Shown here: one piece after another, positions 1-64,000 of the stretch
Position numbering within the stretch: position 1 is the first letter of the stretch
Layout: the number at the start of each line of letters is the position of its first letter
NCBI GenBank assembly: GCA_964354105.1
Contig: CAYGXM010000002.1
Coordinates: forward strand, 14,398-78,397
Source of the DNA: Candidatus Woesearchaeota archaeon
Lineage (GTDB): Archaea; Nanobdellota; Nanobdellia; UBA10117
Direction of reading: 5' to 3'
DNA: 64,000 bases
The notes under the pieces: generated by a model
The model's database searches: none
What the model saw: only the letters and a program-made list of their open reading frames with translations
What the model was told of the DNA's origin: nothing
Translations under genes and position numbers: made by a program

Positions 1-50
1 AATCCAACAATTTTACAAAGATTTAAATCTTTAATGGTTGATTTGTTTCT

Positions 51-698
51 ATGAGCCTTGATTCATTAATAGAGCTTCAGGAAAAACAGAAAAATACAGA
101 ACAAGAATTGAAAACTGAATTAAAAGAAAAAGCTTCTGCATTAATCTGCGATATTAAAGCCGGCAAATCAACAGGAGACAAATTCATAGACGCAGCACTT
201 TTGGGATACGAACGCTTTAGTCCAAATGATGTTATTTCTTTAATTAAAAACGTACGATCTCAGCGTAGAAATTTAGAAGCACACAGGGGAGAAAAAATTC
301 TAATCAGCTATAATACATCAGGCGCAATGATACGTTCGGGAGGCGTTACAGGACTTAACCCTGCTGAATATGATTTAGATTTCGGCGCTTGTTGGGGCAC
401 TATATCAAAAGAAGGTGATGTATTCTTAGTCGAACGTAATGAAGATACTGACGATGCAAAATATACCCCATACTTATTCTATATCAATACTGGCGGCGAA
501 CATTGGCACAAAAAAGAGCCGGGCGTCTGGTCCCGGCGTGAGCCGACATTAACCCAACAAAAATATAACCTGCCTTGCGGCGCATTTTTTATAGAAATGT
601 ATATTGATAAATACTGCATCCTGCCTACAAATCATCAAATATTCTTTGGCGATGATGCTGAAAAACAAATTCAAATACACTCTAACCATAAAGATTAA
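51..698 (+). CDS. hypothetical protein (215 aa)
   Basis: Long ORF in the same direction as the downstream AMP-salvage genes. No motif recognised. Confidence 0.45.
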   Translation: MSLDSLIELQEKQKNTEQELKTELKEKASALICDIKAGKSTGDKFIDAALLGYERFSPNDVISLIKNVRSQRRNLEAHRGEKILISYNTSGAMIRSGGVTGLNPAEYDLDFGACWGTISKEGDVFLVERNEDTDDAKYTPYLFYINTGGEHWHKKEPGVWSRREPTLTQQKYNLPCGAFFIEMYIDKYCILPTNHQIFFGDDAEKQIQIHSNHKD

Positions 699-729
699 AC
701 TTAAATAAACCCATTCTCCTAGTAAATTA

Positions 730-1524
730 ATGGCCACACTTCAGCAAGTTGTTAAAGATATCAGATCATTAAAGATACAAGGCTCGCAGACTATTGCCGA
801 ATCTGCTTTACGGGCTTGGAATTCTGCAAAAGACAAGAAAAAAGCTTCTAAATTGCTGAAAGACGCTAGACCAACAGAGCCTATGTTATTCCGCGCATTA
901 CATGCAGTTGAGACTGGTGCAGATCCTTTAAAGCTAATTGAAAAATTCAAAAAGGACAGGCAAAAGATAGCTAATTTTGGCGCAAGCCTGATTAAAAATA
1001 ATTCAATAGTGTTTACACATTGCCACAGCAGTACAGTAATTGATATCCTAAAAGCTGCAAAAGCGCAAGGAAAGAAATTTGTTGTGCATAATACCGAAAC
1101 AAGGCCTATGTTTCAGGGCCGCATCACTGCAATCGAGCTGGCAAAAGCAAAAATTCCTGTAAAGCACTTTATCGATTCTGCTGCAATGCTGGCAATGTCA
1201 AAAGCAGACATGTTTTTGGTTGGAGCCGATTGGATTTCGCCAAAAGGTGTTGCAAACAAGATAGGCACAGAAATGTTTGCCGAAATTGCAACAAAATACT
1301 TCAAAATTCCTGTTTATTGTTGCAGTCATAGCTGGAAATTTGCAGAAAAAGGAATTACAATTGAACAAAGGTCTGCAAAAGAAATCTGGCCAAATGTTCC
1401 AAAAGGCATAGATGTTCATAATCCTGCATTTGAAATTGCAGAAGCTCAACACATCAAGGGAATTATTTCAGAACTAGGCTTACTGAACTATAAGGAATTC
1501 CTAAAGAGGGTGCATAAATGGTAA
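730..1524 (+). CDS. ribose-1,5-bisphosphate isomerase (e2b2 / eIF-2B-like family)
   Basis: FTHCHSS, NTETRPMFQGRITAIELA, DSAA, VGADWISPKGVANKIGT and NPAFE match the Thermococcus R15P isomerase signature blocks. It lies immediately upstream of the form III RuBisCO. Confidence 0.8.
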   Translation: MATLQQVVKDIRSLKIQGSQTIAESALRAWNSAKDKKKASKLLKDARPTEPMLFRALHAVETGADPLKLIEKFKKDRQKIANFGASLIKNNSIVFTHCHSSTVIDILKAAKAQGKKFVVHNTETRPMFQGRITAIELAKAKIPVKHFIDSAAMLAMSKADMFLVGADWISPKGVANKIGTEMFAEIATKYFKIPVYCCSHSWKFAEKGITIEQRSAKEIWPNVPKGIDVHNPAFEIAEAQHIKGIISELGLLNYKEFLKRVHKW

Positions 1525-1874
1525 AAAAAAGAATTGGAAAAGAATTTTTTTATGAATTAATTGTATTGTGTGTATGTCTGGCATCAATTTCATTATTATA
1601 CCAAAACAATCTTTTGCTAACGCTATTTCTTGCTGGATTTTGGATAATTTGTTTAAAATTATGGCACACCAAACGCGATTTCTTTTTCTTTATATCGGGC
1701 GCTATTGTTGGACCTCTTTCAGAAATTGCATCAATTTATTTTGGCGCATGGCATTATACAAATCCAACACAATTAGGCATACCACTCTGGCTGCCTCTCG
1801 CATGGGGCATATTTACAGTTATGATAGTACGAGTTGCAGATACGTTTGCTAAATTTTGGGGTATAAAATGGTAA
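1518..1874 (+). CDS. small integral membrane protein (118 aa, 3-4 predicted TM helices)
   Basis: Hydrophobic ORF wedged between the R15P isomerase and rbcL, overlapping the first by 7 nt and the second by about 7-19 nt. Confidence 0.4.
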   Translation: MVKKRIGKEFFYELIVLCVCLASISLLYQNNLLLTLFLAGFWIICLKLWHTKRDFFFFISGAIVGPLSEIASIYFGAWHYTNPTQLGIPLWLPLAWGIFTVMIVRVADTFAKFWGIKW

Positions 1875-3145
1875 AATACCGCGGTTATCTGCAGCTGGGT
1901 TACAAGCCTGCCAGAGATGATTTGGTTATGCTGTACAAAATTAAACCAACAAAGGGAATTTCTATGGAGCAGGCTGCAGAAGCTGTTGCAGCCGAATCAT
2001 CTGTTGGAACCTGGACAGAGATTTCAACAATGTCGCCTAAAATTCAGAAGATGGGTGCTAAAGTTTTTGAGCTGAAGAATGGCTACGCAAAGATAGCTTA
2101 TCCTTTGGAACTTTTTGAGCTTGGAAATATGCCCCAGATCTGGAGTTCTGTTGCTGGAAATATCTTCAACATGAAAGACGCGGCTTGTTTGCGCCTAGAG
2201 GATGCGCGCTGGCCGGAAAAATTAGTCAAAAGCTTCTACGGGCCTAAATTCGGCATTCCTGGAATCAGAAAACTGTTAGGTGTAAGATTTAGGCCACTTT
2301 GCGGAACAATAGTAAAACCAAAATTGGGTTTGGATGAAAAAGGGCATGCCCAGGTTGCGTATAATGCATGGGTTGGCGGTTTGGATATTGTGAAGGATGA
2401 TGAAAATCTTACCTCCCAGCCGTTTAACAAATTCCAAAAAAGAGTTATCGAAACTCTAAAATTAAGGGATAAAGCTGAGAAAGAAACTGGCGAGAAAAAA
2501 ATGTACATGGCAAACGTCACTGCCGAAACTAATGAGATGATAAAGCGCGCTAAATTCATCAAGGAACAAGGCGGTGAGTATGCAATGGTTGATATTCTTA
2601 CAGTTGGCTGGTCTGGCCTGCAAACTCTGCGAGAAGAAAATGAAGATTTGAAGTTAGTTCTGCACGCGCACAGGGCAATGCATGGTGCCTTGACTCGAAA
2701 TAAAGAACATGGCATTTCAATGATGTTTATTGCTGACACTGCAAGATTGATTGGAGTTGACCAATTGCACATAGGAACAGCAGTCGGAAAGATGGAAGAG
2801 AGCAAAGAAGAAGTCATGATGATTGGTGAAGAAATTGAGCAGGGTTTTGTCAAAGAAATAGGAAAACACAGATTGCAGGAAGACTGGCACAACATTAAAC
2901 CTGTATTTGCTGTCTGCTCTGGAGGCCTGCATCCAGGATTAATTCCCCCCCTGATAAAAATGCTGGGAAATGACATAATCGTACAAGGCGGAGGCGGCGT
3001 CCACGGCCATCCCCAAGGCACTATTGCAGGAGCCAAGGCAATGAGACAGGCAATAGATGCTGTTTTGGCAGGCACAACATTAAGAGAATGGGCAAAATCA
3101 CATTATGAACTAAAACAAGCAATAGACAAATGGGGCACTTATTAG
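1856..3145 (+). CDS. rbcL: ribulose-1,5-bisphosphate carboxylase/oxygenase large subunit, archaeal form III
   Basis: Near-collinear match to archaeal RbcL: AAEAVAAESSVGTWT, GLDIVKDDENLTSQPFN, GEKKMYMANVTA, HAHRAMHGA, GIDQLHIGTA, SGGLHPG. The start may be the second Met at 1868 (MVKYRGY). Confidence 0.9.
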   Translation: MGYKMVKYRGYLQLGYKPARDDLVMLYKIKPTKGISMEQAAEAVAAESSVGTWTEISTMSPKIQKMGAKVFELKNGYAKIAYPLELFELGNMPQIWSSVAGNIFNMKDAACLRLEDARWPEKLVKSFYGPKFGIPGIRKLLGVRFRPLCGTIVKPKLGLDEKGHAQVAYNAWVGGLDIVKDDENLTSQPFNKFQKRVIETLKLRDKAEKETGEKKMYMANVTAETNEMIKRAKFIKEQGGEYAMVDILTVGWSGLQTLREENEDLKLVLHAHRAMHGALTRNKEHGISMMFIADTARLIGVDQLHIGTAVGKMEESKEEVMMIGEEIEQGFVKEIGKHRLQEDWHNIKPVFAVCSGGLHPGLIPPLIKMLGNDIIVQGGGGVHGHPQGTIAGAKAMRQAIDAVLAGTTLREWAKSHYELKQAIDKWGTY

Positions 3146-3177
3146 TAACTGTTTTATAACTTTCTTTATTTTAAGCC

Positions 3178-3483
3178 TTGATGGAAGGAAAAACTAGAGC
3201 TGCACATTTAGGCGAAAATTATGCGGTTGTGGTAGATGGCATCGTAAGTACGATTCCACCAGACGAAAGAAAAGAATATAAAACAAGGCTCATAACAGAA
3301 TTAGAAAAATATTCGTTTACAAAAAATATTCACGAGCTTGAAGGTATAATAAAAATCAATATTAAGATCCCTGAAGAGTTTGGAAAATTTATCAAAGAAG
3401 ATGTAAATTTCTATTACCAGAAAGATACAGCTAAAAGAATTCTAACCTCAATATTAACTGATTTGAGGCAGGGGAACCCTTAA
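3178..3483 (+). CDS. hypothetical protein (101 aa)
   Basis: ORF only. It is K/E-rich like the rest of the proteome. Confidence 0.35.
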   Translation: MMEGKTRAAHLGENYAVVVDGIVSTIPPDERKEYKTRLITELEKYSFTKNIHELEGIIKINIKIPEEFGKFIKEDVNFYYQKDTAKRILTSILTDLRQGNP

Positions 3484-3495
3484 AAGTTTAAATTT

Positions 3496-4710
3496 TTGAG
3501 TTTTTATATGACTCTGAACACGGATAAAATAAGGCAGGATTTCCCGATAATAGCTAGAAAAAAGCTGGTTTATTTTGACAGCGCCTGCAACAGCCTCAGG
3601 CCAAAGCAGGTTATCGATGCCATGAACCAGTATTATGAGGAATTTCCAGCATGTGCAGGCAGAAGCGCACATAAGTTAGGACAGCTTGCAACAGAAGCAT
3701 ACGCAAATGCCAGAAATAAAGTTGCAAAATTCATTGGTGCAAAGCCGAATGAAATCATTTTCACACGAAATACGACAGAAGGCATTAACTTGATTGCAAA
3801 ATGCCTTGATTTTAAGTCTGGAGATGTTGTTCTGACAACAGACAAGGAACATAATTCCAACTTACTGCCATGGCAGCAACTGGGGAAAGAAAAAGGTGTT
3901 AAGCATCAAATTTGCTATTCTAAAGCAGACGGCACATTCGACCTTGAGAGCTTCAAGAAACAGTTAGACAAAAACGTAAAATTAGTATCGCTGGTGCACA
4001 CTTCAAACTTAGATGGAACAACAATTCCTGCCAGAGAAATAATCCAATTAGCACACAAGAACGGTTCTCTTGTTTTGCTAGATGCTGCACAATCAATTCC
4101 GCATAAAAAAATTGATGTGAAAAAGCTGGATGTTGATTTTCTTGCTTTCTCAGGACACAAGATGCTAGGGCCAAGTGGAATAGGCGTGCTTTATGGCAGA
4201 TTTGAACTTTTGAAAAGCTTGAAGACATTCATGGTTGGCGGAGATACAGTGAAAAATACTACTTATGAAACTGCTGAATTCCTGCCACCACCTGAAAAGT
4301 TTGAGGCCGGCCTGCAGAATTATGCTGGAGCAATCGGCATGGCAGCTGCCTGCGATTATTTGGCTGAAATTGGCTTGGATAAAATTGAAGCTCATGAGCT
4401 CGAATTGAATGAGTACATTACCACAGCCATAAGAGATATCCCTGGTTTACATATAATAGGTCCTAAAGATGCAAAGCTCAGGGGAGGAATCATTTCCTTT
4501 GTAATTGATGACTTGGATATGCATTATGTTGCGCAACTGCTTGATAAAATGGCAAACATAGCAGTTAGATCAGGGCAGCATTGTGTTCACAGCTGGTTTA
4601 ATGCGCATAACTTGCCAGGCTCTGTAAGGGCATCTTTGTATTTGTATAATACAAAAGATGAAGCAAAGGTTTTTATTGATACTCTAAAGAAAATTGCTGA
4701 ATTAAGGTAA
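3496..4710 (+). CDS. cysteine desulfurase, SufS/CsdA-like (class V aminotransferase)
   Basis: PLP-lysine motif FSGHKMLGPSGIGVLYG, C-terminal active-site Cys in RSGQHCV, and N-terminal DSACNSLRP. Confidence 0.75.
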   Translation: MSFYMTLNTDKIRQDFPIIARKKLVYFDSACNSLRPKQVIDAMNQYYEEFPACAGRSAHKLGQLATEAYANARNKVAKFIGAKPNEIIFTRNTTEGINLIAKCLDFKSGDVVLTTDKEHNSNLLPWQQLGKEKGVKHQICYSKADGTFDLESFKKQLDKNVKLVSLVHTSNLDGTTIPAREIIQLAHKNGSLVLLDAAQSIPHKKIDVKKLDVDFLAFSGHKMLGPSGIGVLYGRFELLKSLKTFMVGGDTVKNTTYETAEFLPPPEKFEAGLQNYAGAIGMAAACDYLAEIGLDKIEAHELELNEYITTAIRDIPGLHIIGPKDAKLRGGIISFVIDDLDMHYVAQLLDKMANIAVRSGQHCVHSWFNAHNLPGSVRASLYLYNTKDEAKVFIDTLKKIAELR

Positions 4711-4716
4711 TACTAC

Positions 4717-5220
4717 ATGGTTGTCTGTATAATAGGCTTGATTGTTTTTGCGATTGCTGGAATATTCTCAGCTAAATACAGGCGGTTGGCAAAAGAAGCT
4801 TTCAGCTGCACCTTCAAGAAACTGACATTCAGGCCTTGTGATACAGGCCTTGATATAAGAATCAAGGCGCATGTTACCGCAAAATTGATCAGATGGCCTG
4901 GCACCGCAAGATTCTTTCATAAAAATTTTGAGAGAATATCCGTATTGCTTGTGATAATCATGATAATAACATTTGCATGGTCAGGCTATGTTGCGGCAAA
5001 AGGTGTCGGCAATTATGTAAAATTTGGCAATTGCAACGGGCCTAATTCTGATGAGTTCTGTATTTTCAACGTGGCAGGAGCTGAGCCCCATCAGATTGGA
5101 ACAGTTCAATGCGGCGCCTTAGACTGTATTTGTGTAACCCCTACTACAAATTGTTCAATTGGCGCTGCCGAATACATAGACTATACCCCTTGTACGGGAA
5201 GCACGTGCAGTTGTCCTTAG
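4717..5220 (+). CDS. membrane protein with Cys-rich C-terminal domain (167 aa)
   Basis: N-terminal TM helix, a second TM, then a Cys-rich tail (CNG...C, CGALDCIC, CTGSTCSC). Confidence 0.35.
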   Translation: MVVCIIGLIVFAIAGIFSAKYRRLAKEAFSCTFKKLTFRPCDTGLDIRIKAHVTAKLIRWPGTARFFHKNFERISVLLVIIMIITFAWSGYVAAKGVGNYVKFGNCNGPNSDEFCIFNVAGAEPHQIGTVQCGALDCICVTPTTNCSIGAAEYIDYTPCTGSTCSCP

Positions 5221-5257
5221 TTTTTACTGTGAAAGTGTTACAACTGTTTAAATCCTA

Positions 5258-5557
5258 TTGAAAGTTTTTGGTTTTATGGCAATACAAAAATTGAACGAAA
5301 AGCACGTGGCTATGACAGTTGGCTGCTTTGGAGCAGTCATGCACGCCATTTGGGCAGGAATAGTGTACGCAGGCATGGGACAATCGACACTAAACTTGTT
5401 GTTCGGTTTGCACTTCATGAGTGCACTGAGCATTACTGCCTTTAGCCTGTTTGAAGCTGCAAAGCTAATAATACTCGGCTTCATCGGCGGCGCACTATTT
5501 GGATGGATATTTGCGCGAATCTGGAACTGGGCGGCCACAAAAAAGTGGGCTAAGTAA
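5258..5557 (+). CDS. small membrane protein (99 aa)
   Basis: Three hydrophobic helices. Followed by a T-rich terminator. Confidence 0.35.
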   Translation: MKVFGFMAIQKLNEKHVAMTVGCFGAVMHAIWAGIVYAGMGQSTLNLLFGLHFMSALSITAFSLFEAAKLIILGFIGGALFGWIFARIWNWAATKKWAK

Positions 5558-5560
5558 ATA

Positions 5561-5590
5561 GCCCTTTTTTCTTTTTTATTTCATTTTTAA
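5561..5590. terminator. oligo-T tracts (archaeal-type intrinsic terminator) between convergent genes
   Basis: gccctttttt cttttttatt tcattttt directly after the stop at 5557, and at the 3' end of the minus gene ending at 5576. Confidence 0.35.
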
Positions 5591-6118
5591 AACAACCAAA
5601 TTAGAATGCCTTCCTTTACTATCAAATCTTTGATACTTTGTAAATGTCATTTCATATTTTCCAGAAATATTCTTTTTCCTTGCTAAATCGCTAATCATCA
5701 GGTTAGCTTTGTTATTTGCAACATAAGTTAATTGCAACTTACCGCAGTTAGTGCCTAAGGGAGGATTACCTTTGTAAGCAGAATTTTTATTTAACTTAAA
5801 GAATTCATTTAATGCATTTTCATTTTGTGCAGGAAGTGCATCGTGAAGTATTTCTCGCATTGAAATTGCCCCTACAATTTCATTTTTTGTAAATAATTTA
5901 TAATACAATAATTGAATTTCTCTACTATTAATTAGGTCCTGATAAGATGTAATTATCTCTGCAGTAAACTGCGTATCTGCATCCAAAAGTACTTTCAACA
6001 GCGTCCTATCTGGGTTAAAATACTTTAATACTGAAAATTCTAATTCTTTATTCAATTTGTCTTCTATTTTCTTAAAAAATTCTTCAACTGCCATAATAGT
6101 TAGTGGACAGTTAAACAT
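5576..6118 (-). CDS. hypothetical protein (180 aa)
   Basis: ORF convergent with 5258-5557. Confidence 0.4.
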   Translation of the reverse strand: MFNCPLTIMAVEEFFKKIEDKLNKELEFSVLKYFNPDRTLLKVLLDADTQFTAEIITSYQDLINSREIQLLYYKLFTKNEIVGAISMREILHDALPAQNENALNEFFKLNKNSAYKGNPPLGTNCGKLQLTYVANNKANLMISDLARKKNISGKYEMTFTKYQRFDSKGRHSNLVVLKMK

Positions 6119-6146
6119 TTAAAAGTAGAGCAGGCTTGAAATTAAT

Positions 6147-7403
6147 ATGGCCACTAAGCTAAAAAGGACACTTGGACTTTTTGAAACTACACTCTATGGT
6201 GTTGGTGTCATTTTAGGTGCTGGAATTTATGCTCTAATTGGAAAAGCTGCCGGACTTGCAGGCAATGCAGTCTGGGCTGCTTTCGCAATAGGCGCCTTCA
6301 TTGCTGCTTTCACAGGATTAAGCTATGCTGAACTAAGCTCGATGTTCCCAAAAGCAGGCGGGGAATATGTTTATACGGAAAAGGCATTCAACAAAAGGCT
6401 TGCTTTCTTGGTTGGTTGGTTAATTGTCGTAGGCGGCATCATTGCTGCCGCAACAATTTCTTTGGGATTTTCAGGTTATTTTTCAGTTTTATTTCACACA
6501 CCGGTAATACCAATTGCGATTGGATTAATCCTTGCACTGTCTCTGCTTAACTTTTGGGGTATTAAACAATCTGCAATTGCAGATATCATTGCAACTTTCA
6601 TAGAGGTTGGCGGGCTCATTGCAATAATCGCATTTGGCTTGAAATATGTTGGCAGTGTGGATTATACTGCATTGCCGCCACTAGGCATGCCCGGCCTATT
6701 GAGTGCGACAGCATTGATATTTTTTGCATTCCTGGGGTTTGAAGATATAGTGCGACTTTCTGAAGAAACTAAGAATCCAACTCGCACAATACCTAAGGCG
6801 CTGATATTGTCCATAATAATATCAACAATAATTTATGTCTCTGTTGCGATTGCAGCCATAAGTGTTGTTGGCTGGCAGGCCCTCTCAACTTCTGAAGCGC
6901 CATTGGCATTAGTTGCACAGACAGCATTTGGCGCAAAAGCATTTGTCGTTCTTGCAATTACCGCATTATTTGCAACGTTCAACACAGTTCTTGTAACTTT
7001 GATTGCAACATCGAGAATGATGTACGGCATGGCTGAAGACGGCGGCCTGCCAAAAATTCTTCGTGATGTTTACCCGAAATTCCAGACTCCTTGGCTCGCA
7101 ATTGCAATAACAGGTGTTGCATCCGCAGCTTTTGTCCTGTTGGGCAAAATAGAGCTTGTTGCATCACTGACGGATTTTGCGCTGTTCACTGTTTTTGCTC
7201 TCGTAAATCTTTCATTGCTGTGGTTGCGATACAAGATGCCTCATACCAGCAGGCCTTTCAAAACTCTGGCGCTTCTTGCAGTAATAGGAGCCATCTCCAG
7301 CGCAGGCATGCTGTTTTATCTGGGAAAAACTGCGTGGTTAATGGGCGCTGCAATGATAGTAACTGGATTACTGGCATATGAGCTCTTTAAAAGAAGAAAA
7401 TAA
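6147..7403 (+). CDS. APC-superfamily amino acid permease
   Basis: About 12 TM segments with the typical APC N-terminal GVGVILGAGIYALIG. 418 aa. Confidence 0.7.
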   Translation: MATKLKRTLGLFETTLYGVGVILGAGIYALIGKAAGLAGNAVWAAFAIGAFIAAFTGLSYAELSSMFPKAGGEYVYTEKAFNKRLAFLVGWLIVVGGIIAAATISLGFSGYFSVLFHTPVIPIAIGLILALSLLNFWGIKQSAIADIIATFIEVGGLIAIIAFGLKYVGSVDYTALPPLGMPGLLSATALIFFAFLGFEDIVRLSEETKNPTRTIPKALILSIIISTIIYVSVAIAAISVVGWQALSTSEAPLALVAQTAFGAKAFVVLAITALFATFNTVLVTLIATSRMMYGMAEDGGLPKILRDVYPKFQTPWLAIAITGVASAAFVLLGKIELVASLTDFALFTVFALVNLSLLWLRYKMPHTSRPFKTLALLAVIGAISSAGMLFYLGKTAWLMGAAMIVTGLLAYELFKRRK

Positions 7404-7420
7404 AAAATAAAATTCTACAA

Positions 7421-7582
7421 CTACCTGTGGCGCTTTTCTGTAACGTGATCGTAACCTGTTGCTAAAAGCACTAAACCTATTATAGCTACGCCGATGGTAT
7501 AGTTTCCAGACCAAGTAGACCACAAAGCCACTATTCCGCCAATTAGCTGTATCCAGCCGATGGTTTTTTGTTGATTTGCCAT
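7421..7582 (-). CDS. possible small membrane protein (53 aa: MANQQKTIGWIQLIGGIVALWSTWSGNYTIGVAIIGLVLLATGYDHVTEKRHR)
   Basis: Found by hand translation of the minus strand. It is not in the ORF track because it is under 60 aa. The single TM hairpin is the only evidence. Confidence 0.2.
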   Translation of the reverse strand: MANQQKTIGWIQLIGGIVALWSTWSGNYTIGVAIIGLVLLATGYDHVTEKRHR

Positions 7583-7681
7583 GTTTTGAAGACAAGATTA
7601 CGTATTATAATGATGTGTCACAACTTCCAAAAAGTCATAACTCAAACTCAGCACTCATTTGAATGGCAGAGTTTGAGGGAT

Positions 7682-7709
7682 GGAAAAATCAAGTACATGT
7701 GATTTTTCC
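7682..7709. promoter_or_regulatory. perfect 10-bp inverted repeat GGAAAAATCA-N8-TGATTTTTCC abutting a TATA-like box (TAAAATATAAT 7711-7721)
   Basis: Read directly from the sequence. It sits 37-64 nt upstream of the ATG at 7746, where a BRE/TATA-proximal operator would lie. Confidence 0.4.
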
Positions 7710-7745
7710 ATAAAATATAATAACTCGTAACCTAATTCTATCTGG

Positions 7746-8336
7746 ATGATACCTGAAGCACAGAAGGATGTTCTGTCTGTATTACAAGAAGCTATTATCG
7801 CTATTGGAACTAAGAGTTATTCTGACCTGCATGCAATCTCTGATCACATTTTGCACGCTATCGCAATATATCAGGATAAAGATACAGTAGACCTTGCAGT
7901 GGCGATATATGCCTTAAATAAGATACTGGAAATTGAGAAATATAAAGTTCATCCAAAGATGAAAAACTTTACAAAAAATATTCTAAATTTGTTTAAAGAA
8001 GCTGCGGGGCAGGTCAAGAAGAAAGATTACGCTGGTTATTCAAATACATTAAAAGAAATTTTGAATAAAATTGCAGACTTCACCAAATCGATAAAGTTCT
8101 ACATAGAAGACATCTTGCATTTTGCCAGGATTAAAAAAGGCACTAAGCTGTACGAACATGGTTTGTCGCTGGGCAAAGCTGCTGAATTAGTCGGTGTGAC
8201 GAAATGGGAGCTCATGCCCGCTATTGGGGAAACTGCAATACATGAGCAGCTTGGGACTCCAAGAGACATAGGCGAACAAAAAATAGCCTTTGTCAAAAAA
8301 TTATTCAAGAAAAACAAGAAACGGGGCAGAACATGA
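7746..8336 (+). CDS. hypothetical protein with possible helix-turn-helix (196 aa)
   Basis: LSLGKAAELVGVTKWEL resembles an HTH. It overlaps the next gene by 4 nt (ATGA). Confidence 0.4.
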   Translation: MIPEAQKDVLSVLQEAIIAIGTKSYSDLHAISDHILHAIAIYQDKDTVDLAVAIYALNKILEIEKYKVHPKMKNFTKNILNLFKEAAGQVKKKDYAGYSNTLKEILNKIADFTKSIKFYIEDILHFARIKKGTKLYEHGLSLGKAAELVGVTKWELMPAIGETAIHEQLGTPRDIGEQKIAFVKKLFKKNKKRGRT

Positions 8337-9010
8337 GTATTTTTTTTGATTCTTCTGCACTAATCAGCATGGCCGTGACCTGCTCGCTTCCTCTTTTAAG
8401 AAAGCTGAAGAAAGCTTACGCCGGCGAGTTTTACATAACGGATACTGTTTACCAGGAAACTATAGGGCGGGCACTCCAGTCCTTGAGATTTAGATACGAA
8501 GGCCACAGGTTAAAAGAGCTCCTGGATGAAGGCATAATAAAAATTTATCCGGATAAACAGCTTCAAAACAGCATGACAGAGCTAATGAATTTAATTAACA
8601 ACACATATTTTACAGAGGGGCAACCTTTGACCATTGTGCAGAAAGGAGAGATGTCTGCAATAATCGCGTGTATAAAAGAGAATGGTGATACAGTCGCGGT
8701 GGATGAAAGAACTGCCAGGCTCTTAGTAGAAAGTCCGGAAATGCTCAAGCCCTGGCTCGAGGCAAAATTTCACACCCACTTAATTATTAATGAAGACAGC
8801 GCAGATAAATGGAGAACGCAAATTTCTGAAAAATTTCTGCCCTTGCGCTCAGCGGAATTTGCGCTTGCGGCCTGGCAGAAAGGAATCCTGGGCAAAGACA
8901 AAGATGTCTTTTATGGCCTGCTTTGGGCCCTAAAGTTTGCCGGCTGCTCCATGACTGAGCAGGAAATAAACTTTTATATGAAAGGTGCAATTGAGCAATA
9001 TGGCCCGTAA
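8333..9010 (+). CDS. PIN-like domain protein (putative nuclease), 225 aa
   Basis: The N-terminus IFFDSSALIS fits the first acidic PIN motif, with further acidic residues (YQETIG, AVDERT) at plausible spacing. Weak. Confidence 0.35.
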   Translation: MSIFFDSSALISMAVTCSLPLLRKLKKAYAGEFYITDTVYQETIGRALQSLRFRYEGHRLKELLDEGIIKIYPDKQLQNSMTELMNLINNTYFTEGQPLTIVQKGEMSAIIACIKENGDTVAVDERTARLLVESPEMLKPWLEAKFHTHLIINEDSADKWRTQISEKFLPLRSAEFALAAWQKGILGKDKDVFYGLLWALKFAGCSMTEQEINFYMKGAIEQYGP

Positions 9011-9293
9011 CAACAGACAACTAATCTTGCTGGAAGAGCAGACCATTCTTTCCAGAGAAAGAACTATGCAACAATACATGTCTACCGGCCTGGCATTTAT
9101 TGCACTTGGTGTTGTAATAATACAGCTGCTTGGAAAAGTCCCATATAATACATACATAGGTAGTTTACTTATTGCTATTGGATTCTGGCAAGTTTGGCAG
9201 GCATACTTGCGGCATAAACGTTACAGGAAATTAGCAAGAAAATTACGCTACAGAGAGAAAAAATTAGGCCTGGAAGTGGGCGAAGAAGACTAA
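8985..9293 (+). CDS. DUF202/YidH-like small membrane protein
   Basis: N-terminal LEEQTILSRERT followed by two TM helices. Confidence 0.35.
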   Translation: MQLSNMARNNRQLILLEEQTILSRERTMQQYMSTGLAFIALGVVIIQLLGKVPYNTYIGSLLIAIGFWQVWQAYLRHKRYRKLARKLRYREKKLGLEVGEED

Positions 9294-9294
9294 C

Positions 9295-9912
9295 ATGGCC
9301 ATGGGCAAAGACGCGTTGCTTATTTATTGGCGCACAACAGGCATATTAACAGATGAAAAAATTCTAGATGCATTCAAAAAAGTGCCCAGAGAAAACTTTG
9401 TCCTGCAAAAATACAGAGCTGAGGCGTATTTTGACGAGCCTCTTCCAATAGGATACGGACAAACAATATCGCAGCCGACAACTGTGGCAATAATGACTTC
9501 TGCTTTGGAGCCTGATAAAGGCGATAAAATACTTGAAATAGGCGCAGGTTCAGGCTATCAAGCAGCCATAATATCAGAACTAATCGGCGATAAAGGAAAG
9601 CTCTATACTCTGGAAAGAATTAAAGAGCTGGCAAGTTTTGCAAAACAAAACTTAAAATCTTACAAGAATGTTTCAGTTATTCATGCAGACGGCACAAAAG
9701 GCTATGCAAAAGCTGCACCTTATGACAGAATTATTGTAACAGCTGCGGCATCAGAGCTTCCCTTGCAGATATTCAAGCAGCTCAAAGAAAAAGGTACAAT
9801 GGTTATTCCCATAGAAGACCATTTATTTAAGATCGCAAAGCAGAAAAGCAAGCCAGTGATGGAAGATTTAGGCTTGTTTGCTTTTGTGCCTTTGGTTATT
9901 GGGAAAGCCTGA
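9295..9912 (+). CDS. pcm: protein-L-isoaspartate O-methyltransferase
   Basis: VPRENF, GYGQTISQPTTVA, ILEIGAGSGYQAA, PYDRIIVTAAA, GTMVIPI. Full-length canonical PCMT. Confidence 0.85.
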   Translation: MAMGKDALLIYWRTTGILTDEKILDAFKKVPRENFVLQKYRAEAYFDEPLPIGYGQTISQPTTVAIMTSALEPDKGDKILEIGAGSGYQAAIISELIGDKGKLYTLERIKELASFAKQNLKSYKNVSVIHADGTKGYAKAAPYDRIIVTAAASELPLQIFKQLKEKGTMVIPIEDHLFKIAKQKSKPVMEDLGLFAFVPLVIGKA

Positions 9913-9985
9913 GGGAATCTGTTAGGGTTCATAAGCTCTACATCGTTCTTGCAAGTTAAAGTTCAACTAACATAAGAGCTTCCCC

Positions 9986-10615
9986 TTATCCAATCGTATA
10001 CAAAACTTCTTGTAATTTGAATGTTGTTCCTGGCTCAACAAAAACTTGCAGCTCGAAATTAGCCGAGGTAAATTCGCCTGAACTTAGGTAACAGCTATCC
10101 ATGCAAACTGCAGTAACTGAGCCGCTTGCTGAATTCTCTCCGAGATTGCCTGGCCAATCTAATTTTTTACCTTCGTCTATCAATAAGCTTGCATTTTGCT
10201 CGACTTCAACTGCATGCGCCGCAGGTATTCCTGTTGCAGTGCCTGTTATCAAGGACGGCTTTTCCTTTTGCCCGACATTTGTATAAACCAAAGACCTTGA
10301 ATTGCCATTTGCCAGATAAATTGCAACATCGCCCTCGCCCTTAGTTTCGCCGGACAAGCTGAACGAACTAATATAAATCGGCTCGCTGGAAGCTGATTTT
10401 AAATCAAGGGCCTGGCTTTCTGTAAATTCCATGTTCAGGATTTGAGCTTTTGTGTCTGATGCCACAAATCCTGTCATGGATGTACCAAAGAACAGCAAAG
10501 GCACTGCTATAATCGCAGCTATTATGAATATAAACTCGTATTTGCGAAGCTTAGACTCACTGTCAATTTTTGCATTCTTTGCTTCCTTGCCTATCATCAC
10601 TGATTTCATATTCAT
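9986..10615 (-). CDS. membrane-anchored surface protein, small paralog of the giant proteins' N-terminal module (209 aa)
   Basis: N-terminal TM, then SLSGETKGEGDVAIYLANGNSRSLVY ... ITG ... CMDSCY, the same module as in 10612-11076 and in both giants. Confidence 0.55.
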   Translation of the reverse strand: MNMKSVMIGKEAKNAKIDSESKLRKYEFIFIIAAIIAVPLLFFGTSMTGFVASDTKAQILNMEFTESQALDLKSASSEPIYISSFSLSGETKGEGDVAIYLANGNSRSLVYTNVGQKEKPSLITGTATGIPAAHAVEVEQNASLLIDEGKKLDWPGNLGENSASGSVTAVCMDSCYLSSGEFTSANFELQVFVEPGTTFKLQEVLYTIG

Positions 10616-11076
10616 TTGTAGACTACCCTGCTAATTATAATACTTGTGCTTGGTTCCAGCTCAACATACAGCGAATAAGGATGATTTTCAGTTGTGAAGT
10701 AGCAAGTTTCTTCGCAGGCATTCCTAAAGTAATTCGCATCTGCCTGGGATGCAGCAACATAGCCTGTTATTCCCGCCGGCTTTTGCGTCTGCAGGCCTGA
10801 ATAAACCAAAAGCCTATGATTGTCTGAATCCTGAAGATAAACCTTGGCCTTGCCCGGCCCTTTGATAATTCCTGTTATGCTGAATGAAGTTATATCATCG
10901 TCTATGCTTAAATTATGGGCTGATGTCTCTGAGATTTCCAAGTTTACATCCTGGCCGCTGTATTGTGGGTTAAATATGGCTGCGGAATGTGTATTTAACA
11001 AAAAGGGGGCAAATAGCACAATAATTATAGCAAGTACTAATAATATTGTCAGGTTTTTATGCTTCATCTTTTCCAA
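10612..11076 (-). CDS. membrane-anchored surface protein, small paralog of the giant proteins' N-terminal module (154 aa)
   Basis: TM, then SITGIIKGPGKAKVYLQDSDNHRLLVYSG...AGITG...CEETCY. Overlaps neighbours by 4 and 20 nt. Confidence 0.55.
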   Translation of the reverse strand: MEKMKHKNLTILLVLAIIIVLFAPFLLNTHSAAIFNPQYSGQDVNLEISETSAHNLSIDDDITSFSITGIIKGPGKAKVYLQDSDNHRLLVYSGLQTQKPAGITGYVAASQADANYFRNACEETCYFTTENHPYSLYVELEPSTSIIISRVVYK

Positions 11077-12937
11077 ATCCTATTGATGCCCTTTTCAGCT
11101 CTTCCTGGGCGAGCTTGACCTTTTCCTGCGCCATTTTCATTTTGTCCTCGGCTATTTTTTTCTTGTATTCCTGCAGCATCTTTTCAGCCTGCTGTTTTTC
11201 TGAAAATGCAATCTGTTTTATCTTTATGGCTTCAGCGCGCTCCTTTGCAATTTCCTCTTTAGCCTTTTCCTTTTCTTTTGCAATTGAATCCTGCAGGGCT
11301 TTCTTAGCTAATTGCGCAGCTTTCAGCTCTTCGGCAGCTTTCAATTTTGTTGCTTCAGCTGCCTTCACTCTTTCTATAGCTGCTTTCTTGATGTTGGCGA
11401 CATCTGAGAGCCTTTTGTTGATTACAAACTGTTCCTTCTCAAACTGCTTCATCTTTGTAGCCTTGACTTTTGCAAGCTCTGAATCTACCTTCTTCTTTTC
11501 AGCAGTTATTGCATGATTTTGTGATAGAATGTATTGATAGCGGTCTTCAACCTGTGCCCTCAACTGTTCTGCCTGTTCTTTCTCTTCCTTGATTTTTGCC
11601 AAGGCCTCCTCAACTATCTCCTTTGCAGAGCATGCGTTGTTCCTTTCCTGCTCAACTGTGCTCTTTTGTAATGCTAATTCATGAATTTCTTTTTCCAATT
11701 CCAATCTTTTCGTTTCTTCGAGCTTCAAGTCGTCCAAGAGCTTCTGCTTTAACGCATGGGTTTCTTCCAGCTCCATTGAGAGCTTTAATTTATCCTGCTC
11801 AATTTCTCTGAGTTTGTTTTCTGCTTCCCGCCTGAATCCTTCAGTCTTGGCGCGTTCTGCTTCAATCAGCTCCCGGGCTCTTTGTTTTTCATTTTCTATT
11901 TGTGCCCTAAGCTTTTCCTTTTGATTATCCATTTGCTCAGCGAACTTTCGCTTTTGCTCAGCAAGGCTTTCTCTTGCTTTTTGCTTCTGCTCGCTAATAA
12001 CCTCGAGAGCCTTGTGCAACTTCTCATCAATCCTTTCCTTTTCACCCTCAAGATTTTCCCGCTCATTGTGCACGTCCTTTAATTCTGTCTCGACCTCAGC
12101 TTTTTCTTTCATGACGGCATCAAGTTCTGCAGCAGCTTTGCGCTCATGCTCTTCGGCGTTCTTAAGCAGCTGCTCTGTCCTGATTTTCTCTTCATCCAGC
12201 AGCAACCTTGCTTTGTGTGCTTCGTCTTCTGCCAGCCGTTTTTCCTGCAATAAGCTCTCTTCAGTATCTTTTTTGATGCTTTGTAATTTCTCAATCTCGG
12301 ACTTAGCGTTCTTTTGCTCTTCTTCAATCAGCTTTCTTGCTTTCTGCTTTTCTGCAGATAGAATTTCTTCATATCTTTGCTTCAATTGAGAATATCTGTG
12401 ATTCAATGCTGAAATTTTCTCGCTTGCCCTTGCTTTTTCCTCTTCCAGCTTTTCCTTTTGGACATCCAGATTTAGCTGAACACGCTGTCTGGCAATTTCT
12501 AAGTCGTCATAAAGCCTCTTTTTCTCCTTCTCCAAGGCTATTTTTTCCTGCTGCATGCTCCCCAATTCTGTCTTAGTTTCTTGGTGTAATCTTTCTGTTT
12601 CAGAAAGCCTCTCTTCCGATGCCTGCTTTTCAGCTTCTATAGCCTTAACCCTGTCCGCCAGTTGCGTTCTTGCCTCAACAACTGTCTGGATCTGCACCTG
12701 TTTTTTCTTTTTCTCTTCAAACAGTGCATTTTCAAGTTCCTTTATTTTATTCTTGAGATTTTGATTTTCTTTCTGCAATCCTTCAATAGCATTCCGCTTC
12801 TCACCCTTCAGCCTGTCGATTTCCTGGTCTTTGACAATAGCCACGTCAAGTTTTTCAGAGATCTTTTGCTCAAATTCCTCTATCTTCTGCTTTTCTTCCT
12901 TCAATTTTTTGCTTGTGCTAAAGAGATTAAATGCCAT
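11057..12937 (-). CDS. 626-aa cytoplasmic coiled-coil protein (E/K/Q/L/A-rich, no signal or TM)
   Basis: Heptad-like low-complexity sequence throughout. Its start overlaps the end of the 3488-aa gene by 11 nt. Confidence 0.55.
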   Translation of the reverse strand: MAFNLFSTSKKLKEEKQKIEEFEQKISEKLDVAIVKDQEIDRLKGEKRNAIEGLQKENQNLKNKIKELENALFEEKKKKQVQIQTVVEARTQLADRVKAIEAEKQASEERLSETERLHQETKTELGSMQQEKIALEKEKKRLYDDLEIARQRVQLNLDVQKEKLEEEKARASEKISALNHRYSQLKQRYEEILSAEKQKARKLIEEEQKNAKSEIEKLQSIKKDTEESLLQEKRLAEDEAHKARLLLDEEKIRTEQLLKNAEEHERKAAAELDAVMKEKAEVETELKDVHNERENLEGEKERIDEKLHKALEVISEQKQKARESLAEQKRKFAEQMDNQKEKLRAQIENEKQRARELIEAERAKTEGFRREAENKLREIEQDKLKLSMELEETHALKQKLLDDLKLEETKRLELEKEIHELALQKSTVEQERNNACSAKEIVEEALAKIKEEKEQAEQLRAQVEDRYQYILSQNHAITAEKKKVDSELAKVKATKMKQFEKEQFVINKRLSDVANIKKAAIERVKAAEATKLKAAEELKAAQLAKKALQDSIAKEKEKAKEEIAKERAEAIKIKQIAFSEKQQAEKMLQEYKKKIAEDKMKMAQEKVKLAQEELKRASIGFGKDEA

Positions 12938-15900
12938 TATCTTTGTCTCCTCTTGTTATTTTCCTATTTAGATAATTGCTGACCTTATCGTAGAGCCTCT
13001 CCAGGTGCTTACGCTCCTCCGCCAATAATTCAACTTCCAGGGCCATCTCCTCTCTCCTTTTTACAATAAGGGCTATAATAAATATTACGGTTACTGTTGC
13101 GGCTAGAATCCACCACAGCCACCTTCCACCAAAGAACTGTGCTATATTTATCGAGGGCAATGTGGGCAGAACAAATCCGGCAGCTGGCAATGCTTTTCCG
13201 CATATCTCCAGCTGAATTTCTTGGACCATGCCATATGCAGACTTTATCAGATTCCTGGCTAAATCATAATTTCCTCTTGCAGCCGCATCTTCTGCTGCCT
13301 TGAGGATATTATCAAGATCTGTAGTCTTTGTTTTCAATTCATTATACATATTTCGAAGCTCAATCAAGCTGTTGATTATATCCTGCGGAACTCCTGGTGG
13401 CAACACAGGCGCAGTGATGTTAACAGGCACACCAACAGCAGGTGCTGGTGCTGGCGGCACTACGGGCGGAATAACTGCAGACGTGACATCAAAGGCCTTG
13501 CTGGCATTCGCATCAGCTGTCGGCCAGGTTAGTTTAGACACGAAAAGGTACGCGCCAGGCGTTGACGGCGCCGTCAATGTTATCGCGGCTGTAGCTGACT
13601 GGTTTCTTCCAATAAAGATGGTCCGCACATCTAACGCAGTAATGTTTCCGAATGAGTCTTCAATCCATGTTGTCAATGTTCGGTCTTCAGATATTTCCGA
13701 ATTCATGTTAATTGCCTTGACGACTCCTGTAATTGTGCTGCCTGCCGTAACGGATGCGGGCAGGCTGTCTATAATAACATCATACGGGCCGCCATAGCCA
13801 GGTATCTGCACAGAAGGCTGGTTTGAATAATAAAATACCGCATTTGCAGAAGCTGTCGCCTGGGTAAAGTTGTATGTATAGCTTTGGCTGCTCTTTGCTA
13901 TCAATTTTGTCCCATTAAAGGACACTGATGCTCCTCTTGTGAGATTTACAAATGTTGTTAATCCAATATCTGAATCTACAACAGATATTCCAGTTAAATC
14001 CTCTCCGCCCGCATTTACAATCTGGTCCGTTATGAGATATGTTATATTAGTTGTTGTCTGGTTCACAAATGCGACATTCTTGATCAAAATCAGCTGTGCT
14101 GCAGTAATGTTTTGCGGTATCACAATAATTGGCTGGTTTGATTCCACAAACAAACTTGTATTATAGAATGGGTCATAGCCTGTGGCGTTCGCTTTTTGCA
14201 GTGTTATAGTATTATCAACAGAACCCCGTGCGTATGTTAGCAAATAGCTCTCTATGACTTCCTGTGCACCATAAATGGAACCTATGCTCCAATTCTGGCT
14301 GGCGTCAGGGTCTGTTAGTATGGTATTCTCTGACGTTCCTCTTCCATTTGCAAGGTATAATGAAATGTTATAAGTGATATGTGATGAGTTTATGGCCTGC
14401 ACGCTCGGTATTTTATGCAAGAGAAGATTTGCCTTCTGGCCTGATTCAAGTAAGAAAACGCTGTTGTTTGTATAAACACCAGCATGATAATATGTTTTTG
14501 TTGCATTTATTCTTGCATCATATATCTTAGGTGAAGCCATGCCTGTCGTGTCCAAAGTGCAATTATAGAATCCGCTTCCTTCTTCAACATCATAGCAGGC
14601 ATATACAAAACTGCCATTTATTGGCTCAAATTTAGCATTCGCGCCCGTAATAGGATTTGCCAGCTCGTCATAAACATAACCTTTGAATGTAATATTCTGC
14701 CCTTCATAATATTTCGGCGTTCCTGTTGGAGCAGTTACATATGCATACAAAATGCCAAACACATTCAGGAAGTGTGTCGATGTTGCTGCTGTGTAGTTTT
14801 GTGTCTCAGGCAGAATTAATGTTATATTTCTAGGCCCTAATGCAACGTAAGACGTAAGATTTGTTATAATTGGCGCCCCATTATTAATCAATGCACCATT
14901 GTCGTACAACTGCATATTGCCTTCTCCAGCATTGCGGATTCCAGTTATGTTTACAGTCTGGCTCCTATTGACATTAAAGTCACTATTTGTTCCATTCAGC
15001 AGTAATGTGATGTTTGCTGCAGCTTTGTTAACAGTTACAAAGAACGTTTTGCTGCTTGCCGTGTGATTAAAGTCTCCAGGATTAACAACAGTGTAATTAT
15101 AATAGCCCGCAGCTAAAGTTACTGCAGTATTATTTTCAGCATTTATGTTTGTTCCATTTCGGTACATTGTTGCAGATAATAGATTTGTTGAAAACACTGC
15201 TGTAACAGTCTGCGGATAAGTTATATTCAAATCACTTTCAGCACCATTCAAGCTCAAGTTAACATAAGTCTGGGCAATATTTACAGTCAGGAAGAATGTC
15301 TTTGAGCTGCCAGTCTTGTTTGCATCGGTTGGAATAACTGCAGTATAATTATAATAACCTACTGCTAAAGTCGTAATTTCTGAAGTTCCAACATTAGTTC
15401 CATTTCTGTATAATGCCACAGTTCCATTATATCCGATTGCAGTTACATTAGTTGAAGTGCCATAAGTTACAGTCAGATTATTCTGTGCTCCATTTAGATA
15501 CAAATCGACTGCAGTCGGCTGTATGCCGACTGTTAATGTTCTGTTAATGGTATTTGAAGTATAATTTTCTCCGCCTGTTGTATTATATGTATAAACATAA
15601 GTGTTAACTCCTAGTGTTGCAACATCTGAAACTACTGAGCCGCTTCCAATTGTAGTACTATTTCTATACATAGTATACGTTACGTCAGAATCATTTGTAT
15701 TGCTTTCAAATGCGGTTGCATTTGTTTGTGTTGGGTATGTAACGGATTTATCGGCAGCAACGCCATCCAGCAATAAGTTTACTGTTGGTGTTGCTTTGTT
15801 GACTGTCAAGAACCAGGTTTCAGAGCTTGGCAGGTAATTTGAATCACCAGAATTTATGGCGGTGTAGTTGTAAGTTCCGGCTCCTAATGTTGCAATTTCA

Positions 15901-18900
15901 GGATTTGTGACATTAGTTCCATTCCTGTATAATGCCACAGAGCCCGCTGATGTTATTGCAGTAGCATTGCTTTGAGCTCCATAAGTTATTGTGGCATTTG
16001 CCTGTGCTCCATTCAGATACAAGCTGGTTGTTGTCGGCATTTTATTGATTATATAGGTAAATGTGCCTGTGCTGTTTGAATTTCCGGCAGTGTCGTTTGC
16101 ATACCATTTGTAATTATAGCTGCCAGCATTCAATCCGACAAAGGTCTTGCTGTAGACATCTCCAGATTGGACTGCATTAGTGTAATTTGTCCCATTAAAC
16201 TCGAATATTACTGTTCCTACGGCATAATTATCTGTCCAGGTTGCATTGAATTCATATGTCTGTGTCGGTGAGTATGTTGTGGGGCTTGCCGGGCTCTCTG
16301 AAAGATTGAAATATTGCGGCGGAGTCTTGTCTATCACAAACAAGACGGATTCAAATGATGGATAGCCAACATTATTCCTTGCATATACTGTAAGATTATA
16401 TGTGCCTGAAGGCAAAGCGCCTACATTAACTAAGTCAGTCCAGTTAAATATAGGCTGGTTTATTGAATTATTTGAATTTGACTGCACAATCGCACCTGTT
16501 GAATTAGTTATATTATACGAGCTCGCAGTAAGCATGTTGTTTTGTATAAATACATTCAAGTTGAAGTTGGAGCCCCATTGCGAGTTATTCAATGGTGTGA
16601 AAATCTGTATGAGTGGGGGGGTATTATCTATTGTAAAGTTTACTGAGCTATTTTGCTGGTTTCCTAATGTATCATTCGCATACGCTGTAAAGGTGTAATT
16701 GCCTTCGCTGACAGTTGTGGTGTCCCACGTATCATTATAAATTGGCTCTGTCCCCGACATTGTTCCTGATTTCACAATTCCTGACGTATTAGTTATTTCA
16801 TACCAGACAGAATTAACGCCAACTAAATTATCTGTAACATTAACTTCCAGAGTAGTAGTAAAGCCCAAGATGTCATTCTGTACTGGCCTGATATGGACTA
16901 TTACCGGTGGTGTTGCATCAACTGTCAACAATCTTGTTTCACTCTGGCCTGTATTGCTGGCCCCGTCAGTGCAGTTTACATACCATTGATTATATCCTTC
17001 AAGCACTGTTGTATTTGTTATTGTTGTTGCTGTATTATTCGCAACAGAAGCATTAGTTCCGCTCGGCGCATCATTAATGTAAAGCGTACAATTTATGGTT
17101 GTATATTGATTATCTGTTGCATTAAATATAAAATTCTGTGTTTGTGTTGTGCTTGTTGTATTGTTACCTGGCGACATCAAGTTTACAACTGGCGGCGTAG
17201 CATCAACTGTAACAGTCCAGTTTGCCGGCGCGAATGCACAGTTGTTTGATGTGTCGCAAGCCAGACAATTCCACAATATTATACCATTATTCAGATTAGT
17301 TTTTTGGAAAGTTGTTTCATTTGATGTTCCTGTAATTATATTTGTGCTATCGGCTGAGAAAATTCCCGTATAATTCCAATACAAGGTCATGTTAGCAAGC
17401 TGATAATTATCTGTTGCATTACAAGTGAAGTTAAGGTCTTTCCCATTTGCGCTTCCGTTTGGCGGATTCACAAGTGCAGTAGTCGGAGGCGCGCAGTCAG
17501 TTATGTTTATGCTGTCAGACACTGTTATGCGTGGCCTGGTTGGGAACGTTGTCTTGATACAGCTTACATTGTAGGCCTTCAGGCCTGTTGAGCTGAAAGT
17601 TCTTGCATACTGGTAATAATTCGATGTGGCATTATAGGTCATTGAATTGCCTGTTGAGTCTGTGAAATTTATGATGCAAGTAGCACCTGTATTTGTAAAG
17701 TTGTTTCCGCCGAGCACCCTGTAATAATACGCATAAAAGTCTATTGAGCTTCCAACGCAGGCGGGTCTGTTGTTGCCGGGCATTCCAGTGTCATTCTGGT
17801 CCCAGATGAGCAATCTGGAAGTTCCATTTGTCGAGAAATTGGTGAAATGCGCAACATCAAATGTCACTGTTCCTGTTGTATTTTCATAAGTGACATTCTG
17901 GCAAGTCGTGTTGCTGCATATTTCGCCATTAATAAGCACGTTAAAGTCCTCAGTATCGCTCCAGTTAAGGCCTCGTAGCTTCAATTGTGCGCTTGAGTTA
18001 AATGTTGGATTCAGGCCAAAGTCAACTGAAATAAAGTTGTCCGAAATGTTTACATAAGTGTCAAAGTTCTGGCTTGCTGCATTTACACAGCCCTGCCATT
18101 GTATCTGTCCGTATGATGGTATTTCCAGTACTGCCTGCCCATTACAAACATTTGTCAAATCAGGCAGCGTCGCCCAATTTGTCGTATTGCCTGTGTAATT
18201 TGTTGAAATTGGAACTGCAGCTGTGTTGACAGCAAGTGCGTATGTTGCAGAGTTATTTGCATTTCCTGCAGCATCAGAGGCTCTGCAATACCAGTTGTAA
18301 TTGCCATTTGTCATGGTTTTGCTGAATGTTGTGCTGTTGCTTGTTCCAGTAACTATATTCGTCTGGTTCAGCACGCTGTTTATGTAAAGTGAAATATTTG
18401 CGAGTGCGATATTATCTGTTGCAGAACAGTTGAACAGCACAGAGCCATCGCCGTCTACCGCATTATTGGCGGGGCTGTTCTGAGTAACTGTCGGCGGGGT
18501 TATATCCGGAACAGTTACATTAAATGTCATTATATTCGTTGAATTCCAATTGCCCTGCGTGTCATTTGCCCAGATTCGCCAGCCAATTATGCCGCTGGCG
18601 GAGCTGTTGCTCCAAGTAAAGTTGCTCCAATTTCCAGTGCTCGGGCCTATTTGCAGCGGGGAACCATAAACTCCAGTCTTATTTGCCCAAACTCCACCAG
18701 ATTCATTTGTTGAAAGCATTGCATAACTCAAGTTTACATTGTCTGTCCAGTATGCAGAGAGCTTAATTGAGCCAGTATTATTTATTACACTCGCATTCTG
18801 GCTCTGGCTTGACCATCGTGGCGGTTGTATATCTGTCCAATTAACTATAAGTCTTGGCTGCCGAGATGTATTGGTTGCATCATTGCTGCTCACATAATAT

Positions 18901-21900
18901 TTTCTATTAGTTCCTGACTCAGTTTCATCTTTTATTATCCAGCCGAAGTTTTGTGCCTGGTTGTCTGTAAAGTTCTGCACATCTGCAGTTACATTCCAAT
19001 AATAGAATCCAACAGCGTTAACAGATGTATTTGCTAGCTCGTTTGCTGCAAAGTCGCCTCCAGTTGTTGTCCATGAGTTTCCAGTGCTGTAAACATTCCA
19101 TGTTACCTGAAGCTCTACCCAGTTTCTTGCCGGAGACTGCTGGACTTTGTGCGCACCATGAGTTCTTGCGCCCGCCCCGTCAACATTATTAAACATATAA
19201 AGAGAAAGGTTTGCATTGTCTATCCTTACACCTGATGGTATGCTGGATAAATTGAATTTTATTATGCCTCTATGCACACCTGCACCTCCGCTTCTTCCTA
19301 CTCTTATGCTGCTGGCAGAGCCATAATTGCTACCTGTAGAACCCGCTCTGATGTAAGAATCATTTGTCACCGCAGTTCCAGAGTATGTATTCACACCTTG
19401 TACTTCAAATCCTCCCGAAGTTGTAAAATTAAAGGCCGCAAACCCTGTTTGGTCGCCTGGCACAAATGTAATGTTGTAAAGCGTGCCTGGTGTCAAACCA
19501 TATGCTTCTGTTGCCCAGTAATCTTCATCGCAAGATTGTAATGTATATGTATAATTATCGCACCTTGTAAGCACGTCCCCTGCGGGGTTAACAGTCAGGG
19601 TCGCAGTCTGGAACTGCCCGAGCGGATTAACTGCAAATTCGGCAAGCGAACCTGCTGCAGGTGTTGGCTCATCAAGGCCCGGCAATGCAAAACTGCCGTC
19701 AACAGTATAGTTGTAATATGTTATTGCTGAAACGCTTGCTGAGCTTGCTGGCTGTATTATTATGGTATAATTACCGCCAAACAGATCAAAGTTATGTACA
19801 GTATTAGTTTGTGAATAAACAGTCTGGCCTGTGGAGTTTATTATTGTAAGCGCCACATTTACCGGCGCTCCTGCAGCATTTGTTACGCTATTGTTTTGGT
19901 CTGCAGAAACTGCATATGTTTGTGCGGTGTTATTCACAAAAGTTGCATTAACATTACCGGAATTATCTGCTGTTCTCGTGCCAATTGTGTGGCTAGTTGC
20001 AGCTGAAAAACCTGTTGCATTATAGCTGCTGCTTGGTGTTGAAACATTTGCAGTATAACTGCCATCAATCCAAATTTCTGTATGGTTGAAATCGCTGTCA
20101 GCAGGGTTTGTCCAAGTCCAATATATCCAAGTTGCGCCGCGCGATGAAACCGCCAAATTAGTTACAGCTGCGGGGGGTGTTGTATCTGAGCAGGCTAAAG
20201 TTACTGCAGAATCCATAACATTTGTTGTATTTACATTTCCAGTTGTATCTTTAGTGTTAATTGTTATATTATGTGTAGTATTGCAACTGAAACCTGTTGC
20301 GTTATAATATGCATTTGAAGTATTCAATATATTTGAGCCGTCTACGTAGATTATTGCCTCACTGAAGTCAGAGTCGCCCGGATTTGTCCATGCCCAGTAA
20401 ATCCAAGTTGTTCCTGTTGAAGTCTCATTCAAATTCGTAACTGCAGCCGGAGGTGTTGTATCAGGAGGAGGAGTGCTCGCTATTGTCAGATTATAGTTCA
20501 TTGCAGAATAATCAGAATAGGTATTGCTTCCTGCCAAATCAATTGCCCTGCATCTCAAGTCGACATTAGACTGCTCTGCAATTCCAGAAAGGTTCCATAA
20601 GTAAGTGCTTTCATTTGTATGATTGCCAATTGCAGTCCAAGAATAATTATAACCGCCAATAGTATAAGTTATACCTGGGATTATGTATTTATTGCCCGAC
20701 TGGCTGCCAGTTGGAACTGTACTATCCAGATCATTGTTTGTCGAGCTCTCATAATAGCTACCAGTTCCTGTCGGCGGGTAGTTTGCACAGTTCGCGCTGT
20801 CATCCCTTCCAAGATTATAAGTCGCAGAAATAGGAGCAACGCCTACATAATAAGTCTGGCCCAATGTAATCGTTATTGGTGTTGCCAGAGTTCCACTTAT
20901 CCACCCTGATGCACCTGTTCCAGTCAATGTTACTTCCTCAGATATCTGGTTTCCACCACTGCTATACAACGCCATTTCTAGAGTCTCGCTGGCTGAGAGG
21001 CTCGTATCTGCCTGCCAGAACCAGAGTTTAGTTAATGTGGCAGTCCCAGAGCCGGGAATTGTCCACTGGCTATAAAATTCATAGCTTCCAGATGCATAAG
21101 TGCTGTCACTGCAGGAACTTGGAACTTGAGTTGCAGTCTCTGAAGAAGTTGAGTGATTATAGTAAGCATCAATAACATAAGTAATTGTATCATTATCTGC
21201 ATCTGTTGAGCCTGAACAACTTATGTTCACGTCTTCATAGAATATACTGTTGCAGCTGCTGCCATCACAAGTTATGCTTGTTGGTGTTGTTGGCGGGTCA
21301 TTATCTATGTAATTAATAGTTAAAGGAACGTAATCCATTACCAGCCATGAATCCTGGCTGTCGCCAACACTTCCAATAGCCTCATATCTTGTTCTTACCC
21401 AGCCACTTGAATTAACATAATGTAAAAGCCCTGATGTTACTGTATAACTGTCTACTACTGTATTTCCACCATCATTTGTTCTTAAATCTCCTATATCTAC
21501 CCATGTACTGCTAGTCCAATTATATATCCAAACATCCTGTGTGCCAGTCCAACTTCCTTCTGCCGCATCGCCATCGCAGGCAGCAGGAGCAGAACCAGAA
21601 CCATCGTGGCAATATGTTGCAGAAAATGTCATATTTGTGATGTCTGCGCCAGTTATGCCAAGCGAACTGATATTATACTCAAGAACTATTACTGAATTCA
21701 ACGTATCTGTAGATGTTTCACCTGCATAGAAATAAGTTGTATCATCTGCTTGTGTTGCGGTGTATGTTCCGCCTTCCTCATCATCTCCTTCATTATCTGT
21801 CACATAACCTGCATCAGGAGTTCCGCTAGACGGACTTCCCTCTGCAAAACCAGGGTCATCCGGCGTTAATGTAAATGAATAAGTTTCTCCAGGCGTTATG

Positions 21901-23393
21901 GCCTGCAAAAATACCCAATCGATGCAAAATTGATAAGTTTCATTTGTTTCGTCGTCATAAACATCAGAACACGTTCCAAGACATTCCTGCGTTGCAAAGT
22001 CCCAATTAGCGCATTTATACAAGACTGTACCTTTTGCTTCTACTGTTACAGTTGCTTCGGTAAATTCAAAGCCAGTAGGGTCAATTGCATAAACTTCAGC
22101 ATAGCCTTCATAATCTCCTGTTTCTGGAACATCATCCAGCTTTATGAATTCTGTAACATTTTCATCTATGACTAAATCATCAAATATTATTTCTTTTACG
22201 GGGTGATTTTGCGGCTTTACCTTGATGTCATACTTGCCTTTAGGGATATCCAAGCCCGCTTCTCCTGTTTCTTCTTCAACAACTGCTGCCCCCTGGAATA
22301 ATGGAATCTCTTCAATGGATTTTTCTTTTTCTTCGCTTTTGCCTATGGCTTCAAGCTCGTCAGTTTCCGCATCAACAAATTCAATCGTAGCTGCAATTGT
22401 GTTATTACTTGAATCTTCGATGCCTGTTGCAAAGAAAACCGTTTCATTTGTTATATTTTCAACCTGAGAAATTAGCAACTCATAATAAATAGAATCCAAT
22501 TTCAAAACTGCTTCGGATTCTATTTCAATCTGCAAGATATAGCTGCTTTTATTCAGCATTTCAGAAATATAACAAGTTTCTTCACAAACAGTTTCAAATA
22601 GGATTTCTTCGGCTAATGGAATTTCTATTGTTTGGTTTTCAGTTACATTTTCAAGTGTTGTAACATTTTCTTCAGGAATTGTGATGTTTTCTGTTGGAAT
22701 TTCTGTTGGTTGAGTTTCATTTGCTGGTTCTTCAGCTGGAGGCTGCTCAACTGGAGGGATTTCCTCTGCTGGAGGTTCTTCAGTTGGCGGAATTTCTGCG
22801 CCAGAGCCACTGGTGGTGTCAGCCTCATTTGGCTGGCTTTCGTCCGGAGAAGATAATTCTCCGGAGGATGGTGGCTCTGGCTGTGCAGTTCCAAGCGGAT
22901 TTGCTAATCCGCTGGATCCCGCTGAACTTTGTTCAGCTTGGTCCTGCGAATTCGTACTCTCATCGGAGGATGAGCTTGATTCGGTATCTGCTGCGGCAAA
23001 AGCAGTAATAGGAGAGGGTCCTGTTTTGAGGTTTGAAGAATCGAAAATTAATAATCGGCTGGAATCTGTGACAAGATAAACCTTGGCATTTCCGGTAATT
23101 GCACCTGAGAGTTTTACAGAAGTCAGCTGGAACTCCCCTGCAGGAACGTTCTGTAAAGTCCAGTTATATTCATAAGTTTCTGCAAATTTCTCATTAATAA
23201 CATCAGAATATGCTTTCTGCTCTCCTGCTGCAAAGAAACCAATAATTCTAGGTCCTGCAACAAAAATAAATGCAACAAGCGCAATCAGCACAACTATAAA
23301 CCCAATTATCAATAGTTCTTTTGCTATTGGCTTGTGGGCATATTCTTTTATCTCCCTTTTCACTTTTTTCAATTTTGATTCTTCTGATTTCAT
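12927..23393 (-). CDS. giant cell-surface protein, 3488 aa
   Basis: Uninterrupted 10.5-kb ORF with an N-terminal TM and the shared AKVYL/CEETCY module. Contains an acidic S/E/P/T linker, Ig/Fn3-like repeats with a WIYWxWTNPxDSDF motif, and about 80-aa tandem repeats (LYRNGTNV...YNYTA). Hundreds of N-x-S/T sequons, a Pro-rich stalk, and a C-terminal TM plus about 45-aa charged tail. Confidence 0.8.
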   Translation of the reverse strand: MKSEESKLKKVKREIKEYAHKPIAKELLIIGFIVVLIALVAFIFVAGPRIIGFFAAGEQKAYSDVINEKFAETYEYNWTLQNVPAGEFQLTSVKLSGAITGNAKVYLVTDSSRLLIFDSSNLKTGPSPITAFAAADTESSSSSDESTNSQDQAEQSSAGSSGLANPLGTAQPEPPSSGELSSPDESQPNEADTTSGSGAEIPPTEEPPAEEIPPVEQPPAEEPANETQPTEIPTENITIPEENVTTLENVTENQTIEIPLAEEILFETVCEETCYISEMLNKSSYILQIEIESEAVLKLDSIYYELLISQVENITNETVFFATGIEDSSNNTIAATIEFVDAETDELEAIGKSEEKEKSIEEIPLFQGAAVVEEETGEAGLDIPKGKYDIKVKPQNHPVKEIIFDDLVIDENVTEFIKLDDVPETGDYEGYAEVYAIDPTGFEFTEATVTVEAKGTVLYKCANWDFATQECLGTCSDVYDDETNETYQFCIDWVFLQAITPGETYSFTLTPDDPGFAEGSPSSGTPDAGYVTDNEGDDEEGGTYTATQADDTTYFYAGETSTDTLNSVIVLEYNISSLGITGADITNMTFSATYCHDGSGSAPAACDGDAAEGSWTGTQDVWIYNWTSSTWVDIGDLRTNDGGNTVVDSYTVTSGLLHYVNSSGWVRTRYEAIGSVGDSQDSWLVMDYVPLTINYIDNDPPTTPTSITCDGSSCNSIFYEDVNISCSGSTDADNDTITYVIDAYYNHSTSSETATQVPSSCSDSTYASGSYEFYSQWTIPGSGTATLTKLWFWQADTSLSASETLEMALYSSGGNQISEEVTLTGTGASGWISGTLATPITITLGQTYYVGVAPISATYNLGRDDSANCANYPPTGTGSYYESSTNNDLDSTVPTGSQSGNKYIIPGITYTIGGYNYSWTAIGNHTNESTYLWNLSGIAEQSNVDLRCRAIDLAGSNTYSDYSAMNYNLTIASTPPPDTTPPAAVTNLNETSTGTTWIYWAWTNPGDSDFSEAIIYVDGSNILNTSNAYYNATGFSCNTTHNITINTKDTTGNVNTTNVMDSAVTLACSDTTPPAAVTNLAVSSRGATWIYWTWTNPADSDFNHTEIWIDGSYTANVSTPSSSYNATGFSAATSHTIGTRTADNSGNVNATFVNNTAQTYAVSADQNNSVTNAAGAPVNVALTIINSTGQTVYSQTNTVHNFDLFGGNYTIIIQPASSASVSAITYYNYTVDGSFALPGLDEPTPAAGSLAEFAVNPLGQFQTATLTVNPAGDVLTRCDNYTYTLQSCDEDYWATEAYGLTPGTLYNITFVPGDQTGFAAFNFTTSGGFEVQGVNTYSGTAVTNDSYIRAGSTGSNYGSASSIRVGRSGGAGVHRGIIKFNLSSIPSGVRIDNANLSLYMFNNVDGAGARTHGAHKVQQSPARNWVELQVTWNVYSTGNSWTTTGGDFAANELANTSVNAVGFYYWNVTADVQNFTDNQAQNFGWIIKDETESGTNRKYYVSSNDATNTSRQPRLIVNWTDIQPPRWSSQSQNASVINNTGSIKLSAYWTDNVNLSYAMLSTNESGGVWANKTGVYGSPLQIGPSTGNWSNFTWSNSSASGIIGWRIWANDTQGNWNSTNIMTFNVTVPDITPPTVTQNSPANNAVDGDGSVLFNCSATDNIALANISLYINSVLNQTNIVTGTSNSTTFSKTMTNGNYNWYCRASDAAGNANNSATYALAVNTAAVPISTNYTGNTTNWATLPDLTNVCNGQAVLEIPSYGQIQWQGCVNAASQNFDTYVNISDNFISVDFGLNPTFNSSAQLKLRGLNWSDTEDFNVLINGEICSNTTCQNVTYENTTGTVTFDVAHFTNFSTNGTSRLLIWDQNDTGMPGNNRPACVGSSIDFYAYYYRVLGGNNFTNTGATCIINFTDSTGNSMTYNATSNYYQYARTFSSTGLKAYNVSCIKTTFPTRPRITVSDSINITDCAPPTTALVNPPNGSANGKDLNFTCNATDNYQLANMTLYWNYTGIFSADSTNIITGTSNETTFQKTNLNNGIILWNCLACDTSNNCAFAPANWTVTVDATPPVVNLMSPGNNTTSTTQTQNFIFNATDNQYTTINCTLYINDAPSGTNASVANNTATTITNTTVLEGYNQWYVNCTDGASNTGQSETRLLTVDATPPVIVHIRPVQNDILGFTTTLEVNVTDNLVGVNSVWYEITNTSGIVKSGTMSGTEPIYNDTWDTTTVSEGNYTFTAYANDTLGNQQNSSVNFTIDNTPPLIQIFTPLNNSQWGSNFNLNVFIQNNMLTASSYNITNSTGAIVQSNSNNSINQPIFNWTDLVNVGALPSGTYNLTVYARNNVGYPSFESVLFVIDKTPPQYFNLSESPASPTTYSPTQTYEFNATWTDNYAVGTVIFEFNGTNYTNAVQSGDVYSKTFVGLNAGSYNYKWYANDTAGNSNSTGTFTYIINKMPTTTSLYLNGAQANATITYGAQSNATAITSAGSVALYRNGTNVTNPEIATLGAGTYNYTAINSGDSNYLPSSETWFLTVNKATPTVNLLLDGVAADKSVTYPTQTNATAFESNTNDSDVTYTMYRNSTTIGSGSVVSDVATLGVNTYVYTYNTTGGENYTSNTINRTLTVGIQPTAVDLYLNGAQNNLTVTYGTSTNVTAIGYNGTVALYRNGTNVGTSEITTLAVGYYNYTAVIPTDANKTGSSKTFFLTVNIAQTYVNLSLNGAESDLNITYPQTVTAVFSTNLLSATMYRNGTNINAENNTAVTLAAGYYNYTVVNPGDFNHTASSKTFFVTVNKAAANITLLLNGTNSDFNVNRSQTVNITGIRNAGEGNMQLYDNGALINNGAPIITNLTSYVALGPRNITLILPETQNYTAATSTHFLNVFGILYAYVTAPTGTPKYYEGQNITFKGYVYDELANPITGANAKFEPINGSFVYACYDVEEGSGFYNCTLDTTGMASPKIYDARINATKTYYHAGVYTNNSVFLLESGQKANLLLHKIPSVQAINSSHITYNISLYLANGRGTSENTILTDPDASQNWSIGSIYGAQEVIESYLLTYARGSVDNTITLQKANATGYDPFYNTSLFVESNQPIIVIPQNITAAQLILIKNVAFVNQTTTNITYLITDQIVNAGGEDLTGISVVDSDIGLTTFVNLTRGASVSFNGTKLIAKSSQSYTYNFTQATASANAVFYYSNQPSVQIPGYGGPYDVIIDSLPASVTAGSTITGVVKAINMNSEISEDRTLTTWIEDSFGNITALDVRTIFIGRNQSATAAITLTAPSTPGAYLFVSKLTWPTADANASKAFDVTSAVIPPVVPPAPAPAVGVPVNITAPVLPPGVPQDIINSLIELRNMYNELKTKTTDLDNILKAAEDAAARGNYDLARNLIKSAYGMVQEIQLEICGKALPAAGFVLPTLPSINIAQFFGGRWLWWILAATVTVIFIIALIVKRREEMALEVELLAEERKHLERLYDKVSNYLNRKITRGDKDNGI
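14700..16300. repeat. intragenic tandem DNA repeats, about 245-nt period, encoding Ig-like repeat units
   Basis: Recurring gttccatttc(g/t)gta(c/t)a(a/t)tg..cacag blocks near 15151, 15397 and 15914, plus recurring aattataata(g/a)cc..gctaaagt blocks near 15100 and 15340. Confidence 0.5.
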
Positions 23394-26300
23394 TAGAGCT
23401 TGATTTTCTTGCCACCGTGCCTTACATGATGGAATAATACTGCAAGAATGGTTACAGCTAGCCCTGCCAGAAAAACAGCTATGCCCAAAACGAGCTTGTC
23501 AGCGGGGATTGTGGTCTGCAGTGCTGTAACTGCAACAGTGGCGCCTGTAAGAGGTGTTTTAACAAAAGTGAATATCAGCAGGATGATAATCGTAATTATC
23601 AAAGCGATGTGCAATGCAGTCAGGGCATTTTTCAGCCGCGGCGGCAGATTTTCTTTCCTCATGGCAGCTATAGCAAATACAAGAATCAACAGTAAAAGTG
23701 TTGGAACAGCATACAATGGATTAGGAGCCTTGTATGGGCTGACTTGTACGGCTGCACCTGATAGAGGTTCTGGTGGTGAAGAGGGGATTTCCAGTCCTGC
23801 AGGCGTTGTCTCTGTGGGCGGGGTTGTTGAAACTGGAACAGTTTCCACTAGAATTATAATCCTTAATTTTGCTGAAGTATTTGTTTTTGCAATTAATGTG
23901 ATTTCGATATCGCTCTCACCATTATAATTAGCGTCTACATCTTTTGTTTCGTTTAATTCAAGATTAACTTTAACAGGCGCTGAAGTTATAGTTAGCTCTA
24001 CATAATCAGGGAACATTCCAGATAGCCTAATTGTATGAACTGTATTTGGTGAATAGCTTGCCGCATATGAAAACGTGCCGCCAAATGCCAAGTCTAAGTC
24101 TTTTGGCTGGCCAGGTGACAGGACAGCTTCTGCAGTTGCATTGCCAATCACGCCTGTACCACCGCCTCCACCACCATTATTGCCATTATTTCCGCCGGCT
24201 GCAGACGCCACGCTAAATGAATGCATTGTGCTAACATTGTTTACATTTCCAGAGGTATCGTTGCATTTGTAATACAAAGTATATGTCTGGCCGTTGCTCA
24301 AACCTGCATATGTAAAGTTGTGGTTTGTCGAGTCTGTATTTGTAAAGTTAGTTCCATCTGCGTAGGCAAAAGTTGAATTTGTTGTATTATATCTGCAAAT
24401 TGCATCCTCATTTGTTGTTATTTCGATTGTAGTTGAAGTTGTGCCTGCGCTTAACTGAGAGCCATTTGTCGGGCTCGATATCGTTATAACTGGCGCTGTT
24501 GTATCAGGCAATGCAGATATTGTAACATTATCCTGTCCTATTGCGCCATTTCCAGTGCCATCATTAGGTGTTACAACACATTTCCAAACATCTCCAATAG
24601 TTGTTAAAAGATTTGATAATGTATTAGCTGTCTGGCCTACCTGCAAGACATCATTCTTGTACCATTGATATGCATAATTAATTGAATCATTGTCCAAATC
24701 TGTTGATGCGCTTGTGATTGTCGCAACTAAATCTTCAGTATCTGCAGGCACATTTGGAATAACATCTACAACAGGAGCTGACGGCAAGGAGTTTGTTATA
24801 GTCCTTGCGACAGATTTTGCAGTTCCATAATCATTTCCATCATATGGAATAACTGAGCAATTCCACGTTTCTGTTTTTGTTGTATTGCCCGCTGCTAATA
24901 TTACAGAATTCTCAGTTCCGTTTGTTACACTTAATATTGCTGATAGAATTGCTGTTGAACCATTATACCAAGTGTAATTAGCAGTTAGTGTGTCTACAGC
25001 ATCAGCATCTGTTATTGTAAATGTGCAATTCAAGTCATCATTTGTATAAGCTATTGCAGGCGTTATTGCTGGTGTTGTGGAAACTGGGATATTATTGTAT
25101 GACAAAGTTCTAGCAGTTGAATTTACATCAGTATTATTGATGTTTCCATTTGTATCTTTAGTATGCACAGTTAGTGTATAATCCGTAAAGTTTTGCAGGC
25201 TTGTTGCATTATAATAATTATTTGACGTATTCGCAACATTGCTTCCATTTAGATAGATAATGGCCTGGCTGAAATCAGCATCAGCAGGATTAGTCCAGTT
25301 CCAATATATCCAAGTCTGGCTTCTGCTTTGATTTGCCAGGCTGGTTACTGAAGCAGGAGGTGTTGAATCTGCATGCAAAGTAACGGTTCTTGTTTCTGTA
25401 TTAGCTTTGTTTCCAGCAGTATCAACAGCATAGCCTTTGAAAGTGTAATTTCCATAAGATAGGCCTGTGAAATTATTGTAGTACTGGTTTGCTGTTGCGT
25501 TGTATAATGCAAGAACTTCAGAGCTGGACAAAGCTCTCCTGAACATCATGACATCATCAATTGAGCCATTAAGATAGCTTGCCTGATATCTGCCAATCAG
25601 TATGTTAAACGACTGATCCTGGACATCTCCTGTTTGAGCCTGCGTCCTCACTAGAGTACCATTGATATAAAGATTAATGGAACTTCCATTGTACACACCA
25701 ACTGCATGATACCATGTGTTTGTTGAAATAGGATATGTGGAAGTTGCCTTGTGTGTTGTTGCATTGGCGACATCAAAAATCAGATTAGTAGTTGAGATAT
25801 ACAAATTATAAGAGCTTGACGAAGCTGCCCTGTTGCTTACCAAGCCTGCTGATTGCGAATTTCTATACTTAAACCATAAGGAAATAGTCATCGCGGTAGT
25901 AAAATTAAAATCCTCATTATATGTCACTTGAATATATTGAGATGACGCTGAGTCAAAGTCATAACTTCCATTAAACACGCCGCTAGAATTATATGTTGGG
26001 CAAACTGAACATGAGCCAGTGTTTCCACTGCCAGAATCATCTGTAAATGATGTTCCACTAGTCTCTTCTAATCTCCACCAGCCGACTAATGCACTATCCC
26101 AATCCAGCATAGCATAGTGCTGGCTGCTTTCATCGGTGCTGCTTGCATTCACATAAACATAATTATTAGTTGTTGTATTTCCATCGCTTGGCGTTGGACT
26201 TACAAAGGAAATTGTTGGCGCTGCTCCTGTTTCACCATATGCAGGGTCGCTTGCTGTTAATGTTACCTCATATGGCTGGCCTGGTGTTATTTCCTGAACA

Positions 26301-27622
26301 AAAGTCCAGTTGCCATCTGTGCAAGTCTGATTTTCAAAGTCCCAACTCGCACATTTGTATAATGCGCTTCCTGTTGCAGTCACTGTAACAGTAGCTTCTG
26401 TAAAGTTAAGTTCTGTTGGATCAATAGCATAAACTTCAACATAACCTGTATTTGCTTCTGGAACATCATCAATGCCAATTACAGCATTTACATCGGATGT
26501 TGCATCAATGTCTTTGAATTCTATGCTCTGGATTGGAACACTTGTGTTCTGAACATCCACAACAAGATTATTTTCATCACTCGGAGCTGTTTCAAAGCTC
26601 TCCATATTGCCTTCGGCAGATATCTCATTGGCAGGAGGTGCAAAGATTTCGTTAGCTATAGTTTGCTGTCCTGTTGTTTCTTCAGCAACAACAGATTTTC
26701 CAGAATCGTCAACTAAAGCTATGTCTGCTGCAACTGGCTGGCCGTTGCTGTCTACAATTTCTATAGTTATGTTAACGGGAATATCTGTAAGATTCTGCAA
26801 TGAATAGCTTATTTCAGAAATGGAGAGCTCTCCATTTTCCACTTGGATTTCAAGAGTGTAAGTATTATCAGCCAAACCATCTGGAAGCAAGCAAGATTGC
26901 TCGCATGAATCCGTAAATGTTACAGGTGTTATCTCTATTGGCAGTGTTTTATTCACGATTTCTTCTGCAGTTACGTTTTCTGTTGTTGAGACATTCCCCT
27001 CAGCAGGTGGAATTTCTGTTGGTTGAGTTTCATTTGCTGGCTGTTCTTGAGCTGGCGCAGGTAATTCTGCGCCAGCTTCGCCTTGATCTGTGGTGTCAGG
27101 TACAGATTCCTCTTGAGCATTAGTTTGCTCAGAGGATGGTGGCGAAGCTGGTTCTGCAGACTCCTGCGAATCGGAGGATTCGCCGGAGCTACCCACATCT
27201 GAACTGGTGGTGTCAGATGAGCTTGAACTTGGATTGCTGATAACTTCAGTAAGAGCGCCTGTAACGGCATCCGCGAGAGATTCACTTTTCACTAGATTGC
27301 TAGAATCAAAAACGAGATAAGTTTCATTTCCAGTTTTTAGAAAGACTTTAGCAGAGCCTTCTCCGCTAAAAGAACCTGAAATCTTTAGGGCTTTCAAATT
27401 GTAAGGCTGTTCTTGGGGAATTTCAAATGTATAATCGCTGTTTGATGTGAATTTTTCATTAATGGAAGCTGAAAAATCTTCAGCAGGCGCAAAATATCTG
27501 CCTGTGATTTTAGGATTATGAAATAAGACTACGAGAGCTACGACTATGATAGCTGTTATGAGGAAAATGTATGTTGTTGCACTAGCTATAGGTTTAGTTA
27601 GTTTGCGGTCTGACACCACCAA
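23393..27622 (-). CDS. giant cell-surface protein, 1409 aa, with LamG (concanavalin A-like) domain
   Basis: N-terminal TM and the shared module. LamG signature at aa ~505-708 (LVGWWRLEETSGTSFTDDSGSGNTGS ... MTISLWFK ... WYHAVGVYNGSSINLYINGT), nt ~25499-26110. One WIYWNWTNPADADF Ig-like domain, a Gly-rich stretch, a TPP-rich stalk and about 4 C-terminal TM helices. Its stop overlaps the next ATG by 1 nt (TAATG). Confidence 0.8.
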   Translation of the reverse strand: MVVSDRKLTKPIASATTYIFLITAIIVVALVVLFHNPKITGRYFAPAEDFSASINEKFTSNSDYTFEIPQEQPYNLKALKISGSFSGEGSAKVFLKTGNETYLVFDSSNLVKSESLADAVTGALTEVISNPSSSSSDTTSSDVGSSGESSDSQESAEPASPPSSEQTNAQEESVPDTTDQGEAGAELPAPAQEQPANETQPTEIPPAEGNVSTTENVTAEEIVNKTLPIEITPVTFTDSCEQSCLLPDGLADNTYTLEIQVENGELSISEISYSLQNLTDIPVNITIEIVDSNGQPVAADIALVDDSGKSVVAEETTGQQTIANEIFAPPANEISAEGNMESFETAPSDENNLVVDVQNTSVPIQSIEFKDIDATSDVNAVIGIDDVPEANTGYVEVYAIDPTELNFTEATVTVTATGSALYKCASWDFENQTCTDGNWTFVQEITPGQPYEVTLTASDPAYGETGAAPTISFVSPTPSDGNTTTNNYVYVNASSTDESSQHYAMLDWDSALVGWWRLEETSGTSFTDDSGSGNTGSCSVCPTYNSSGVFNGSYDFDSASSQYIQVTYNEDFNFTTAMTISLWFKYRNSQSAGLVSNRAASSSSYNLYISTTNLIFDVANATTHKATSTYPISTNTWYHAVGVYNGSSINLYINGTLVRTQAQTGDVQDQSFNILIGRYQASYLNGSIDDVMMFRRALSSSEVLALYNATANQYYNNFTGLSYGNYTFKGYAVDTAGNKANTETRTVTLHADSTPPASVTSLANQSRSQTWIYWNWTNPADADFSQAIIYLNGSNVANTSNNYYNATSLQNFTDYTLTVHTKDTNGNINNTDVNSTARTLSYNNIPVSTTPAITPAIAYTNDDLNCTFTITDADAVDTLTANYTWYNGSTAILSAILSVTNGTENSVILAAGNTTKTETWNCSVIPYDGNDYGTAKSVARTITNSLPSAPVVDVIPNVPADTEDLVATITSASTDLDNDSINYAYQWYKNDVLQVGQTANTLSNLLTTIGDVWKCVVTPNDGTGNGAIGQDNVTISALPDTTAPVITISSPTNGSQLSAGTTSTTIEITTNEDAICRYNTTNSTFAYADGTNFTNTDSTNHNFTYAGLSNGQTYTLYYKCNDTSGNVNNVSTMHSFSVASAAGGNNGNNGGGGGGTGVIGNATAEAVLSPGQPKDLDLAFGGTFSYAASYSPNTVHTIRLSGMFPDYVELTITSAPVKVNLELNETKDVDANYNGESDIEITLIAKTNTSAKLRIIILVETVPVSTTPPTETTPAGLEIPSSPPEPLSGAAVQVSPYKAPNPLYAVPTLLLLILVFAIAAMRKENLPPRLKNALTALHIALIITIIILLIFTFVKTPLTGATVAVTALQTTIPADKLVLGIAVFLAGLAVTILAVLFHHVRHGGKKIKL

Positions 27623-27673
27623 ATGTGACCATCCTCCGATTACTAATTTTATAGTATGGGTATATTATAAATG

Positions 27674-28351
27674 TTACTGTATGTTTGCAGTAAGCTCTTT
27701 TCCAGCTACTTTTACATTATCTGCAGTGCCTCTAATTTGGAGCGTTCCCTGCGAAACTGTGAAGTTACCTGCGAAATTCTGCAATTCGAGCTCTTCATCA
27801 GTTAATTGCACGACAATCTTGCCTGAATTAACGTCAACTTTTCCTGAAGATGTGTATGAAAACTTGTCTAGCTGGAGATTTAAGGTTATTGAATTATAAT
27901 TCATATCAAGATCCATATCAAGGCTCTTCTCATTTGGCAAAATCCTCACTTTATTTACAGAAAGCTCCGAGGTTTTTCCTGTTAAGGCTGCTGAATTGCT
28001 GATTTTTATGCTTCCATCAAAATTCTTCAGTTCTAAACTGCCTTGCTCTATCTGGGACAAGTCTAATTTCTCAGAATTGACAGAAATTTGGCTTGTTGGT
28101 TTGGTAAATTCTAAATTTATGCTACTGGCCTTGCTCAGCTCCAAAGGTTTCAAGTCCAAATCAGCAGAAATATCAAATTTAGTTTTATTCAATTGATTTT
28201 CGCCTGTAAGCAGGCCCGTAACACTGTCTTTTGTTTTGTCTAAAGCATCTGAAAATGCGCCAGGAGCAAATTTACTTACTGCAACCCCTGCTGCAGCTAT
28301 CAAAAGCAATAATACAACCATAAATAACACTGATTTGCGTTTCAAGGTCAT
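27674..28351 (-). CDS. N-terminally anchored membrane protein (225 aa), first gene of the surface-protein operon
   Basis: N-terminal TM helix. Same strand, with only a 51-nt gap to the 1409-aa gene. Confidence 0.45.
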   Translation of the reverse strand: MTLKRKSVLFMVVLLLLIAAAGVAVSKFAPGAFSDALDKTKDSVTGLLTGENQLNKTKFDISADLDLKPLELSKASSINLEFTKPTSQISVNSEKLDLSQIEQGSLELKNFDGSIKISNSAALTGKTSELSVNKVRILPNEKSLDMDLDMNYNSITLNLQLDKFSYTSSGKVDVNSGKIVVQLTDEELELQNFAGNFTVSQGTLQIRGTADNVKVAGKELTANIQ

Positions 28352-28376
28352 GGCTCTGCCAGAATAAAGTGCACGC

Positions 28377-28390
28377 TATAATTTAAATAC
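28377..28390. promoter_or_regulatory. TATA-like box (TATAATTTAAATAC) in the divergent intergenic region
   Basis: TTTAAATA matches the archaeal TATA consensus TTTAWATA. It is the only intergenic AT box between the minus operon start (28351) and the plus gene at 28416. Confidence 0.35.
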
Positions 28391-28415
28391 TTCTACTTCT
28401 TCACAAAAAGCAAGG

Positions 28416-29195
28416 ATGGTACTGGACTGGCTTGTTGATTTGCACAAGGCTGAAGATAAGCCTTGGAAGATGATAATTTTAGGTTTTGTCTACAGCACAA
28501 TAGCTGCAGGCCTTGCTTATTTGATATTCCCAAGAGAAGCTGGCGCAGTCATGTTAGTATTGACTATTGCAGCTTTCATGCCTTTGATGCTCAACTTAAT
28601 GAAAATAGAAGAACTGAAAGAAGAAACGAGCAGATTTTTGATAAAAGAACACTGGCCTGCCCTGCGCTTATTTGTGTTTTTGTTCTTTGGCATGGTTTTA
28701 GCATATGTAACTTTGTTTATGGCGCTTCCGTCAACCATAACAAATTCTTTATTCGGCATGCAAATAGATACTATCACAAGCAGAGGTGTAGAAATGGGTG
28801 CAGTTCTTAGCTTAGATAGCTTAGGTGGAATTCTGCTGAATAATTTCAAAGTCTTGCTTGTTGGCCTGGTATTAGCATTAGTTTTTGGTGCAGGCGCAAT
28901 TTTCATATTGGACTGGAACGCAACAATCCTTGGTGTTTTAATAGGTGGAACTTTAAAACATAGTTTTGGAGTAGGTTTTGCACAATATCTCGTACATGGT
29001 GTTCCAGAAATACTTGCTTACTTTGTTGCAGGCCTTGCCGGCGGAATAATCTCTGCAGCAATTGCAAGGCATAAGATAGGAACAAAGCAGTTCAATAATG
29101 TACTGAGAGATTCCCTGGGATTAATCGTTTTGTCAGTTGCAATTCTGCTCATCGCAGGTCTGCTGGAAGTTTTTGTATCGCCTTTGATCAGTTGA
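28416..29195 (+). CDS. DUF95/SpoIIM-like integral membrane protein
   Basis: Six TM helices, with GVPEILAYFVAGLAGG near the C-terminus as in SpoIIM-family proteins. Confidence 0.4.
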   Translation: MVLDWLVDLHKAEDKPWKMIILGFVYSTIAAGLAYLIFPREAGAVMLVLTIAAFMPLMLNLMKIEELKEETSRFLIKEHWPALRLFVFLFFGMVLAYVTLFMALPSTITNSLFGMQIDTITSRGVEMGAVLSLDSLGGILLNNFKVLLVGLVLALVFGAGAIFILDWNATILGVLIGGTLKHSFGVGFAQYLVHGVPEILAYFVAGLAGGIISAAIARHKIGTKQFNNVLRDSLGLIVLSVAILLIAGLLEVFVSPLIS

Positions 29196-29286
29196 CGACT
29201 TATGTTAGCTCTTAGCATTAATTGGCACTAACTTGCAAGCTAATGAAAGATTTCAGACTTTAATGGCTAACACTTAGTGCTAATAA

Positions 29287-29928
29287 CTATCTCTGAACTA
29301 TGCCTGTGTGTTTGAAAATATGCTTTGCTTTTCTGTGATGTATTATAGTATCTATTACTAACAAAGCTACTAAAATGAGAAGAGCATAATAAACTGCCGG
29401 CGTTTCTGTTATCTGCATGCGCACCATCTCTTCAAATGGTATTTCTAAAGTCACATCTACTTTGCCGTCCTTTATGCTATTGAGTGTTATCTTAACGTCT
29501 GAATAGCCGTTTAGGTCAGAATCGATCTGCACAGTTTCGCCCACAAATATCTTAAGATGCAGCGAACCTGAGCGTATAAGGAACTCTGCATAATTCTCTC
29601 CTATGTAAACCGGCTCTATGGTATGATTAACGCCCTTAAAGGTATAGATCCATACCTCTTCAGGTGCCATTGTCACATTTGAATAAATTCTTCTTACTGC
29701 AAAATCTCCTATGTAATGAATCTTCTCTGCAGGGACTGAAGGCGGCAATATTTCTTCAGGCACTCCTGGCGCTGCAGGAGCAGGAGCTGGTCCTGGTGTT
29801 GGCGGAGTGGGCGCAGGCATTATTGTAACATAACTTTGTGTTGTAGCTGCGCCTGTAAAAAAGTTAATCTGCAGGATTATAACTGCAATTACCAAAATTA
29901 TCAAAATAGCTCGCAGTGGCCTTTTCAT
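29287..29928 (-). CDS. secreted or surface protein with Pro-rich segment and C-terminal TM anchor (213 aa)
   Basis: The TM anchor is followed by a TGAATTQ motif also present in 30592-31185. Contains PAPTPPTPGPAPAPAAPG. The C-terminal TM is followed by a basic tail. Confidence 0.5.
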   Translation of the reverse strand: MKRPLRAILIILVIAVIILQINFFTGAATTQSYVTIMPAPTPPTPGPAPAPAAPGVPEEILPPSVPAEKIHYIGDFAVRRIYSNVTMAPEEVWIYTFKGVNHTIEPVYIGENYAEFLIRSGSLHLKIFVGETVQIDSDLNGYSDVKITLNSIKDGKVDVTLEIPFEEMVRMQITETPAVYYALLILVALLVIDTIIHHRKAKHIFKHTGIVQR

Positions 29929-29959
29929 ATTATAAAAAATAAAAGAAAAGAAGTATTTA

Positions 29960-29982
29960 TAGCTAACGGATGACGTTAGCTA
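29960..29982. promoter_or_regulatory. perfect hairpin TAGCTAACG-gatga-CGTTAGCTA next to TATTTATAG
   Basis: 9-bp stem with a 5-nt loop, 32-54 nt upstream of the minus-strand ATG at 29928 and 32 nt downstream of the stop at 30014. Confidence 0.3.
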
Positions 29983-30013
29983 TTCCTCTAACTTGTCTAT
30001 AAGCAAGTTAGGG

Positions 30014-30598
30014 TTATGCCTTTCTTTTTCTCAGTGCAAACAAGCCAAGCAATATCACTATCACTACGACTGCTATAATTACTGGCATCCAGCTTTTTGC
30101 TTTCGGCTCACAAGTCACTTTCAAAGTTAAAGGCGCTGCTGCTACTGCTCTTGTTGCAGAGCCTGCTGCTTCTGCGCTTGTGTCTGTCTGTGATTTTTCT
30201 GCCGCAAGAACATCACCAATGTAAGTCACTTGTTGTTCGCTGCAGGTTCTCTGGCACATTATGCCTGCTGTGCAGTCTTCTTTGTAGACTTTCGGGATTT
30301 TGAAGCAGATAGAAACTGGTATCGCCTTGTCGTGCATGGTGCCTGCTGGTACTGTAACGGATTGGCTGTCTATAACCAATGACTCCAAAGCGCCGCTGGC
30401 TGTCAGGTATATAGTTGCATCTTCACTGAATGGATTGTAAACACTGTAAGCTACGCAATTTGTCTGCCCTTCGTTTACAGGCTCGCTCTGGGTGGCCCAC
30501 ATAATCCCCACGCCTTTCTCAGCTGCTGCCAAAGGCAGCAAAAGCAAAAAGAAAAATAAGGGAATCAAAAATTTGGAATTCATTTTGACCCCTAGCAA
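30014..30598 (-). CDS. secreted protein with signal peptide and C-terminal TM plus RKRKA tail (194 aa)
   Basis: Cleavable-looking signal peptide (LLLLPLAAAEKG) and a terminal IIAVVVIVILLGLFALRKRKA. Confidence 0.5.
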   Translation of the reverse strand: MLGVKMNSKFLIPLFFFLLLLPLAAAEKGVGIMWATQSEPVNEGQTNCVAYSVYNPFSEDATIYLTASGALESLVIDSQSVTVPAGTMHDKAIPVSICFKIPKVYKEDCTAGIMCQRTCSEQQVTYIGDVLAAEKSQTDTSAEAAGSATRAVAAAPLTLKVTCEPKAKSWMPVIIAVVVIVILLGLFALRKRKA

Positions 30599-31185
30599 GC
30601 TGCTCCATTATATACAGCTTTGTACTCTACAGTATTTGTGTATGTACCTGCTGCCTGGCCTACCGGAATGTCTAGCCAATATCTGTAATAGCCATACCCA
30701 TTTGGCACGATGTTGTTGTTATTTGCCTTTACAAAAGATGTTGTAAAGGTATTATCGCCTGGTGGTCCTGATGGCTGGGAACTTGTGTTTGTTTTGCTGT
30801 CAGACCATGTATAATTTCCTAGGCCGATTGTATCATTACCAACAGTGCTCAATGGACCTTGTGCCCTATGACAGATATCTATATTTACGTTTGAATCGTT
30901 CGATTCGCGAACCCACATCGTCGTTGTGCTGTTTGCTCCGTTGTAGTCGTCTGTTGCATTTTGATCGTTGACTGGCAGGCTCGTTATGTTGCCGAAGTCT
31001 ATGCCATCTGCTAGATTAGCAGAGAGCGTTATGGCATAATAATACGAGATGGCAACTCTAGACTGAGTTGTTTGTGTAGTTGCCGCACCGGTAAGTGATG
31101 GCCCGTGCGAGCTCATCAGCAATCCGCCAATCAGAACAGCTACTAGTGCAAAGAGCACAATAAGTATTGCTGCATTTTTCGCCAT
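30592..31185 (-). CDS. secreted glycoprotein-like protein (197 aa)
   Basis: MAKNA plus a hydrophobic segment, a TGAATTQ motif, and many N-x-S/T sequons. The C-terminal half is paralogous to 31245-32147. Confidence 0.5.
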   Translation of the reverse strand: MAKNAAILIVLFALVAVLIGGLLMSSHGPSLTGAATTQTTQSRVAISYYYAITLSANLADGIDFGNITSLPVNDQNATDDYNGANSTTTMWVRESNDSNVNIDICHRAQGPLSTVGNDTIGLGNYTWSDSKTNTSSQPSGPPGDNTFTTSFVKANNNNIVPNGYGYYRYWLDIPVGQAAGTYTNTVEYKAVYNGAAC

Positions 31186-31223
31186 TTTTGCCTCCTAATT
31201 GTTTGCTAAAAGTGACGCTAGCA

Positions 31224-31234
31224 ATTATATATAC
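31224..31234. promoter_or_regulatory. TATA box ATTATATATAC upstream of the minus gene starting at 31185
   Basis: AT box about 40-50 nt upstream of the ATG. Confidence 0.35.
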
Positions 31235-31244
31235 TTTTCTAAGG

Positions 31245-32147
31245 CTAAGGAGAATAACCGGTTTGCACCACCTTAAAGGCTAAGGTATTATTATAAAAGC
31301 CTGCAGGCTGGCCGCTTGAAACATTCAGGAAGAACTTCAGCCAACTTTTCGTGCTGTTTGTCATGTTGCTGCCTATTTTGTTATCTGTAAAGTTGGTTGT
31401 AAGGCTTTTCTTTACATTTGATGGAACTGTTGAATTTGTTATATTGTAGCTTAATTTTTCATTCGCCAGGGGAATAAAACTGGTATTTGACACCAAATTT
31501 CCATCTGCTTTCACATAAAGGTCTGCATTTATACCGATTGCATCAACAATTACATAATATTGTGTTGCGCCTGAGCCATTATTGCCTATTGCTGAATAAT
31601 TGTAAACTGGCAGAGTTGTAATGTTCCAGTCAACACCAGAAGCCAGCGTTGTTGAAAGGGCAAGTGCAAGTGCACTTTGATAGCACGTAAAATTGCCGTG
31701 TTTGTGTGCCCAATTTCCAGCTCCATCTTTTGCCCAGACGGTTACGGGATAATATCCTATGGAGGGTGCAGTCCAGCTGTAATACCATATGTCTTCACAA
31801 TAATGCCATCCGTCGTCAAAACAATCAACATGAAACTCGTCATGTTCATCGTACCAGCAATGCGCTTTATTCATAGTGTAATTTGTTCCATTTATATCCA
31901 GAATAACTTTGCTCACATAAGTATTATCTGTAATTTTTGTCGTAAAATTTACTGTCTTGCCGGCACATAAAGGATCTGCTGTAATGTTGAGATAATGTAT
32001 AGTTGGCGGCGTATAGTCGCCATAACAGCTTGCGTTCATATCTGGATCTTGAATTGAAAAAAAGCCAGTCTGCCGTGTGCCTGCCAGCAATGATAAAGCA
32101 AGTACAATAGCAACGAACATCAGAAAGTAAACTGTACTTTTAGCCAT
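31245..32147 (-). CDS. secreted glycoprotein-like protein (about 300 aa from the internal Met MAKSTVYFLMF)
   Basis: ORF runs to 32207, but a start at 32147 gives MAKS plus a hydrophobic anchor like its paralog and avoids overlap with the divergent gene. Very sequon-rich and Cys-rich. Confidence 0.5.
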   Translation of the reverse strand: MAKSTVYFLMFVAIVLALSLLAGTRQTGFFSIQDPDMNASCYGDYTPPTIHYLNITADPLCAGKTVNFTTKITDNTYVSKVILDINGTNYTMNKAHCWYDEHDEFHVDCFDDGWHYCEDIWYYSWTAPSIGYYPVTVWAKDGAGNWAHKHGNFTCYQSALALALSTTLASGVDWNITTLPVYNYSAIGNNGSGATQYYVIVDAIGINADLYVKADGNLVSNTSFIPLANEKLSYNITNSTVPSNVKKSLTTNFTDNKIGSNMTNSTKSWLKFFLNVSSGQPAGFYNNTLAFKVVQTGYSP

Positions 32148-32170
32148 GGCCTTAATTGAAGTGTGAAACC

Positions 32171-32188
32171 TTATATATATAAAATATT
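32171..32188. promoter_or_regulatory. TATA-rich divergent promoter TTATATATATAAAATATT
   Basis: Lies between the divergent starts at 32147 (minus) and 32198 (plus). Its closeness to both ATGs suggests leaderless transcripts. Confidence 0.4.
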
Positions 32189-32197
32189 CTACAATAA

Positions 32198-33421
32198 ATG
32201 GCCACAATGAAAGACGGATATCTCAGAGCTAATGCAATTCTCTTGCTTTCATCATTAGGCTCGGGCCTTACAGGCGCCTTTCTTTCCATTTATCTTATTG
32301 ACAGGGGAATTAGCCTTGCCAGCATAGGCCTTATCTTTGCATTGGGCCCGATTTTAGCGGGCTTGTTCAGGATTCCATTTGGATATGTTGTTGATTGTTT
32401 AGGAAGAAAAAAATTCATACTAATCGGTGCACTCGGATCCCCGCTTTTTGCAATTGGTTTGATTTTTGCAACCCAGATACAGCACTTTATGCTTCTCAAC
32501 ATCATGGTTACGCTTCTAAGCGCAATATTCTGGACTGCATTTAGTGCGCATTTGTTTGATGTTTTCAGCAAGGGCAAGGAAGGCCTTGGGCTGGCAGGAA
32601 GAAATATAACAACATTTGCAGCTTCTGCGCTTGCCCCTATTCTTGCAGGCATCATTGCGAATAAATATGGATTCACAAAGCTCTTCATGATAGGTGCAGC
32701 TGTTGCAGCAAGTGCAATCTTGCTCATTTTAACAATGAAGGACAATACGAAATGCCAGCGGATGTCTTTCAAGGCCGTCAAAAAAGAGTACAAGCACATT
32801 TTAAAAATCAAGGACATGAAGGCAATTGCAGCTGTAATTTTTGCAGTTGATTTTATTTTTGTATTCTGGGGAATATTCATACCCATTTGGCTGCAGCAAA
32901 ACGGCCTTAGCCTTGAAGCAATTGGAGCAATACTTTCAGTAAATATGTTAGTCGGTGCAGCCTTTCAGATACCAATGGGAAAAGCCATTGACAAGCACCC
33001 TGCAAGAGATGTCTTAATTCCTGGCTTCCTTCTTTTTTGGATAGGTGGATTCCTGTTTTTTGCATTTGAAAGTTTCTTTTCATATCTGGCTGCAAGGATA
33101 ACCCTTGGAATCGGCTCTGATGCAGCCTACTGGCCGGCTGTAAGCGCTTTGGCAAAAGTCACGCCAAAGAAAGAGCATGGCGGCGTGGTTGCATTGATAT
33201 TTGGGATTTCTACAGTGTTAAGCGGCATAGCTGCACTAGTAGGCGGCTTCCTTACCGACAAATTTGGCATTGCTCCTGTTTTGATAGGAGTTGCAGGCTT
33301 GCCTCTTCTTGTTGCAATAGGAATAGCAGCATCAAATTCGCTGAAAAAGACTGGAACAACAAAACACAAGAGGCATCACTTCAGGCATTACAGAGTAAAT
33401 AACCACATTCTGCACCGCTAG
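32198..33421 (+). CDS. MFS transporter
   Basis: Twelve TM helices and a GR(K/R)-type loop (DCLGRKKF) after TM2. Confidence 0.7.
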   Translation: MATMKDGYLRANAILLLSSLGSGLTGAFLSIYLIDRGISLASIGLIFALGPILAGLFRIPFGYVVDCLGRKKFILIGALGSPLFAIGLIFATQIQHFMLLNIMVTLLSAIFWTAFSAHLFDVFSKGKEGLGLAGRNITTFAASALAPILAGIIANKYGFTKLFMIGAAVAASAILLILTMKDNTKCQRMSFKAVKKEYKHILKIKDMKAIAAVIFAVDFIFVFWGIFIPIWLQQNGLSLEAIGAILSVNMLVGAAFQIPMGKAIDKHPARDVLIPGFLLFWIGGFLFFAFESFFSYLAARITLGIGSDAAYWPAVSALAKVTPKKEHGGVVALIFGISTVLSGIAALVGGFLTDKFGIAPVLIGVAGLPLLVAIGIAASNSLKKTGTTKHKRHHFRHYRVNNHILHR

Positions 33422-33538
33422 GACTTAACGGTGCAGGGGTTATCTCTCAGCAGCAACAATGCTTTCTCGTTAAGTTTTTCTGATTCTAACAGATTCCCCT
33501 TCCGTTCATTTTTTAAAACTATCAGATTTTCTTTTGTT

Positions 33539-34081
33539 ATGGCAATCGAAGAAACTTTAGTTCTGATAAAGCCTGATGGCATGCGAAGAAACCTGATTGG
33601 AAAGATAATTGCAAGATTTGAAAAAGAACATTTGAAAATCATGGGGCTGAAACTTGTGAAAGCTGACCGCAAGCTGGCAGAGAAACATTACACAGATTCT
33701 GATGCGCAAGTTATTGGAATGGGCAACAAGACCCTTGGCGCAAATGGCGAGAAAAGGGCCAAAGAGATTTTTGGCACAACAGACCCCAAAGAACTGGGGC
33801 TTCAGCTGAGGGAATGGATGCTTCAATTTATTGTATCAACTCCTGTTGTAGCTATTGTTTTGGAAGGCGAGGATGCTGTCCAGAAAGTAAGAAAGATTGC
33901 TGGATACACAGATCCAAGCAAGGCTGAGATGGGCACAATACGCGGCGACATGGGAGTAGATTCAATAGCAAAAGCAAATGGAGAGCACAGAGCTACTGAG
34001 AATTTAATACACGCATCAGGCTCTGTAGAAGAGGCACAGCAGGAGATTGCACTTTGGTTCTCAAAAGTGATCTATTACTAA
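33539..34081 (+). CDS. ndk: nucleoside diphosphate kinase (with about 30-aa internal insertion)
   Basis: EETLVLIKPDGMRRNLIGKIIARFEKEHLKI, TIRGDMG, and C-terminal HASGSVEEAQQEIALWF. The ORF opens at 33431, but the NDK alignment starts at the Met at 33539. Confidence 0.8.
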   Translation: MAIEETLVLIKPDGMRRNLIGKIIARFEKEHLKIMGLKLVKADRKLAEKHYTDSDAQVIGMGNKTLGANGEKRAKEIFGTTDPKELGLQLREWMLQFIVSTPVVAIVLEGEDAVQKVRKIAGYTDPSKAEMGTIRGDMGVDSIAKANGEHRATENLIHASGSVEEAQQEIALWFSKVIYY

Positions 34082-34689
34082 TGGAAATCGCATTAGAAGA
34101 TATCGAATACCACCTAACATCAACTAAAACTAAGCCAAATATTACAATGTGTGAGGAAATTCTGCCATTTTTTCAGGGACAAGGATTCTGTGTAAGAAAC
34201 ATTCTTGATTTCGGTTGCGGCAGGTATATGCGGGACTCGCTACTTCTCACTAAAAATGGCTTTGACGTTGATGCTGTTGAACTTAAAGAACAAATCAAAA
34301 GAATAGACCCTAGGAAAGCTAAACGCGTCAATAATCTATCAACAGAAATTAGGCATGGTGATTACGATGCTGCGCTGCTCAATTTTGTGATACAGGTTTT
34401 GCCGACGCAAGAACAACGAACAGAAATCCTAGAAAAAGTCCGCAGTGCAGTCAAATATGACGGTTATTTTGTTTTATCTGTAAGGAACCAAAATGACGAG
34501 CGACATTTAACGAAATCAAAAGGCAGGCCATTTAATGACGGTTTTTTAATGGAAAGAAATAATGCTTATACGTTTGTAAAACTTTATGAGAAAAAAGAGG
34601 TTGAAACAATATTAGATTCCCTTGAATTAAAAGTATTAGACATATTCTCTACTTCAGATTCCTATATAGCATTGGCACAAAAGTTGTAA
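34054..34689 (+). CDS. possible SAM-dependent methyltransferase-like protein (211 aa)
   Basis: ILDFGCGRY is a degenerate motif I. Weak. Overlaps the ndk 3' end by 28 nt. Confidence 0.35.
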   Translation: MVLKSDLLLMEIALEDIEYHLTSTKTKPNITMCEEILPFFQGQGFCVRNILDFGCGRYMRDSLLLTKNGFDVDAVELKEQIKRIDPRKAKRVNNLSTEIRHGDYDAALLNFVIQVLPTQEQRTEILEKVRSAVKYDGYFVLSVRNQNDERHLTKSKGRPFNDGFLMERNNAYTFVKLYEKKEVETILDSLELKVLDIFSTSDSYIALAQKL

Positions 34690-34730
34690 ATTAAAGAAAC
34701 ATTTAAAAAGAACTTAAAGCAAGCCATAGT

Positions 34731-35309
34731 ATGAAAGCAATATTATTGGTTAGTTTCATTTTAGCCACCTTAATCATACCAGTTGTTAGTGCAGATGTCC
34801 CAATGATGACAACTACTAATGTTTATTTTGAAAAAAACGGAGTACCTTATGAAGGTCCGGTAAACTTTACAATTGATTGTTATGGGTATTTATCGGATTA
34901 CACTGGCAAGGCTCCAGCACCAGGATACACTCCTGAAAAGGTATTTGATTTTAGTGCCAGCGTCCAAAAATATGGAGATGTAATAGAACAAAGTTACTAT
35001 TTTAATTATAGACACATAGATTATTGCAATGTTATTGGCAAAACGAAAGATGGAAATTTTAGCATAATGAATCTTCCCGATTTCCCGGTAAACCTTTCAG
35101 CATGCCAAAACATCGTAGAACAAGATAATTCTGGTATTCCAAAAGCGCGTTGTGAACTCAGATTAGATATGGCTAATAATACGCAAATTATACCTACTCC
35201 TAGCCCTGAACCGCAGCCTGAACCTACTCCAACCCCAGAACCAGTACACAAGAATTTTTGGGAATCCATATCTTGCTTTTTCAATAGACTCTTTGGCAAG
35301 AGCTGTTAA
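34731..35309 (+). CDS. secreted protein with Pro/Glu-rich C-terminal region (192 aa)
   Basis: Signal peptide followed by PTPSPEPQPEPTPTPEP. Confidence 0.45.
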   Translation: MKAILLVSFILATLIIPVVSADVPMMTTTNVYFEKNGVPYEGPVNFTIDCYGYLSDYTGKAPAPGYTPEKVFDFSASVQKYGDVIEQSYYFNYRHIDYCNVIGKTKDGNFSIMNLPDFPVNLSACQNIVEQDNSGIPKARCELRLDMANNTQIIPTPSPEPQPEPTPTPEPVHKNFWESISCFFNRLFGKSC

Positions 35310-35311
35310 AA

Positions 35312-35656
35312 ATGCTGCCAGAAACAATGTTTTTAATTTCCTTGCTCCTAACTTTAAGTATAGAAGTTCCCATCTTATTTATTTTTATTAGGTACATTTT
35401 TAAAAAAAATAAGATACCAATAAAAAAGGTAATAATCTCGGGATTTATTGCATCTGCTTTGACATTACCTTACTTATGGTTTATTTTGCCACCATTCATA
35501 AAATCTACTTATTACCTTCTTATCGGCGAGAGTTTAGTTATTGCTGCAGAAACTTTAATTTACTTTTATTTGCTTGATTTAGACTTAAAAAGATCTTTTG
35601 TAATCTCACTGGTTGCTAATATAGTATCTTTCCTAATTGGATTATGGTTTCTTTGA
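35312..35656 (+). CDS. small integral membrane protein (114 aa)
   Basis: Three or four TM helices. Confidence 0.4.
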   Translation: MLPETMFLISLLLTLSIEVPILFIFIRYIFKKNKIPIKKVIISGFIASALTLPYLWFILPPFIKSTYYLLIGESLVIAAETLIYFYLLDLDLKRSFVISLVANIVSFLIGLWFL

Positions 35657-35704
35657 TTAAACCTTTTAAACCCAATTTCTGTTATAAATTTGAGATGATG
35701 CAAG

Positions 35705-37477
35705 ATGATACGACAGCCGATTATAACAGTGATGGGGCATGTTGACCACGGAAAAACCTCATTACTGGATTACATTCGCGGCACAGCAGTAGCCGCAAGG
35801 GAAGCTGGCGCTATCACCCAGCATGTAGGCGCATCCTCTGTTCCTCTTGACGTCATACAAAAGCTGTGCGGACCCTTGCTGGAGAGATTTAAAATCAAGT
35901 TCACGATTCCCGGCCTTCTTTTTATTGATACTCCGGGGCATGAAGTTTTTACAAATCTGCGAAAACGCGGTGGCTCTATTGCAGACCTTGCGATTGTTGT
36001 TATTGACATAATGCAAGGAGTACAACCGCAGACAAAAGAAGCCATTGACCTTTTAAAAAATTCTAAGGTTCCTTTTGTTGTTGCTGCAAACAAGATAGAT
36101 TTGATTGCAGGCTGGAAAACCCACAACATAACACACACACAAAATTTACCTATGCAGATACAGATGGCCAAAGAGCAATTTGACAAGAAATTATACGAAC
36201 TGGTCGGCCAGATTTCAGAATGTGGGTTTGATTCAGATGTTTACACAAAAGTTGATGATTACACAAAAAAAGTTGCAATTGTCCCTGTTTCTGCTAAAAC
36301 AGGCGAAGGTGTTGCAGAGCTCCTTGCATTGCTGACAGGATTAACGCAGAAATTCCTGGGAAAAACCCTGAAAATAGAGGTCAAAGGCCCTGCCAAAGGA
36401 ACAATCCTGGAAATAAAAGAAGAAAAAGGCCTTGGAACAACAGCAGATGTGATTCTTTACGATGGGAGCCTGAAGATAGGAGATACTATTCTTGTTGCAG
36501 GCATTGACAAGATAATTAAAACAAAAATCAAAGCCCTTTTGCGACCATTGCCATTAGTCGAGATAAGAGACGCACACAGGCGGTTTGAGATTGCAAAAGA
36601 AGTTTTCGCCGCAACTGGTGTCAAAGTTGTAGCGCCCGAATTAGAATTTGCAATTGCCGGTTCTCCAATAGTATCTGTGCAGAATGAAAAAGAAATTCCT
36701 GCTCTTGAAAAAGATTTGAGATCTGAAGTTGAATCCATTATATTAAAGACGCACATCCCAGGCATAATACTAAAGACAGATGCGCTTGGAAGCCTGGAAG
36801 CGATTTCATCTATGCTGGAAAAGAGAAACATCCCGATTCAGATGATGTCAATCGGTTCCATCAATAAAAGTGATGTTTCTGCAGCTTTGCCAAATGTGAC
36901 AAAAGCGCCGCTTGTAGCTTTCGTGCTGGGCTTTAATGTTACTGTAGATGAAGATGCGAAACAAATGGCAGAAAAGGAAAATGTTGTGATACTCAATGAG
37001 AAAGTTATATACCATCTGATAGAAAAATTAGAGACAGGAATTCTAGAAAAAAGAACAAAATTGGAGGCTGCAGCCCTGGAAGGCTTGACCTGGCCTGCAA
37101 AATTCAGGATTCTGCCTGGTTTTGTTTTCAGGCAGACAAAACCTGCTGTTTTCGGCGTTGAAGTTCTAGCTGGAAAATTGAAGCCAAAAGTCTCACTGCT
37201 TACAACAGATGGAAGGGAAATTGGAGAAGTAAAAAACATAGAATCCGAAGGGCAAAAACTGAATGAATTGCCTGTTGGCCAGCGTGCTGCAATCTCGGTT
37301 GATGGAATCACAGTTGGAAGACAGGTAAAAGAAGGCGATACTTTGTTTGTAGCAGTAGATGAGAACAGCTTCAGAAGATTAAAGGCAAAGAAAGAACTCC
37401 TTACAAAGAGCGAAGTGGACTGCCTTAAAGAGATTGCAGAGCTCAGAAGAATACAAAAGCCAACTTGGGGGTTGTAA
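35705..37477 (+). CDS. infB: translation initiation factor aIF-5B (IF-2 homolog)
   Basis: GHVDHGKTSLLDYIRG, ITQHVGAS, LLFIDTPGHEVFTNLRKRGG, ANKID. 590 aa, archaeal length. Confidence 0.85.
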   Translation: MIRQPIITVMGHVDHGKTSLLDYIRGTAVAAREAGAITQHVGASSVPLDVIQKLCGPLLERFKIKFTIPGLLFIDTPGHEVFTNLRKRGGSIADLAIVVIDIMQGVQPQTKEAIDLLKNSKVPFVVAANKIDLIAGWKTHNITHTQNLPMQIQMAKEQFDKKLYELVGQISECGFDSDVYTKVDDYTKKVAIVPVSAKTGEGVAELLALLTGLTQKFLGKTLKIEVKGPAKGTILEIKEEKGLGTTADVILYDGSLKIGDTILVAGIDKIIKTKIKALLRPLPLVEIRDAHRRFEIAKEVFAATGVKVVAPELEFAIAGSPIVSVQNEKEIPALEKDLRSEVESIILKTHIPGIILKTDALGSLEAISSMLEKRNIPIQMMSIGSINKSDVSAALPNVTKAPLVAFVLGFNVTVDEDAKQMAEKENVVILNEKVIYHLIEKLETGILEKRTKLEAAALEGLTWPAKFRILPGFVFRQTKPAVFGVEVLAGKLKPKVSLLTTDGREIGEVKNIESEGQKLNELPVGQRAAISVDGITVGRQVKEGDTLFVAVDENSFRRLKAKKELLTKSEVDCLKEIAELRRIQKPTWGL

Positions 37478-38115
37478 CTTCTCGCATGGTAACAAAAGGC
37501 TGGGAAATCGTATACCAAAAAGAAGGCGATCTTTACAAAGATGTAGGTCCTGAAATTAAAAAATATGCTAAAATTCTTAAAAGAAAGAAATATAGAAAAG
37601 TTCTAGATTTGGGTTGTGGAACTGGTAGAAATACTATTTATTTAGCAAAACAGGGATTTTTAGTCTACGCATTAGACATATCTAAAACGGGTGTGGCTAT
37701 TACAAAAAAGAAGGCCAAATCGCTTGGTTTAAAGAATATTAAATTTAAAGTTGCTGATATAAAACATACATCTTATCCGGATAATTATTTTGATGCAGTT
37801 TTATGCATCTTTACTCTTAGTCATGGACTATTAGAAGATAATAAAGATGCTGTTGACGAAATATATAGAATTTTAAAGCCAAAAGGAATGCTCGTAACTG
37901 AATTTATGTCTGTTAACGATAAAACTTGCGGTAAGGGAAAAGAAATAGAAAAAAATACTTTCTTAGGCGGCATGGAAGATGATAAACATATGATGCACCA
38001 TTATTTCACCAAAAGTGAGATTAATGAAATATTATCTAAATTTGCCAGATTTAAAATTTCGCCCAAAACTTATTTCGGAAAAGTAAAAGCATTTGATATC
38101 GAAGCAATAAAATAG
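37465..38115 (+). CDS. class I SAM-dependent methyltransferase
   Basis: VLDLGCGTGRNTIYLA (motif I), acidic residue after beta2 (YALDIS), ILKPKG (motif post-II). Confidence 0.6.
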   Translation: MGVVTSRMVTKGWEIVYQKEGDLYKDVGPEIKKYAKILKRKKYRKVLDLGCGTGRNTIYLAKQGFLVYALDISKTGVAITKKKAKSLGLKNIKFKVADIKHTSYPDNYFDAVLCIFTLSHGLLEDNKDAVDEIYRILKPKGMLVTEFMSVNDKTCGKGKEIEKNTFLGGMEDDKHMMHHYFTKSEINEILSKFARFKISPKTYFGKVKAFDIEAIK

Positions 38116-38135
38116 GTCTATTAAAGGGTAGGACT

Positions 38136-38172
38136 CTGAAAAACTTAGAGAGTCTGACTTGGGGCCTGTAGG
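38136..38172. repeat. intergenic repeat copy 1 (AAAAACTTAGAGAGTCTGACTTGGGGCC...)
   Basis: One of three copies about 33 nt long and roughly 85% identical. Its core AGTCTGACT is a palindrome. Confidence 0.5.
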
Positions 38173-38217
38173 GTAAAATTCGAAAGTTTTATAACAAACT
38201 ACTTATTCTATTTTAGC

Positions 38218-38814
38218 ATGGCAACAAAGCTTTGGATAATTCCAATTATATTATTAGTCGCAATAATTTTTGCAAGTGGGTGCACTTCACACAAGTCTAC
38301 ATCCACCCCATCTGCAAATACGGAACTTCAAAGCAAATATGAGTTTGATGTATCTACACTTCCTGATAGTCAGAATTACCACGTATTCTATGATTCTACG
38401 AACTACAGTTCTTTAGGTGTAACTGGACTATTAATGCACCATGAAACAATATTAAGACGCACAGATACGATAGATCCTGCAGTTAAAGACACCCCAATAA
38501 CAATAATTGCTTCTGTTATTACAACAGCCTCCATAAACGATGCAAATAGCGAATACGACGCATTACTGTTTAAGAATAAACAAGCAAGTCCATCTTTATT
38601 TACAATAACTGAGTTCGATACTCAAATAGGTGACAGAAGCTCGGGATTGATATTTACACCTACTGCTAACTCAGAAGGTAATCTAATGGAATTTGATATA
38701 TTATTTACATCAGGTGATCTTGTTGCCGAAATTAAAGTAATGGAAAATCCAGGCTCTACACCAACTTCTGTTCCAATAAATATGGCCCGGCAATTTGCTG
38801 AACAGATCAAATAA
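38218..38814 (+). CDS. lipoprotein-like secreted protein (198 aa)
   Basis: The signal peptide ends in ...FASGC (lipobox-like). No family recognised. Confidence 0.4.
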   Translation: MATKLWIIPIILLVAIIFASGCTSHKSTSTPSANTELQSKYEFDVSTLPDSQNYHVFYDSTNYSSLGVTGLLMHHETILRRTDTIDPAVKDTPITIIASVITTASINDANSEYDALLFKNKQASPSLFTITEFDTQIGDRSSGLIFTPTANSEGNLMEFDILFTSGDLVAEIKVMENPGSTPTSVPINMARQFAEQIK

Positions 38815-38844
38815 GCTATGTTCTTCTCATAAAATAGAATAATT

Positions 38845-38880
38845 AAAAAACTTAGAGAGTCAGACTTGGGGGCTATAGCT
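38845..38880. repeat. intergenic repeat copy 2 (AAAAAACTTAGAGAGTCAGACTTGGGGGC...)
   Basis: Same element as 38136-38172, here 14 nt upstream of the ATG at 38894. Confidence 0.5.
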
Positions 38881-38893
38881 GAAAGTCAATAAA

Positions 38894-39121
38894 ATGGCAA
38901 TACAAAATATAGGCTACAAGAAATATAGATTCGACACGATACTTATGATAATCGTTGCGTTCTTAACAGTAGAGGTGATAGTAGATAAAAGTCTAAAATA
39001 TTTTTACGGGGCATCGTTTTATATGCGCCTCGCGGCTAATGTTGGCATAGTTATGGGCGCGATAATAGTTTATTACTTAATAACGTTGAAAAAGTTAAAT
39101 AGACTGACTTGGGGGTCATAA
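38894..39121 (+). CDS. small membrane protein (75 aa)
   Basis: Two TM helices. Its last 8 codons are supplied by repeat copy 3. Confidence 0.3.
   Translation: MAIQNIGYKKYRFDTILMIIVAFLTVEVIVDKSLKYFYGASFYMRLAANVGIVMGAIIVYYLITLKKLNRLTWGS
39088..39120. repeat. repeat copy 3 (GAAAAAGTTAAATAGACTGACTTGGGGGTCATAA)
   Basis: A more diverged copy. It supplies the C-terminus and stop codon of 38894-39121. Confidence 0.45.
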
Positions 39122-39871
39122 ATATTTTGCCATTGCCTGCAGAATTTCGTAAGTAGTTTGTCTTTTATTCGCAGATTTTGTTATTGCACTACCAATAATA
39201 AGTATAGAACTTTTACAGGCTTCAACTGCACCATCAGGCGTGTTAAGTTGTTTTTGGCCAACATTTTGAATGCCTTTCCAAGTAATGCCTGGTGTTACAT
39301 ACAGCCAGGAGCCAAGATTCTTTTCCAATATTCCTGCCATGCTTGCAGAGCAAACAACGCCATCCAAATCCCACTCGCGCGCAAGCCTGGCTAAACGCAT
39401 AACATGAGAACTATAACGATCGCTTATCCCTAAAGTTTCCAGGTCTTCGTCTGACTGGCTAGTCAGAACTGTAACGCCGATTACTTTTGGGGCAGGAATA
39501 CTTTGTTTGGCAGCTGCGAGACGAGAACCTCTGATTGTTTGTTTGCACATTTCCTCTCCGCCATCGATGTGAATGCTAAACATGTAAACTCCGGGAACCG
39601 TCAACTGCTGAGCGGTAAGATATGCTTGATCAGGTGTATCTTTTATTTTCAAATCCGGAAATATGTTAGCTCCGTGCTTGTAAAGTTCTTGAATTATTGG
39701 CACACCTTCATTACAAGCAGCAGCGTGCAAGGATTTACCGACTTTAACCATCCCAACCAAATCGGAAAGCTCTTCATAAAGTCCCCGCGCTTCTTGGGTG
39801 GTTGGTACGTCCAAGGCTAAACAAACTCTTTCCCTCGCCTTTTGCTCTTTTTCTGTTAATTTCTTCCCCAT
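39116..39871 (-). CDS. pyrF: orotidine 5'-phosphate decarboxylase
   Basis: LALDV, KVGKSLH, DLKIKDTP, GVTVLTSQ, GVVCSA, PGI are the OMPdecase conserved blocks. Confidence 0.7.
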   Translation of the reverse strand: MGKKLTEKEQKARERVCLALDVPTTQEARGLYEELSDLVGMVKVGKSLHAAACNEGVPIIQELYKHGANIFPDLKIKDTPDQAYLTAQQLTVPGVYMFSIHIDGGEEMCKQTIRGSRLAAAKQSIPAPKVIGVTVLTSQSDEDLETLGISDRYSSHVMRLARLAREWDLDGVVCSASMAGILEKNLGSWLYVTPGITWKGIQNVGQKQLNTPDGAVEACKSSILIIGSAITKSANKRQTTYEILQAMAKYL

Positions 39872-39932
39872 TGCTGATTTCTAAATGCGGAAAGAGATAA
39901 AAACCTAGCGAAAATCTTATACAACAGTAACA

Positions 39933-40547
39933 ATGGCAAAAATAATAATTTTTGATATGGGCGGCGTAATACAAGAAAAAGAAGTATATCAGTCAACTGA
40001 ACTTGTCAACAAAGAATTATTTGAAAAAACGGGAGTTGTTTTATTCCCAAATAATGTAAGACCAAGCCCAAAGTATGAAGAATTTCAAACAGGCAAGATT
40101 AGCTCTGAAGATTATTTCCAGAATTTAATAGATTTATCCAACGCAAAAATTCCTGTCGAAGAACTAATGGAAGTTTACAAGCAAATTTACCTAAAAGCCA
40201 CTAAATTTGACCCTAAAATGATAAAATTAGTAAAAGATTTGCGAAAGAAATATGCTATCGCCTGCTTTTCAGACACCACTGAATTTCACAGACAAATAAA
40301 TGAAGAAAAAGGTTTTTTCAAGCTGTTTGATTTTAGTTTTGTATCATCCGGATTGGGAATTACAAAAGATGAAGTGCGTGCTTTTGAAATTGTTATTGAA
40401 AAGCTAAAAGTAAAGCCTGCTGATTGTATCTTCATAGATGATAAGGAAGGCCATGTCGCAAGAGCAAAATCTATTGGTATAGAGGCCATACAGTTCAAAA
40501 GCTATGCGCAGCTAGTTAAAGAATTAAAAGCTAGGAAGATAATTTAG
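39933..40547 (+). CDS. HAD-superfamily hydrolase
   Basis: Motif I IIFDMGGVI, and a later FIDDKEGH (motif IV-like). Confidence 0.5.
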   Translation: MAKIIIFDMGGVIQEKEVYQSTELVNKELFEKTGVVLFPNNVRPSPKYEEFQTGKISSEDYFQNLIDLSNAKIPVEELMEVYKQIYLKATKFDPKMIKLVKDLRKKYAIACFSDTTEFHRQINEEKGFFKLFDFSFVSSGLGITKDEVRAFEIVIEKLKVKPADCIFIDDKEGHVARAKSIGIEAIQFKSYAQLVKELKARKII

Positions 40548-41649
40548 AAACACTAAAGCCAATCAATCTAACTTTTCTGGAATCTCTTAGAAAAGGTATC
40601 AGTAATTCTCGTGCTAGGAGTTGTGCAGTTTTTTCATCATTATGTATTTCTGAAAGGGTTTTAGCTTTAGACGTTGTATGAAAATCTTCATATCTGACTT
40701 TGATTGTGATAGTCTTATAGTTCAGTTTCTCAGTTTTCACTTGCCTGAGTGTGTCATTTACTATCTCAACGAGCTTCCCCAGAATTAGTTTCTTGTCTTT
40801 CGTATCACGCTCAAATGTAACTTGCCGCCCGATTGATTTTGCTTCCCACTCCTCCACAAGAGGAGATTCATCAATCCCGCGCGCTTCATCATGTAAAACA
40901 GAGCCGAATTTGCCGAACCATTCGATCAATTGTGCCTTTGAAATCTTCCTGACGTCTCTTACAGTGTGAATATCTCTTTCATTCAGAACAGCTTTTGTCT
41001 TCGGGCCGACTCCCATCAGAACATTTACGTCTAAAGGTGCGAGGAAATCAGAGACGTAATCTTCTCTTACAATAGTAATGCCATTTGGCTTATGTATGTC
41101 TGCAGCGATCTTTGAAACTAACTTGTTTATTGATATTCCTATAGAACATGTAAGCTTTCTCTTTTGTTTTAGCTCCTCTTTTATCTTCTCTGCCAGCTCT
41201 TTTGCTTCAGAAAAGCTCTTACATCTCTGAGAGATATCCAAGTAGAACTCATCAATGCCGCCAATCTCAAACTTGTCTGCATATTTCCTGAAAATCTCTT
41301 GGCATTTTATCGATTCAGCGATGTATTTGTCCATGTCTACAGGCACAAATATGCAATTTGGACATCTTCTGTAAGCAATGGAGATTGGCTGTCCAGAATG
41401 CACTCCAAATTTTCTGGCTGCGTATGAACAAGTCGATACAACTCCCCTACCCCTGCCACCTTTAGGGTCTGCTCCTACAACAACAGGTTTTCCCCGAATA
41501 GAAGGATTATCCCTTTCTTCAACAGATGCATAAAATGCATCTAAATCTATGTGCAGGATTATGGAAAAATTGCGCTGTTTAGACTGTGCGATTTCATCGC
41601 GATTTTTCCATTCCGAAAACTGCGCATCAGTTTTCATTATTCTTGGCAT
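40531..41649 (-). CDS. dinB: Y-family DNA polymerase IV (Dpo4/Dbh/DinB type)
   Basis: ILHIDLDAFYASVEERDNP, VVVG, SIGISINKL, PLDVNVLMGVGPKT. Collinear with Dpo4. Confidence 0.85.
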   Translation of the reverse strand: MPRIMKTDAQFSEWKNRDEIAQSKQRNFSIILHIDLDAFYASVEERDNPSIRGKPVVVGADPKGGRGRGVVSTCSYAARKFGVHSGQPISIAYRRCPNCIFVPVDMDKYIAESIKCQEIFRKYADKFEIGGIDEFYLDISQRCKSFSEAKELAEKIKEELKQKRKLTCSIGISINKLVSKIAADIHKPNGITIVREDYVSDFLAPLDVNVLMGVGPKTKAVLNERDIHTVRDVRKISKAQLIEWFGKFGSVLHDEARGIDESPLVEEWEAKSIGRQVTFERDTKDKKLILGKLVEIVNDTLRQVKTEKLNYKTITIKVRYEDFHTTSKAKTLSEIHNDEKTAQLLARELLIPFLRDSRKVRLIGFSVSKLSS

Positions 41650-41670
41650 ATGAAATACAACGAAGTCTGG

Positions 41671-41702
41671 GCTTTAAAATTTAGCTATATAATCTATATA
41701 AC
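41671..41702. promoter_or_regulatory. AT box cluster (TTTAAAATTTAGCTATATAATCTATATAAC) in a divergent intergenic region
   Basis: Lies between the minus start at 41649 and the plus start at 41715. Confidence 0.3.
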
Positions 41703-41714
41703 AAAGGGTTTTAA

Positions 41715-42020
41715 ATGCCTGCATTAAATTATATACTAGAGTATACAATGGACACAGAAGATTTTAAATCTAAAAGTTTGGACGATCTGCTTAGTTTATA
41801 CGACGCCGCGCTGCAAAAGATTTTTGGCGGAGCCCAAGAGCCGGCGCCACATGAAATTGCAGGCCTGATACCTCCTTTAATAAGAGAAAAATTAGACCTA
41901 CTGCAAAAGGCGGGCGATCCCAGACACCAAGCATATTCTGAGCAATATATCGAGTTATTCAAAAAAGACCAGTGCTGGCTCAGCGAACATAAAAACCGAA
42001 CTGGCGCTGCATATGCATAA
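41715..42020 (+). CDS. hypothetical protein (101 aa), GC-richer than its surroundings
   Basis: ORF. Composition (Ala/Arg/Pro/Gly) is atypical for this window. Confidence 0.3.
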   Translation: MPALNYILEYTMDTEDFKSKSLDDLLSLYDAALQKIFGGAQEPAPHEIAGLIPPLIREKLDLLQKAGDPRHQAYSEQYIELFKKDQCWLSEHKNRTGAAYA

Positions 42021-42051
42021 GCTTTTTAATTGAGTTCTACCACGTAGAAAT

Positions 42052-42309
42052 ATGGTCAGCTTTAATCCATTTTTCAGAAAGCTAGAGAGCTTAGAGGTTC
42101 GAGCAGAGGGCGGCGAGCGATTTTTGGTAACAGAAATCATAAATCTAGAACAACAAGTGCACAGATTACCAGATTCAGACCAGAAGCGACAACTTGAGTT
42201 AAGACTTGCCGCATTAAACGGCAGACTTGCTAAGGTCGCTCAAAAAGCGGAAGCTGAGCACTTAGCTGAAGCCCGAAGACTTGCAAAATTCAAACGCAGA
42301 GGGTTCTAA
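42052..42309 (+). CDS. hypothetical protein (85 aa), Arg/Ala-rich helical
   Basis: ORF. Same compositional anomaly as 41715-42020. Confidence 0.3.
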   Translation: MVSFNPFFRKLESLEVRAEGGERFLVTEIINLEQQVHRLPDSDQKRQLELRLAALNGRLAKVAQKAEAEHLAEARRLAKFKRRGF

Positions 42310-42316
42310 TTATCTC

Positions 42317-43093
42317 TCAGCGTATCAGACTTCGCAACCGCAAAATCTCTTTCTCCGTTAGAAATCTCCATTTTCCAAGAGGCAAGTCTTTCAGCTCGAG
42401 ATCGCCAATCTGAACTCTCTTTAATGCCTCAACTGGAAAGCCGACGGCAGCGCACATTCGTCTTACTTCTCTTTTCCTGCCTTCTGAAATCCTAATTACA
42501 ATTATAGAATAACTCTCGCCTCTGCCCAAAACTCGTATTGTTGCGCGCTTAGTCTTGTATCTTTCAGTTCTGTCAGGTTCTCTTACTGTAACCCAAACAC
42601 CGTGCGTCAGTTTTTGCACGGCTCCATCCGTTATCTTCCCGGAAACTTTTGCAATGTAAACCTTCTTTACGTGATATCTTGGGTGCGTCAGTTTTAAGGC
42701 AAAATCTCCTTCATTTGTAAACAGCAAGAGGCCTTCTGTATTAAAATCCAGCCTGCCGACGTTAAACAATGAATTAAATTCTGCATCTGTTAATTTCTCA
42801 TTGTTGATTGATTTTTCTTTCAACAAATCATATGCCAGCTTTCTCCTTCTGGCATCAGATTTTGCAACAAGATAGCTTTCTGGCTTGTTCAGCATTATGT
42901 AAATCTTATTTTTCACAGGCTCAATCTTCTGGCCTTCTACATTTACCTTATCCTTATCTGTATCAACCTTGTCGCCGAGCTTTGCAGTTCTTCCATTTAC
43001 CTTGACTTTTCCAGCAGTAATCAGCTCTTCAGCCTTTCTTCTTGATGATGCGAGGCCTGCCCTTGCCAGAAAGATTTGCAATCGGACGTTCAT
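42317..43093 (-). CDS. rRNA pseudouridine synthase, RsuA/RluB family (S4 domain plus catalytic domain)
   Basis: S4 motif LQIFLARAGLASSRRKAEELITAGKVKVNG, and catalytic NVGRLDFNTEGLLLFTNEG with the Asp of RLD. Confidence 0.7.
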   Translation of the reverse strand: MNVRLQIFLARAGLASSRRKAEELITAGKVKVNGRTAKLGDKVDTDKDKVNVEGQKIEPVKNKIYIMLNKPESYLVAKSDARRRKLAYDLLKEKSINNEKLTDAEFNSLFNVGRLDFNTEGLLLFTNEGDFALKLTHPRYHVKKVYIAKVSGKITDGAVQKLTHGVWVTVREPDRTERYKTKRATIRVLGRGESYSIIVIRISEGRKREVRRMCAAVGFPVEALKRVQIGDLELKDLPLGKWRFLTEKEILRLRSLIR

Positions 43094-43127
43094 AACGCTT
43101 ATATAATATTGTTTGGTTTAAAAACTA

Positions 43128-44273
43128 ATGGACACGGCCACAAAGCTAAAGCTTATCACATCTCCACCTACTGAAGAAATTATTACAGAGGGTGATTTAA
43201 AATCAGCAATTGAGCTTGGAATCCCGCTGAAGCACTACATTGGATTTGAAATTTCCGGCCTGATGCATCTCGGTACAGGCCTTGTCACTATGAGCAAGCT
43301 TGCTGATTTGCAGAAAGCTGGCATAAAGTGTTCTGTATTTCTTGCAGATTACCACAGCTGGATTAACAAAAAATTAGGCGATGATTTGGAGATGATAAGA
43401 AAGACTGCTGGCCAGTATTACATCGAAGGCTTCAAGAAATCAATTGAAATATGTGGTGGAGATCCCGATAAAGTTGATTTTGTATTAGGCTCGAAATTAT
43501 ACGAAGAATTGGGCAATGATTACTGGAGCACTGTAATTGAAGTTGCAAAAAATACGAATCTTGCAAGAATTATGCGCTCCATAACAATAGCTGGAAGAAA
43601 AGAGGGCGAGACTGTCAGCTTTGCGCTTTTGATGTACCCTGTTATGCAAGTCGCAGACATTTTTGCACAGCAAATTAATTTAGCACATTCTGGAATAGAC
43701 CAAAGAAAAGCGCATGTCATAGCAAGAGATGTTGCTCCATATCTTACAATAAAACCGCTAAAAAGAAAGCACGATAACCATGAAGAGGTCTACAAGCCGG
43801 TCGCGCTCCATAATTCTTTGCTCCTCGGCCTGCAGCAGCCGCTACAATGGCCGATTCCAAAAGGCAAAATAAAAGAGGCGATTTCTGCTATGAAAATGTC
43901 AAAATCGAAGCCAAATACCGCGGTATTCTTAACGGACAGCGAAGAAAACATTAAGGCAAAGCTGATGGCTGCTTTCTGTCCGGCTAAACATACAGAATAC
44001 AACCCTGTGCTTGATTGGGCAAAGCATGTAATTTTCAAGCTGAACAAAGAATTAACTATTGAAAGGCCGTCTAAATTTGGTGGAAAACTGCATTTTGATG
44101 ATTATAAAGAATTAGAAAAACTATTTGCTGAGGGCAAATTGCATCCTGTTGATTTGAAAGATGCCGTTGCGAATGAATTAATAGAGATGTTAAAGCCGAT
44201 AAGAGAACATTTTGCAAAGCCAAAATTCCACGAGATGATGCATGAGCTGGAGAAATTAACGATTACAAGATAA
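43128..44273 (+). CDS. tyrS: tyrosyl-tRNA synthetase (eukaryote/archaeal type)
   Basis: YIGFEISGLMHLG (HIGH-region equivalent), KMSKS, and DQRK. The C-terminal block GGKLHFDDYKELEKLFAEGKLHPVDLKDAV...PIREHF aligns with eukaryotic TyrRS. Confidence 0.75.
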   Translation: MDTATKLKLITSPPTEEIITEGDLKSAIELGIPLKHYIGFEISGLMHLGTGLVTMSKLADLQKAGIKCSVFLADYHSWINKKLGDDLEMIRKTAGQYYIEGFKKSIEICGGDPDKVDFVLGSKLYEELGNDYWSTVIEVAKNTNLARIMRSITIAGRKEGETVSFALLMYPVMQVADIFAQQINLAHSGIDQRKAHVIARDVAPYLTIKPLKRKHDNHEEVYKPVALHNSLLLGLQQPLQWPIPKGKIKEAISAMKMSKSKPNTAVFLTDSEENIKAKLMAAFCPAKHTEYNPVLDWAKHVIFKLNKELTIERPSKFGGKLHFDDYKELEKLFAEGKLHPVDLKDAVANELIEMLKPIREHFAKPKFHEMMHELEKLTITR

Positions 44274-44276
44274 AAT

Positions 44277-45041
44277 TTAGCAGCGACATTTGGCTTTCTT
44301 TGGCGTCTTGGTGTGCACAAAAGCATTCTGATGCAAATCGATTTCTACAATGCCGTTAGGAATTTCATCATCTACATCTATGGGGGCAACAATTTTTCTA
44401 ACTAAATTGGCCATTCCGGCTGCAACTAGAAGACTTGTTTCAGCTACTGCAGGATTCGCCTGATTGCCGCAAGGCGCTCTTTGCTTTCTCCTTTCGGCTA
44501 GCTCATAAATTCCTTTTGTGCAGTCCAAGCAACATGTTTGCTTAGGAACATAAGCAGAATACCAACCGTGCAAGCCTTGAGTGCCACCAGAAACTAGCGC
44601 ATATTTGTTTTTAACAGCGAACTCGTTTAGGTATGCTCTTGCAGGATTATTATCCACGCAGCCAACAAATACTGGCTTGTTACCTAAATACATTCTTGTA
44701 AAAACATCGAGGGGCATCTTTTCCTGGCTTAACCATTCTTCGTGCGCCTTTATGTCGATGTCTGAATTTCTTTCGCGTAATTTGTTCGCTAGCGTCTGGG
44801 CTTTGTTTTTGCCTACATCATCTTCAGTAAACATACACTGTCTGGTAACATTGTGCAATTCTATTTTATCAGGGTCAATCAAATGCAGCGTGCCAACACC
44901 TTCGATTGCAAGTATTGTTGCAACACCATTTCCTGTTGCACCACAGCCTATGATTGCAACTTCGGCTCCTGTCAGTTTATCTAAATTAAGTCCTGCTGCA
45001 TTTTGTCGGCTATAACGATCTAGAACCATTTTTTGAACCAA
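44277..45041 (-). CDS. E1-like activating enzyme (ThiF/MoeB/UbaA family), 254 aa
   Basis: LDRYSRQ, IIGCGATGNGVA (nucleotide-binding GxGxxG), NVTRQ, and C-terminal Zn-type CCLDC...PCGN. No rhodanese or UFD domain. Confidence 0.75.
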   Translation of the reverse strand: MVQKMVLDRYSRQNAAGLNLDKLTGAEVAIIGCGATGNGVATILAIEGVGTLHLIDPDKIELHNVTRQCMFTEDDVGKNKAQTLANKLRERNSDIDIKAHEEWLSQEKMPLDVFTRMYLGNKPVFVGCVDNNPARAYLNEFAVKNKYALVSGGTQGLHGWYSAYVPKQTCCLDCTKGIYELAERRKQRAPCGNQANPAVAETSLLVAAGMANLVRKIVAPIDVDDEIPNGIVEIDLHQNAFVHTKTPKKAKCRC

Positions 45042-45835
45042 GCTTTTAATCTTGACACAGTTGCAAATCTGTTTTTAGTAAGAAAGTGCCACACAGATGG
45101 CTCCTCTGCAAGTTTCTCATTTAATGCCTCTTCTACAGCAAGATTTGGAGCAAGTTCAACATACCATTCTTGCAATTTCACTTTATCCATAATCTCTTTT
45201 CTGATTTCGTCAGTTGAAAATTTGAGCGGCCCAGGTATAATTTTTGGCGTGACGTTTAAATGAATAACATCTGGTAAAATTTCATCTACAGATAAATAAG
45301 TTTGATATGCGCCATCAGTTGTTAATATCATCGAATAAAGCCCGAGGGCCTCTCTTTCTATAACGTTTTCAGAACTACATTCGCATTTCCAGCTTGCCTT
45401 AACAGGAACCTGTATATCATTAAACCGGATTCCAATATCCCTATAATCTGTTATAGAAGGCGAGCAGCCTATCTCGCCTTTGCCGGGATGAAAGTGAAAC
45501 CAACCCACCGGATTAAGGCCTTCAGCTTTTGCCTTTTCTATTGTTGCTGCAATGTCATCTGCACTGTAGCTGGCACCTACCCAATTAGATTTACAGGGCA
45601 CAAGAGCACAGTTTTTTATTTCATACGAGTCTCCTGCAGGACTTAGCAATATGCCACCCAGCTCTGTGAAAACTTTTTCCCTAGTTTTTAATTGTGAATA
45701 CTGCTGCCGCATTGCAGAATCTATCAAGGGGCCATGGGCAAGAATTTTTTCCAAGCAGCCAGATGTTATTACAAATTCCTTATCCAGCTTAAGGTCCTTA
45801 AACCCTGCAACTTCTGTTGAATAATAGGTTTCCAT
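45020..45835 (-). CDS. JAMM/MPN+ metallopeptidase (Rpn11/Mov34-like), 271 aa
   Basis: ELGGILLS (Glu motif), GWFHFHPG...SITD (H-x-H-x10-S-x2-D). Its start overlaps the E1 gene by 22 nt. Confidence 0.6.
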   Translation of the reverse strand: METYYSTEVAGFKDLKLDKEFVITSGCLEKILAHGPLIDSAMRQQYSQLKTREKVFTELGGILLSPAGDSYEIKNCALVPCKSNWVGASYSADDIAATIEKAKAEGLNPVGWFHFHPGKGEIGCSPSITDYRDIGIRFNDIQVPVKASWKCECSSENVIEREALGLYSMILTTDGAYQTYLSVDEILPDVIHLNVTPKIIPGPLKFSTDEIRKEIMDKVKLQEWYVELAPNLAVEEALNEKLAEEPSVWHFLTKNRFATVSRLKAWFKKWF

Positions 45836-45837
45836 AA

Positions 45838-46629
45838 TTAGTAATTTTTTACGATGTGCGTATTAACTACTCCCCGTCTTTCTGTAGAACCATGACGCGC
45901 GTGCACTATCGACCTTGCGTAATCCATCGCCAGAACTATTTTCTTTTCTAAAGGCATATTTTCCATGCCAAGTACATAGGCCTCATATCTTGGCGCGCAA
46001 ATATCATCTTCACCTTCTCCAACGTCTGGCTTTAGCGAATTATGAGTGAGCAAAAATGGGTTTCCAAGAGTAATTGTCCTATCTAACATCAACTCCAGGC
46101 CTATTTTAAAAGGCGCTTCATATCTGGCCTTTTTTGCTTTCCTTTGACTATATTTATAACAAGGAAAGGTTTTAGTTGCTGCAATAATTTCAAACTTATC
46201 TTCATCTTTCCAACTAGTAATATTAACAACAGGCTCTATTATTATTGCAGGATCTAATTTTTGTATTTTAATAGAAAGGCTATATAATCTTCTAAAATTG
46301 TTGCGGAATTTTCGTCCGATATCCGCATAATACTTATCGATTTTGTCACAGAAATCGCCTTCTCTCCACTCTTCGTATTTTTCAAATTCGCTAACTTTTT
46401 CTTTTAGCGAATCGCGCTCTTGCCTTAAATCTTTGATTTGCCTCTCAAGAGTCGCCTGGCCTGCCAAATCCAAAAAAATATCTGCTCCCTTGCCAATTTT
46501 ATAACTATCACTTTTGTTCAAATCAGGACTTACAGGCATTCTATAAACGCTGCCATCCGGCAACACAACAAGGCACTCTTTCTCTTTTAACAGCTGATTA
46601 AGATTCTTTTTTAGTTCTTCTGAGGTCAT
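45838..46629 (-). CDS. hypothetical protein with E2-like (UBC-like) C-terminal motif, 263 aa
   Basis: N-terminal coiled-coil, then beta-rich region and PFLLTHNSLKPDVGEGEDDICAPRY. This resembles the UBC HPN...Cys active-site region, with loose spacing. Inference only. Confidence 0.35.
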   Translation of the reverse strand: MTSEELKKNLNQLLKEKECLVVLPDGSVYRMPVSPDLNKSDSYKIGKGADIFLDLAGQATLERQIKDLRQERDSLKEKVSEFEKYEEWREGDFCDKIDKYYADIGRKFRNNFRRLYSLSIKIQKLDPAIIIEPVVNITSWKDEDKFEIIAATKTFPCYKYSQRKAKKARYEAPFKIGLELMLDRTITLGNPFLLTHNSLKPDVGEGEDDICAPRYEAYVLGMENMPLEKKIVLAMDYARSIVHARHGSTERRGVVNTHIVKNY

Positions 46630-46663
46630 AAAAAAGAAAAAAAGAAAAGAGATAAAAAGCTAC

Positions 46664-47035
46664 CTACGCGCTGTAGAACCCTTCTGAAGCAATGTAGCCG
46701 TTTTCACCAGCAGCGTTTACTAAGTAATGTACATTGTTTTCTACTACGTGGTTTTTAATTTGGGTTGTTGTCTTAACGACTGCATTTGTTGCAGCATTCT
46801 TTACTTGGTAACCTTCGTCAACCATTCTCTTAAAAGCCGCGCCACCTTTTATTCTGTGGCCTGTTGCATGCTCTGCGCCCATACTTACAATTTCTTCTAT
46901 TGTGCTGTCTTTTGGCGCATCGAATTGAACAAGTGGCTTTTGCGCAACTGTATCTAAGGTTACTCTTATTTTTTGTTCTTGCGTCTGTGTGTTTTTAATT
47001 TCACTCATGTATATCACCAACAAAAGCTCGTACAT
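46664..47035 (-). CDS. small protein with internal Gly-Gly (candidate Ubl precursor), 123 aa (or 114 aa from the second Met)
   Basis: KIRVTLDTVAQKPLVQFDAPKDSTIEEIVSM...HRIKGG followed by about 58 more residues. It is the first gene of the E1/JAMM cassette and is followed by a T-rich tract before the next gene. Confidence 0.3.
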   Translation of the reverse strand: MYELLLVIYMSEIKNTQTQEQKIRVTLDTVAQKPLVQFDAPKDSTIEEIVSMGAEHATGHRIKGGAAFKRMVDEGYQVKNAATNAVVKTTTQIKNHVVENNVHYLVNAAGENGYIASEGFYSA

Positions 47036-47099
47036 TAGTTTTTTAAGGCTTGTCGGAAAAATAAGAAAGACATTTAAAATGATTCTATTTTAGACGTAA

Positions 47100-47894
47100 T
47101 TAATCGTAAAACACAACTGTGGCTATTGTACAGCCATAATCTTCGCTTATTTCCCTTATTGTTGCAACTTTTACTTCAAGGCCATTATCTATATATTTTA
47201 CAAGCTCTTTATCGTACAGCTTAGGCAATTTTTTAATATCTTTTGCGAAACCTTCCAGCATTACTCTACGCTGTTTAGGTAAATCTTTCACCTCTTTAGT
47301 GAATTCTGTAAGCTTTATTGTTAATTTTTCTCTATCTGCTTCTGTTGTAAGCAATTCCAACAGATTCTTTTCGCGTGTGTGGTTAATTTCAGATTCGAAT
47401 TTATCTACTAAATTACGCAATTCTTTTTCTTCCCATTCTTTTTCATGAGGAATATAACCTTCTTTTGTTTTTATTCGCTCGTTTCTCGCTTCTGCCATCT
47501 CTGCAGCTTTGTGGCAAAGATATTTCTGCAAAAATGGCTTGTCAACATAATCGTGGCCTTCTGCAACAATATAATGTTCGCTTAGGCTCGCGAGAACAAT
47601 ACCTGCGCTAATAGTTTGGCCTTCATGACCGCTCATACGAGCTAAAACGCAATGCGTTATTTTGCCTATCGGCAAACTTACAGGGTCTGTACGCTGGCAG
47701 CCTGGCGGAATAATAGAGCTAACAGTTACAACATTCTGGTTTGCGATACTTCCCTTAATCCATTCTTTAGTGTCCTTGATGTCCTTCTCTATGCCTGCAT
47801 TCATCAAAGCTTTGTCAAAAGCGTTAATCTCAGAGGTGTCGCTAACGCCTTTGCCAGTTACAACAAAATACTTCGTTGGTAGTGTGTCCGTCAT
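47100..47894 (-). CDS. pyruvoyl-dependent arginine decarboxylase (PdaD)-like protein with about 90-aa coiled-coil insertion
   Basis: N-terminus matches PdaD (FDKALMNAGI, NVVTVSSIIPP with the Ser-Ser self-cleavage site, GQTISAGI) and the C-terminus matches the PdaD end (DYGCTIATVVFYD). The middle aa ~130-225 is an E/K-rich coiled coil. Confidence 0.55.
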   Translation of the reverse strand: MTDTLPTKYFVVTGKGVSDTSEINAFDKALMNAGIEKDIKDTKEWIKGSIANQNVVTVSSIIPPGCQRTDPVSLPIGKITHCVLARMSGHEGQTISAGIVLASLSEHYIVAEGHDYVDKPFLQKYLCHKAAEMAEARNERIKTKEGYIPHEKEWEEKELRNLVDKFESEINHTREKNLLELLTTEADREKLTIKLTEFTKEVKDLPKQRRVMLEGFAKDIKKLPKLYDKELVKYIDNGLEVKVATIREISEDYGCTIATVVFYD

Positions 47895-47986
47895 TTTAAT
47901 GAGTTACAATAAAACCATAAGAATAAATATTTATCTATACTAATCTCTGGACAACTGTAATATCTATGGCGGTTTTTGGTATTTAA

Positions 47987-48643
47987 TTAGCCCTTAACAT
48001 GTGCGCGTACTTCGGCATCAACGCGTTTTATTGTTAGTTTGCAAGACTCGCAAAAATCTGAGCTCAACTCGTCTAATAAACTTTTATTTGGGTTTGGTGT
48101 TTCCATCCAATGTGCATTCATCAGGCATCGTTTGTCGCCAATATAATTATCGCAGTCGAGGATTACGCTATGCCCCAATTCGTGGCACGCCAACTTGACG
48201 TTGCAATTATCAGGCCTGTTGCTCCCGCCTACCACCATGGTGCGCTCTTTCCCCCGATATGAACTTGCATATAGAAATTCCCCTCCAAATTCTCCAACTT
48301 TTTTAGGTGGTCCAATATAAATGAATGGCGAGTGTATTAATATGATCAAGCCAGTATTTTTTTCCGGGATAAATTTCTGTGCAATAGGCCACAAATTGTA
48401 ATAGGTGATGTTTTTAATTACCCATGCATCAACTCGCATGGGTTTACTGCCGTCGTAATTGCTAAACCATAAACGTTCTTCATGTTCCTGCGGTGGTTTC
48501 CAAATAGTATTGTACTTTAAAGCGTACCTTTTAGGTATTGATATGTCCAAGCTGGCTGGATACGTCTTCTGCATACCTTCTACTAAATGCTCTATTGTTT
48601 CTGCGCTTGTGTTCTGTTCGGTTAATAACTTTAATTTCATCAT
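47987..48643 (-). CDS. archaemetzincin-like zinc metallopeptidase
   Basis: CHELGHSVILDCDNYIGDKRCLMN ... DFCESCKL fits the AMZ pattern HExxH...C...CxM...CxxC. Confidence 0.45.
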   Translation of the reverse strand: MMKLKLLTEQNTSAETIEHLVEGMQKTYPASLDISIPKRYALKYNTIWKPPQEHEERLWFSNYDGSKPMRVDAWVIKNITYYNLWPIAQKFIPEKNTGLIILIHSPFIYIGPPKKVGEFGGEFLYASSYRGKERTMVVGGSNRPDNCNVKLACHELGHSVILDCDNYIGDKRCLMNAHWMETPNPNKSLLDELSSDFCESCKLTIKRVDAEVRAHVKG

Positions 48644-48743
48644 AACTTAATTAACATGATAAATGATTTAAGATTATTTATGAGCTAAGGGTTGTTAATA
48701 TATATTATAATCGAGCTTCTCCGAAAAAAGCTTTAAAAATGGG

Positions 48744-51359
48744 TTGTATATACATTCGCCCAAACCGGCATGTTTGGCCTATTGTATGGTAGAGAATACA
48801 GATGCAGAGATTTTCAGCCGATTGAACGGCCTGATTAGCCAGTGGTTTCGCAAAAAATTCGGAACTTTCAGCCCTCCCCAAAGAGGCGCGATCATAAACA
48901 TCCAGGACAAGAAAAATACATTGATTTCCGCTCCAACAGGCTCAGGTAAAACATTTGCAGCATTCCTTACAGTCTTGTCAGAGCTTGCAAACCTGGCAGA
49001 AAAAGGCAAGCTTGAAGACAAAGTCTATTGCCTTTATGTCTCTCCCTTGAAGGCCCTTAACAATGATATCAAGAGAAATCTCTTAGAGCCTTTGGAAGAA
49101 ATCAACAAGCTAGCAAACAAGGAATTAGGAATCAGAGTTTTGGTTAGAACAGAAGATACTAAAACTTCTGAAAAGGCAAAAATGCTTTCAAAACCGCCGC
49201 ATATTCTTGTTACAACTCCTGAAACTCTTGGAATTTTGCTGGTTGCGCCTAAATTCAGGCTTCTGATGAAAGATATCAAATGGTTTATTGCTGATGAGAT
49301 TCACGCGTTAGCATCAAACAAACGCGGAGTTCATCTTTCTTTAAGTCTGGAGAGATTGCAGAATCTTGCAGGCAATTTTACACGAATTGGATTATCTGCA
49401 ACAATTGCGCCTCTGGAAAAAGTTGCGCAATTCCTTGTTGGTTATAGTAATGGCGAGCCGAGGCCTTGTGAAATTGTTGATGCACAATTTTCCAAAAAAT
49501 TAGACTTGAAAGTTCTCTCTCCAGTTGAAAACATAATGAAGGTTACAGAAGCTGAACTGGAAAAATCGACTTATGGATTGTTGAATGATTTGATACAACA
49601 ACACAACACAACCCTGATTTTCACCAATACGAGGGCTGCAACAGAAAGAGTTGTATTTAATTTGAGAAAAAGATATCCGAAATTCTACACAGATAACATA
49701 GAAGCACACCACTCTTCACTTTCTAGAGAGCTTCGTTTGTCTACAGAACAAAGATTGAAAGATGGGAATTTGAAATGTGTAGTTTGCTCAACATCACTAG
49801 AGCTTGGCATTGACATAGGCTCTATAGATTTAGTAATTTTGCTAGGCTCTCCAAAATCGGTATCTAGAGCTCTACAAAGAATTGGCAGGAGTGGCCATAA
49901 ATTGCAGGATAACATCAAGGGCCGCTTTGTTGTAATTGACAGAGATGATATGGTCGAGGATGTTTTGATTTTAAAGCACGCACTAGAACGCCAGATTGAT
50001 AAAATACATATTCCTGAAAACTGTCTTGATGTTTTGGCACAGCATATTTATGGAATTGCAATAGAAGGAAAGGACCACATTGAAAATATCTATTCAACAA
50101 TTCAGCGAAGTTACTGCTATCACAATTTACAGAAAGAAGATTTCATTTCTGTAATAAAATATCTCGCTGGCGATTATGCAGAACTGGAGTTAAGACACGT
50201 CTACGGTAAAATATGGTATGATGCTGAAACTGGCTTTATTGGCAAACGTTCAAAATTAGCCCGTGTTTTATATTCTACAAATATTGGAACAATTCCAGAT
50301 GAATCTTATGTTATTGTCAAGACTGGAGAGCAAGTTGTTGGTAAAATAGATGAAGAATTCCTGATGAGATTGAAGAAAAACGATATTTTTGTCCTGGGCG
50401 GGTCAGTCTACAAATTTGGCTACGCAAAAGGCATGGTCGCATATGTAACACCAACTCCTGGCTTAGTTCCTACAATACCCAGCTGGTTTTCTGAGATGCT
50501 TCCATTAAATTTTGAAGTTGCAATAGGCATACAGAAATTCCGCCGCTTAATCGAGGAAAAATTCAACAGATACAGGTCAAAAGAAGAAATTCTTGACTTC
50601 ATAAAAGAATATTTGTATGTGGATGGGACTGCTGCCAATTCCATTTATGAATATTTCAAAGAACAATGGTCCTATGCTTCCCTGCCGACTGACAAGAAAA
50701 TCGTAATTGAGAATTTGCAGTTTGACAACAAGCACTATATGGTATGGCATTCTTGTTTCGGAAGAAGGGTTAATGATGCATTATCCAGAGCAGTGGCATA
50801 TATTGCATCCAAACTAAATCATATTAACGTGCCAGTATCCATAACGGACCAGAATTTCTATCTCGTATCAAAGAAAAGACTCAATGCGATGGAAATAATT
50901 AATCAGCTGAAGAAGGAAAACATTCCAGAACTTCTGAAATTAGCAATTGATGGCACAGATATTATGAAGAGAAGATTTAGACACTGTGCCGGCAGAAGCC
51001 TTCTAATTATAAGGAATTACAAAGGCCACAGGAAGACTGTCGGCAGGCAGCAAGTCTCATCGCAAATATTGATAAATGCCTGCAAAAGGGTTTCAAGGAA
51101 TTTTCCAATCCTAAAGGAAGCGCAAAGAGAAGTTCTGGATGATTTGATGGATACTGTAACTACAGAACTGCTTATCTCAAAGATCAAGACAAATGACATT
51201 GCAATAAAGGAAATAGAAACCCAGATTCCAAGCCCCTTTGCGCTAAATTTGATAGCAAGAGGCTATACCGATATATTGCGTGCTGAAGACCGCCATGAAT
51301 TCATCAAGAGAATGCATAATATGGTACTGGCTAAAATAGGCCAGAGGAAAGAAAAATGA
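48744..51359 (+). CDS. lhr: Lhr-core superfamily 2 DNA helicase
   Basis: LISAPTGSGKTFAAFL (motif I), FIADEIHAL (DEIH box), 871 aa. The start is probably the internal Met near 48786 (MVENTDAEIF). Confidence 0.75.
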   Translation: MYIHSPKPACLAYCMVENTDAEIFSRLNGLISQWFRKKFGTFSPPQRGAIINIQDKKNTLISAPTGSGKTFAAFLTVLSELANLAEKGKLEDKVYCLYVSPLKALNNDIKRNLLEPLEEINKLANKELGIRVLVRTEDTKTSEKAKMLSKPPHILVTTPETLGILLVAPKFRLLMKDIKWFIADEIHALASNKRGVHLSLSLERLQNLAGNFTRIGLSATIAPLEKVAQFLVGYSNGEPRPCEIVDAQFSKKLDLKVLSPVENIMKVTEAELEKSTYGLLNDLIQQHNTTLIFTNTRAATERVVFNLRKRYPKFYTDNIEAHHSSLSRELRLSTEQRLKDGNLKCVVCSTSLELGIDIGSIDLVILLGSPKSVSRALQRIGRSGHKLQDNIKGRFVVIDRDDMVEDVLILKHALERQIDKIHIPENCLDVLAQHIYGIAIEGKDHIENIYSTIQRSYCYHNLQKEDFISVIKYLAGDYAELELRHVYGKIWYDAETGFIGKRSKLARVLYSTNIGTIPDESYVIVKTGEQVVGKIDEEFLMRLKKNDIFVLGGSVYKFGYAKGMVAYVTPTPGLVPTIPSWFSEMLPLNFEVAIGIQKFRRLIEEKFNRYRSKEEILDFIKEYLYVDGTAANSIYEYFKEQWSYASLPTDKKIVIENLQFDNKHYMVWHSCFGRRVNDALSRAVAYIASKLNHINVPVSITDQNFYLVSKKRLNAMEIINQLKKENIPELLKLAIDGTDIMKRRFRHCAGRSLLIIRNYKGHRKTVGRQQVSSQILINACKRVSRNFPILKEAQREVLDDLMDTVTTELLISKIKTNDIAIKEIETQIPSPFALNLIARGYTDILRAEDRHEFIKRMHNMVLAKIGQRKEK

Positions 51360-52072
51360 AAACTGTCGAAATTGCCCCGGGAATAGAAATAATCGATTTA
51401 GCCTTATGGATGCCAAAGCAGAAAGTGCTGGCAGTCAGCGATTTTCATATTGGCTATGAAGAATCTCTAAACGCCCGCGGAATTTTACTGCCAAGACATC
51501 AGTTTAAGGATACAAAAGAAAGGCTGCAGAAAATCTTTGCAAGTTTAGGGACAAAACCAAAGAAAATAATCATAACTGGCGATTTGAAATATGAATTTGG
51601 CACTGTAAACAGGGAAGAATTCTTTGGCTTGCGTGAATTGCTGGCATTTCTAGCGAAGAATTGTGAAAAATTGATAGTTCTTAGAGGTAATCATGACAAA
51701 ATCCTAAATTTCACGGAGAGCAAAATACTTTCTAAAATCAAGATTGGCGATGTGCTATTCCACCATGGAGATTCCCTAGTGGACACTAAGGCTAATATTG
51801 TAATAGTTGGTCATGCACATCCGGCAATCAAATTAACTGATGGTCTTGTTGCGGAAAAAGTAAAATGTTTCCTGAAAGGCAAATGGAAAAACAAGACTTT
51901 GATTGTTCTGCCTTCTTTCAATCTTGTTACAGAAGGCACTGATGTTTTGTCTGAGACTGGGATATCTCTTTATTTGAATTCTGCCAGAAGTCTAGAAGCC
52001 TGGGCAATCTCTGAGACTGGAGAAGTTTTATACTTTGGAAAGCTAAAAACCCTAAGACATAACATCAACTAG
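51356..52072 (+). CDS. metallophosphoesterase (MPE, Lhr-associated nuclease)
   Basis: AVSDFHIGY, ITGDLKYE, LRGNHD, VGHAHP are the calcineurin-like phosphoesterase motifs. Overlaps lhr by ATGA. Confidence 0.75.
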   Translation: MKTVEIAPGIEIIDLALWMPKQKVLAVSDFHIGYEESLNARGILLPRHQFKDTKERLQKIFASLGTKPKKIIITGDLKYEFGTVNREEFFGLRELLAFLAKNCEKLIVLRGNHDKILNFTESKILSKIKIGDVLFHHGDSLVDTKANIVIVGHAHPAIKLTDGLVAEKVKCFLKGKWKNKTLIVLPSFNLVTEGTDVLSETGISLYLNSARSLEAWAISETGEVLYFGKLKTLRHNIN

Positions 52073-52829
52073 AATTGAATGAATTATAGAATTCTCTTCC
52101 AAGATTGACTAAAAATTGTTTGTCGGCATCCATGTTCGTAGCATTATATGCGCTGCCGTTTTCATTGGCATAATTGTAATAGGAAATGTACCAGACTTGC
52201 TTGTCTTTTGCAATGTAAACCATCAGAGGATCATTGCCAGTCGTTCTATAAACTCCAATTATTCCTTCATCGCCAATTGCTATGTTTGCTCTCAAACCCT
52301 CGCGCCAGACCAGCGCGCCGTTAAATACATAATCATACTTATCGCGCGTTGCATTATCCTGATAAATTCTAGTCCAGAAATATAATGTATCATCATCCTT
52401 GCTAAATTCCCAGACTGCAGCATTCGTAATGTTTTGTGCCATCATTTCTGTTCTAAGTGCGGGTTCCATTTCAGCAAGATTTGTCCCTGAGGAGACAAGC
52501 TGCCAGCCATCAAGCCAGATTTCCGGGTTATAAGTGGCCAGTCCTGTAGCAGGAATAATCGGATTTGTATTTTGATGCATTTTATCATAAATGAAATATC
52601 CGCCGCCTAAAGAAACAATAATTAAACCTATGAAAAACCATTTTAGCGCATCGCTTTTCTCTGGCGCTTGTTTTGGCTGTTCTGCTTGCGGTTTTGTATC
52701 CATAACAGCTTCAACAGGCTTGCTGGCTTCTTTCTTTGCCAGCTCTGCTTCGGCAGCTCTCGCTTCAGCCAGCATCTTATCCAGCTCAATCTCAGCCTTG
52801 GTTTTCTTATGTTTAGCTTCCTTAGCCAT
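52065..52829 (-). CDS. membrane-anchored protein with charged N-terminal cytoplasmic segment (254 aa)
   Basis: Charged/Ala-rich N-terminus, one TM (WFFIGLIIVSLGGGYFIY), and an extracytoplasmic Tyr/Asn-rich domain. Confidence 0.4.
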   Translation of the reverse strand: MAKEAKHKKTKAEIELDKMLAEARAAEAELAKKEASKPVEAVMDTKPQAEQPKQAPEKSDALKWFFIGLIIVSLGGGYFIYDKMHQNTNPIIPATGLATYNPEIWLDGWQLVSSGTNLAEMEPALRTEMMAQNITNAAVWEFSKDDDTLYFWTRIYQDNATRDKYDYVFNGALVWREGLRANIAIGDEGIIGVYRTTGNDPLMVYIAKDKQVWYISYYNYANENGSAYNATNMDADKQFLVNLGREFYNSFNSS

Positions 52830-52867
52830 GCTAAAAGGTTAAAAAGAAGTAATAAAAAACTTCTGCT

Positions 52868-54538
52868 ATGGCCAACTTGGATGCCCTTATCGAAAAGTTC
52901 GCTCTGGCTAATGCTTTCCAGTATGGCGGGAAGGCCCAACTAGGCTCTGTTATAGGCAAATTGATATCTGAAGACCCTAAAATCAAGGCGAGATTAAAGG
53001 AGCTAGCTCCCAAAATCAGCAAAATCATTTCTGAAATAAACAAATTATCAATCAAACAGCAGGAGGAAAAACTGTTGAAAATCTATCCTGAGTTCTTTGA
53101 GAAGAAAGAACATGAGGAAAAACAACTGAAAGATATGCCTAATGCCGTTAAGGGAAAAGTTGTAATGCGATTAGAGCCATCTTTCTCAGGAAGAATGCAC
53201 ATAGGCCACGCATTTCCACTTTCATTAAATTATTCTTATGTAAAAAAATATGATGGAAAGCTGATCATCCGGCTTGCAGATACCAATCCGAAAAGCGTTG
53301 AACTAAGCGCTTACAAAGGCCTGCCGGAAGATGCAAACTGGCTGACTTCAAATGGCGTTGACAAAATCATAATACAATCAGACAGGATGCCTTTGTATTA
53401 CAAATATATTGAAGAATTCATCAAGAAAGGATTTGCGTATATCTGCATGTGCAATCCTGAAAAGTGGAAGAAATTAACTTCAGCTAAAACTGCCTGCCCC
53501 TGCCGAAGCATCACGCCGAAAGAAAATTTAGAGCGCTGGAAACACATGCTGAAGGATTATAAGGAAGGCGAGGCTGTTTTGAGAATCAAAACAGACATAA
53601 AACATCCGAATCCTGCAATAAGAGACTGGCCTGCTGCAAGAATTATTACAACACCTCATCTCAGGCAGGGGAAAAAATACAGAGTCTGGCCTCTGATGAA
53701 TCTCTCTGTTGCCATAGATGATCATGAACTAGGCATTACGCATGCGATTCGCGCAAAAGAGCACATAGACAATGAAAAACGCCAGCTTTACCTGTACAGA
53801 TATATGAATTGGAAAGCGCCGACACAATTGTACGTTGGCAGGATTAAATTTGAGGGTATGGAATTAAGCAAATCAAAAATCAGGTCGACGATAGAATCCA
53901 AAAAATACTCTGGATGGGATGATGTTCGCTTGCCTACACTGCTTGCACTGAAGAGGCGGGGCTATCAGCCGCATGCGATTGTTGATTTTTTCACGGATAT
54001 GGGCGTTTCCGAAGTTGACAAAAAGATTTCCAGCACTGATTTCTTTAAATTATTAGATGCTGCAAACAGAAAACTCATAGATCCTATTGCACACAGGTAT
54101 TCATTTGTCCCTGTACCTGTAAAAATTGATGTTCAGAATGCACCAAACATAAAGGAAATTGAAGTAAAACTGCATCCAGATAACGACAAAGAAATGAAGA
54201 AAATTAAAGTTGGCAAATCTATCTTTATACCACACGAGGATTTGCAGAAGTATGGCGGAACAGAAGTCAGGCTTATGCATCTCTATAACATAATTCTTAA
54301 CAAAAAAGCAAAATACACATCAACAGAAAACAAACCAATTCAGAAGATACAATGGGTTTCTGATGATAACATCAAAACAAATGTGCTAATGCCAACTGGT
54401 GAAATTGTAGAAGGCCTTGCTGAATCAAATGTAGAAAAGCTGAAAGTGGGCGATATTATACAATTCGAGAGATTCGGCTTCTGCAGGCTTGATAAAAAGG
54501 AAAAAAGCAAGCTGATTTTCGCGTATACACATAATTAA
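52868..54538 (+). CDS. gltX: glutamyl-tRNA synthetase (archaeal/eukaryotic type)
   Basis: RLEPSFSGRMHIGHAFPLSLNYSYVKKYDGKLIIRLADTNP (HIGH region), LSKSK (KMSKS variant), 556 aa. Confidence 0.8.
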   Translation: MANLDALIEKFALANAFQYGGKAQLGSVIGKLISEDPKIKARLKELAPKISKIISEINKLSIKQQEEKLLKIYPEFFEKKEHEEKQLKDMPNAVKGKVVMRLEPSFSGRMHIGHAFPLSLNYSYVKKYDGKLIIRLADTNPKSVELSAYKGLPEDANWLTSNGVDKIIIQSDRMPLYYKYIEEFIKKGFAYICMCNPEKWKKLTSAKTACPCRSITPKENLERWKHMLKDYKEGEAVLRIKTDIKHPNPAIRDWPAARIITTPHLRQGKKYRVWPLMNLSVAIDDHELGITHAIRAKEHIDNEKRQLYLYRYMNWKAPTQLYVGRIKFEGMELSKSKIRSTIESKKYSGWDDVRLPTLLALKRRGYQPHAIVDFFTDMGVSEVDKKISSTDFFKLLDAANRKLIDPIAHRYSFVPVPVKIDVQNAPNIKEIEVKLHPDNDKEMKKIKVGKSIFIPHEDLQKYGGTEVRLMHLYNIILNKKAKYTSTENKPIQKIQWVSDDNIKTNVLMPTGEIVEGLAESNVEKLKVGDIIQFERFGFCRLDKKEKSKLIFAYTHN

Positions 54539-54542
54539 GGGA

Positions 54543-54728
54543 TTACTTTTTCAAGTTGTAATTTCCTGTTATTAGTGCATAAATACCTAACAGCAATAGC
54601 ACAGTATTATCTGTGCTAACCCGCCAGCTTCTAAGCAGAATGCCTGTTGCAATAAAGTTAATTATCCAAAATAGTACTGCAATTATACCTATTGCAATCT
54701 GCACTTTTCCCAGTGTTTTTTGTTCCAT
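54543..54728 (-). CDS. small membrane protein (61 aa)
   Basis: Two TM helices. Confidence 0.25.
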   Translation of the reverse strand: MEQKTLGKVQIAIGIIAVLFWIINFIATGILLRSWRVSTDNTVLLLLGIYALITGNYNLKK

Positions 54729-54810
54729 GAAATTTTACTTAGCATTAGCCTAATAAATCTTTGGCAGCTTTGGTAATAACCTTTAAAAAGGCACTTTTTA
54801 AGACAACATC

Positions 54811-55275
54811 ATGGTAGATGTGAATAAAGAGTCTGCCGCGCAGGCGCTGCAGTTACTCAATGAAGTTCGAATACAAGGCAAGATTAGAAAGGGCACTAAC
54901 GAAGTTACAAAATCGATAGAGAGAGGCGAAGCCAAATTAGTTGTTATTGCTGCTGATGTAAACCCTCCAGAAATTATAATGCACATCCCTGTTTTATGCA
55001 CTGAAAAGAACATTCCTCACATTTTTGTTGAATCCAAGGCAGAATTAGGCGCTGCTGCAGGCCTTCCTGTTGGAACATCTGCAGTTGCTGTAGCAAATGC
55101 CGGCGATGCAGCCAGAAAATTGAATGAATTTGTTGATGTTCTAAAAGGCAAGATGCCAAAGCCAATAAAGAAGATTGAAGCTGCTCCTGTTGAAGTAAAA
55201 GAGGAAAAACCTGCAAGGAAGCCAAAAGTAAAGAAGGAAGAAAAAGCTGTAGCTGCTCCAGCAGTTGCTGCGTGA
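54811..55275 (+). CDS. rpl7ae: ribosomal protein L7Ae with Lys/Ala/Pro-rich C-terminal extension
   Basis: KGTNEVTKSIERGEAKLVVIAADVNPPEIIMHIPVLCTEKNIPHIFVESKAELG is the canonical L7Ae core. The about 40-aa basic tail is unusual. Confidence 0.8.
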   Translation: MVDVNKESAAQALQLLNEVRIQGKIRKGTNEVTKSIERGEAKLVVIAADVNPPEIIMHIPVLCTEKNIPHIFVESKAELGAAAGLPVGTSAVAVANAGDAARKLNEFVDVLKGKMPKPIKKIEAAPVEVKEEKPARKPKVKKEEKAVAAPAVAA

Positions 55276-55282
55276 TTGCAAA

Positions 55283-55558
55283 ATGAGTTCTAAAAAAATC
55301 ATTGAGAAAAAAGCTGAAGAGGGCGCAGGTGTAAAAGTTGAAGTCAGTGGCGAGGCAACTCCTGCTCAAATTCTAGAAATAGTAGGAAGCATGGGCACTC
55401 GTGAAGGCGGCAAGCAGGCCAGAGTAAAGTTACTTGCAGGCAGGGAAGCAGGCAAGATAATGCGAAGAAACATATTGGGCCCATTCAGAATTGGCGACAT
55501 AGTCATGCTCAAAGAAACTGAGATTGAAGCAAGTCCATTGAAAGGCCGAAAGCGATAA
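55283..55558 (+). CDS. rps28e: ribosomal protein S28e
   Basis: AQILEIVGSMGTREGGKQARVKLLAGREAGKIMRRNILGPFRIGDIVMLKETE. The ORF opens at 55265 and the likely start is MSSKK. Confidence 0.7.
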   Translation: MSSKKIIEKKAEEGAGVKVEVSGEATPAQILEIVGSMGTREGGKQARVKLLAGREAGKIMRRNILGPFRIGDIVMLKETEIEASPLKGRKR

Positions 55559-55596
55559 GCACTAAATTTTATAAGTAAGTTCTTGTATTAATTACC

Positions 55597-55887
55597 ATGA
55601 GCCTGCAAGATATTATCAAATACATCAAAAGACACGATATAGACGCCAAAGCTATGTTTTATGGCGGCAGTTTAATTGGATCTATTGGTTTAACATATAC
55701 CTTCGCTACAGGAGATTTAGCTGGTTTACTTGGACTTGTTGGGGGACTTCCTATGGGGCTTAAGGGAATTAGCCTCGAACAAAACTACTACTACAGTGAG
55801 CCTTTAGGGCACCGCGTACGTGTAATATGTAAAAACCCTTTTGAAAAGCAAGAATACATAGAACACTGTAAAGCACAAGGCTTCTAA
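55597..55887 (+). CDS. hypothetical protein (96 aa)
   Basis: ORF with a Gly/Leu-rich middle part. Confidence 0.35.
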   Translation: MSLQDIIKYIKRHDIDAKAMFYGGSLIGSIGLTYTFATGDLAGLLGLVGGLPMGLKGISLEQNYYYSEPLGHRVRVICKNPFEKQEYIEHCKAQGF

Positions 55888-55926
55888 AAGCGATAAATCT
55901 TTATTCTTGTAAGTTCTAGTTTAATC

Positions 55927-56163
55927 ATGACCCAAATTCCCTGCGAAAGCTGTGCAATGCCTGTCAAGGACGGCAGCAAGTACTGCAAATACTGTGCTCC
56001 TAATGGCGAGCTTCTTCCACTTAGCAAAATAATCACAAATATGACCCGCTGGATGGCAAAGAAAAGAGGCCTGACAGAAGAGCAGGGTTTTGATATGACA
56101 ATAGGTTATTTGAAAAGGATGCCTGCCTGGAAAGAAAAGCTGGAAAAGATTGAGAAGGGATAG
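55927..56163 (+). CDS. small zinc-ribbon-like protein (CxxC...CxxC)
   Basis: CESC ... CKYC in the first 30 aa. Confidence 0.35.
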   Translation: MTQIPCESCAMPVKDGSKYCKYCAPNGELLPLSKIITNMTRWMAKKRGLTEEQGFDMTIGYLKRMPAWKEKLEKIEKG

Positions 56164-56165
56164 TA

Positions 56166-56792
56166 ATGCTAGATGACATTTTAGACATAGAATCTGGAGC
56201 GAATTTAGTCAGCAGGCAAATAGAAGAAGATTTTAGCAAACTAAACGGGCAAGAAATTGAAAACTTTTTTGATAAATTCCTAAAAGAGGATGGAAATCTA
56301 AATTTCATAGAATATTACAACAGAACTGTTTTGGACAAGGAAAAAATAAATTTTGGTGAATTCAAAAGCCGCTGGGGAATCCAGGGCATGAAAAAAGACT
56401 TTTACAAATACTTTGACGAAAATTATGATAAGCTAAAGGCAGAAATAGCTACCAAACAAGATATCAGGGGATTCTTTGAAAAATACTGCACCAAAGAACG
56501 CAATGAGTATACTTTTTGCACAAAATTGTTCCATACAATTTTGCCGGCAGAATTTCCGCCGGTAGATAATGCAATAAGGTGCGGCTTCGGGCTAGAGACT
56601 GAAGATTTTATCACAAGCGCTCTGATGATAAGAAGAGGATATGAGCTATTTTCAGAAGAAAACCAGCAATCAATAGCAAAAATTAGGAATGTCTTGTCAA
56701 AAGAAAAGTTTGCACATTTTAGGGTTAATGAGCTATCAGATATGCGCATTCTAGACATGTATTACTGGTTCAAGGAAAATAGGGACAAGTAA
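56166..56792 (+). CDS. hypothetical protein (208 aa)
   Basis: ORF. Confidence 0.4.
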   Translation: MLDDILDIESGANLVSRQIEEDFSKLNGQEIENFFDKFLKEDGNLNFIEYYNRTVLDKEKINFGEFKSRWGIQGMKKDFYKYFDENYDKLKAEIATKQDIRGFFEKYCTKERNEYTFCTKLFHTILPAEFPPVDNAIRCGFGLETEDFITSALMIRRGYELFSEENQQSIAKIRNVLSKEKFAHFRVNELSDMRILDMYYWFKENRDK

Positions 56793-56795
56793 AAT

Positions 56796-57215
56796 ATGGT
56801 TGGAAAGATTTATTCCAAAGATTTGGGAATTAATTTGAAATCAGGACGGGAAAAGGAGCTCTTCAAATGGTTCCTGGCCTGCCTTTTGTTTGGCAAGCCA
56901 ATCCAGCAAAATGTTGCAAGAAAGACTTATTTTGAATTTGAAAAGGAGAACCTGCTAAGCCCTGACAATATCCTGAAAGCTGGCTGGGATAAGTTAGTCA
57001 AGGTCCTGGATAACGGCCACTATGTCCGCTATGATTTCTCAACAGCCACAAAACTTCTGGAAATATGCAAGGCTTTGAAGAAACATTACGGAAGCATAAC
57101 AAATCTGATGAAGCAGTCAAAAAACAAAAAAGAGCTTGCAAAAAGACTGCAGGAATTCAAAGGTGTAGGGCCTGTTACAGTAAAGATATTCCTGCGGGAT
57201 ATTAAAATCAAATAA
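56796..57215 (+). CDS. hypothetical protein with helix-hairpin-helix-like motif (139 aa)
   Basis: LQEFKGVGPVTVKIFLRDI resembles an HhH DNA-binding element. Confidence 0.35.
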   Translation: MVGKIYSKDLGINLKSGREKELFKWFLACLLFGKPIQQNVARKTYFEFEKENLLSPDNILKAGWDKLVKVLDNGHYVRYDFSTATKLLEICKALKKHYGSITNLMKQSKNKKELAKRLQEFKGVGPVTVKIFLRDIKIK

Positions 57216-57216
57216 A

Positions 57217-57519
57217 ATGGCCTGCCAGAAATGCGGAAGGTGCTGCAGTTGGGGAACTGGTTATGTTTTTGTTTCAAACAAAAAGTATGATAAATACACA
57301 AAGTTCAAGGATTATCCTCTTGAAGACCTTGTTTTCATGAAAGCTGTTGCGGTAGAAGGCCCCTGCCCTTACTTGAATAAAAATAATTTATGCAACATTT
57401 ATGAAGATAGACCTCTTTTCTGCAAAGTAGGCCGCTGCCTGAAAAGCCTAATTTTGCCTTCTTCTCTGAACAAGAAAAGCTCTAGTTCCTTAGAAGTTAG
57501 AATTGAAGCTAAGGCCTAA
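57217..57519 (+). CDS. YkgJ/UPF0153 family putative Zn/Fe-chelating protein (CxxCxxCC)
   Basis: N-terminal CQKCGRCC plus later CPYL...C...C. Confidence 0.5.
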   Translation: MACQKCGRCCSWGTGYVFVSNKKYDKYTKFKDYPLEDLVFMKAVAVEGPCPYLNKNNLCNIYEDRPLFCKVGRCLKSLILPSSLNKKSSSSLEVRIEAKA

Positions 57520-57878
57520 TCAGACTGGTTTAAACAGTAATTAGTAAGCTGATGACAAAGTGCCCTGCGGGCACCTTCATAATAATGGACACAAAGGGTT
57601 TGTACTGGATGAACCCATTCTTTTCTGAATCCATCGCAATGTCTACAAATCCCTTCATCGAATAGTGTTTTTGCGATATCTGCTTCCACTAACTCGTGAA
57701 TTGTTGTGTCTATCCAATCTTTTTCAACTAAGCCATATGCCTTAAAGCGCTCATCAAACATTATATACAAAATATCCTTATCTTTTGGCTGCCACCATGT
57801 AGCCACAGACCAAGTTAATTTAAGATTCAAACCGTCTAATTTCGTGAAATCTTTTTTCGCAAATTTGATATCAGTCAT
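57516..57878 (-). CDS. hypothetical protein (120 aa)
   Basis: ORF with a CRHCDGF motif. Confidence 0.35.
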   Translation of the reverse strand: MTDIKFAKKDFTKLDGLNLKLTWSVATWWQPKDKDILYIMFDERFKAYGLVEKDWIDTTIHELVEADIAKTLFDEGICRHCDGFRKEWVHPVQTLCVHYYEGARRALCHQLTNYCLNQSD

Positions 57879-57928
57879 GTTAAAATGTACTCAGAAAGCT
57901 TTTTAATGCAACCTTTAGAGGCTAAATT

Positions 57929-58111
57929 ATGCCAACATGCACATACTGCGGAAAAGTGTTTGACAGGCTAAGCGGGAAAGCCCTTATCCAGAATAGCGGC
58001 AAGATTCTCTATTTCTGCTCAAATAAATGTGAAAAATACATGTTCAAGCTAGGCAGAAGCCCAGTCAGGTTAAAGTGGACAAAACCCTTGAAAGCAAAAG
58101 TTAAAGCTTAA
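57929..58111 (+). CDS. rpl24e: ribosomal protein L24e
   Basis: CTYCGKVF...YFCSNKCEKYMFKLGRSPVRLKWT matches the L24e zinc-ribbon and C-terminal basic region. Confidence 0.75.
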   Translation: MPTCTYCGKVFDRLSGKALIQNSGKILYFCSNKCEKYMFKLGRSPVRLKWTKPLKAKVKA

Positions 58112-58452
58112 ACTAAATCATCTATGCTGATTTTAGATTTTGGCAGTGTTTTAATTGTAATAAGAGTGACATAACCAGCATGTGATTCATCAATTTTATG
58201 CATTGCATGGAAACTATAAGGAAGCTTAGCAAACTTAGTAACCGCATCAATGAATCTTCCTTCGTATATTTCGTGTTCCAACTCGTATCCAGAAGTCGTC
58301 AAAATATCCCAACCACCGACAAAGCCCCAAAGCCCAACCTGGTTTAATGGATAATTTAGATGTTTATTTTTTTGGTCTGCTCTAATGCGTGTAAGATATG
58401 CCTGAACTCTTTTATGCAATTCTTCAGAGCTAAGGCGCAGTTCTTTAGCCAT
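58108..58452 (-). CDS. hypothetical protein (114 aa)
   Basis: ORF. Confidence 0.4.
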   Translation of the reverse strand: MAKELRLSSEELHKRVQAYLTRIRADQKNKHLNYPLNQVGLWGFVGGWDILTTSGYELEHEIYEGRFIDAVTKFAKLPYSFHAMHKIDESHAGYVTLITIKTLPKSKISIDDLV

Positions 58453-58501
58453 AAATTAACTAAAGAAGATAGTGATTTAAAGACTTCGACAAGCTAAAAC
58501 T

Positions 58502-58527
58502 AAAAAGCCTTAATCGTAAGGCTTTTT
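58502..58527. promoter_or_regulatory. perfect 11-bp-stem hairpin AAAAAGCCTTA-atcg-TAAGGCTTTTT
   Basis: Symmetric, with flanking A/T runs. It lies in a divergent promoter region between the minus start at 58452 and the plus start near 58568. Confidence 0.35.
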
Positions 58528-58567
58528 AACCAGCGTTTTAGTGTTGTATTGGAGGATTAAGATTAAC

Positions 58568-58894
58568 ATGCCTGCTAAAAAAACTACAGCTAAACCAAAA
58601 GGAAAACAAGATATCGTAGCAAAAGCCAAGCCAGAAGGCAAATTAACTGGAAAGAAACTTGTCGGAACCATAACACACTTCTTTGACAAGATTTCAGTTG
58701 CAGTAATCAGCGTCAGTGCTCCAATTTCAGTAGGCGACGAGCTTGCTATTGAAGGTCCAATGACAAACATCAAGATGAAAGTAACATCAATGCAAGTCGA
58801 GCACGAGGCAGTCAAGACTGCAAAGAAGGGCGACGATATCGGAATGAAAGTTCCTTCAGCTGTTAGAGCTAAAGACCTTGTTTACAAGGTCTAA
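58568..58894 (+). CDS. hypothetical small protein, basic N-terminus plus beta-barrel-like domain (108 aa)
   Basis: The ORF opens at 58541 and the likely start is MPAKK. It ends in the hairpin GACCTTGtttaCAAGGTC (58873-58890). Confidence 0.4.
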   Translation: MPAKKTTAKPKGKQDIVAKAKPEGKLTGKKLVGTITHFFDKISVAVISVSAPISVGDELAIEGPMTNIKMKVTSMQVEHEAVKTAKKGDDIGMKVPSAVRAKDLVYKV

Positions 58895-58978
58895 TTTTCT
58901 TACTTTATTTTTCTCTAGAAATTTTACCGATATACATATATACCAAAATCCCATCTGAAAGCTAAGGAGGCAATGTAA

Positions 58979-59452
58979 ATGGCTAAAAAGAAACTGAAGA
59001 ATTACACTTGGCTCATTGTTGCGGCAATCGTAGTCCTGGCAGTAATAGTATTGTCATCAGGTGGAGAAGGCGGAGCACTTGCAAAATACTATGCACCTGC
59101 TAAAATAATGCCTGTACCGGCGCCAACTGCATTCAAATCTTGTGATTTTATAGGTGCAAAGGCCTTAGAAAGTTATATTGGCCTAACTGGTAGTGATGTT
59201 TGCAAAAGCTTAGGTTATACAATGTGCGGCGGAGAATTTTTAATGCAAAGTACTAGCTACTACACATCTGCAAATGGGAATTGCACGGCAAGCACGTGGA
59301 GAGATTATCCATTACAGCCTATATCTACCATACCTGAAGGTTGCGGCGCACAAATTGTAAAAGGGGATCAATGCACTACAATCGGAAGCGGCAGTAGCGC
59401 CGTAGATGAACGAAAATTATCGTCTACTGGACTATTTTGCTGTAAAGCTTAA
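58979..59452 (+). CDS. secreted Cys-rich protein (157 aa)
   Basis: Signal anchor followed by 10 Cys in the mature part. Confidence 0.45.
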   Translation: MAKKKLKNYTWLIVAAIVVLAVIVLSSGGEGGALAKYYAPAKIMPVPAPTAFKSCDFIGAKALESYIGLTGSDVCKSLGYTMCGGEFLMQSTSYYTSANGNCTASTWRDYPLQPISTIPEGCGAQIVKGDQCTTIGSGSSAVDERKLSSTGLFCCKA

Positions 59453-59521
59453 TTCTTTTATTTTTAATTTTTATTAAATAATCCAAACCTATTTATCAAG
59501 GCTTCCTTTCAACACTTGCTA

Positions 59522-59542
59522 ACTGAAAACATAGTTTTCAGT
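59522..59542. promoter_or_regulatory. perfect hairpin ACTGAAAAC-ata-GTTTTCAGT, flanked by TCCTTTCAAYA direct repeats
   Basis: 9-bp stem. Repeats at 59504-59514 and 59560-59570, with a third copy at 60456-60466 upstream of pop5. Confidence 0.3.
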
Positions 59543-59603
59543 GGCACAATTGAAAGGTTCTTCCTTTCAATATGTTTTTAAAATTAACATCTATGATAGT
59601 AGT

Positions 59604-59990
59604 ATGAAAGACAGCCCTGAGAAAATAATTTTTATAATAACTCCGGTGCGCGAAATCACAGATGGCGAAAATCAATTCTTAAAAAATTACATCGCCCAGC
59701 TTGAATCCAAAGGCTATAAAGTTCATTTTCCGCCCAGAGACACAGACCAAACCGACAAAGTTGGATTAGACATATGCGCCGCAAACAGAGAAGCGATGCG
59801 AATGGCTAATGAAGTGCATATTTATTGGAATGCAAAAAGTGAAGGCAGCAAATTTGATTTTGGCATGGTATTCATGGCTGAAAAACCAATAATTCTAATT
59901 AATAGAGACGCCGTTCTGCCGACACCTTACAAAAGCTTTCAAAATGTCCTTTTAGCACTCGATGCCAAATATAGAGAAAAAAAGGCTTAG
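59604..59990 (+). CDS. nucleoside 2-deoxyribosyltransferase-like / DUF4406-like protein
   Basis: KIIFIITPV ... KGYKVHFP ... ANREAMRMANEVHIYW pattern. The ORF opens at 59541, but the hairpin overlaps that ATG, so the Met at 59604 is preferred. Confidence 0.35.
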   Translation: MKDSPEKIIFIITPVREITDGENQFLKNYIAQLESKGYKVHFPPRDTDQTDKVGLDICAANREAMRMANEVHIYWNAKSEGSKFDFGMVFMAEKPIILINRDAVLPTPYKSFQNVLLALDAKYREKKA

Positions 59991-60038
59991 TTTACAAGGT
60001 CTAAACACTAGTCTTATATTTCTATCTTTTTAGTTTAT

Positions 60039-60443
60039 TTGATGGCTGAAGCAGAATATTGGGATGCGCATATCTCTGTAGATACTATAAAAGCAGCAAA
60101 TCAAGGTATTCCCAGCCTTTATGCATACTTAATGAAAAATGGCATGCCCTTGGAATTAACAAAATGCAAACTTTTGCCAACACAAAGCGAAGAAGTAGTT
60201 TATCATTTGGATGGCTGCACTGCTTTTTACACAATATTTAACGAACCTAAAAAAGAAACTGAAATGCTGAGGTTAATTGGACCACAGGAAAATATAGATA
60301 AAGCTCTAGAGAAAATCAAAAAATTTATACCTCAAGCAGCGGTTCCATCTTACAAAATGGAAAATGGACTGAAAAGCAATTCGACGCTTACAAACATAAA
60401 ACCAGCTATATATTATGATCTCGAAAATAAGCTCCGCACTTAA
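60039..60443 (+). CDS. hypothetical protein (134 aa)
   Basis: ORF. Confidence 0.4.
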   Translation: MMAEAEYWDAHISVDTIKAANQGIPSLYAYLMKNGMPLELTKCKLLPTQSEEVVYHLDGCTAFYTIFNEPKKETEMLRLIGPQENIDKALEKIKKFIPQAAVPSYKMENGLKSNSTLTNIKPAIYYDLENKLRT

Positions 60444-60495
60444 GAGTAGAGCATCCTTTCAACAGGCTTTTAAATTCTGTTAGCATTCTATTTTC

Positions 60496-60882
60496 ATGCC
60501 ATTAAAGATAACTCCGACACAAAGTGTTGGAGGAATAGCTAAACACCACGTAGGTACACATTTAGCTATAATCCCATCAACTGCAAGGGAACGCAAAAGG
60601 TATTTGTTGGTCAAGATTGAATCATCTGATGCTGTAGACAGAAGAGACCTTGAAAATGCAATCCTGAACAGCTGTCTGCAGTTCTTAGGAGAATTAGGTG
60701 TAGCACGTGCTGGGATTATTGTGATGTCTGATACTTATGACGGCAAAAAAGTGATTGTAAAAACAGGGCATAAATTTATTGATGAAACAAAATCTGCAAT
60801 AAGTCTTATAAAGTCTATAGGCAACAAAAAAGTGAGGCTAAGTACTGTTAAGGTGTCTGGCTCGCTATTAAAATTGAAATAG
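60496..60882 (+). CDS. rnp2: RNase P protein subunit Rpp14/Pop5
   Basis: RERKRYLLVKIES, ILNSCLQFLGELG and C-terminal SGSLLKLK match Pop5. Confidence 0.7.
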   Translation: MPLKITPTQSVGGIAKHHVGTHLAIIPSTARERKRYLLVKIESSDAVDRRDLENAILNSCLQFLGELGVARAGIIVMSDTYDGKKVIVKTGHKFIDETKSAISLIKSIGNKKVRLSTVKVSGSLLKLK

Positions 60883-60892
60883 GTGATGAATA

Positions 60893-61585
60893 ATGCAAGT
60901 TTTACCGCAACAGGCAATGGGTTATGACCGCACAAGCACTGTGTTCAGCCCAGACGGTCGTTTATTACAGGTAGAGTATGCTAAAAAAGCTGTAAGCCAT
61001 GGTGCAACAACACTGGGCATAGTTTACAAAGACGGCATTTTGCTGGTTGCAGACAGGCGCATTACAGAGAAATTAATGGTCGCAGAGTCTGTACACAAGA
61101 TTTCAAAAATAGACGAGCACATTGTTGCAACTTTCTCAGGACTGACATCTGATGCAAGAATTTTGATTAAAAGATGCAGATTATTCGCGCAGCAGCATAA
61201 ATTAACTTATGGAGAATCTGTTGATGTTGAAGGGGTTGTAAAATATATTTCAGATTTGGAGCAATCATTTACACAGTATGGCGGAATCAGGCCATTTGGA
61301 ATTGCATTCTTGATTGCAGGAATCGACAAAAAGGGTTTGAGTTTGATTGAAACTGACCCGTCTGGAATCTACACGCAATATACTGCAAGGGCAATCGGCT
61401 CCGGCTGTGTAGAAGCAAACAAGCTTCTTGACAGGAAATACAGGGACGGAATGAAGCTGGAAGAAGCCCAAAAGCTGGCCATAGAGATTTTCAAGGAAAT
61501 TCTGGCAAAAGAATTCAGCATAGAGAGGCTGGAAACTTCAGCAGTAACATCAAAAGGCGTAGAGATGATTACGCTGAAAGAATAA
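60893..61585 (+). CDS. psmA: proteasome subunit alpha
   Basis: GYDRTSTVFSPDGRLLQVEYAKKAV, GATTLGIVYKDGILLVADRR. Confidence 0.85.
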   Translation: MQVLPQQAMGYDRTSTVFSPDGRLLQVEYAKKAVSHGATTLGIVYKDGILLVADRRITEKLMVAESVHKISKIDEHIVATFSGLTSDARILIKRCRLFAQQHKLTYGESVDVEGVVKYISDLEQSFTQYGGIRPFGIAFLIAGIDKKGLSLIETDPSGIYTQYTARAIGSGCVEANKLLDRKYRDGMKLEEAQKLAIEIFKEILAKEFSIERLETSAVTSKGVEMITLKE

Positions 61586-62116
61586 TCATAGAACTGAGTA
61601 AACTACTTCAAATTCTTCTTTAGGTGTCATAGAACCGTTATTTAGAACCAGGTTATAACTGCTCAAGCGTCTATAGTCATAACGTTTACCCCAGATTGTT
61701 TTGCCCATCTGCAATTCATCCTGTTCCCTGTCCAAAAGGATTTTCTCTATTTCGTTCAAAGTTTTTCCATAATACTTCCCAATTTCAACTGCGCGCTGCG
61801 CCCGTACTTGCAAAGGCGCGGTAACAAAGACTTTGAAAGTTTTAGGACCAAACATATGCACATACCGGGCATCTGCAATTATGCGACCTTGATCTACCAA
61901 ATATTTTAATGCATCATTAACCGCCTTATTTTCCTCAGCACTTGTGTTTTTCCAATAGGTTTCAAAGGGGATATCAGGGCATTCTTGTTTATGGCGTTCA
62001 CGCCATATCCCGCCAACTGTACGTATTTTCCAGTTTAAATTCACTGAAAGTAGCTCTGCTAGCGATGATTTTCCTGAACCGGGCAAGCCTGAAATCGCTA
62101 TAGAGTTATGTTTCAT
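61586..62116 (-). CDS. P-loop nucleotide kinase, archaeal cytidylate/adenylate kinase-like
   Basis: ISGLPGSGKSS Walker A. Its size and position next to the psmA/SBDS cluster fit an archaeal cmk-like kinase. Confidence 0.5.
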   Translation of the reverse strand: MKHNSIAISGLPGSGKSSLAELLSVNLNWKIRTVGGIWRERHKQECPDIPFETYWKNTSAEENKAVNDALKYLVDQGRIIADARYVHMFGPKTFKVFVTAPLQVRAQRAVEIGKYYGKTLNEIEKILLDREQDELQMGKTIWGKRYDYRRLSSYNLVLNNGSMTPKEEFEVVYSVL

Positions 62117-62167
62117 GACAAATAGCTGAGAGAAAAGGGTTAAATATCTTATTCTTGTGTCTAAAGC

Positions 62168-62896
62168 ATGTCAAACGGCAGACCAACATTTACATTCATC
62201 AAGGAAAAGATTTCATTTAACATAGCACACATTACGAAAGGCGGCGAGCGCTTTGAAATTGTTTTGAAAGACCCTGACAAAGCCTTGGAATTCAGGCAGG
62301 GAAAAGAAATTGACCCAAGGGACTTTTTAGAATCATTTGAAGTCTGGGCAGATGCCAAGAAAGGTGAAAAGCAGTCTGCCGGCAAGATGAAGCAATGGCT
62401 CGGCACAGATGACCCTATTGAAGCCGCCAAAGTAATTCTAAGAAAGGGCGAATTGCATCTTACAGAAGAGCAGAGAAAGCGAATGTTTGACGTCAAGCGT
62501 GTTAAAATTATACAATACATTCACCAAAATGCATCAGACCCTAGAACAGGGGCGCCGCATCCAATACAAAGAATTGAACAGGCAATGGAGCAGGCTAAGG
62601 TGCAGATAGATGCTTACCAGCCTGCCGAAGCCCAAATTGAAACTATAATCAAGCAGTTAAGGCCAATCATGCCTTTAAGTTTTGAAAAAGCCAAGTTTAC
62701 AGTTCACCTGCCAGTGCAGTATGCCAGCTCAGCATATTCAACTCTAAAGAAGAAATACGCTCTGCAGAATGAAGATTGGCAGAATGACGGCTCTGTAAAG
62801 TTCACAATGGAATGCCCAGCAGGCCTGAAGACAGAAATCTGGGCCCTCATAAACAAGCTGACAGCAGGCTCAGCAGTAATTGAAGAGAAAAAATAA
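62168..62896 (+). CDS. SBDS (Shwachman-Bodian-Diamond) family ribosome maturation protein
   Basis: ISFNIAHITKGGERFEIVLKDPDKALEFRQGKEIDPRDFLE matches the SBDS N-terminal FYSH domain. 242 aa. Confidence 0.8.
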   Translation: MSNGRPTFTFIKEKISFNIAHITKGGERFEIVLKDPDKALEFRQGKEIDPRDFLESFEVWADAKKGEKQSAGKMKQWLGTDDPIEAAKVILRKGELHLTEEQRKRMFDVKRVKIIQYIHQNASDPRTGAPHPIQRIEQAMEQAKVQIDAYQPAEAQIETIIKQLRPIMPLSFEKAKFTVHLPVQYASSAYSTLKKKYALQNEDWQNDGSVKFTMECPAGLKTEIWALINKLTAGSAVIEEKK

Positions 62897-62903
62897 ATTT
62901 AAT

Positions 62904-63827
62904 TTACTTTGCTGAATCATAAATTATATTTGCATCTTTTTCTGTCATGTTTTTGGTTATTTTTGCTACAAGACTGTCATAACTATCCAAATTATCAAAC
63001 ACACTTTTAATTACAGAGTTGAAAGTTTTACCTACCACACTTAGCAATTTATCTGTCACTTCATCTATTTCGTAATCTGCTTTAGCATCTGCAATAATAA
63101 AATCGAGCGCCTCCAAAACTGCTGTGCCCATCGTTAACATAATTGTCTTATGCATTGCCCCTGTTTCTTCTATATGTTTAAAATAAGCCTCTTTGGTTGG
63201 GAATAATTCTCTAATTATATTATCTTGAATATCATCTTGCATAGCCACTTCAATCCCCTTTTCTTTAGCTATGCCTGTTAATTTGGCAACTTTAATGTCG
63301 TATATTCTCATTTGCGCGATTGCTCGTCTCATTTGCGCATCTATTGCAGGCAGACCTGCAATTTGTAAACCATCATTTTGGCACTCTTTAACAAATTTTT
63401 CATAACTATCTTCCCATTCCCGCTCCATAGTACTTGCATCTTTTGAAGGCGACGGTTTCAAAAGTTTATCTAATGATAATTCTGATTTAAAATACTCCAT
63501 AAAAGGAATAGCTATGCGTTGTATCGTCTCGTTCAACGCCTTAGCTTCTTCGCTGTCAAATCCAGCGCCGGCTTCAGTAGTTATTTCAATAATATCCTTT
63601 TCGCCTTGTTCTATATTTTCTTGAATTTTATTAGCATATGTTTCGCCCAATTTTTCAAACTCTGTTTTAATTTCAGGCCGTGCATCGACATAGGCTTTTA
63701 ATTCATCACTACTTTCTTGACTAAGTCGCTGTCTGACTATTTGTTCCATAGAATCCATATCGGCAGAAATAATAAGGATAAGCTTAAAAATTCTTGCACG
63801 AATTATAGTTGAAGAGAAAAATGACAA
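62904..63827 (-). CDS. hypothetical protein (307 aa)
   Basis: ORF. Acidic, helical. Confidence 0.4.
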   Translation of the reverse strand: MSFFSSTIIRARIFKLILIISADMDSMEQIVRQRLSQESSDELKAYVDARPEIKTEFEKLGETYANKIQENIEQGEKDIIEITTEAGAGFDSEEAKALNETIQRIAIPFMEYFKSELSLDKLLKPSPSKDASTMEREWEDSYEKFVKECQNDGLQIAGLPAIDAQMRRAIAQMRIYDIKVAKLTGIAKEKGIEVAMQDDIQDNIIRELFPTKEAYFKHIEETGAMHKTIMLTMGTAVLEALDFIIADAKADYEIDEVTDKLLSVVGKTFNSVIKSVFDNLDSYDSLVAKITKNMTEKDANIIYDSAK

Positions 63828-64000
63828 TAAATAATTCTGGCGGTGTTAAGAAATATGATGGCCAACCTATGCCTAACAAAAAATCAAAACAATCAATATT
63901 TGAAGAATCGTTAGAAGATTTTTTTGAAAACTTTGAATTTGACAAGCCAGTAAGCTATGACCCTCCAATTAAAGATTACCCACCAAAACAGCCCCTACAA
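63821..64000 (+). CDS. hypothetical protein, 5' part only (runs off the window end)
   Basis: ATG at 63821, open to the end (MTINNSGGVKKYDGQPMPNKK...). Not in the ORF track because no stop lies inside the window. Confidence 0.25.
   Translation, partial: MTINNSGGVKKYDGQPMPNKKSKQSIFEESLEDFFENFEFDKPVSYDPPIKDYPPKQPLQ

Follow-up and report, generated by a model that had tools for sequence, protein, structure and literature searches.

The window analysed here, a 64,000-nt stretch of DNA, carries six consecutive minus-strand ORFs at 9986-28351, designated g1 to g6 (Table 1). Their coordinates and lengths agreed exactly with the ORF list, and the cluster, which is chromosomal, occupies 18,366 nt, or 28.7% of the window, in line with the roughly 29% given in the first-pass annotation. 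The organism is a Woesearchaeota-like DPANN archaeon with a small genome. The earlier attribution to a small-genome archaeon agrees with the presence in the window of a form III RuBisCO gene beside an IF-2B-family gene, and of aIF5B. The sole GTDB match was a Ca. Woesearchaeota MAG, and the locus of one relative lay on a 723-kb contig.

Table 1. Coordinates of the genes, domains and candidate signals of the cluster in the window.
Feature	Position	Strand	Description
TATA-like element TATTTAAATTATA	28373..28385	-	22-34 nt 5' of g1 ATG, read from sequence
g1	27674..28351	-	225 aa, ATG start in ORF list; N-terminal TM helix and all-beta ectodomain
TATA-like box TTTATAATATA in g1-g2 gap	27661..27671	-	39-49 nt 5' of g2 start
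Ultra-conserved g2 leader and start region GTAATCGGAGGATGGTCACATTTGGTGGTGTCAGACCGCAA	27603..27643	-	three-way sequence identity
g2	23393..27622	-	1409 aa, TTG start in ORF list
g2 N-module	26798..27562	-	residues 21-128 and 216-275; HMM domain E 5e-42 and 5e-17
g2 LamG / concanavalin A-like lectin domain	25514..25945	-	Pfam Laminin_G_3, 94 bits vs cut-off 27.6
g2 C-terminal triple-TM anchor	23420..23725	-	residues 1300-1401; hydropathy segments 1300-1323, 1330-1363, 1372-1401
g3	12927..23393	-	3488 aa, ATG start in ORF list
g3 N-module	22476..23306	-	residues 30-156 and 243-306; domain E 2e-38 and 9e-16
g3 DUF4082	20682..21041	-	~residues 785-904; PF13313 E 1.4e-7, 32 bits vs cut-off 28.4
g3 disaggregatase-related repeat	18843..19352	-	residues 1348-1517; PF06848 E 1.8e-13 (whole), 4.9e-16 (chunk)
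g3 best bacterial Ig-like domains	16593..16907	-	residues 2163-2267; Big_7 E 3e-10, Big_3_3 E 4e-12, Big_13 E 3e-7
g3 C-terminal unit	12930..13391	-	~residues 3335-3488; TM helix 3424-3447
g4	11057..12937	-	626 aa, ATG start in ORF list
g5	10612..11076	-	154 aa, TTG start in ORF list
g6	9986..10615	-	209 aa or slightly shorter, ATG start in ORF list

The junctions were read in the sequence. As annotated, g2 and g3 share 1 nt in the TAATG at 23393, g5 and g6 overlap in the ATGA at 10612-10615, and the only intergenic gap, of 51 nt, separates g1 from g2; the listed g3/g4 and g4/g5 overlaps are 11 and 20 nt. The true g2 start is most likely the GTG two codons in, because the homologues P0036 and P0038 begin VSDRKL and a GGAGG lies 10-16 nt upstream. 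In the independent assembly L001, the ATG at 11067 is called as the g5 start (151 aa), and with this start the g4/g5 overlap becomes 11 nt. The g6 homologues have an N-terminus about 13 residues shorter, and g6 may therefore use a start other than the one in the ATGA overlap. Several lines of evidence show that the six ORFs are genes rather than chance ORFs. The giant frames are unbroken over 4.2 and 10.5 kb at 40% GC, and significant Pfam domains occur in both. The homologues of g1 and g6 have 39-89% identity, and the giants have homologues in related loci. L001 is identical from the end of g3 through g6, and no tandem repeats able to collapse an assembly were found in the cluster DNA.

In line with the first reading of them as surface proteins, the two giants, g2 and g3, are predicted to be extracellular proteins with membrane anchors. 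Both have an N-terminal TM helix, together with one C-terminal TM helix in g3 and three in g2. The Pfam scan recovered the LamG domain claimed for g2 (Laminin_G_3, residues 560-703, E 1.3e-26), along with DUF4082, disaggregatase-related and Ig-like domains. In g2, the N-terminal TM helix is followed by a split N-module, a conserved head domain, LamG, FN3/Ig-like domains and the three C-terminal TM helices, a block kept in L003, L009, P0036, P0038, P0139 and P0177. The first half of g3 contains the N-terminal TM helix, a split N-module, the head domain, DUF4082 (matched on a 421-aa chunk), FN3-like domains and the disaggregatase-related repeat, whose family, PF06848, is also recorded on giants of relatives. 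The second half has many Ig-like domains, including more diverged repeats up to about residue 2900 with internal and cross-locus matches over 2000-2880, and ends in an extracellular helical stalk, one TM helix and a charged helical cytoplasmic tail, conserved as LL.EER.HLE.LY.KV..YLNR in an alignment of five g3-type giants. No catalytic site and no known adhesin ligand-binding site was identified. N-X-S/T sequons numbered 166 in g3 (72.8 ± 7.6 expected from composition) and 49 in g2 (25.7 ± 3.9 expected), about twice the compositional level in both, and 0.41 per 100 aa in cytoplasmic neighbours. The description of the cluster products as glycosylated is thus probably apt for the giants, but not for g1, g5 and g6, which have 1-2 sequons, no more than shuffled sequences.

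Alignment and HMM analysis indicated that g2, g3, g5 and g6 have one N-terminal module in common. It comprises a TM helix and an 'ITG' motif, and its jelly-roll is interrupted by an acidic loop with a C-x2-[ST]-C signature. This N-module, a family that is new here and a part not previously described, has no counterpart among the Pfam and NCBIfam models; its predicted fold is a jelly-roll resembling carbohydrate-binding modules. The splitting loop of g2 is Ser/Pro/Glu-rich and about 90 residues long, and that of g3 is an acidic/proline-rich insertion in the alignments. The first-pass annotation listed g5 and g6 as two small surface proteins; both are stand-alone copies of the N-terminal module of the giants rather than unrelated products. 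g5 (151-154 aa) has the TM helix and the jelly-roll without the long loop (HMM E 2e-61), with homologues in L008 and L006/L007, and g6 is the best conserved of the six products. The HMM, built on the four sequences g2, g3, g5 and g6, matched all giants in orthologous loci and all g5/g6 homologues. An exhaustive profile search returned 1223 cluster representatives; among the matches listed most were about 200 aa, and nearly all full-length ones had the module at or close to the N-terminus. In the best 150 of the 1223, 108 proteins were shorter than 300 aa and 23 were at least 1000 aa; an N-terminal TM helix was present in 145, the C-x2-[ST]-C signature in 148, and a cytoplasmic extension of 50-95 residues ahead of the helix in 12. 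The 'ITG' motif fits the -3/-1 rule of signal peptidase I, whereas the extensions in those 12 proteins would speak against cleavage, so that the helix may or may not be cleaved. If the N-terminal helix is cleaved, the N-module would lie at the distal tip rather than at the membrane.

The annotation of g4 as a cytoplasmic coiled coil fits its sequence: it has no TM helix and no proline, and shows a 3.5-3.6-residue periodicity of 0.59, compared with 0.23 ± 0.06 in shuffled sequences. It is rich in Glu/Lys, lacks a signal peptide, has a GAGGAG motif 9-14 nt 5' of its start, and gave no Pfam, NCBIfam or PDB match. In L008 (73% identity) and L015 (44% over the C-terminal part), a g4 homologue is the next gene after a g3-type giant, and the 11-nt giant/g4 overlap was read in both the window and L015. 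All three lineages with a g3-type giant have g4, and both are absent from L003/L004. Because the g3-type giants that it follows have a conserved cytoplasmic tail, g4 may bind or dock at this tail, an idea based on adjacency in three lineages and sequence conservation. The family of g1 is narrow, and its members are in every case transcribed away from a SpoIIM-like gene; the predicted structure of g1 was a poor model that matched nothing.

Relatives with as little as about 50% identity keep the gene order of the cluster. This recurrence and the N-module shared by four of the six products indicate that the genes belong together. In L009, L010 and L011, g1 is followed by giants, and the order in L008 is giant, g4, g5, g6. 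L015 plus L006 encode a 2255-aa giant, a 2563-aa g3-type giant, g4, a 96-aa protein, a 2832-aa giant, g5 and g6, and the P0031 locus encodes g1 and proteins of 172 and 196 aa without giants. Across the relatives, the N-terminal ~500 aa and the C-termini of the giants are conserved and the interiors are rearranged, as expected for contact proteins.

The earlier proposal of a single transcript from a promoter at 28352-28415 did not hold up well. The TATA-like element upstream of g1 is a candidate g1 promoter, probably with a very short or absent leader, and the g1 homologues in L009 and L010 have A/T-rich boxes at a similar distance. However, the g1-g2 gap holds a second conserved TATA-like box, a candidate internal promoter, in the form TTTATA(A/T)TATA in the window, L009 and L010, and CTTATAATATA in L011/L012. 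The ultra-conserved region includes a GGAGG Shine-Dalgarno motif and the TTG/GTG/GTG start codons. Three-way identity was 30/30 in the g2 leader, compared with 12-25/30 over most of the g1 coding region, and the leader was 100% identical in three genomes although g1 DNA was just 73-74% identical. Exact matches to the region occurred in L009 and L010 only; L011/L012 carry a variant, and the leader is still recognisable in relatives with g1 at 39% identity. RNA folding of the leader gave no significant hairpin (z 0.15 and -0.38). Since the gap holds a conserved box and a leader that is much better conserved than the genes on either side, a single promoter 5' of g1 is doubtful. The gap element resembles a second promoter, followed by a 5' UTR, for g2-g6, and g1 may therefore form its own unit. 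The genes g2 to g6 overlap or abut, and Shine-Dalgarno motifs precede g2 and g4. One transcript probably spans g2-g6 from the gap promoter, and g1 would be transcribed from its own promoter upstream.

We consider it rather likely that the locus encodes a multi-protein surface complex of a Woesearchaeota-like DPANN archaeon, with the two giant modular adhesin-like proteins as its working parts. Some Woesearchaeota are possibly not episymbionts. Giant LamG/Ig surface proteins of DPANN archaea have been proposed as host-contact factors, and by analogy with that work host attachment by the cluster is plausible (PMC10266531; PMC6642349). Proteins have yet to be assigned to the attachment organelles of DPANN archaea (PMC11420986). 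The cluster probably serves cell attachment, as an apparatus of a type that had been suspected in DPANN before, and some of its parts are undescribed. The giants would be Sec-exported and N-glycosylated and would project from the membrane, with variable interiors that would take glycans or proteins of another cell or surface as ligands. The N-module probably lets g5 and g6 assemble together with the giants; should the helix be a signal anchor that stays uncleaved, this would happen close to the membrane. Probably translationally coupled to g3, g4 would tie the external adhesin to an internal scaffold via the g3 tail, and g1 would be a membrane-anchored, beta-rich, lineage-specific accessory subunit.

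SlaB and tetrabrachion are archaeal S-layer anchors of N-glycosylated, TM-anchored, stalked build, which the C-terminal TM helices and sequon-rich ectodomains of the giants and the stalk of g3 match. The giants could thus be structural cell-envelope glycoproteins of an S-layer or sheath, with g1, g5 and g6 as anchor or spacer subunits like SlaB/SlaA; the good conservation of the small N-module proteins and the fixed chromosomal place of the cluster would suit this. We nevertheless regard it as unlikely, since surface lattices are normally built from one or two conserved protein species (PMC5744192), whereas these giants are mosaics of 1.4-3.5 thousand residues whose number, size and domain order vary in close relatives. 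Moreover, one relative has g1, g5-like and g6-like genes without a giant between them, and a combination of LamG, DUF4082, disaggregatase-related and Ig domains is what adhesins and glycan-binding proteins typically have. Disaggregatase-related, CBM-like and LamG domains also occur in surface proteins that bind or degrade glycans, and genes for an amino-acid permease and an MFS transporter are found close to the cluster. A nutrient-acquisition system, in which the giants would serve to trap or break down polysaccharides outside the cell instead of mediating cell contact, is nonetheless quite improbable: even with chunked scans, no catalytic domain, such as a glycoside hydrolase or lyase, was detected in 4.9 thousand residues, PDB sequence searches gave no matches, and the transporters are not kept beside the giants in all relatives.

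The short charged N-terminus, hydrophobic helix and beta-sandwich of the N-module proteins recall archaeal type IV pilins. Under this reading, g5 and g6 would be pilins and the giants 'modular pilins', forming a filament via the N-terminal helix. Two g6 homologues are named 'competence protein ComGC' by JGI, and the module profile weakly matches the archaeal Pilin_N filament protein PDB 8fj5 (E 0.15), but that match falls short of significance and comes from the hydrophobic helix. Only 3 of 145 proteins (best 150 of 1223) had a FlaFind-like class III signal motif next to the helix; the other 142 lacked it, and the twelve homologues with long cytoplasmic extensions also depart from pilins. The C-terminal TM anchor of every complete giant in the locus and its relatives would keep these proteins from being pulled out of the membrane into a filament. 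The window showed no pilus machinery, neither an ATPase nor a platform protein or prepilin peptidase, and the predicted N-module model has a disordered linker and no helix packed on the sheet. We therefore judge a pilin role very improbable. Least credible is a secretion 'straw' that would pass effectors into a host, comparable to the SPEARE-type giants of nanohaloarchaea. A giant membrane-anchored, Ig-rich DPANN protein with a coiled-coil element has such a build (PMC10266531), but this reading is already disfavoured because no VirB4/TraG-like or other ATPase domain was found in g2, g3, g4 or their neighbours. The C-terminal TM helices number one in g3 and three in g2, and no sequence similarity to solved secretion components was detected.

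Viewed as an adhesin-like surface complex, the locus shares features with several known systems. The g3 C-terminal unit is similar to Sulfolobales SlaB and Staphylothermus tetrabrachion in its N-glycosylated ectodomain (predicted for g3), membrane-proximal alpha-helical stalk and single TM helix, a class of stalked envelope anchors reviewed in PMC5744192. However, g3 has no detectable sequence similarity to them, is far larger, mosaic and variable among relatives, and has an additional N-terminal TM helix and a conserved cytoplasmic tail. With the disaggregatase-related surface proteins of Methanosarcina, g3 has one repeat domain in common (residues 1348-1517, above the PF06848 Disaggr_repeat cut-off), but their catalytic regions were not detected in g3. 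Giant1-5 of Apilactobacillus kunkeei, thought to act in cell interaction, are likewise extracellular proteins thousands of residues long, whose genes sit side by side and fill a big share of a small genome; they are bacterial, with unrelated domains and anchoring, and serve as an analogy only (PMC12863079). SVXNc_0801-0831 of Ca. Nanohalococcus occultus is also a co-directional cluster of secreted or membrane-bound LamG proteins, read as acting in host recognition, but it includes a trimeric-autotransporter-like and an MSCRAMM-like protein, and a shared N-module and g1-like and g4-like partners were not reported for it; here LamG occurs in g2 only (PMC10266531). SPEARE of Ca. Nanohaloarchaeum antarcticus, SVXNc_0300 and BNXNv_0298 are, like g2 and g3, very large Sec-exported anchored proteins of DPANN genomes, composed mostly of Ig/FN3-like repeats, strain-specific, rearranged between relatives and proposed to act in host contact (PMC6642349; PMC10266531). 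Those are single proteins of 5,000-9,400 aa with a VirB4/TraG-like ATPase domain and an adjacent ATPase (PMC6642349; PMC10266531), whereas, compared by build, the present locus has two smaller giants, no ATPase, a separate coiled-coil protein, and a family-specific N-terminal TM and jelly-roll module with small paralogues.

All six minus-strand ORFs proposed in the first-pass annotation, g1 to g6, were recovered in the ORF table at the proposed coordinates, and their share of the window was 28.7%, close to the estimate of about 29%. Reading of the junctions also located the TAATG at 23393 and the ATGA at 10612-10615, and agreed with the overlaps and the single gap described (overlaps of 11 nt for g3/g4 and 20 nt for g4/g5, and a gap of 51 nt for g1/g2). 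The start of g2 is probably the second GTG, since homologues begin VSDRKL and GGAGG lies upstream. An independent assembly calls g5 from an ATG at 11067, and the N-terminus of g6 homologues is about 13 residues shorter than the g6 ORF. The stretch from the end of g3 through g6 is identical in the independent assembly, and zero DNA-level tandem repeats were found; an assembly artefact caused by repeats was rejected on these two results. Because homologues and significant domains were also found, the six ORFs are real genes.

Coordinates of the surface-protein cluster, its domains and neighbouring genes, and contents of related loci (window coordinates unless a residue range or locus is named)
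Feature	Position	Strand	Size or content
g1	27674-28351	minus	225 aa
g2	23393-27622	minus	1409 aa, TTG start
g3	12927-23393	minus	3488 aa
g4	11057-12937	minus	626 aa
g5	10612-11076	minus	154 aa, TTG start
g6	9986-10615	minus	209 aa
Laminin_G_3 domain	g2 residues 560-703		
DUF4082	g3 residues ~785-904		Pfam domain scan
Disaggregatase-related repeat (Disaggr_repeat)	g3 residues 1348-1517		Pfam domain scan
Ig-like domains (Big_7, Big_3_3, Big_13)	g3 residues ~1665-2270		Pfam domain scan
C-terminal TM helix	g3 residues 3424-3447		Hydropathy
g2 leader and start region, window	27603-27643	minus	
g2 leader and start region, L009	7802-7831		
g2 leader and start region, L010	9607-9636		
g2 leader and start region, L011	~9640-9680		
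SpoIIM-like gene	28416-29195	plus	SpoIIM-family membrane protein
Four further predicted secreted/membrane proteins	29287-32207	minus	213, 194, 197, 320 aa
213-aa protein	29287-29928	minus	213 aa
Proteins with a common C-terminal domain	30592-31185; 31245-32207	minus	
UPF0175-like protein, then protein with DUF3368-type homologues	7746-9010	plus	
IF-2B-family gene and form III RuBisCO	730-3145	plus	
L009			SpoIIM-like (divergent), g1, 2139-aa giant, giant >865 aa
L010, L011			SpoIIM-like, g1, N-module giant
L008 (Woesearchaeota MAG)			g3-type giant end, g4 (73% identity), g5, g6
L015 + L006 (one 129-kb contig)			2255-aa giant, 2563-aa g3-type giant with LamG, g4, 96 aa, 2832-aa giant, g5-like, g6-like
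L003, L004			1912-aa giant, 2547- or 2865-aa giant, g6; without g4, g5
P0031 locus			g1, 172 aa, 196 aa; 3735-aa giant across SpoIIM

Hydropathy analysis predicted a single N-terminal TM helix in each of g1, g5, and g6, while the giants g2 and g3 have an N-terminal TM helix followed by three and one C-terminal TM helices, respectively. Both giants, at more than 1000 aa, are thus predicted to have a signal for export as well as a membrane anchor. N-X-S/T sequons numbered 166 in g3 against 72.8 ± 7.6 in shuffled sequences, and 49 in g2 against 25.7 ± 3.9, and the cytoplasmic neighbours contained 0.41 per 100 aa. The earlier description of the surface proteins as glycosylated was therefore upheld, as a prediction, for g2 and g3, whereas it did not extend to g1, g5, and g6, in which sequons were not enriched. 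No AglB gene was found among the scanned ORFs of the window. The LamG domain ascribed to g2 was detected as Laminin_G_3 (E 1.3e-26), and in g3 diverged repeats continue beyond the Ig-like domains to about residue 2900. The giant ectodomains accordingly carry lectin-like (LamG/ConA) modules in g2 and Ig/FN3-like modules, with DUF4082 and Disaggr_repeat, in g3. Domain scans revealed no catalytic or ATPase domain anywhere in the cluster proteins. In the PDB sequence search, g3 and g4 were without matches, and the sole matches of g2 were scFv chains, attributed to its Gly-rich stretch.

Alignment showed that g2, g3, g5, and g6 start with a common unit, termed the N-module. It comprises a short charged N-terminus, a TM helix, (I/V/L)TG, five beta strands with the motifs S-G..G.AKVYL and LLVF/Y, a second ITG, a variable loop, and C-x2-[ST]-C-Y followed by two last strands (Y.L.VE.E...I.Y). 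In the giants the loop has grown to about 90-130 acidic residues rich in Ser, Pro, Glu, and Thr. The strands may form a split jelly-roll of the kind seen in carbohydrate-binding modules (CBM6/32/36). An HMM of the unit matched every g5/g6 homologue and the N-terminus of every giant following g1 or preceding g6 in the related loci, and there was no match in Pfam or NCBIfam. A profile search run exhaustively against 1.84 billion representatives gave 1223 matches at E<=1e-3 (670 at E<=1e-10), and in nearly all full-length proteins among the matches listed the module lies at or near the N-terminus. Among the best 150 of the 1223, 108 were shorter than 300 aa and 23 were 1000 aa or longer; a TM helix was present in 145, the C-x2-[ST]-C motif in 148, and an exact ITG after the helix in 69, and 12 had cytoplasmic extensions of 50-95 residues ahead of the helix. 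Extensions of this length point to the helix being a signal anchor. Cleavage after the ITG, which agrees with the -3/-1 rule for signal peptidase I, is also possible and would place the module at the distal tip, whereas a retained helix would keep it at the membrane. Three N-module giants from outside the window (P0082, P0149, and P0157) have N-terminal cytoplasmic domains of 70-95 residues, and the latter two end in repeated cytoplasmic helix-rich units with the motif ...LQLTYHEIAELLNRNERTIWTAYNKSK..., resembling DNA-binding repeats. There are hints here that some family members might signal across the membrane.

Among the relatives, the small genes and the location of the cluster are stable, and the number, length, and order of the giants vary. 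BLAST comparisons showed that the first ~500 residues and the C-termini of the giants are kept (30-72% identity) and that their interiors are reshuffled. Their C-terminal anchors are of three types: a 3-TM block (g2 type); a helical stalk with one TM helix and a conserved cytoplasmic tail (g3 type); and a proline-rich stalk with one TM helix. Homologues of g4 were found at three places only (the window, L008, and L015), in each case right behind a g3-type giant, and the loci L003 and L004 lack both g4 and a g3-type giant. The reading of g4 as a cytoplasmic coiled coil was borne out at the level of prediction: the protein is rich in Glu and Lys, contains no proline and no TM helix, and shows a strong periodicity of 3.5-3.6 residues. 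Its most conserved part is the first ~100 residues, and that of the g3-type giants is the cytoplasmic tail, LL.EER.HLE.LY.KV..YLNR. The 11-nt overlap of g3 and g4 occurs in L015 as in the window. From these three lineages we infer that g3 and g4 are probably coupled in translation and that the tail and g4 may be physically linked.

The SpoIIM-like gene is divergent from g1, and all the relatives that were inspected (L009, L010, L011/L012, and the P0031 locus) have this pair. Its conservation suggests a functional or regulatory link via the common 64-nt intergenic region. Just past the SpoIIM-like gene, four more predicted secreted or membrane proteins are encoded on the minus strand, and the surface-protein island therefore reaches about 22 kb. 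None of the four has a Pfam or NCBIfam match. They represent a variable insertion, because the SpoIIM-like gene directly abuts an MFS transporter in L010. The 213-aa protein, with an N-terminal signal and a C-terminal TM helix, reproduces, as a free protein, the C-terminal domain that lies next to the membrane in the giants; it matches P0049 residues 3010-3130 (E 2e-20), an L009 giant of 1894 aa, and, weakly, g2 residues 1165-1243. Both giant ends therefore occur as small free proteins nearby. Two proteins of the insertion have a common C-terminal domain of ~145 aa (32% identity) ending G-Q-x-A-G-x-Y-x-N-T, and carry a TG motif after the N-terminal hydrophobic helix, as in the cluster proteins. 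On the other side of the cluster, a gene for a UPF0175-like protein (sub-threshold match) precedes one whose homologues in relatives give faint or weak matches to DUF3368 (PIN-like). The two genes, kept beside the cluster in L003-L006, are possibly a toxin-antitoxin pair.

The g2 to g6 genes overlap or abut with no gap, and Shine-Dalgarno motifs precede g2 and g4. T5 runs occur at 0.49 per kb in the cluster vs 2.8 per kb window-wide, with none of T6 or longer. Co-transcription of g2-g6 is probable on these sequence features, and g1 may be a separate transcription unit or be read through. TATA-like sequences were found 22-34 nt upstream of the g1 ATG, 17-27 nt ahead of the g6 ATG, and in the g1-g2 gap, where the conserved box TTTATA(A/T)TATA is followed by ~14 variable bases and then by a conserved stretch, GTAATCGGAGGATGGTCACATTTGGTGGTGTCAGACC... 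The window, L009, and L010 share this stretch without a difference, although their g1 DNA is only 73-74% identical (flanking genes ~26% diverged), and L011/L012, with a g1 of 39% identity, still have a recognisable form of it. In the relative with the 39%-identical g1, part of the g2 leader is unable to encode protein in the same frame. The spacing is compatible with an archaeal promoter and a ~20-nt leader bearing a Shine-Dalgarno motif. An RNA hairpin in the leader was not supported by folding (z-scores 0.15 and -0.38); its conservation possibly reflects an operator or the translation-initiation context.

The cluster is chromosomal and belongs to a small-genome DPANN archaeon. This follows from the housekeeping genes of the window (form III RuBisCO and an adjoining IF-2B-family gene, archaeal aIF5B, GluRS, Lhr helicase, proteasome alpha subunit, and others), from a genome-collection scan in which the sole species-representative genome with a g6 relative was a Ca. 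Woesearchaeota MAG, from a relative on a 723-kb contig, and from the even GC content across the cluster. No N-module relatives were found among 2.9 million viral contigs. An origin from a mobile element or virus was rejected on the same GC and viral-contig results and on the conserved chromosomal gene order in relatives. tRNA and Rfam scans of the window gave no matches. The IF-2B-family gene, possibly coding for ribose-1,5-bisphosphate isomerase, forms with RuBisCO an AMP/nucleotide-salvage pair typical of DPANN archaea, which is also near the cluster in the P0031 relative.

The best-supported reading of the cluster is an adhesin-like surface complex. The giants would be exported, N-glycosylated, and membrane-anchored, displaying variable modules for the binding of glycans or proteins; g5 and g6, as free copies of the N-module, would probably assemble with it, g4 would join g3 to the cytoplasm, and g1 would be an accessory membrane protein. 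A role in the envelope or S-layer is rather unlikely: an S-layer is normally built of one or two conserved lattice proteins per species, but the giants differ in number, length, and domain order even among close relatives. Capture or degradation of polysaccharides, for which a catalytic domain was sought and none detected, is very doubtful.

The N-module raises the question of pilin-like filaments, as two g6 homologues are annotated as ComGC by JGI and its best PDB profile match, though weak, is the archaeal Pilin_N filament protein 8fj5 (E 0.15). However, only 3 of 145 family members carry a class III signal motif (FlaFind-like, [KR][GA] directly before the helix), g2, g3, g5, and g6 all lack it, and no Pfam match reached E<0.1. 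Twelve members place 50-95 cytoplasmic residues before the helix, the giants of the locus and its relatives end in TM anchors, and the neighbouring genes include no pilus machinery. The type IV pilin reading was rejected on these grounds, and filament formation is highly improbable. A secretion device like SPEARE, the giant surface protein of nanohaloarchaea, is extremely improbable: SPEARE-type giants have a VirB4/TraG-like ATPase domain in or beside the giant (PMC10266531), but scans of g2, g3, g4, and the genes around them detected no ATPase family.

Within the adhesin-like reading, a more specific proposal is that the N-module defines a large uncharacterised family, which comprises 1223 or more clusters at 50% identity and has so far turned up in Woesearchaeota-like DPANN, and that through this module small members and giants co-assemble into a membrane complex coupled mechanically, via the g3-type tail and g4, to a cytoplasmic scaffold. 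We consider it unlikely as it stands. If true, it would supply the first inventory of the molecular components of a DPANN attachment structure and an archaeal counterpart of cytoskeletal-adaptor-linked adhesion receptors. A role in assembly would give a function to about 1200 'hypothetical' protein clusters, and a link between g4 and the tail would show how an archaeal external adhesin connects to the cell interior.

A life in attachment to other cells is generally assumed for DPANN archaea, and the cryo-ET study of the Nanobdellota attachment organelle states that the proteins of their contact structures are essentially unknown (PMC11420986). Pacearchaeota and Woesearchaeota have many common lineage-specific families of unknown function, as well as extracellular proteins that are large but belong to a different type (PMC8204110). 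The N-module family common to giants and small proteins, the pairing of the g3 tail with g4, and the candidate conserved internal promoter and leader were not found described in the literature and libraries searched. Earlier work on DPANN has described both giant surface proteins with LamG and Ig domains and LamG operons, and has read them as host-contact factors (PMC10266531, PMC6642349), so the general kind is known. The locus offers a concrete, conserved, and testable candidate set for contact structures in the Woesearchaeota lineage: two giants with predicted variable binding regions, an N-module tying giants to abundant small proteins, and a cytoplasmic coiled-coil partner of one giant type. 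Even if none of these proposals holds, it is a well-documented case of a small genome investing in giant surface proteins, a pattern that is already known.

Follow-up and report, generated by a model that had tools for sequence, protein, structure and literature searches.

Giant surface proteins with a cytoplasmic coiled coil fused after the transmembrane (TM) segment have been described from nanohaloarchaea, and these SPEARE-type giants (e.g. SVXNc_0300 and BNXNv_0298) have been proposed to act in host interaction (PMC10266531). DPANN-specific coiled-coil proteins (CCPs) have been reported from Woesearchaeota among other groups; they occur in pilus-like loci, where they adjoin CpaF, TadC and pilin genes, and have been likened to extracellular viral attachment fibres and implicated in cell-cell interaction (Hamm et al. 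2024, PMC11291902). The locus described here lies in a 64,000-nt stretch of DNA from a Candidatus Woesearchaeota archaeon, the whole of which is called the window below. Other known arrangements also bear on it. In the Mycoplasma attachment organelle P1-type adhesins require long coiled-coil proteins of the cytoplasm, such as HMW2, for their positioning; GpsB/DivIVA-type adaptors are cytoplasmic coiled coils that bind bitopic membrane proteins by their short cytoplasmic tails and so arrange them in space; and crescentin, FilP and Scy are intermediate-filament-like submembrane scaffolds consisting of a segmented heptad rod with breaks and no enzymatic domain.

Five translationally coupled genes lie on the minus strand of the window, with overlaps in order of 1, 11, 11 and 4 nt. 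The first (23393..27622), upstream of which a TATA-like TTTATAATAT is found at about 27650-27665, codes for a membrane-anchored surface protein of 1409 aa that carries a Laminin_G_3 domain (PF13385; Pfam E = 1.3e-26) and, by TM scan, one N-terminal and three C-terminal TMs. Its stop codon overlaps the ATG of the second gene in the sequence TAATG. The second gene is an open reading frame (12927-23393) for a 3488-aa giant surface protein with Disaggregatase-related repeat and Big_7 domains; in the predicted topology both of its termini are inside the cell and the ectodomain comprises roughly 3370 aa. The third gene, an open reading frame at 11057..12937 with its ATG at 12937, encodes a predicted cytoplasmic coiled-coil protein of 626 aa, here called CC. 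The CC stop is itself overlapped for 11 nt by the ATG of the fourth gene (ATGAAGCATAA), a point absent from the first-pass annotation of this DNA; the 151-aa product of this gene (10612..11067) is anchored by an N-terminal TM and has a small domain outside the cell, and orthologues occupy the same position in lineages L002, L006, L008 and L010. The fifth gene (9986..10615), overlapping the fourth by 4 nt (ATGA), specifies a protein of 209 aa that is paralogous to the 151-aa one (27% identity) and has a charged cytoplasmic N-segment of 27 aa, a TM and an extracellular domain. Among the products of the operon and its neighbours are surface proteins, PCMT, DUF202, and PIN-like and SpoIIM-like proteins.

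The giant varies in length in its distal part (3488 aa in the window versus 2531 aa in L002); over the 690 aa nearest the membrane, lineages share 54-79% identity. At its N-terminus a TM (residues 27-47; 23253..23315, minus strand), on which the earlier annotation was silent, is preceded by a charged cytoplasmic segment of 26 aa that is conserved between the window's lineage and L002. At its C-terminus the giant had been claimed to end in a TM and a heptad-like tail of about 45 aa, and this is indeed so: the TM helix WLWWILAATVTVIFIIALIV (residues 3425-3444; 13062-13121, minus strand) is followed by the 44-aa cytoplasmic tail KRREEMALEVELLAEERKHLERLYDKVSNYLNRKITRGDKDNGI (12930-13061, minus strand). 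The span originally given for the arrangement, 11057-13080, designates the right locus but splits at 13080 the TM coding region, which reaches 13121. The tail, with M-V-L-R-L-Y-V-L at its heptad a/d positions, has as its core a conserved amphipathic helix, EEMALEVELLAEERKHLERLYDKVSNYL (12969-13052), and TM and tail together form a single unbroken helix in the AlphaFold2 prediction. Mean pairwise identity of the 32-aa tail core is 65% across seven lineages. The tail is thus no better conserved than the membrane-proximal ectodomain, so that its conservation alone singles out no binding site, and conservation of the closing GDK cannot be separated from that of the Shine-Dalgarno sequence embedded there. 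In part the ~40 residues of the tail could also serve as a spacer, giving the stop-transfer TM time to arrive at the translocon before translation ends.

CC is rich in glutamate (19%) and lysine (17%) and has neither proline nor tryptophan. Its maximum 19-residue Kyte-Doolittle mean is 0.15, which leaves no TM and no signal-peptide h-region, and no signal peptide or TM, cryptic ones included, is present in six full-length orthologues; the first-pass annotation had described the protein in this way. Its coiled-coil character is likewise supported, and part of the rod may be a single alpha-helix. Heptad-compatible windows of 28 residues cover 80% of CC, versus 40 +/- 9% in shuffled sequences (maximum 62%), and the all-helical AlphaFold2 model consists of three long helices, residues 8-250, 267-430 and 439-618. 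Shifts of register leave only a weak 3.5-residue periodicity over the whole protein (z = 1.1), and indels among orthologues are mostly of 7, 14 or 11 residues. The two helix breaks give CC the segmented heptad rod of intermediate-filament-like proteins, a resemblance of architecture only and not of homology. Conservation is distributed unevenly, pairwise identity being 72% in the N-terminal head (residues 1-85, motif KISEKLDVAIVKDQEIDRLKGEK; 12683..12937, minus strand) versus 51% in the rod. Within the rod, the orthologue alignment reveals a motif, QVEDRYQYILSQNHAITAEKK (residues 462-482; 11492..11554, minus strand), that is kept in the five other full-length lineages aligned and in the fragment P0004, which duplicates L008, and is missing in L005; the C-terminal helix KKIAEDKMKMAQEKVKLAQEELKRA (residues 593-617; 11087..11161, minus strand) is 65% identical. 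Synonymous changes are found at 40% of the identical codons of the head, and at 40-55% across the cytoplasmic pieces compared. As judged from such comparisons between orthologues, the CC gene is shown to be real and selected at the protein level, and the tail helix and the N-terminal 85 residues of CC are shown to be the best-conserved cytoplasmic elements.

Where the two genes meet, the CC start falls inside the end of the giant gene and 11 nt up to the giant's stop are shared, ATGGCATTTAA (12927..12937, minus strand), as originally annotated. The GGAGA Shine-Dalgarno sequence for CC (12946..12950, minus strand) is itself part of the sequence that codes for the tail, with a spacing of 8 nt to the ATG. 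A GGAG-like motif is found at the same spacing before the CC start in every lineage. In 9 of 9 lineages a giant that ends in a TM and a helical tail of roughly 45 aa has a long coiled-coil gene rich in K and E directly after it, and six related surface proteins whose C-termini are of other kinds have none, so the synteny on which the first-pass proposal had been made to depend is conserved; the positive lineages are all related, and nine against none of six does not amount to nine independent events. The TM and tail are followed by an overlapping CC start in the window's lineage and in L002/L006/L007, L003/L010, L004, L005, L008/L009 and L012. The overlap measures 11 nt in six of the nine lineages and 1 nt in one; the two distant ones have gaps, of 49 nt in L011 and 6 nt in L015. 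The giants of these two are 41-44% identical in the stalk, and downstream of each, behind an AGGAGGT Shine-Dalgarno sequence, comes a long gene for a K/E-rich helical protein. The products of these genes have no significant similarity to CC, with only a 5-bit match over 28 N-terminal residues. What is found is thus conserved co-occurrence and coupling with a tail-bearing protein, which makes CC a candidate member of the functional class of adhesin-tail partners, a class that implies no homology.

The CC family is small. Searched exhaustively with HMMER, 1.84 billion representatives yielded seven members and no known family, a single match was obtained among 5.8 billion clusters, and no significant match was found in Pfam, NCBIfam, PHROGs, PADLOC or PDB sequences. 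Every traceable copy is on a Woesearchaeota-type contig; L010 and P0013 are labelled Candidatus Woesearchaeota, and an archaeal aIF5B and a RuBisCO large-subunit homologue are encoded within the window. The putative envelope complex encoded by the five genes is specific to one small clade of the ultrasmall Woesearchaeota (DPANN archaea).

The observation itself, a giant ending in a TM and tail and overlapped by the gene of a soluble coiled-coil protein, is confirmed. The two proteins may bind each other, and the rod probably serves to anchor the giant or to organise it from the cytoplasmic side. The fuller reading, to which we give about an even chance, is that CC is the only soluble cytoplasmic subunit of a five-gene envelope complex, its head docking on the tail and its rod positioning the giant. 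In the mechanism proposed, a ribosome finishing the tail at the membrane would reinitiate on CC, so that the CC head would emerge beside the tail and could dock there as a short helical bundle. The remainder of CC would form an elongated rod beneath the membrane, ~25-36 nm long in a folded-back form and as much as ~90 nm when extended, which would anchor, cluster or position the giant host-binding adhesin and may also bridge cytoplasmic segments of other operon proteins. The first-pass interpretation, that a coiled-coil protein binds the tail and tethers or organises the giant from within as a cytoskeleton-like scaffold, is partly supported. Neither outcome named as telling against it was found, the signal peptide and TM being missing and the synteny retained, and the tail helix and CC head are constrained at the protein level; CC is a putative tail-binding scaffold.

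The same junction may be viewed as the site of a dedicated assembly or insertion factor whose contact with the C-terminal TM and tail of the giant, or with the ribosome-translocon complex at termination, is transient, and which helps the 3488-aa protein to complete membrane integration or to fold without being a permanent structural partner. Given the length of the ribosomal tunnel, a TM 44 residues before the stop codon barely clears the tunnel at termination, and termination-reinitiation coupling would put nascent CC at that site. Such a role for CC is nevertheless unlikely, since few chaperones are rods of ~620 residues whose heptad and hendecad indels preserve length, the coupled translation suggests that CC is made in roughly stoichiometric and not catalytic amounts, and the conserved features at both CC ends and in mid-rod point to several interfaces.

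CC might also belong to the complex and contact cytoplasmic segments other than the tail, or relay a mechanical or host-contact signal to cell components. Charged cytoplasmic segments are present in several operon proteins, the candidates being the N-segments of the giant and of the 209-aa protein (26 and 27 aa) and the loops in the 1409-aa one; the window and L002 have a conserved N-segment in their giants, and CC also shares 11 nt with the 151-aa gene that follows it. However, in L004 another large protein replaces the 151/209 pair and the tail-CC junction is kept, and the helical tail is the element that always co-occurs with CC, which makes contact away from the tail unlikely.

CC might instead be a generic coiled coil, for example of division, chromosome organisation or the cytoskeleton, that shares the operon with no functional tie to the giant. 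Coiled-coil proteins are functionally diverse and no domain assigns a function to CC, but the start/stop overlap in seven lineages, the adjacency that holds down to ~41-44% stalk identity together with the missing gene beside giants with other tails, and the confinement of the family to its few members among the representatives searched, where a housekeeping protein would predict wider spread, render this very unlikely. Export of CC by some route lacking a classical signal, to become part of an external fibre or stalk, draws on the extracellular or anchored proteins encoded on both flanks and on the suggestion that DPANN CCPs are attachment structures (PMC11291902). It is very unlikely for CC, as hydrophobic N-terminal stretches, twin-arginine motifs and TMs are missing from all orthologues, none of the operon partners offers a Tat-type signal on which CC could hitch-hike, and the positive-inside rule places the adjoining tail in the cytoplasm. 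A single gene, in which a programmed frameshift fuses CC to the tail as a SPEARE-like polypeptide, is extremely unlikely despite the 11-nt overlap and the A-rich stretch (GAC AAA AAG) before it in some lineages, given that this stretch is missing in the window, the frame offset varies (+1 in most lineages, +2 in L002), the L011 and L015 genes are separated by gaps, every CC ATG has a Shine-Dalgarno sequence, and the CC frame is open for just 10-24 codons upstream in the four loci read.

Comparison with the known systems clarifies what is particular to this pairing. SPEARE-type giants, like the window's, are DPANN proteins with a huge ectodomain (theirs Ig-rich), a TM and a cytoplasmic portion (theirs ending in a coiled coil). 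In them the cytoplasmic part belongs to the giant polypeptide itself and contains a VirB4/TraG-like ATPase, whereas the window has the separate, coupled CC; Pfam matched no ATPase domain in the giant or CC, and cluster and exhaustive HMMER searches detected no sequence similarity to SPEARE-type giants. Assignment to a SPEARE-type single polypeptide was rejected on the grounds that the giant stops 44 residues past the TM, no ATPase is present, CC is separate and the offset is not conserved. CCPs share with CC their length, coiled-coil character and restriction to DPANN archaea, but are found in type-IV-pilus-like loci whereas CC is in a giant-adhesin operon. None of the 26 window ORFs scanned matched CpaF, TadC, pilin or a type IV pilus family, and CC was rejected as a CCP of a type-IV-pilus-like locus for want of pilus genes in the operon or among its neighbours; the exhaustive search with CC returned nothing beyond its own family, the CCP orthogroups being compared by description.

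Mycoplasma likewise are minimal host-dependent cells having TM adhesins with cytoplasmic tails; their proteins are bacterial, unrelated in sequence and encoded by genes of a different organisation, and the functional link is experimental there whereas here we infer it. GpsB/DivIVA adaptors are far shorter (about 100-200 aa), belong to defined Pfam families and have other partners than CC, whose head gives a sub-threshold generic match to DivIC of the septum formation initiator family (E = 2.2). Crescentin, FilP and Scy have no homology to CC and no genetic coupling to a giant adhesin. Two further classes were considered and rejected: an SMC/Rad50-type ATPase, in which Walker A/B head domains flank an antiparallel coiled coil, because there is no Pfam/NCBIfam match and CC is helical over residues 8-618 with no globular ends, and PspA/Vipp1/ESCRT-III, because neither full CC nor its head matches the PspA_IM30 or Snf7 profile in Pfam even at E <= 10 and helix 8-250 is unbroken where that superfamily has an alpha1-alpha2 hairpin of about 100 residues behind a short amphipathic N-terminal motif. 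A short N-terminal MxFxLF motif is presumably the sole resemblance of CC to the latter.

The closest analogues thus appear to be the nanohaloarchaeal fused giants and the Mycoplasma adhesin/coiled-coil organelles. The first-pass suggestion that such a pairing was undescribed needs narrowing, as a fused coiled coil (PMC10266531) and CCPs (PMC11291902) were already known, while the separate coupled gene does set this locus apart. The pairing is real and lineage-restricted, and it differs from its closest analogues in having the coiled coil encoded by a separate, translationally coupled gene.

The giant surface protein of 3488 aa (12927-23393, minus strand), which contains a Disaggregatase-related repeat together with Ig-like domains, closes with 64 residues comprising a TM helix (WLWWILAATVTVIFIIALIV; residues 3425-3444, nt 13062-13121, minus strand) and a tail of 44 aa (KRREEMALEVELLAEERKHLERLYDKVSNYLNRKITRGDKDNGI; nt 12930-13061, minus strand). 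The first-pass annotation had described such an ending, with a tail of ~45 aa, and is borne out in this, but the feature end that it gave, 13080, falls inside the TM, which runs to 13121. A second TM is found near the N-terminus (residues 27-47), preceded by a charged 26-aa segment, and since the giant has a TM near each end, both ends are predicted to be cytoplasmic. Tail and TM form a single continuous helix in the AlphaFold2 prediction. In a structure model of residues 3170-3488 (12927-13886 of the window) four parts follow one another: a macroglobulin/FnIII-like beta-sandwich, matched by Foldseek to MG domains of complement C3 and to GH3 FnIII-like domains; a Pro-rich linker without order; a helical hairpin outside the cell; and the helix of TM and tail.

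The next gene, encoding the 626-aa coiled-coil protein (CC; 11057-12937, minus strand), overlaps the giant by 11 nt as previously noted; i.e. the CC ATG begins 11 nt ahead of the giant's end (ATGGCATTTAA), with GGAGA 8 nt upstream of this ATG. Five genes are linked in this manner: that of a 1409-aa protein with a Laminin_G_3 domain overlaps the giant by 1 nt (TAATG), CC overlaps the gene for a 151-aa N-anchored protein by 11 nt (ATGAAGCATAA), and the latter overlaps the gene for a 209-aa paralogue by 4 nt (ATGA). A TATA-like element lies upstream of the first gene of this operon; a scan for sigma-70 promoters and terminators remained at chance level, the sigma-70 model not being relevant to archaea. 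The 151- and 209-aa proteins have no significant match in Pfam, NCBIfam, PHROGs, PADLOC or PDB sequences. At one metagenome locus (L004, 4481-7657) the CC gene is followed instead by that of a second large N-anchored protein of >1059 aa, so the small proteins are not universal operon members.

The CC gene is real and under selection, and its product is a cytoplasmic helical rod. The protein is 19% E and 17% K with no Pro or Trp, and no other long E/K-rich ORF occurs within the window. Its maximal 19-residue hydropathy mean is 0.15, so that it has neither signal peptide nor TM, as had been claimed, and it is the sole membrane-segment-free protein among the five operon products. The AlphaFold2 model has three long helices (8-250, 267-430 and 439-618; mean pLDDT 72) of 36, 24 and 27 nm, for a total of ~90 nm extended or 25-36 nm folded back. 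Windows compatible with heptad a/d positions cover 80% of the protein vs 40 +/- 9% in shuffles; the global 3.5-residue periodicity is weak because of repeated register shifts. Six full-length CCs share 46-75% identity, with pairwise identity of 72% in the first 85 residues (the head) vs 51% in the remaining rod, where two further stretches are conserved, the motif QVEDRYQYILSQNHAITAEKK in mid-rod and the helix KKLAxERxKxAQEKxRxAQEELKRA at the C-terminus. Most indels span 7, 14 or 11 residues, the lengths to be expected in a register-keeping rod, and 40-55% of identical codons carry synonymous changes, indicating that constraint acts on the protein.

CC belongs to an orphan family. Among 5.8 billion clusters, searched with a word index, there was one homologue (P0001, 73% identity), and exhaustive HMMER over 1.84 billion representatives gave seven family members, mostly fragments, at 37-74% identity, with no generic coiled-coil proteins among its matches. 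No significant match was found in Pfam, NCBIfam, PHROGs, PADLOC, PDB sequences or Foldseek. With a degenerate DNA pattern of 69 nt, built by hand on the conserved head, six loci were located in metagenomes and one in a GTDB genome, and viral contigs gave no match. One contig in the comparison (L009, 1-1424) looks chimeric, with ~120 codons of a CC gene followed by unrelated high-GC sequence. Identification of CC as a phage tape-measure protein or a defence system was rejected, PHROGs and PADLOC being without match and the context being a cell-surface operon; an SMC-like or PspA/ESCRT-III assignment was likewise rejected for want of a profile match and for the wrong helix topology.

In every lineage with upstream DNA available (the window's own; L002/L006/L007; L003/L010; L004; L005; L008/L009; L012) the gene preceding CC ends in a TM and the same kind of tail, and its stop and the CC ATG share 11 nt (ATGnnnTTTAA or TTTAG) or 1 nt (TAATG). 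The tail consensus across lineages is (K/R)RxE(E/D)MAxExELLxEERxHLExLYxKV; its 32-residue core has a mean identity of 65%, with M-V-L-R-L-Y-V-L at the a/d positions. The notion of a tail far better conserved than the ectodomain was discarded, since the membrane-proximal 690 aa of the latter (54-79% identity) are equally conserved and the tail is not exceptional; the only strongly variable part is the distal ectodomain (giants of 3488 aa vs 2531 aa, 30-51% identity). Conservation of the tail-terminal GDK is ambiguous because it overlaps the Shine-Dalgarno sequence.

A query with the C-terminal 200 aa of the giant recovered one fragment only. Use of the giant's membrane-proximal 760 aa yielded two distant giants (P0013 and P0014) with 41-44% identity in the stalk and with a helical tail that is diverged yet alignable. 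Downstream of these, after a gap of 49 or 6 nt and AGGAGGT, lies a long K/E-rich helical gene, the product of which is at least 846 aa in locus L011. An HMM of six CCs has no significant match to the coiled-coil genes of L011 and L015, the two distant loci; their resemblance to the family is weak and N-terminal (MGLFKIKHTLDEEQKKLDLLEKNVSKKLDL, 5 bits), and they are counted as positional analogues of CC, not as proven homologues. The L011 gene (2303-4842) also has a very basic insert after the N-terminal motif, and two tandem repeats of ~85 aa each. The suggested check, whether orthologous giants are also followed by a long coiled-coil gene, comes out positive in 9/9 lineages with the helical tail, vs 0/6 related surface proteins with other C-termini, i.e. 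a long disordered tail, a PRC-barrel domain, a K-rich tail, a repeat domain and short basic tails (Fisher's test p ~2e-4, in which the independence of related lineages is overstated). The CC gene is, in the lineages examined, obligately coupled at the level of translation to giants with the helical tail.

Among the stalk-related surface proteins, P0015 (L016, 60-2720) carries a PRC-barrel (PF05239, 25.3 bits, above cut-off) as its cytoplasmic part after the TM, so that the cytoplasmic ends of these DPANN proteins look modular. P0029 (L017, 5001-8588) and P0012 (L014, 103-3450) display other tail types, one a ~100-aa cytoplasmic domain of two ~35-aa repeats without Pfam match, the other ~140 aa, charged and proline-rich. 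Many anchored or secreted proteins of the window share a short motif directly after the N-terminal hydrophobic segment (e.g. PRIIGFFAAGE, PKITGRYFAP, SMTGFVASD, SLTGAATTQ, FFTGAATTQ and RQTGFFSIQ), found in the giant (23230-23250), the 1409-aa gene (~27500-27520), the 209-aa gene (10455-10480) and at 30592-31185, 29287-29928 and 31245-32207; a cleavage or sorting signal specific to the lineage is a possible explanation. Clustered at 29287-32207 (minus strand) are the genes of four small proteins of 213, 194, 197 and 320 aa, each with a hydrophobic segment at the N-terminus; none of them has a Pfam match, and the 197- and 320-aa proteins have in common a C-terminal motif ...GQxAGxYxNT...K.V..G. 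The window is archaeal, as judged by its aIF5B, Lhr, GluRS and RuBisCO large-subunit homologue genes, the last (429 aa; 1856-3145, plus strand) probably of archaeal form III type; together with a Y-family polymerase gene these fit a DPANN archaeal genome of ~40% GC, and among labelled relatives the nearest are Candidatus Woesearchaeota MAGs. A UPF0175-like gene overlapping a PIN-like gene (7746-9010, plus strand), probably a toxin-antitoxin pair, is beside the operon in L002 too, where the PIN-like orthologue has a weak DUF3368 match.

The CC head may bind the giant tail, with the rod anchoring, clustering or positioning the adhesin, a reading with about an even chance of being correct. A ribosome terminating on the tail at the membrane would reinitiate on CC, so that the head is proposed to meet the tail helix on emerging; conserved head and conserved tail helix would then form a short bundle, and the remaining rod would anchor, cluster or position the adhesin and might also bridge cytoplasmic segments of other operon subunits. 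Binding and scaffolding together make a plausible model. A tentative further step, with modest prospects, is that the operon encodes the archaeal equivalent of an attachment organelle, in which CC would be a cytoskeletal rod of up to ~90 nm, in a cell measuring a few hundred nm, assembled co-translationally beneath the membrane onto the tail of a host-binding giant; it would hold the adhesin in one particular place, or convey force or signals between the contact with the host and the inside of the symbiont. It seems unlikely that CC is instead a transient insertion or assembly factor, and equally so that it is a complex member binding something besides the tail, or a signal relay. An unrelated housekeeping coiled coil is decidedly improbable. 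There is very little to recommend an exported fibre component: DPANN coiled-coil proteins of type-IV-pilus-like loci have been compared to viral attachment fibres (PMC11291902), but CC sits in another genomic context and has no export signal; by that context it falls outside this group, and it is not of the SPEARE type either. Joining of tail and CC by frameshift fusion is excluded in practice, since the frame offset varies between lineages.

The earlier claim that such a pairing is undescribed holds in part: literature searches yielded no description of a giant with a helical tail paired with a coiled-coil gene, but in nanohaloarchaeal giants a post-TM cytoplasmic VirB4/TraG-like ATPase and terminal coiled coil occur in one polypeptide (PMC10266531). 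The giant and CC differ from these in being encoded by split genes, in lacking the ATPase and in having no sequence similarity to them. The system is a new, lineage-restricted form of a principle already known, in which an adhesin spans the membrane and is coupled to a coiled coil in the cytoplasm; the protein family that it uses is an orphan. Functionally, CC comes nearest to the long coiled-coil organelle proteins that accompany adhesins in Mycoplasma and to adaptors of the GpsB/DivIVA type, which bind cytoplasmic tails of membrane proteins; these are analogies, homology not being claimed.

DPANN archaea need physical contact with host cells, and the locus bears on the means by which they hold or place their giant surface proteins or connect them to the inside of the cell. 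The CC family does not extend beyond one narrow clade of uncultivated Woesearchaeota, and its function is read from genomics only. The locus offers a small, well-defined pair in the conserved tail helix (28-32 residues) and the orphan coiled-coil head (85 residues). If these bind, they would give a direct handle on the organisation of host attachment in an ultrasmall archaeon, and would independently parallel, with split genes, the cytoplasmic coiled coil that is fused to nanohaloarchaeal giants. A submembrane rod linked to the giant would, if true, be of considerably greater interest, and as part of an attachment organelle would give the first description in Archaea of an adhesin linked across the membrane to a cytoskeleton.

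What the first reader, a model, noticed from the sequence alone, without database searches (positions are those of the whole stretch)
44277..47035. Four-gene E1 / JAMM / E2-like / small GG-protein cassette with BilABCD-like gene order
On the minus strand the order is small protein with internal GG (47035-46664), protein with an H-x-N...Cys E2-like motif (46629-45838), JAMM/MPN+ peptidase (45835-45020), and minimal ThiF/MoeB-type E1 (45041-44277). The genes are tightly packed, with 22-nt and 3-nt junctions. This is the same order as bacterial Bil (Ubl-E2-DUB-E1) ubiquitin-like conjugation operons, which are implicated in antiviral defence. It is also reminiscent of archaeal SAMP/UbaA/JAMM modules. 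An E1 with a CxxC...C zinc site but no rhodanese domain, next to a JAMM protease, strongly indicates protein-modifier (or sulfur-carrier) chemistry. A candidate E2 would make it a full Ub-like cascade in a reduced archaeal genome.
Basis: partly seen in the sequence, partly recalled or inferred. Interest (0 to 1): 0.8.

Follow-up and report, generated by a model that had tools for sequence, protein, structure and literature searches.

The report
Ubiquitin-like conjugation cassette in DPANN archaeon
A tiny symbiotic-type archaeon (Woesearchaeota) carries a tightly packed, rarely seen four-gene operon that looks like a stripped-down ubiquitin system (tag protein, E2-like carrier, JAMM protease, minimal E1 activator); two of its four proteins are recognisable only by predicted 3D fold, not by sequence.

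Summary
The four minus-strand genes exist as described and form a conserved operon.

- **E1 (44277-45029):** a solid ThiF-family enzyme (Pfam 4e-43) with an intact adenylation site, a Zn site and an invariant loop cysteine.
- **Protease (271 aa):** it carries a complete, invariant JAMM motif (E58, H114xH116, S127xxD130).

The "H-x-N" motif is not conserved, and the internal GG is not the reactive end.

The cassette is an accessory insertion between TyrRS and arginine decarboxylase. It is present in a few Woesearchaeal lineages and absent from closer relatives and from 185,579 reference genomes. It is not in a defence island and is not an orthologue of Bil, SAMP or Caldiarchaeum systems.

Best reading: a new minimal Ubl-E2-DUB-E1 conjugation variant. 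Its biological role is unknown.

The parts
46664..47008 (-). Ubl precursor gene, 114 aa from ATG 47008 (the mechanical ORF extends to ATG 47035, 123 aa). It has a single beta-grasp domain with an N-terminal disordered ~12 residues and a C-terminal tail.
46697..46975 (-). Beta-grasp core, residues 21-113 in 123-aa numbering. It ends in the invariant ...HY(L/K)V(N/S)AAGENG. The Gly113 codon (46697-46699) is the proposed mature C-terminus.
   Evidence: A108-G113 are invariant across 5 clusters. The model's last strand is 101-108, and the chain is disordered from 112 onward.
46667..46696 (-). C-terminal tail after Gly113 (YIASEGFYSA here). It is 4-14 residues long and varies in sequence between lineages. 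It is the proposed propeptide removed by the JAMM protease.
   Evidence: Alignments. pLDDT is below 50. Removal by the protease is an inference.
47013..47018 (-). GGTGAT Shine-Dalgarno-like element upstream of the Ubl start. An A/T-rich TATA-like stretch (TTAAAAAA, 47039-47046) lies about 20 nt further upstream.
   Evidence: Read directly from the sequence in the window, L001 and L006. Promoter function is inferred only.
46630..46663 (-). T-rich spacer between the Ubl and E2-like genes (GTAGCTTTTTATCTCTTTTCTTTTTTTCTTTTTT). It is a possible archaeal oligo-T attenuator that would give excess Ubl transcript.
   Evidence: The same pyrimidine-rich spacer is present in L001, L003, L011 and L006. Its function is inferred.
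45838..46629 (-). E2-like gene (263 aa). It comprises a small N-terminal beta domain (1-47), a coiled coil (58-110) and a C-terminal UBC/UEV/RWD-like domain (112-247).
45889..46296 (-). UBC-like domain. Its order is helix 112-125, four strands (130-135, 147-155, 174-182, 186-194), a loop carrying invariant Cys211 (codon 45997-45999), a short helix 215-220 and a long helix 227-247. A second invariant Cys157 (FPCY, codon 46159-46161) lies just after strand 2.
45020..45835 (-). JAMM/MPN+ metalloprotease gene (271 aa). The catalytic domain spans roughly residues 20-140, followed by a ~130-aa family-specific C-terminal extension.
   Evidence: Pfam Prok-JAB gives E 0.007, below its cut-off. The family profile aligns GWFHFHPG..C.LSGTD to the CSN5 JAMM motif. 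JGI names an orthologue 'proteasome lid subunit RPN8/RPN11'.
45446..45496 (-). JAMM motif H114-F-H116-x10-S127-x2-D130. The upstream catalytic Glu58 has its codon at 45662-45664.
   Evidence: These residues are invariant in all five lineages. Coordinates were checked.
44277..45029 (-). Minimal E1 (250 aa from ATG 45029; the ORF extends to TTG 45041). It is a single ThiF/MoeB-type adenylation domain with no rhodanese domain, no inactive adenylation domain and no inserted Cys domain.
   Evidence: Pfam ThiF scores 4.2e-43 over residues 19-253. All NCBIfam equivalog scores are far below their cut-offs. Against PDB the profile scores MccB 107 bits, Uba1 active adenylation domain 98, ThiF 74 and MoeB 66. 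The gene called in public data starts at this ATG.
44469..44531 (-). E1 zinc-site C171xxC174 (44520-44531) and the invariant crossover-loop Cys191 in RAPC (44469-44471), the candidate thioester cysteine. The second zinc pair C252xC254 is at the extreme C-terminus (44280-44288).
   Evidence: These residues are invariant. Coordinates were checked. Equivalence to ThiF C184 / UbaA C188 comes from established knowledge of the family and was not tested here.

Best explanation
This is a self-contained, minimal ubiquitin-like protein-conjugation operon (Ubl, E2-like, JAMM protease, E1) carried as an accessory module by some Woesearchaeal (DPANN) archaea.

Proposed mechanism:
1. The JAMM protease trims the variable tail of the Ubl precursor after the invariant Gly of ...AAGENG (inferred).
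2. The compact E1, presumably a homodimer, adenylates that Gly. The adenylation site is intact (shown by sequence); the activity is inferred.
3. The E1 takes the Ubl onto its crossover-loop Cys (RAPC) (inferred).
4. The Ubl is passed to Cys211 of the E2-like protein. The fold and the Cys position rest on a moderate-confidence model; the transfer is inferred.
5. The E2-like protein's extra N-terminal domain and coiled coil may dimerise it or select targets (speculative).
6. The Ubl ends up on lysines of target proteins, and the JAMM enzyme can also reverse this (inferred).

The biological purpose is unknown. An antiviral or conflict role, as in bacterial Bil systems, is plausible from the patchy distribution and the fast evolution of the Ubl and the E2-like protein. 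It is not demonstrated.
For: - **Operon integrity.** The same four genes, in the same order and with tight junctions, occur in five diverged lineages. This holds even where the flanking genes differ: L006-L010 have Rnl1 ligase/acyltransferase and an ABC transporter as flanks, versus TyrRS/PvlArgDC in the window.
- **Selection.** All four genes are under purifying selection.
- **E1.** ThiF 4e-43 with the GxGxxG, RxxRQ, DxD..N..RQ and DN..R motifs, the Zn cysteines and the loop Cys, the latter two invariant.
- **JAMM.** The catalytic residues are invariant and align to CSN5.
- **No other gene in the module.** No biosynthetic or sulfur-transfer gene travels with the module.
Against: - The E2 assignment rests on an AF2 model built from only 5 sequences (mean pLDDT 65; the loop 204-211 that contains Cys211 is below 50).
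- No sequence or profile similarity to any E2 was found: Pfam at E up to 10, a PDB profile search, and hhalign against UbcH5/Ubc13/Ubc9.
- No HPN-like motif is conserved.
- A second invariant Cys (C157) leaves the catalytic residue ambiguous.
- Archaeal sampylation works without any E2.
- JAMM-processed sulfur carriers exist: QbsE/QbsD and CysO/Mec+ (from established knowledge).
- No E3 and no target are identifiable.
- Nothing was tested biochemically.
Confidence: 0.55

Rival explanations
1. E2-independent, sampylation-like modifier system. E1, Ubl and JAMM work as in haloarchaeal SAMP/UbaA/HvJAMM1, where the E1 alone drives conjugation. The 263-aa protein would be a non-catalytic UEV/RWD-like adaptor or scaffold (coiled coil plus RWD, as in kinetochore or ESCRT proteins) that binds the Ubl or its targets.
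For: The best structural hits are non-catalytic members of the superfold: Tsg101 and Vps23 UEV, and the Ctf19/Mcm21/Spc25 RWD domains that also follow coiled coils. No HPN motif is conserved. The E1 is of the compact MoeB/UbaA size. Archaeal sampylation needs no E2 (established knowledge).
Against: Cys211 is invariant and lies exactly where E2s carry their catalytic Cys, and the surrounding CAP(R/N)(Y/F) segment and following helices are the most conserved part of the protein. UEV and RWD domains typically lack that Cys. NCBIfam UbaA (67.7 bits against a cut-off of 450) and desampylase (15.5 against 130) memberships fail. The Ubl has a tail, unlike SAMPs, which end in GG.
Confidence: 0.2
2. 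Sulfur-carrier system of the ThiS/MoaD/CysO/QbsE type. JAMM trims the carrier as QbsD does, or releases a product as Mec+ does. E1 adenylates the carrier and it is converted to a thiocarboxylate. The 263-aa protein would be an unrelated or accessory factor.
Against: No sulfur-acceptor or biosynthetic enzyme (CysM, ThiG, MoaE, NcsA) travels with the module in any context. No rhodanese is fused to the E1, and none was seen next to the cassette in the window or L001. The C-terminus is ...ENG, not GG. The fourth conserved gene has a UBC-superfold with an invariant Cys. The module is dispensable in close relatives, which is unusual for cofactor or tRNA-thiolation genes. Against solved structures, the E1 profile scores higher on the Uba1/Uba6 adenylation domains than on ThiF/MoeB.
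Confidence: 0.12
3. The four genes are merely neighbours without a shared function.
For: The two orphan proteins have no annotation, and the surrounding genes are housekeeping.
Against: The four genes stay together with overlapping or abutting reading frames in two different genomic contexts. They are gained or lost as a block relative to L015/L017.
Confidence: 0.03

Closest known systems
Bacterial BilABCD (Bil / 'ISG15-like', types I and II; former 6C/CEHH operons)
   Different: The E1 here is a 250-aa single ThiF domain (presumably a homodimer) with a loop Cys. BilD instead has IAD+AAD with an inserted CYS domain. The E2-like protein has no CEHH motif and carries an extra N-terminal domain plus coiled coil. 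The JAB has a ~130-aa C-terminal extension. No sequence-level homology to Bil proteins was detectable. The host is archaeal, and the module is not in a defence island.
Archaeal SAMP / UbaA / HvJAMM1 (sampylation)
   Same: The host is archaeal, the E1 is a compact MoeB-type enzyme, the modifier is a beta-grasp and a JAMM protease is present.
   Different: SAMPs end in GG without a tail, and sampylation has no E2-like component. The E1 and JAMM here fail the NCBIfam UbaA and desampylase cut-offs by a wide margin. The genes here form a single operon.
Eukaryote-like archaeal ubiquitin operons (Caldiarchaeum subterraneum, Asgard archaea)
   Same: It is an archaeal operon combining a Ubl, E1, E2 and an Rpn11-like JAMM, with JAMM-mediated precursor processing proposed or shown.
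   Different: Those systems have canonical ubiquitin, UQ_con E2 and a RING E3 that Pfam recognises, and a larger E1. Here no Pfam ubiquitin, UQ_con or RING hit was found, and no E3 is present.
Bub (bacterial ubiquitination-like) and type II CBASS Cap2/Cap3
   Different: Bub works through oxyester intermediates, with a peptidase-E1 fusion that lacks a catalytic Cys (PMC11601596). Cap2 is an E2-E1 fusion that conjugates a cGAS-like enzyme. Here the proteins are separate, candidate Cys residues are conserved in both E1 and the E2-like protein, and no CD-NTase is present.
JAMM-processed sulfur carriers (QbsCDE, CysO/MoeZ/Mec+)
   Same: These combine E1, a beta-grasp carrier and a JAMM protease, and QbsE has a C-terminal extension that is trimmed.
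   Different: Those operons include rhodanese-fused E1s and the biosynthetic enzymes that use the thiocarboxylate. None is present here, and a UBC-superfold protein is present instead.

Membership tests
ThiF/MoeB/E1 superfamily (PF00899) | Rossmann-type adenylation domain scoring above the Pfam gathering cut-off, with GxGxxG, an Arg finger and the catalytic Asp | tested here: met
   PF00899 scores 147.6 bits against a cut-off of 28.1 over residues 19-253. The motifs are read directly in the alignments.
JAMM/MPN+ metalloproteases | E ... HxH ... S xx D zinc-binding and catalytic motif | tested here: met
   E58, H114, H116, S127 and D130 are invariant. The family profile aligns to the CSN5 motif. 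The Pfam Prok-JAB score (16.6 bits) is below its cut-off of 25, so membership rests on the motif and a weak profile hit.
Beta-grasp / ubiquitin-like fold | beta-beta-alpha-beta-beta(-310)-beta grasp fold with a flexible C-terminal tail ending in Gly | tested here: met
UBC/E2 superfold (UBC, UEV, RWD) | N-terminal helix, four-stranded antiparallel sheet, extended loop, then a short helix and a long helix | tested here: inconclusive
Catalytic E2 enzymes | Active-site Cys in the loop after strand 4, usually with an upstream HPN motif | tested here: inconclusive
Invariant Cys211 is at the topologically equivalent place. No sequence similarity to any E2 was found. Thioester formation is not testable here.
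BilABCD (types I/II) | Gene order Ubl-E2-DUB-E1 | tested here: met
   The Bil order is as stated in PMC10557695.
BilABCD (types I/II) | Multidomain E1 (inactive plus active adenylation domains, with an inserted mobile CYS domain) | tested here: not met
   The E1 is 250 aa and one ThiF domain covers residues 19-253. The candidate Cys is in the short crossover loop. BilD is not among the best 60 PDB matches.
BilABCD (types I/II) | E2 homologous to BilB; CEHH motif in type II | tested here: not met
   There are no PADLOC, Pfam or PDB sequence hits. The positions after Cys211 are not conserved as E/H/H.
BilABCD (types I/II) | Location in defence islands and anti-phage activity | tested here: not met
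   The neighbours are TyrRS, PvlArgDC, Lhr helicase, RluB-like synthase, DinB and ribosomal proteins. There are no PADLOC hits in the flanks tested and no copies on viral contigs. Anti-phage activity is not testable here.
Haloarchaeal SAMP/UbaA/HvJAMM1 | UbaA and desampylase equivalog scores; a modifier ending in GG | tested here: not met
   NF047750 scores 67.7 bits against a cut-off of 450. NF041370 scores 15.5 bits against 130. The modifier ends in ...ENG plus a tail.
Eukaryote-like archaeal Ub system (Caldiarchaeum/Asgard type) | Canonical ubiquitin (PF00240), UQ_con E2 (PF00179) and a RING E3 | tested here: not met
   No such Pfam hits were found, even at E up to 10 for the E2-like domain. 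No fifth gene is conserved with the cassette.

The most novel reading that the evidence does not exclude
This would be an independently assembled, lineage-specific archaeal counterpart of bacterial Bil-type antiviral ubiquitination. It would be a complete Ubl-E2-DUB-E1 cascade running on a MoeB-sized homodimeric E1, in genome-reduced DPANN archaea. The Ubl and the coiled-coil E2 would diversify rapidly because they engage viral (or host-cell) targets. That would show that a thioester relay to an E2 does not require the multidomain E1 architecture. It would also show that DPANN archaea use protein tagging in conflicts.
Probability: 0.25. Interest if true: 0.85.

Novelty: new variant of a known kind. 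Interest (0 to 1): 0.62.

Why it matters
Complete Ubl-E2-DUB-E1 operons are known from bacteria (Bil, Bub, CBASS) and from a few archaea with eukaryote-like parts. This cassette would extend that set in several ways.

- **Smallest version yet.** It would place a four-protein version, with the smallest E1 type, in DPANN archaea, organisms with little spare coding capacity.
- **Hidden from sequence annotation.** Its Ubl and E2-like proteins are invisible to sequence-based annotation. This suggests such systems are under-counted.
- **Mechanistic test.** If the E2-like Cys is catalytic, the module offers a minimal model for how E1-to-E2 transfer can work without a dedicated Cys domain. That bears on how ubiquitin-type cascades evolved from MoeB/ThiF sulfur-carrier enzymes.
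- **Possible conflict role.** Its patchy presence and the fast evolution of the Ubl and E2-like proteins hint at such a role, which could be tested.

Tried and rejected
- **Sequence annotation of the 263-aa and small proteins.** Pfam, NCBIfam, PADLOC and PHROGs gave only noise such as coiled-coil hits.
- **PDB sequence and profile searches for the same two proteins.** Nothing relevant was found.
Probability 0.07, so there is no sequence-level link.
- **Deep homology searches.** The word-indexed search of 5.8e9 clusters and a full HMMER pass over 1.84e9 representatives for the E2-like profile returned only orthologues. No bridge to any known family was found.
- **Reference genomes.** A pattern scan of the GTDB species representatives for the E2-like protein found none.
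- **Viral contigs.** The JAB, E2-like and E1 queries found none.
- **Metagenome contig scan.** It re-found only L007.
- **Mobile-element signatures.** Flanking repeats and intrinsic terminator or promoter consensus scans around the insertion found nothing above chance.
- **afdb50 fold search.** This library was unavailable.
- **Ideas rejected.** The internal GG as the reactive end was rejected because it lies inside the fold. The H-x-N as an E2 signature was rejected because it is not conserved. The reading that the cassette is core housekeeping because of its neighbours was rejected, because closer relatives (L015, TyrRS 85% identical; L017) have TyrRS directly followed by PvlArgDC.
Full report
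**1. Observation**

The junctions are tight:
- A 34-nt T-rich spacer follows the small gene.
- A 2-nt gap separates the 263-aa and 271-aa genes.
- The 271-aa gene and E1 overlap by 10 nt if E1 starts at ATG 45029, which is the start used in public gene calls. The overlap is 22 nt with the TTG at 45041.

These are real genes and a real unit. The same four genes in the same order occur in contigs from more than ten independent metagenomes, falling into at least four further diverged lineages: L001/L002, L003/L004, L011-L013 and L006-L010. Amino-acid identity to the window is 65-74% for E1, 45-55% for the protease, 37-46% for the 263-aa protein and 40-60% for the small protein. Where dS is not saturated, dN/dS is 0.05-0.55.

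**2. The four proteins**

*E1.*
- Pfam ThiF scores 4.2e-43 over residues 19-253.
- The adenylation motifs are present: RYSRQ, IGCGATGNG, DPDKIELHNVTRQ, GKNKA and VDNNPAR.
- The zinc cysteines (CLDC plus the C-terminal KCRC) and a crossover-loop cysteine (RAPC) are invariant.
- It has no rhodanese domain, no second (inactive) adenylation domain and no inserted Cys domain.
- It fails every NCBIfam equivalog cut-off: ThiF 108 bits against 275, UbaA 68 against 450.
- Its C-terminal half matches only MoeB/ThiF-type small E1 models.
- Against solved structures, the family profile scores MccB 107 bits, the yeast and human Uba1 active adenylation domain 98, UBA6 87, ThiF 74 and MoeB 66. BilD, Cap2 and BubC are not among the best 60.

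*JAMM protease.*
- Pfam Prok-JAB is only E = 0.007, below its cut-off.
- E58, H114, H116, S127 and D130 are invariant in all lineages.
- The family profile aligns GWFHFHPG(x3)C.LSGTD to the CSN5 JAMM motif.
- About 130 residues C-terminal to the catalytic domain are family-specific.
- The family is tiny, with three 90% clusters in 5.8 billion.

*Small protein.*
- No sequence annotation was found. One orthologue gives a weak Ub-RnfH hint (E 0.015).
- AlphaFold2 on a 5-sequence alignment gives a confident core (pLDDT about 90 for residues 21-110) with the order beta-beta-alpha-alpha-beta-beta-3(10)-beta and a disordered end from residue 112.
- The residues ...AAGENG (to Gly113) are invariant in all five clusters. 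What follows is a tail of 4 to 14 residues that differs between lineages. This is the pattern of a precursor trimmed to a C-terminal glycine.
- The true start is probably ATG 47008 (114 aa). A GGTGAT Shine-Dalgarno lies 3-4 nt before the corresponding ATG in the window, L001 and L006.

*263-aa protein.*
- It is an orphan. The word-indexed search found only two other clusters. A full HMMER pass of its profile over 1.84 billion representatives found only its own family plus one coiled-coil artefact.
- The AF2 model is of moderate quality (mean pLDDT 65, pTM 0.52), although the helices and strands of the C-terminal domain reach 70-94.
- Its architecture is a small beta domain (1-47), a coiled coil (58-110), then helix 112-125, strands 130-135, 147-155, 174-182 and 186-194, a loop, a short helix 215-220 and a long helix 227-247. 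That is the order of elements of the UBC fold.
- Foldseek finds nothing significant (best E 0.14). The same fold classes recur among its top hits: Mcm21, Spc25, GCN2 RWD, Tsg101, Ube2w, Pex4p and Atg3.
- Cys211 (I/L-C-A-P) is invariant. It sits in the loop between strand 4 and the short helix, the topological position of the E2 catalytic cysteine. The segment from Cys211 through the long helix is the most conserved part of the protein among close relatives.
- A second invariant cysteine (C157, FPCY) exists, so the catalytic residue is not settled.
- No sequence or profile link to any E2 was obtained.
- I therefore regard 'UBC-superfold domain' as likely and 'catalytic E2' as probable but unproven.

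**3. Organism and genomic setting**

- The adjacent TyrRS finds its best relatives (75-87% identity) in Woesearchaeota/Nanoarchaeia MAGs, followed by many other DPANN genomes.
- The surroundings are housekeeping genes: TyrRS, an RluB-like pseudouridine synthase, DinB, Lhr helicase, pyruvoyl arginine decarboxylase, GluRS/GlnRS-type synthetase and ribosomal proteins.
- The cassette is nevertheless not core. L015 has TyrRS 85% identical to the window, closer than the cassette-bearing L001 at 80%. In L015 and L017, TyrRS is followed directly by PvlArgDC and Lhr.
- A pattern scan of 185,579 species-representative genomes found no relative of the 263-aa protein.
- In L006-L010 the same four genes lie in a different context: Rnl1-type ligase and an acyltransferase upstream, and an ABC transporter or other genes downstream.
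- It is thus a rare, block-wise gained or lost accessory module.
- There are no flanking repeats, no integrase and no copies on viral contigs.

**4. Two further features**

First, the T-rich spacer after the Ubl gene is conserved in all lineages. Oligo-T tracts terminate archaeal transcription (established knowledge). The Ubl may therefore be made in excess over the enzymes; this is an inference.

Second, the Ubl and the E2-like protein evolve faster than the two enzymes. Among the closely related L001/L003/L011:
- E1 and JAMM are 90-98% identical, with dN/dS about 0.11-0.19.
- The E2-like protein is 67-74% identical and the Ubl 64-84%, with dN/dS 0.2-0.55.
- The variable positions lie in the E2-like coiled-coil end, helix 1 and sheet, and in the first strands and helix of the Ubl.

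This asymmetry fits diversification of the recognition parts. It could also reflect relaxed constraint.

**5. Mechanism proposed**

The JAMM enzyme trims the precursor after Gly113. The E1 dimer adenylates the Gly and forms a thioester on the RAPC cysteine. The Ubl then moves to Cys211 of the E2-like protein and from there to target lysines. JAMM can also deconjugate.

Shown here are the presence and integrity of the catalytic motifs of E1 and JAMM, the beta-grasp fold (predicted), the conserved Gly-plus-tail, and operon integrity. Inferred are every chemical step, the identity of the catalytic cysteines, and any target.

Rivals:
- An E2-independent, sampylation-like system with a non-catalytic UEV/RWD adaptor (confidence about 0.2).
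- A JAMM-processed sulfur carrier such as QbsCDE or CysO/Mec+ (about 0.12). A rhodanese gene lies about 2 kb away in L007/L009, but no acceptor enzyme ever accompanies the module.
- Chance neighbours (about 0.03).

**6. Comparison with known systems**

- **Bil.** Functionally and in gene order, the cassette most resembles BilABCD, whose BilC trims BilA at a C-terminal Gly (PMC10557695). It is not a Bil family member. The E1 architecture differs (single ThiF domain versus IAD+AAD+CYS), there is no CEHH motif, there is no detectable sequence homology, and there is no defence-island context.
- **SAMP/UbaA/HvJAMM1.** It fails this membership too (NCBIfam cut-offs, tail instead of terminal GG, extra E2-like gene).
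- **Caldiarchaeum/Asgard eukaryote-like system.** It fails here as well (no Pfam ubiquitin, UQ_con or RING).
- **Bub.** Bub uses oxyester chemistry and a peptidase-E1 fusion (PMC11601596).
- **Literature.** Searches found no description of a DPANN or Woesearchaeal system of this kind.

**7. Verdict**

The best description is a new, minimal archaeal variant of the prokaryotic Ubl-E2-DUB-E1 conjugation operons. Its Ubl and E2-like components can only be recognised structurally.

The main weaknesses are the shallow alignments behind the models, the weak fold-search scores for the E2-like domain and the complete absence of functional data. Interest is moderate to high (0.62). It would rise substantially if Cys211-dependent conjugation, or an antiviral role, were demonstrated.

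Noticed in passing
window 47100-47894 (-): The pyruvoyl-dependent arginine decarboxylase next to the cassette is 264 aa. Relatives (L001, L015, L017) have 180-184 aa. It carries an ~80-aa insertion predicted to be helical and charged. It scores only 97 bits in two stretches, against 217 bits for the L015 version. Relative to TyrRS it lies in the opposite orientation to L001 and L015.
   Followed up: partly
window 47987-48643 (-): A 218-aa protein has an archaemetzincin-like zinc-protease signature (HELGH...C...CLM...CESC; NCBIfam archmetzin E 0.011). It has no relative in any of the 93 fetched loci. The interval between PvlArgDC and Lhr holds different small genes in each lineage: 163 aa in L001, 188+163 aa in L003/L011, a GNAT in L017 and nothing in L015. 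It therefore appears to be a variable spot.
   Followed up: partly
window 46630-46663; L001 9967-10000; L003 7532-7565; L011 8355-8388; L006 8337-8381: A pyrimidine/T-rich spacer with several T5-T8 runs between the Ubl and E2-like genes is conserved in all lineages. It is a possible archaeal oligo-T attenuator. The E2-like gene has no obvious Shine-Dalgarno.
   Followed up: partly
L001, L003, L011 cassettes (versus the window): Evolutionary rates differ within the operon. E1 and JAMM are 90-98% identical among these close relatives. The E2-like protein is 67-74% identical and the Ubl 64-84%, with higher dN/dS (0.2-0.55 versus about 0.11-0.19).
   Followed up: yes
L007 11222-11593 and L009 5398-5727: A stand-alone rhodanese-domain gene (Pfam 3.5e-20) lies about 2 kb downstream of the cassette, next to PvlArgDC, in the most divergent lineage. 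This is relevant to the sulfur-carrier rival. No rhodanese was seen next to the cassette in the window or in L001.
   Followed up: partly
window 1-64000: The Rfam gathering-threshold scan of the whole 64-kb window found no RNA family at all, so there is no tRNA, rRNA or other known RNA gene in 64 kb.
   Followed up: no
window 44277-45029 (E1): Against solved structures, the E1 family profile scores higher on MccB (107 bits) and on the active adenylation domains of eukaryotic Uba1/Uba6/Uba7 (87-98 bits) than on E. coli ThiF (74) or MoeB (66). No phylogeny was made.
   Followed up: no
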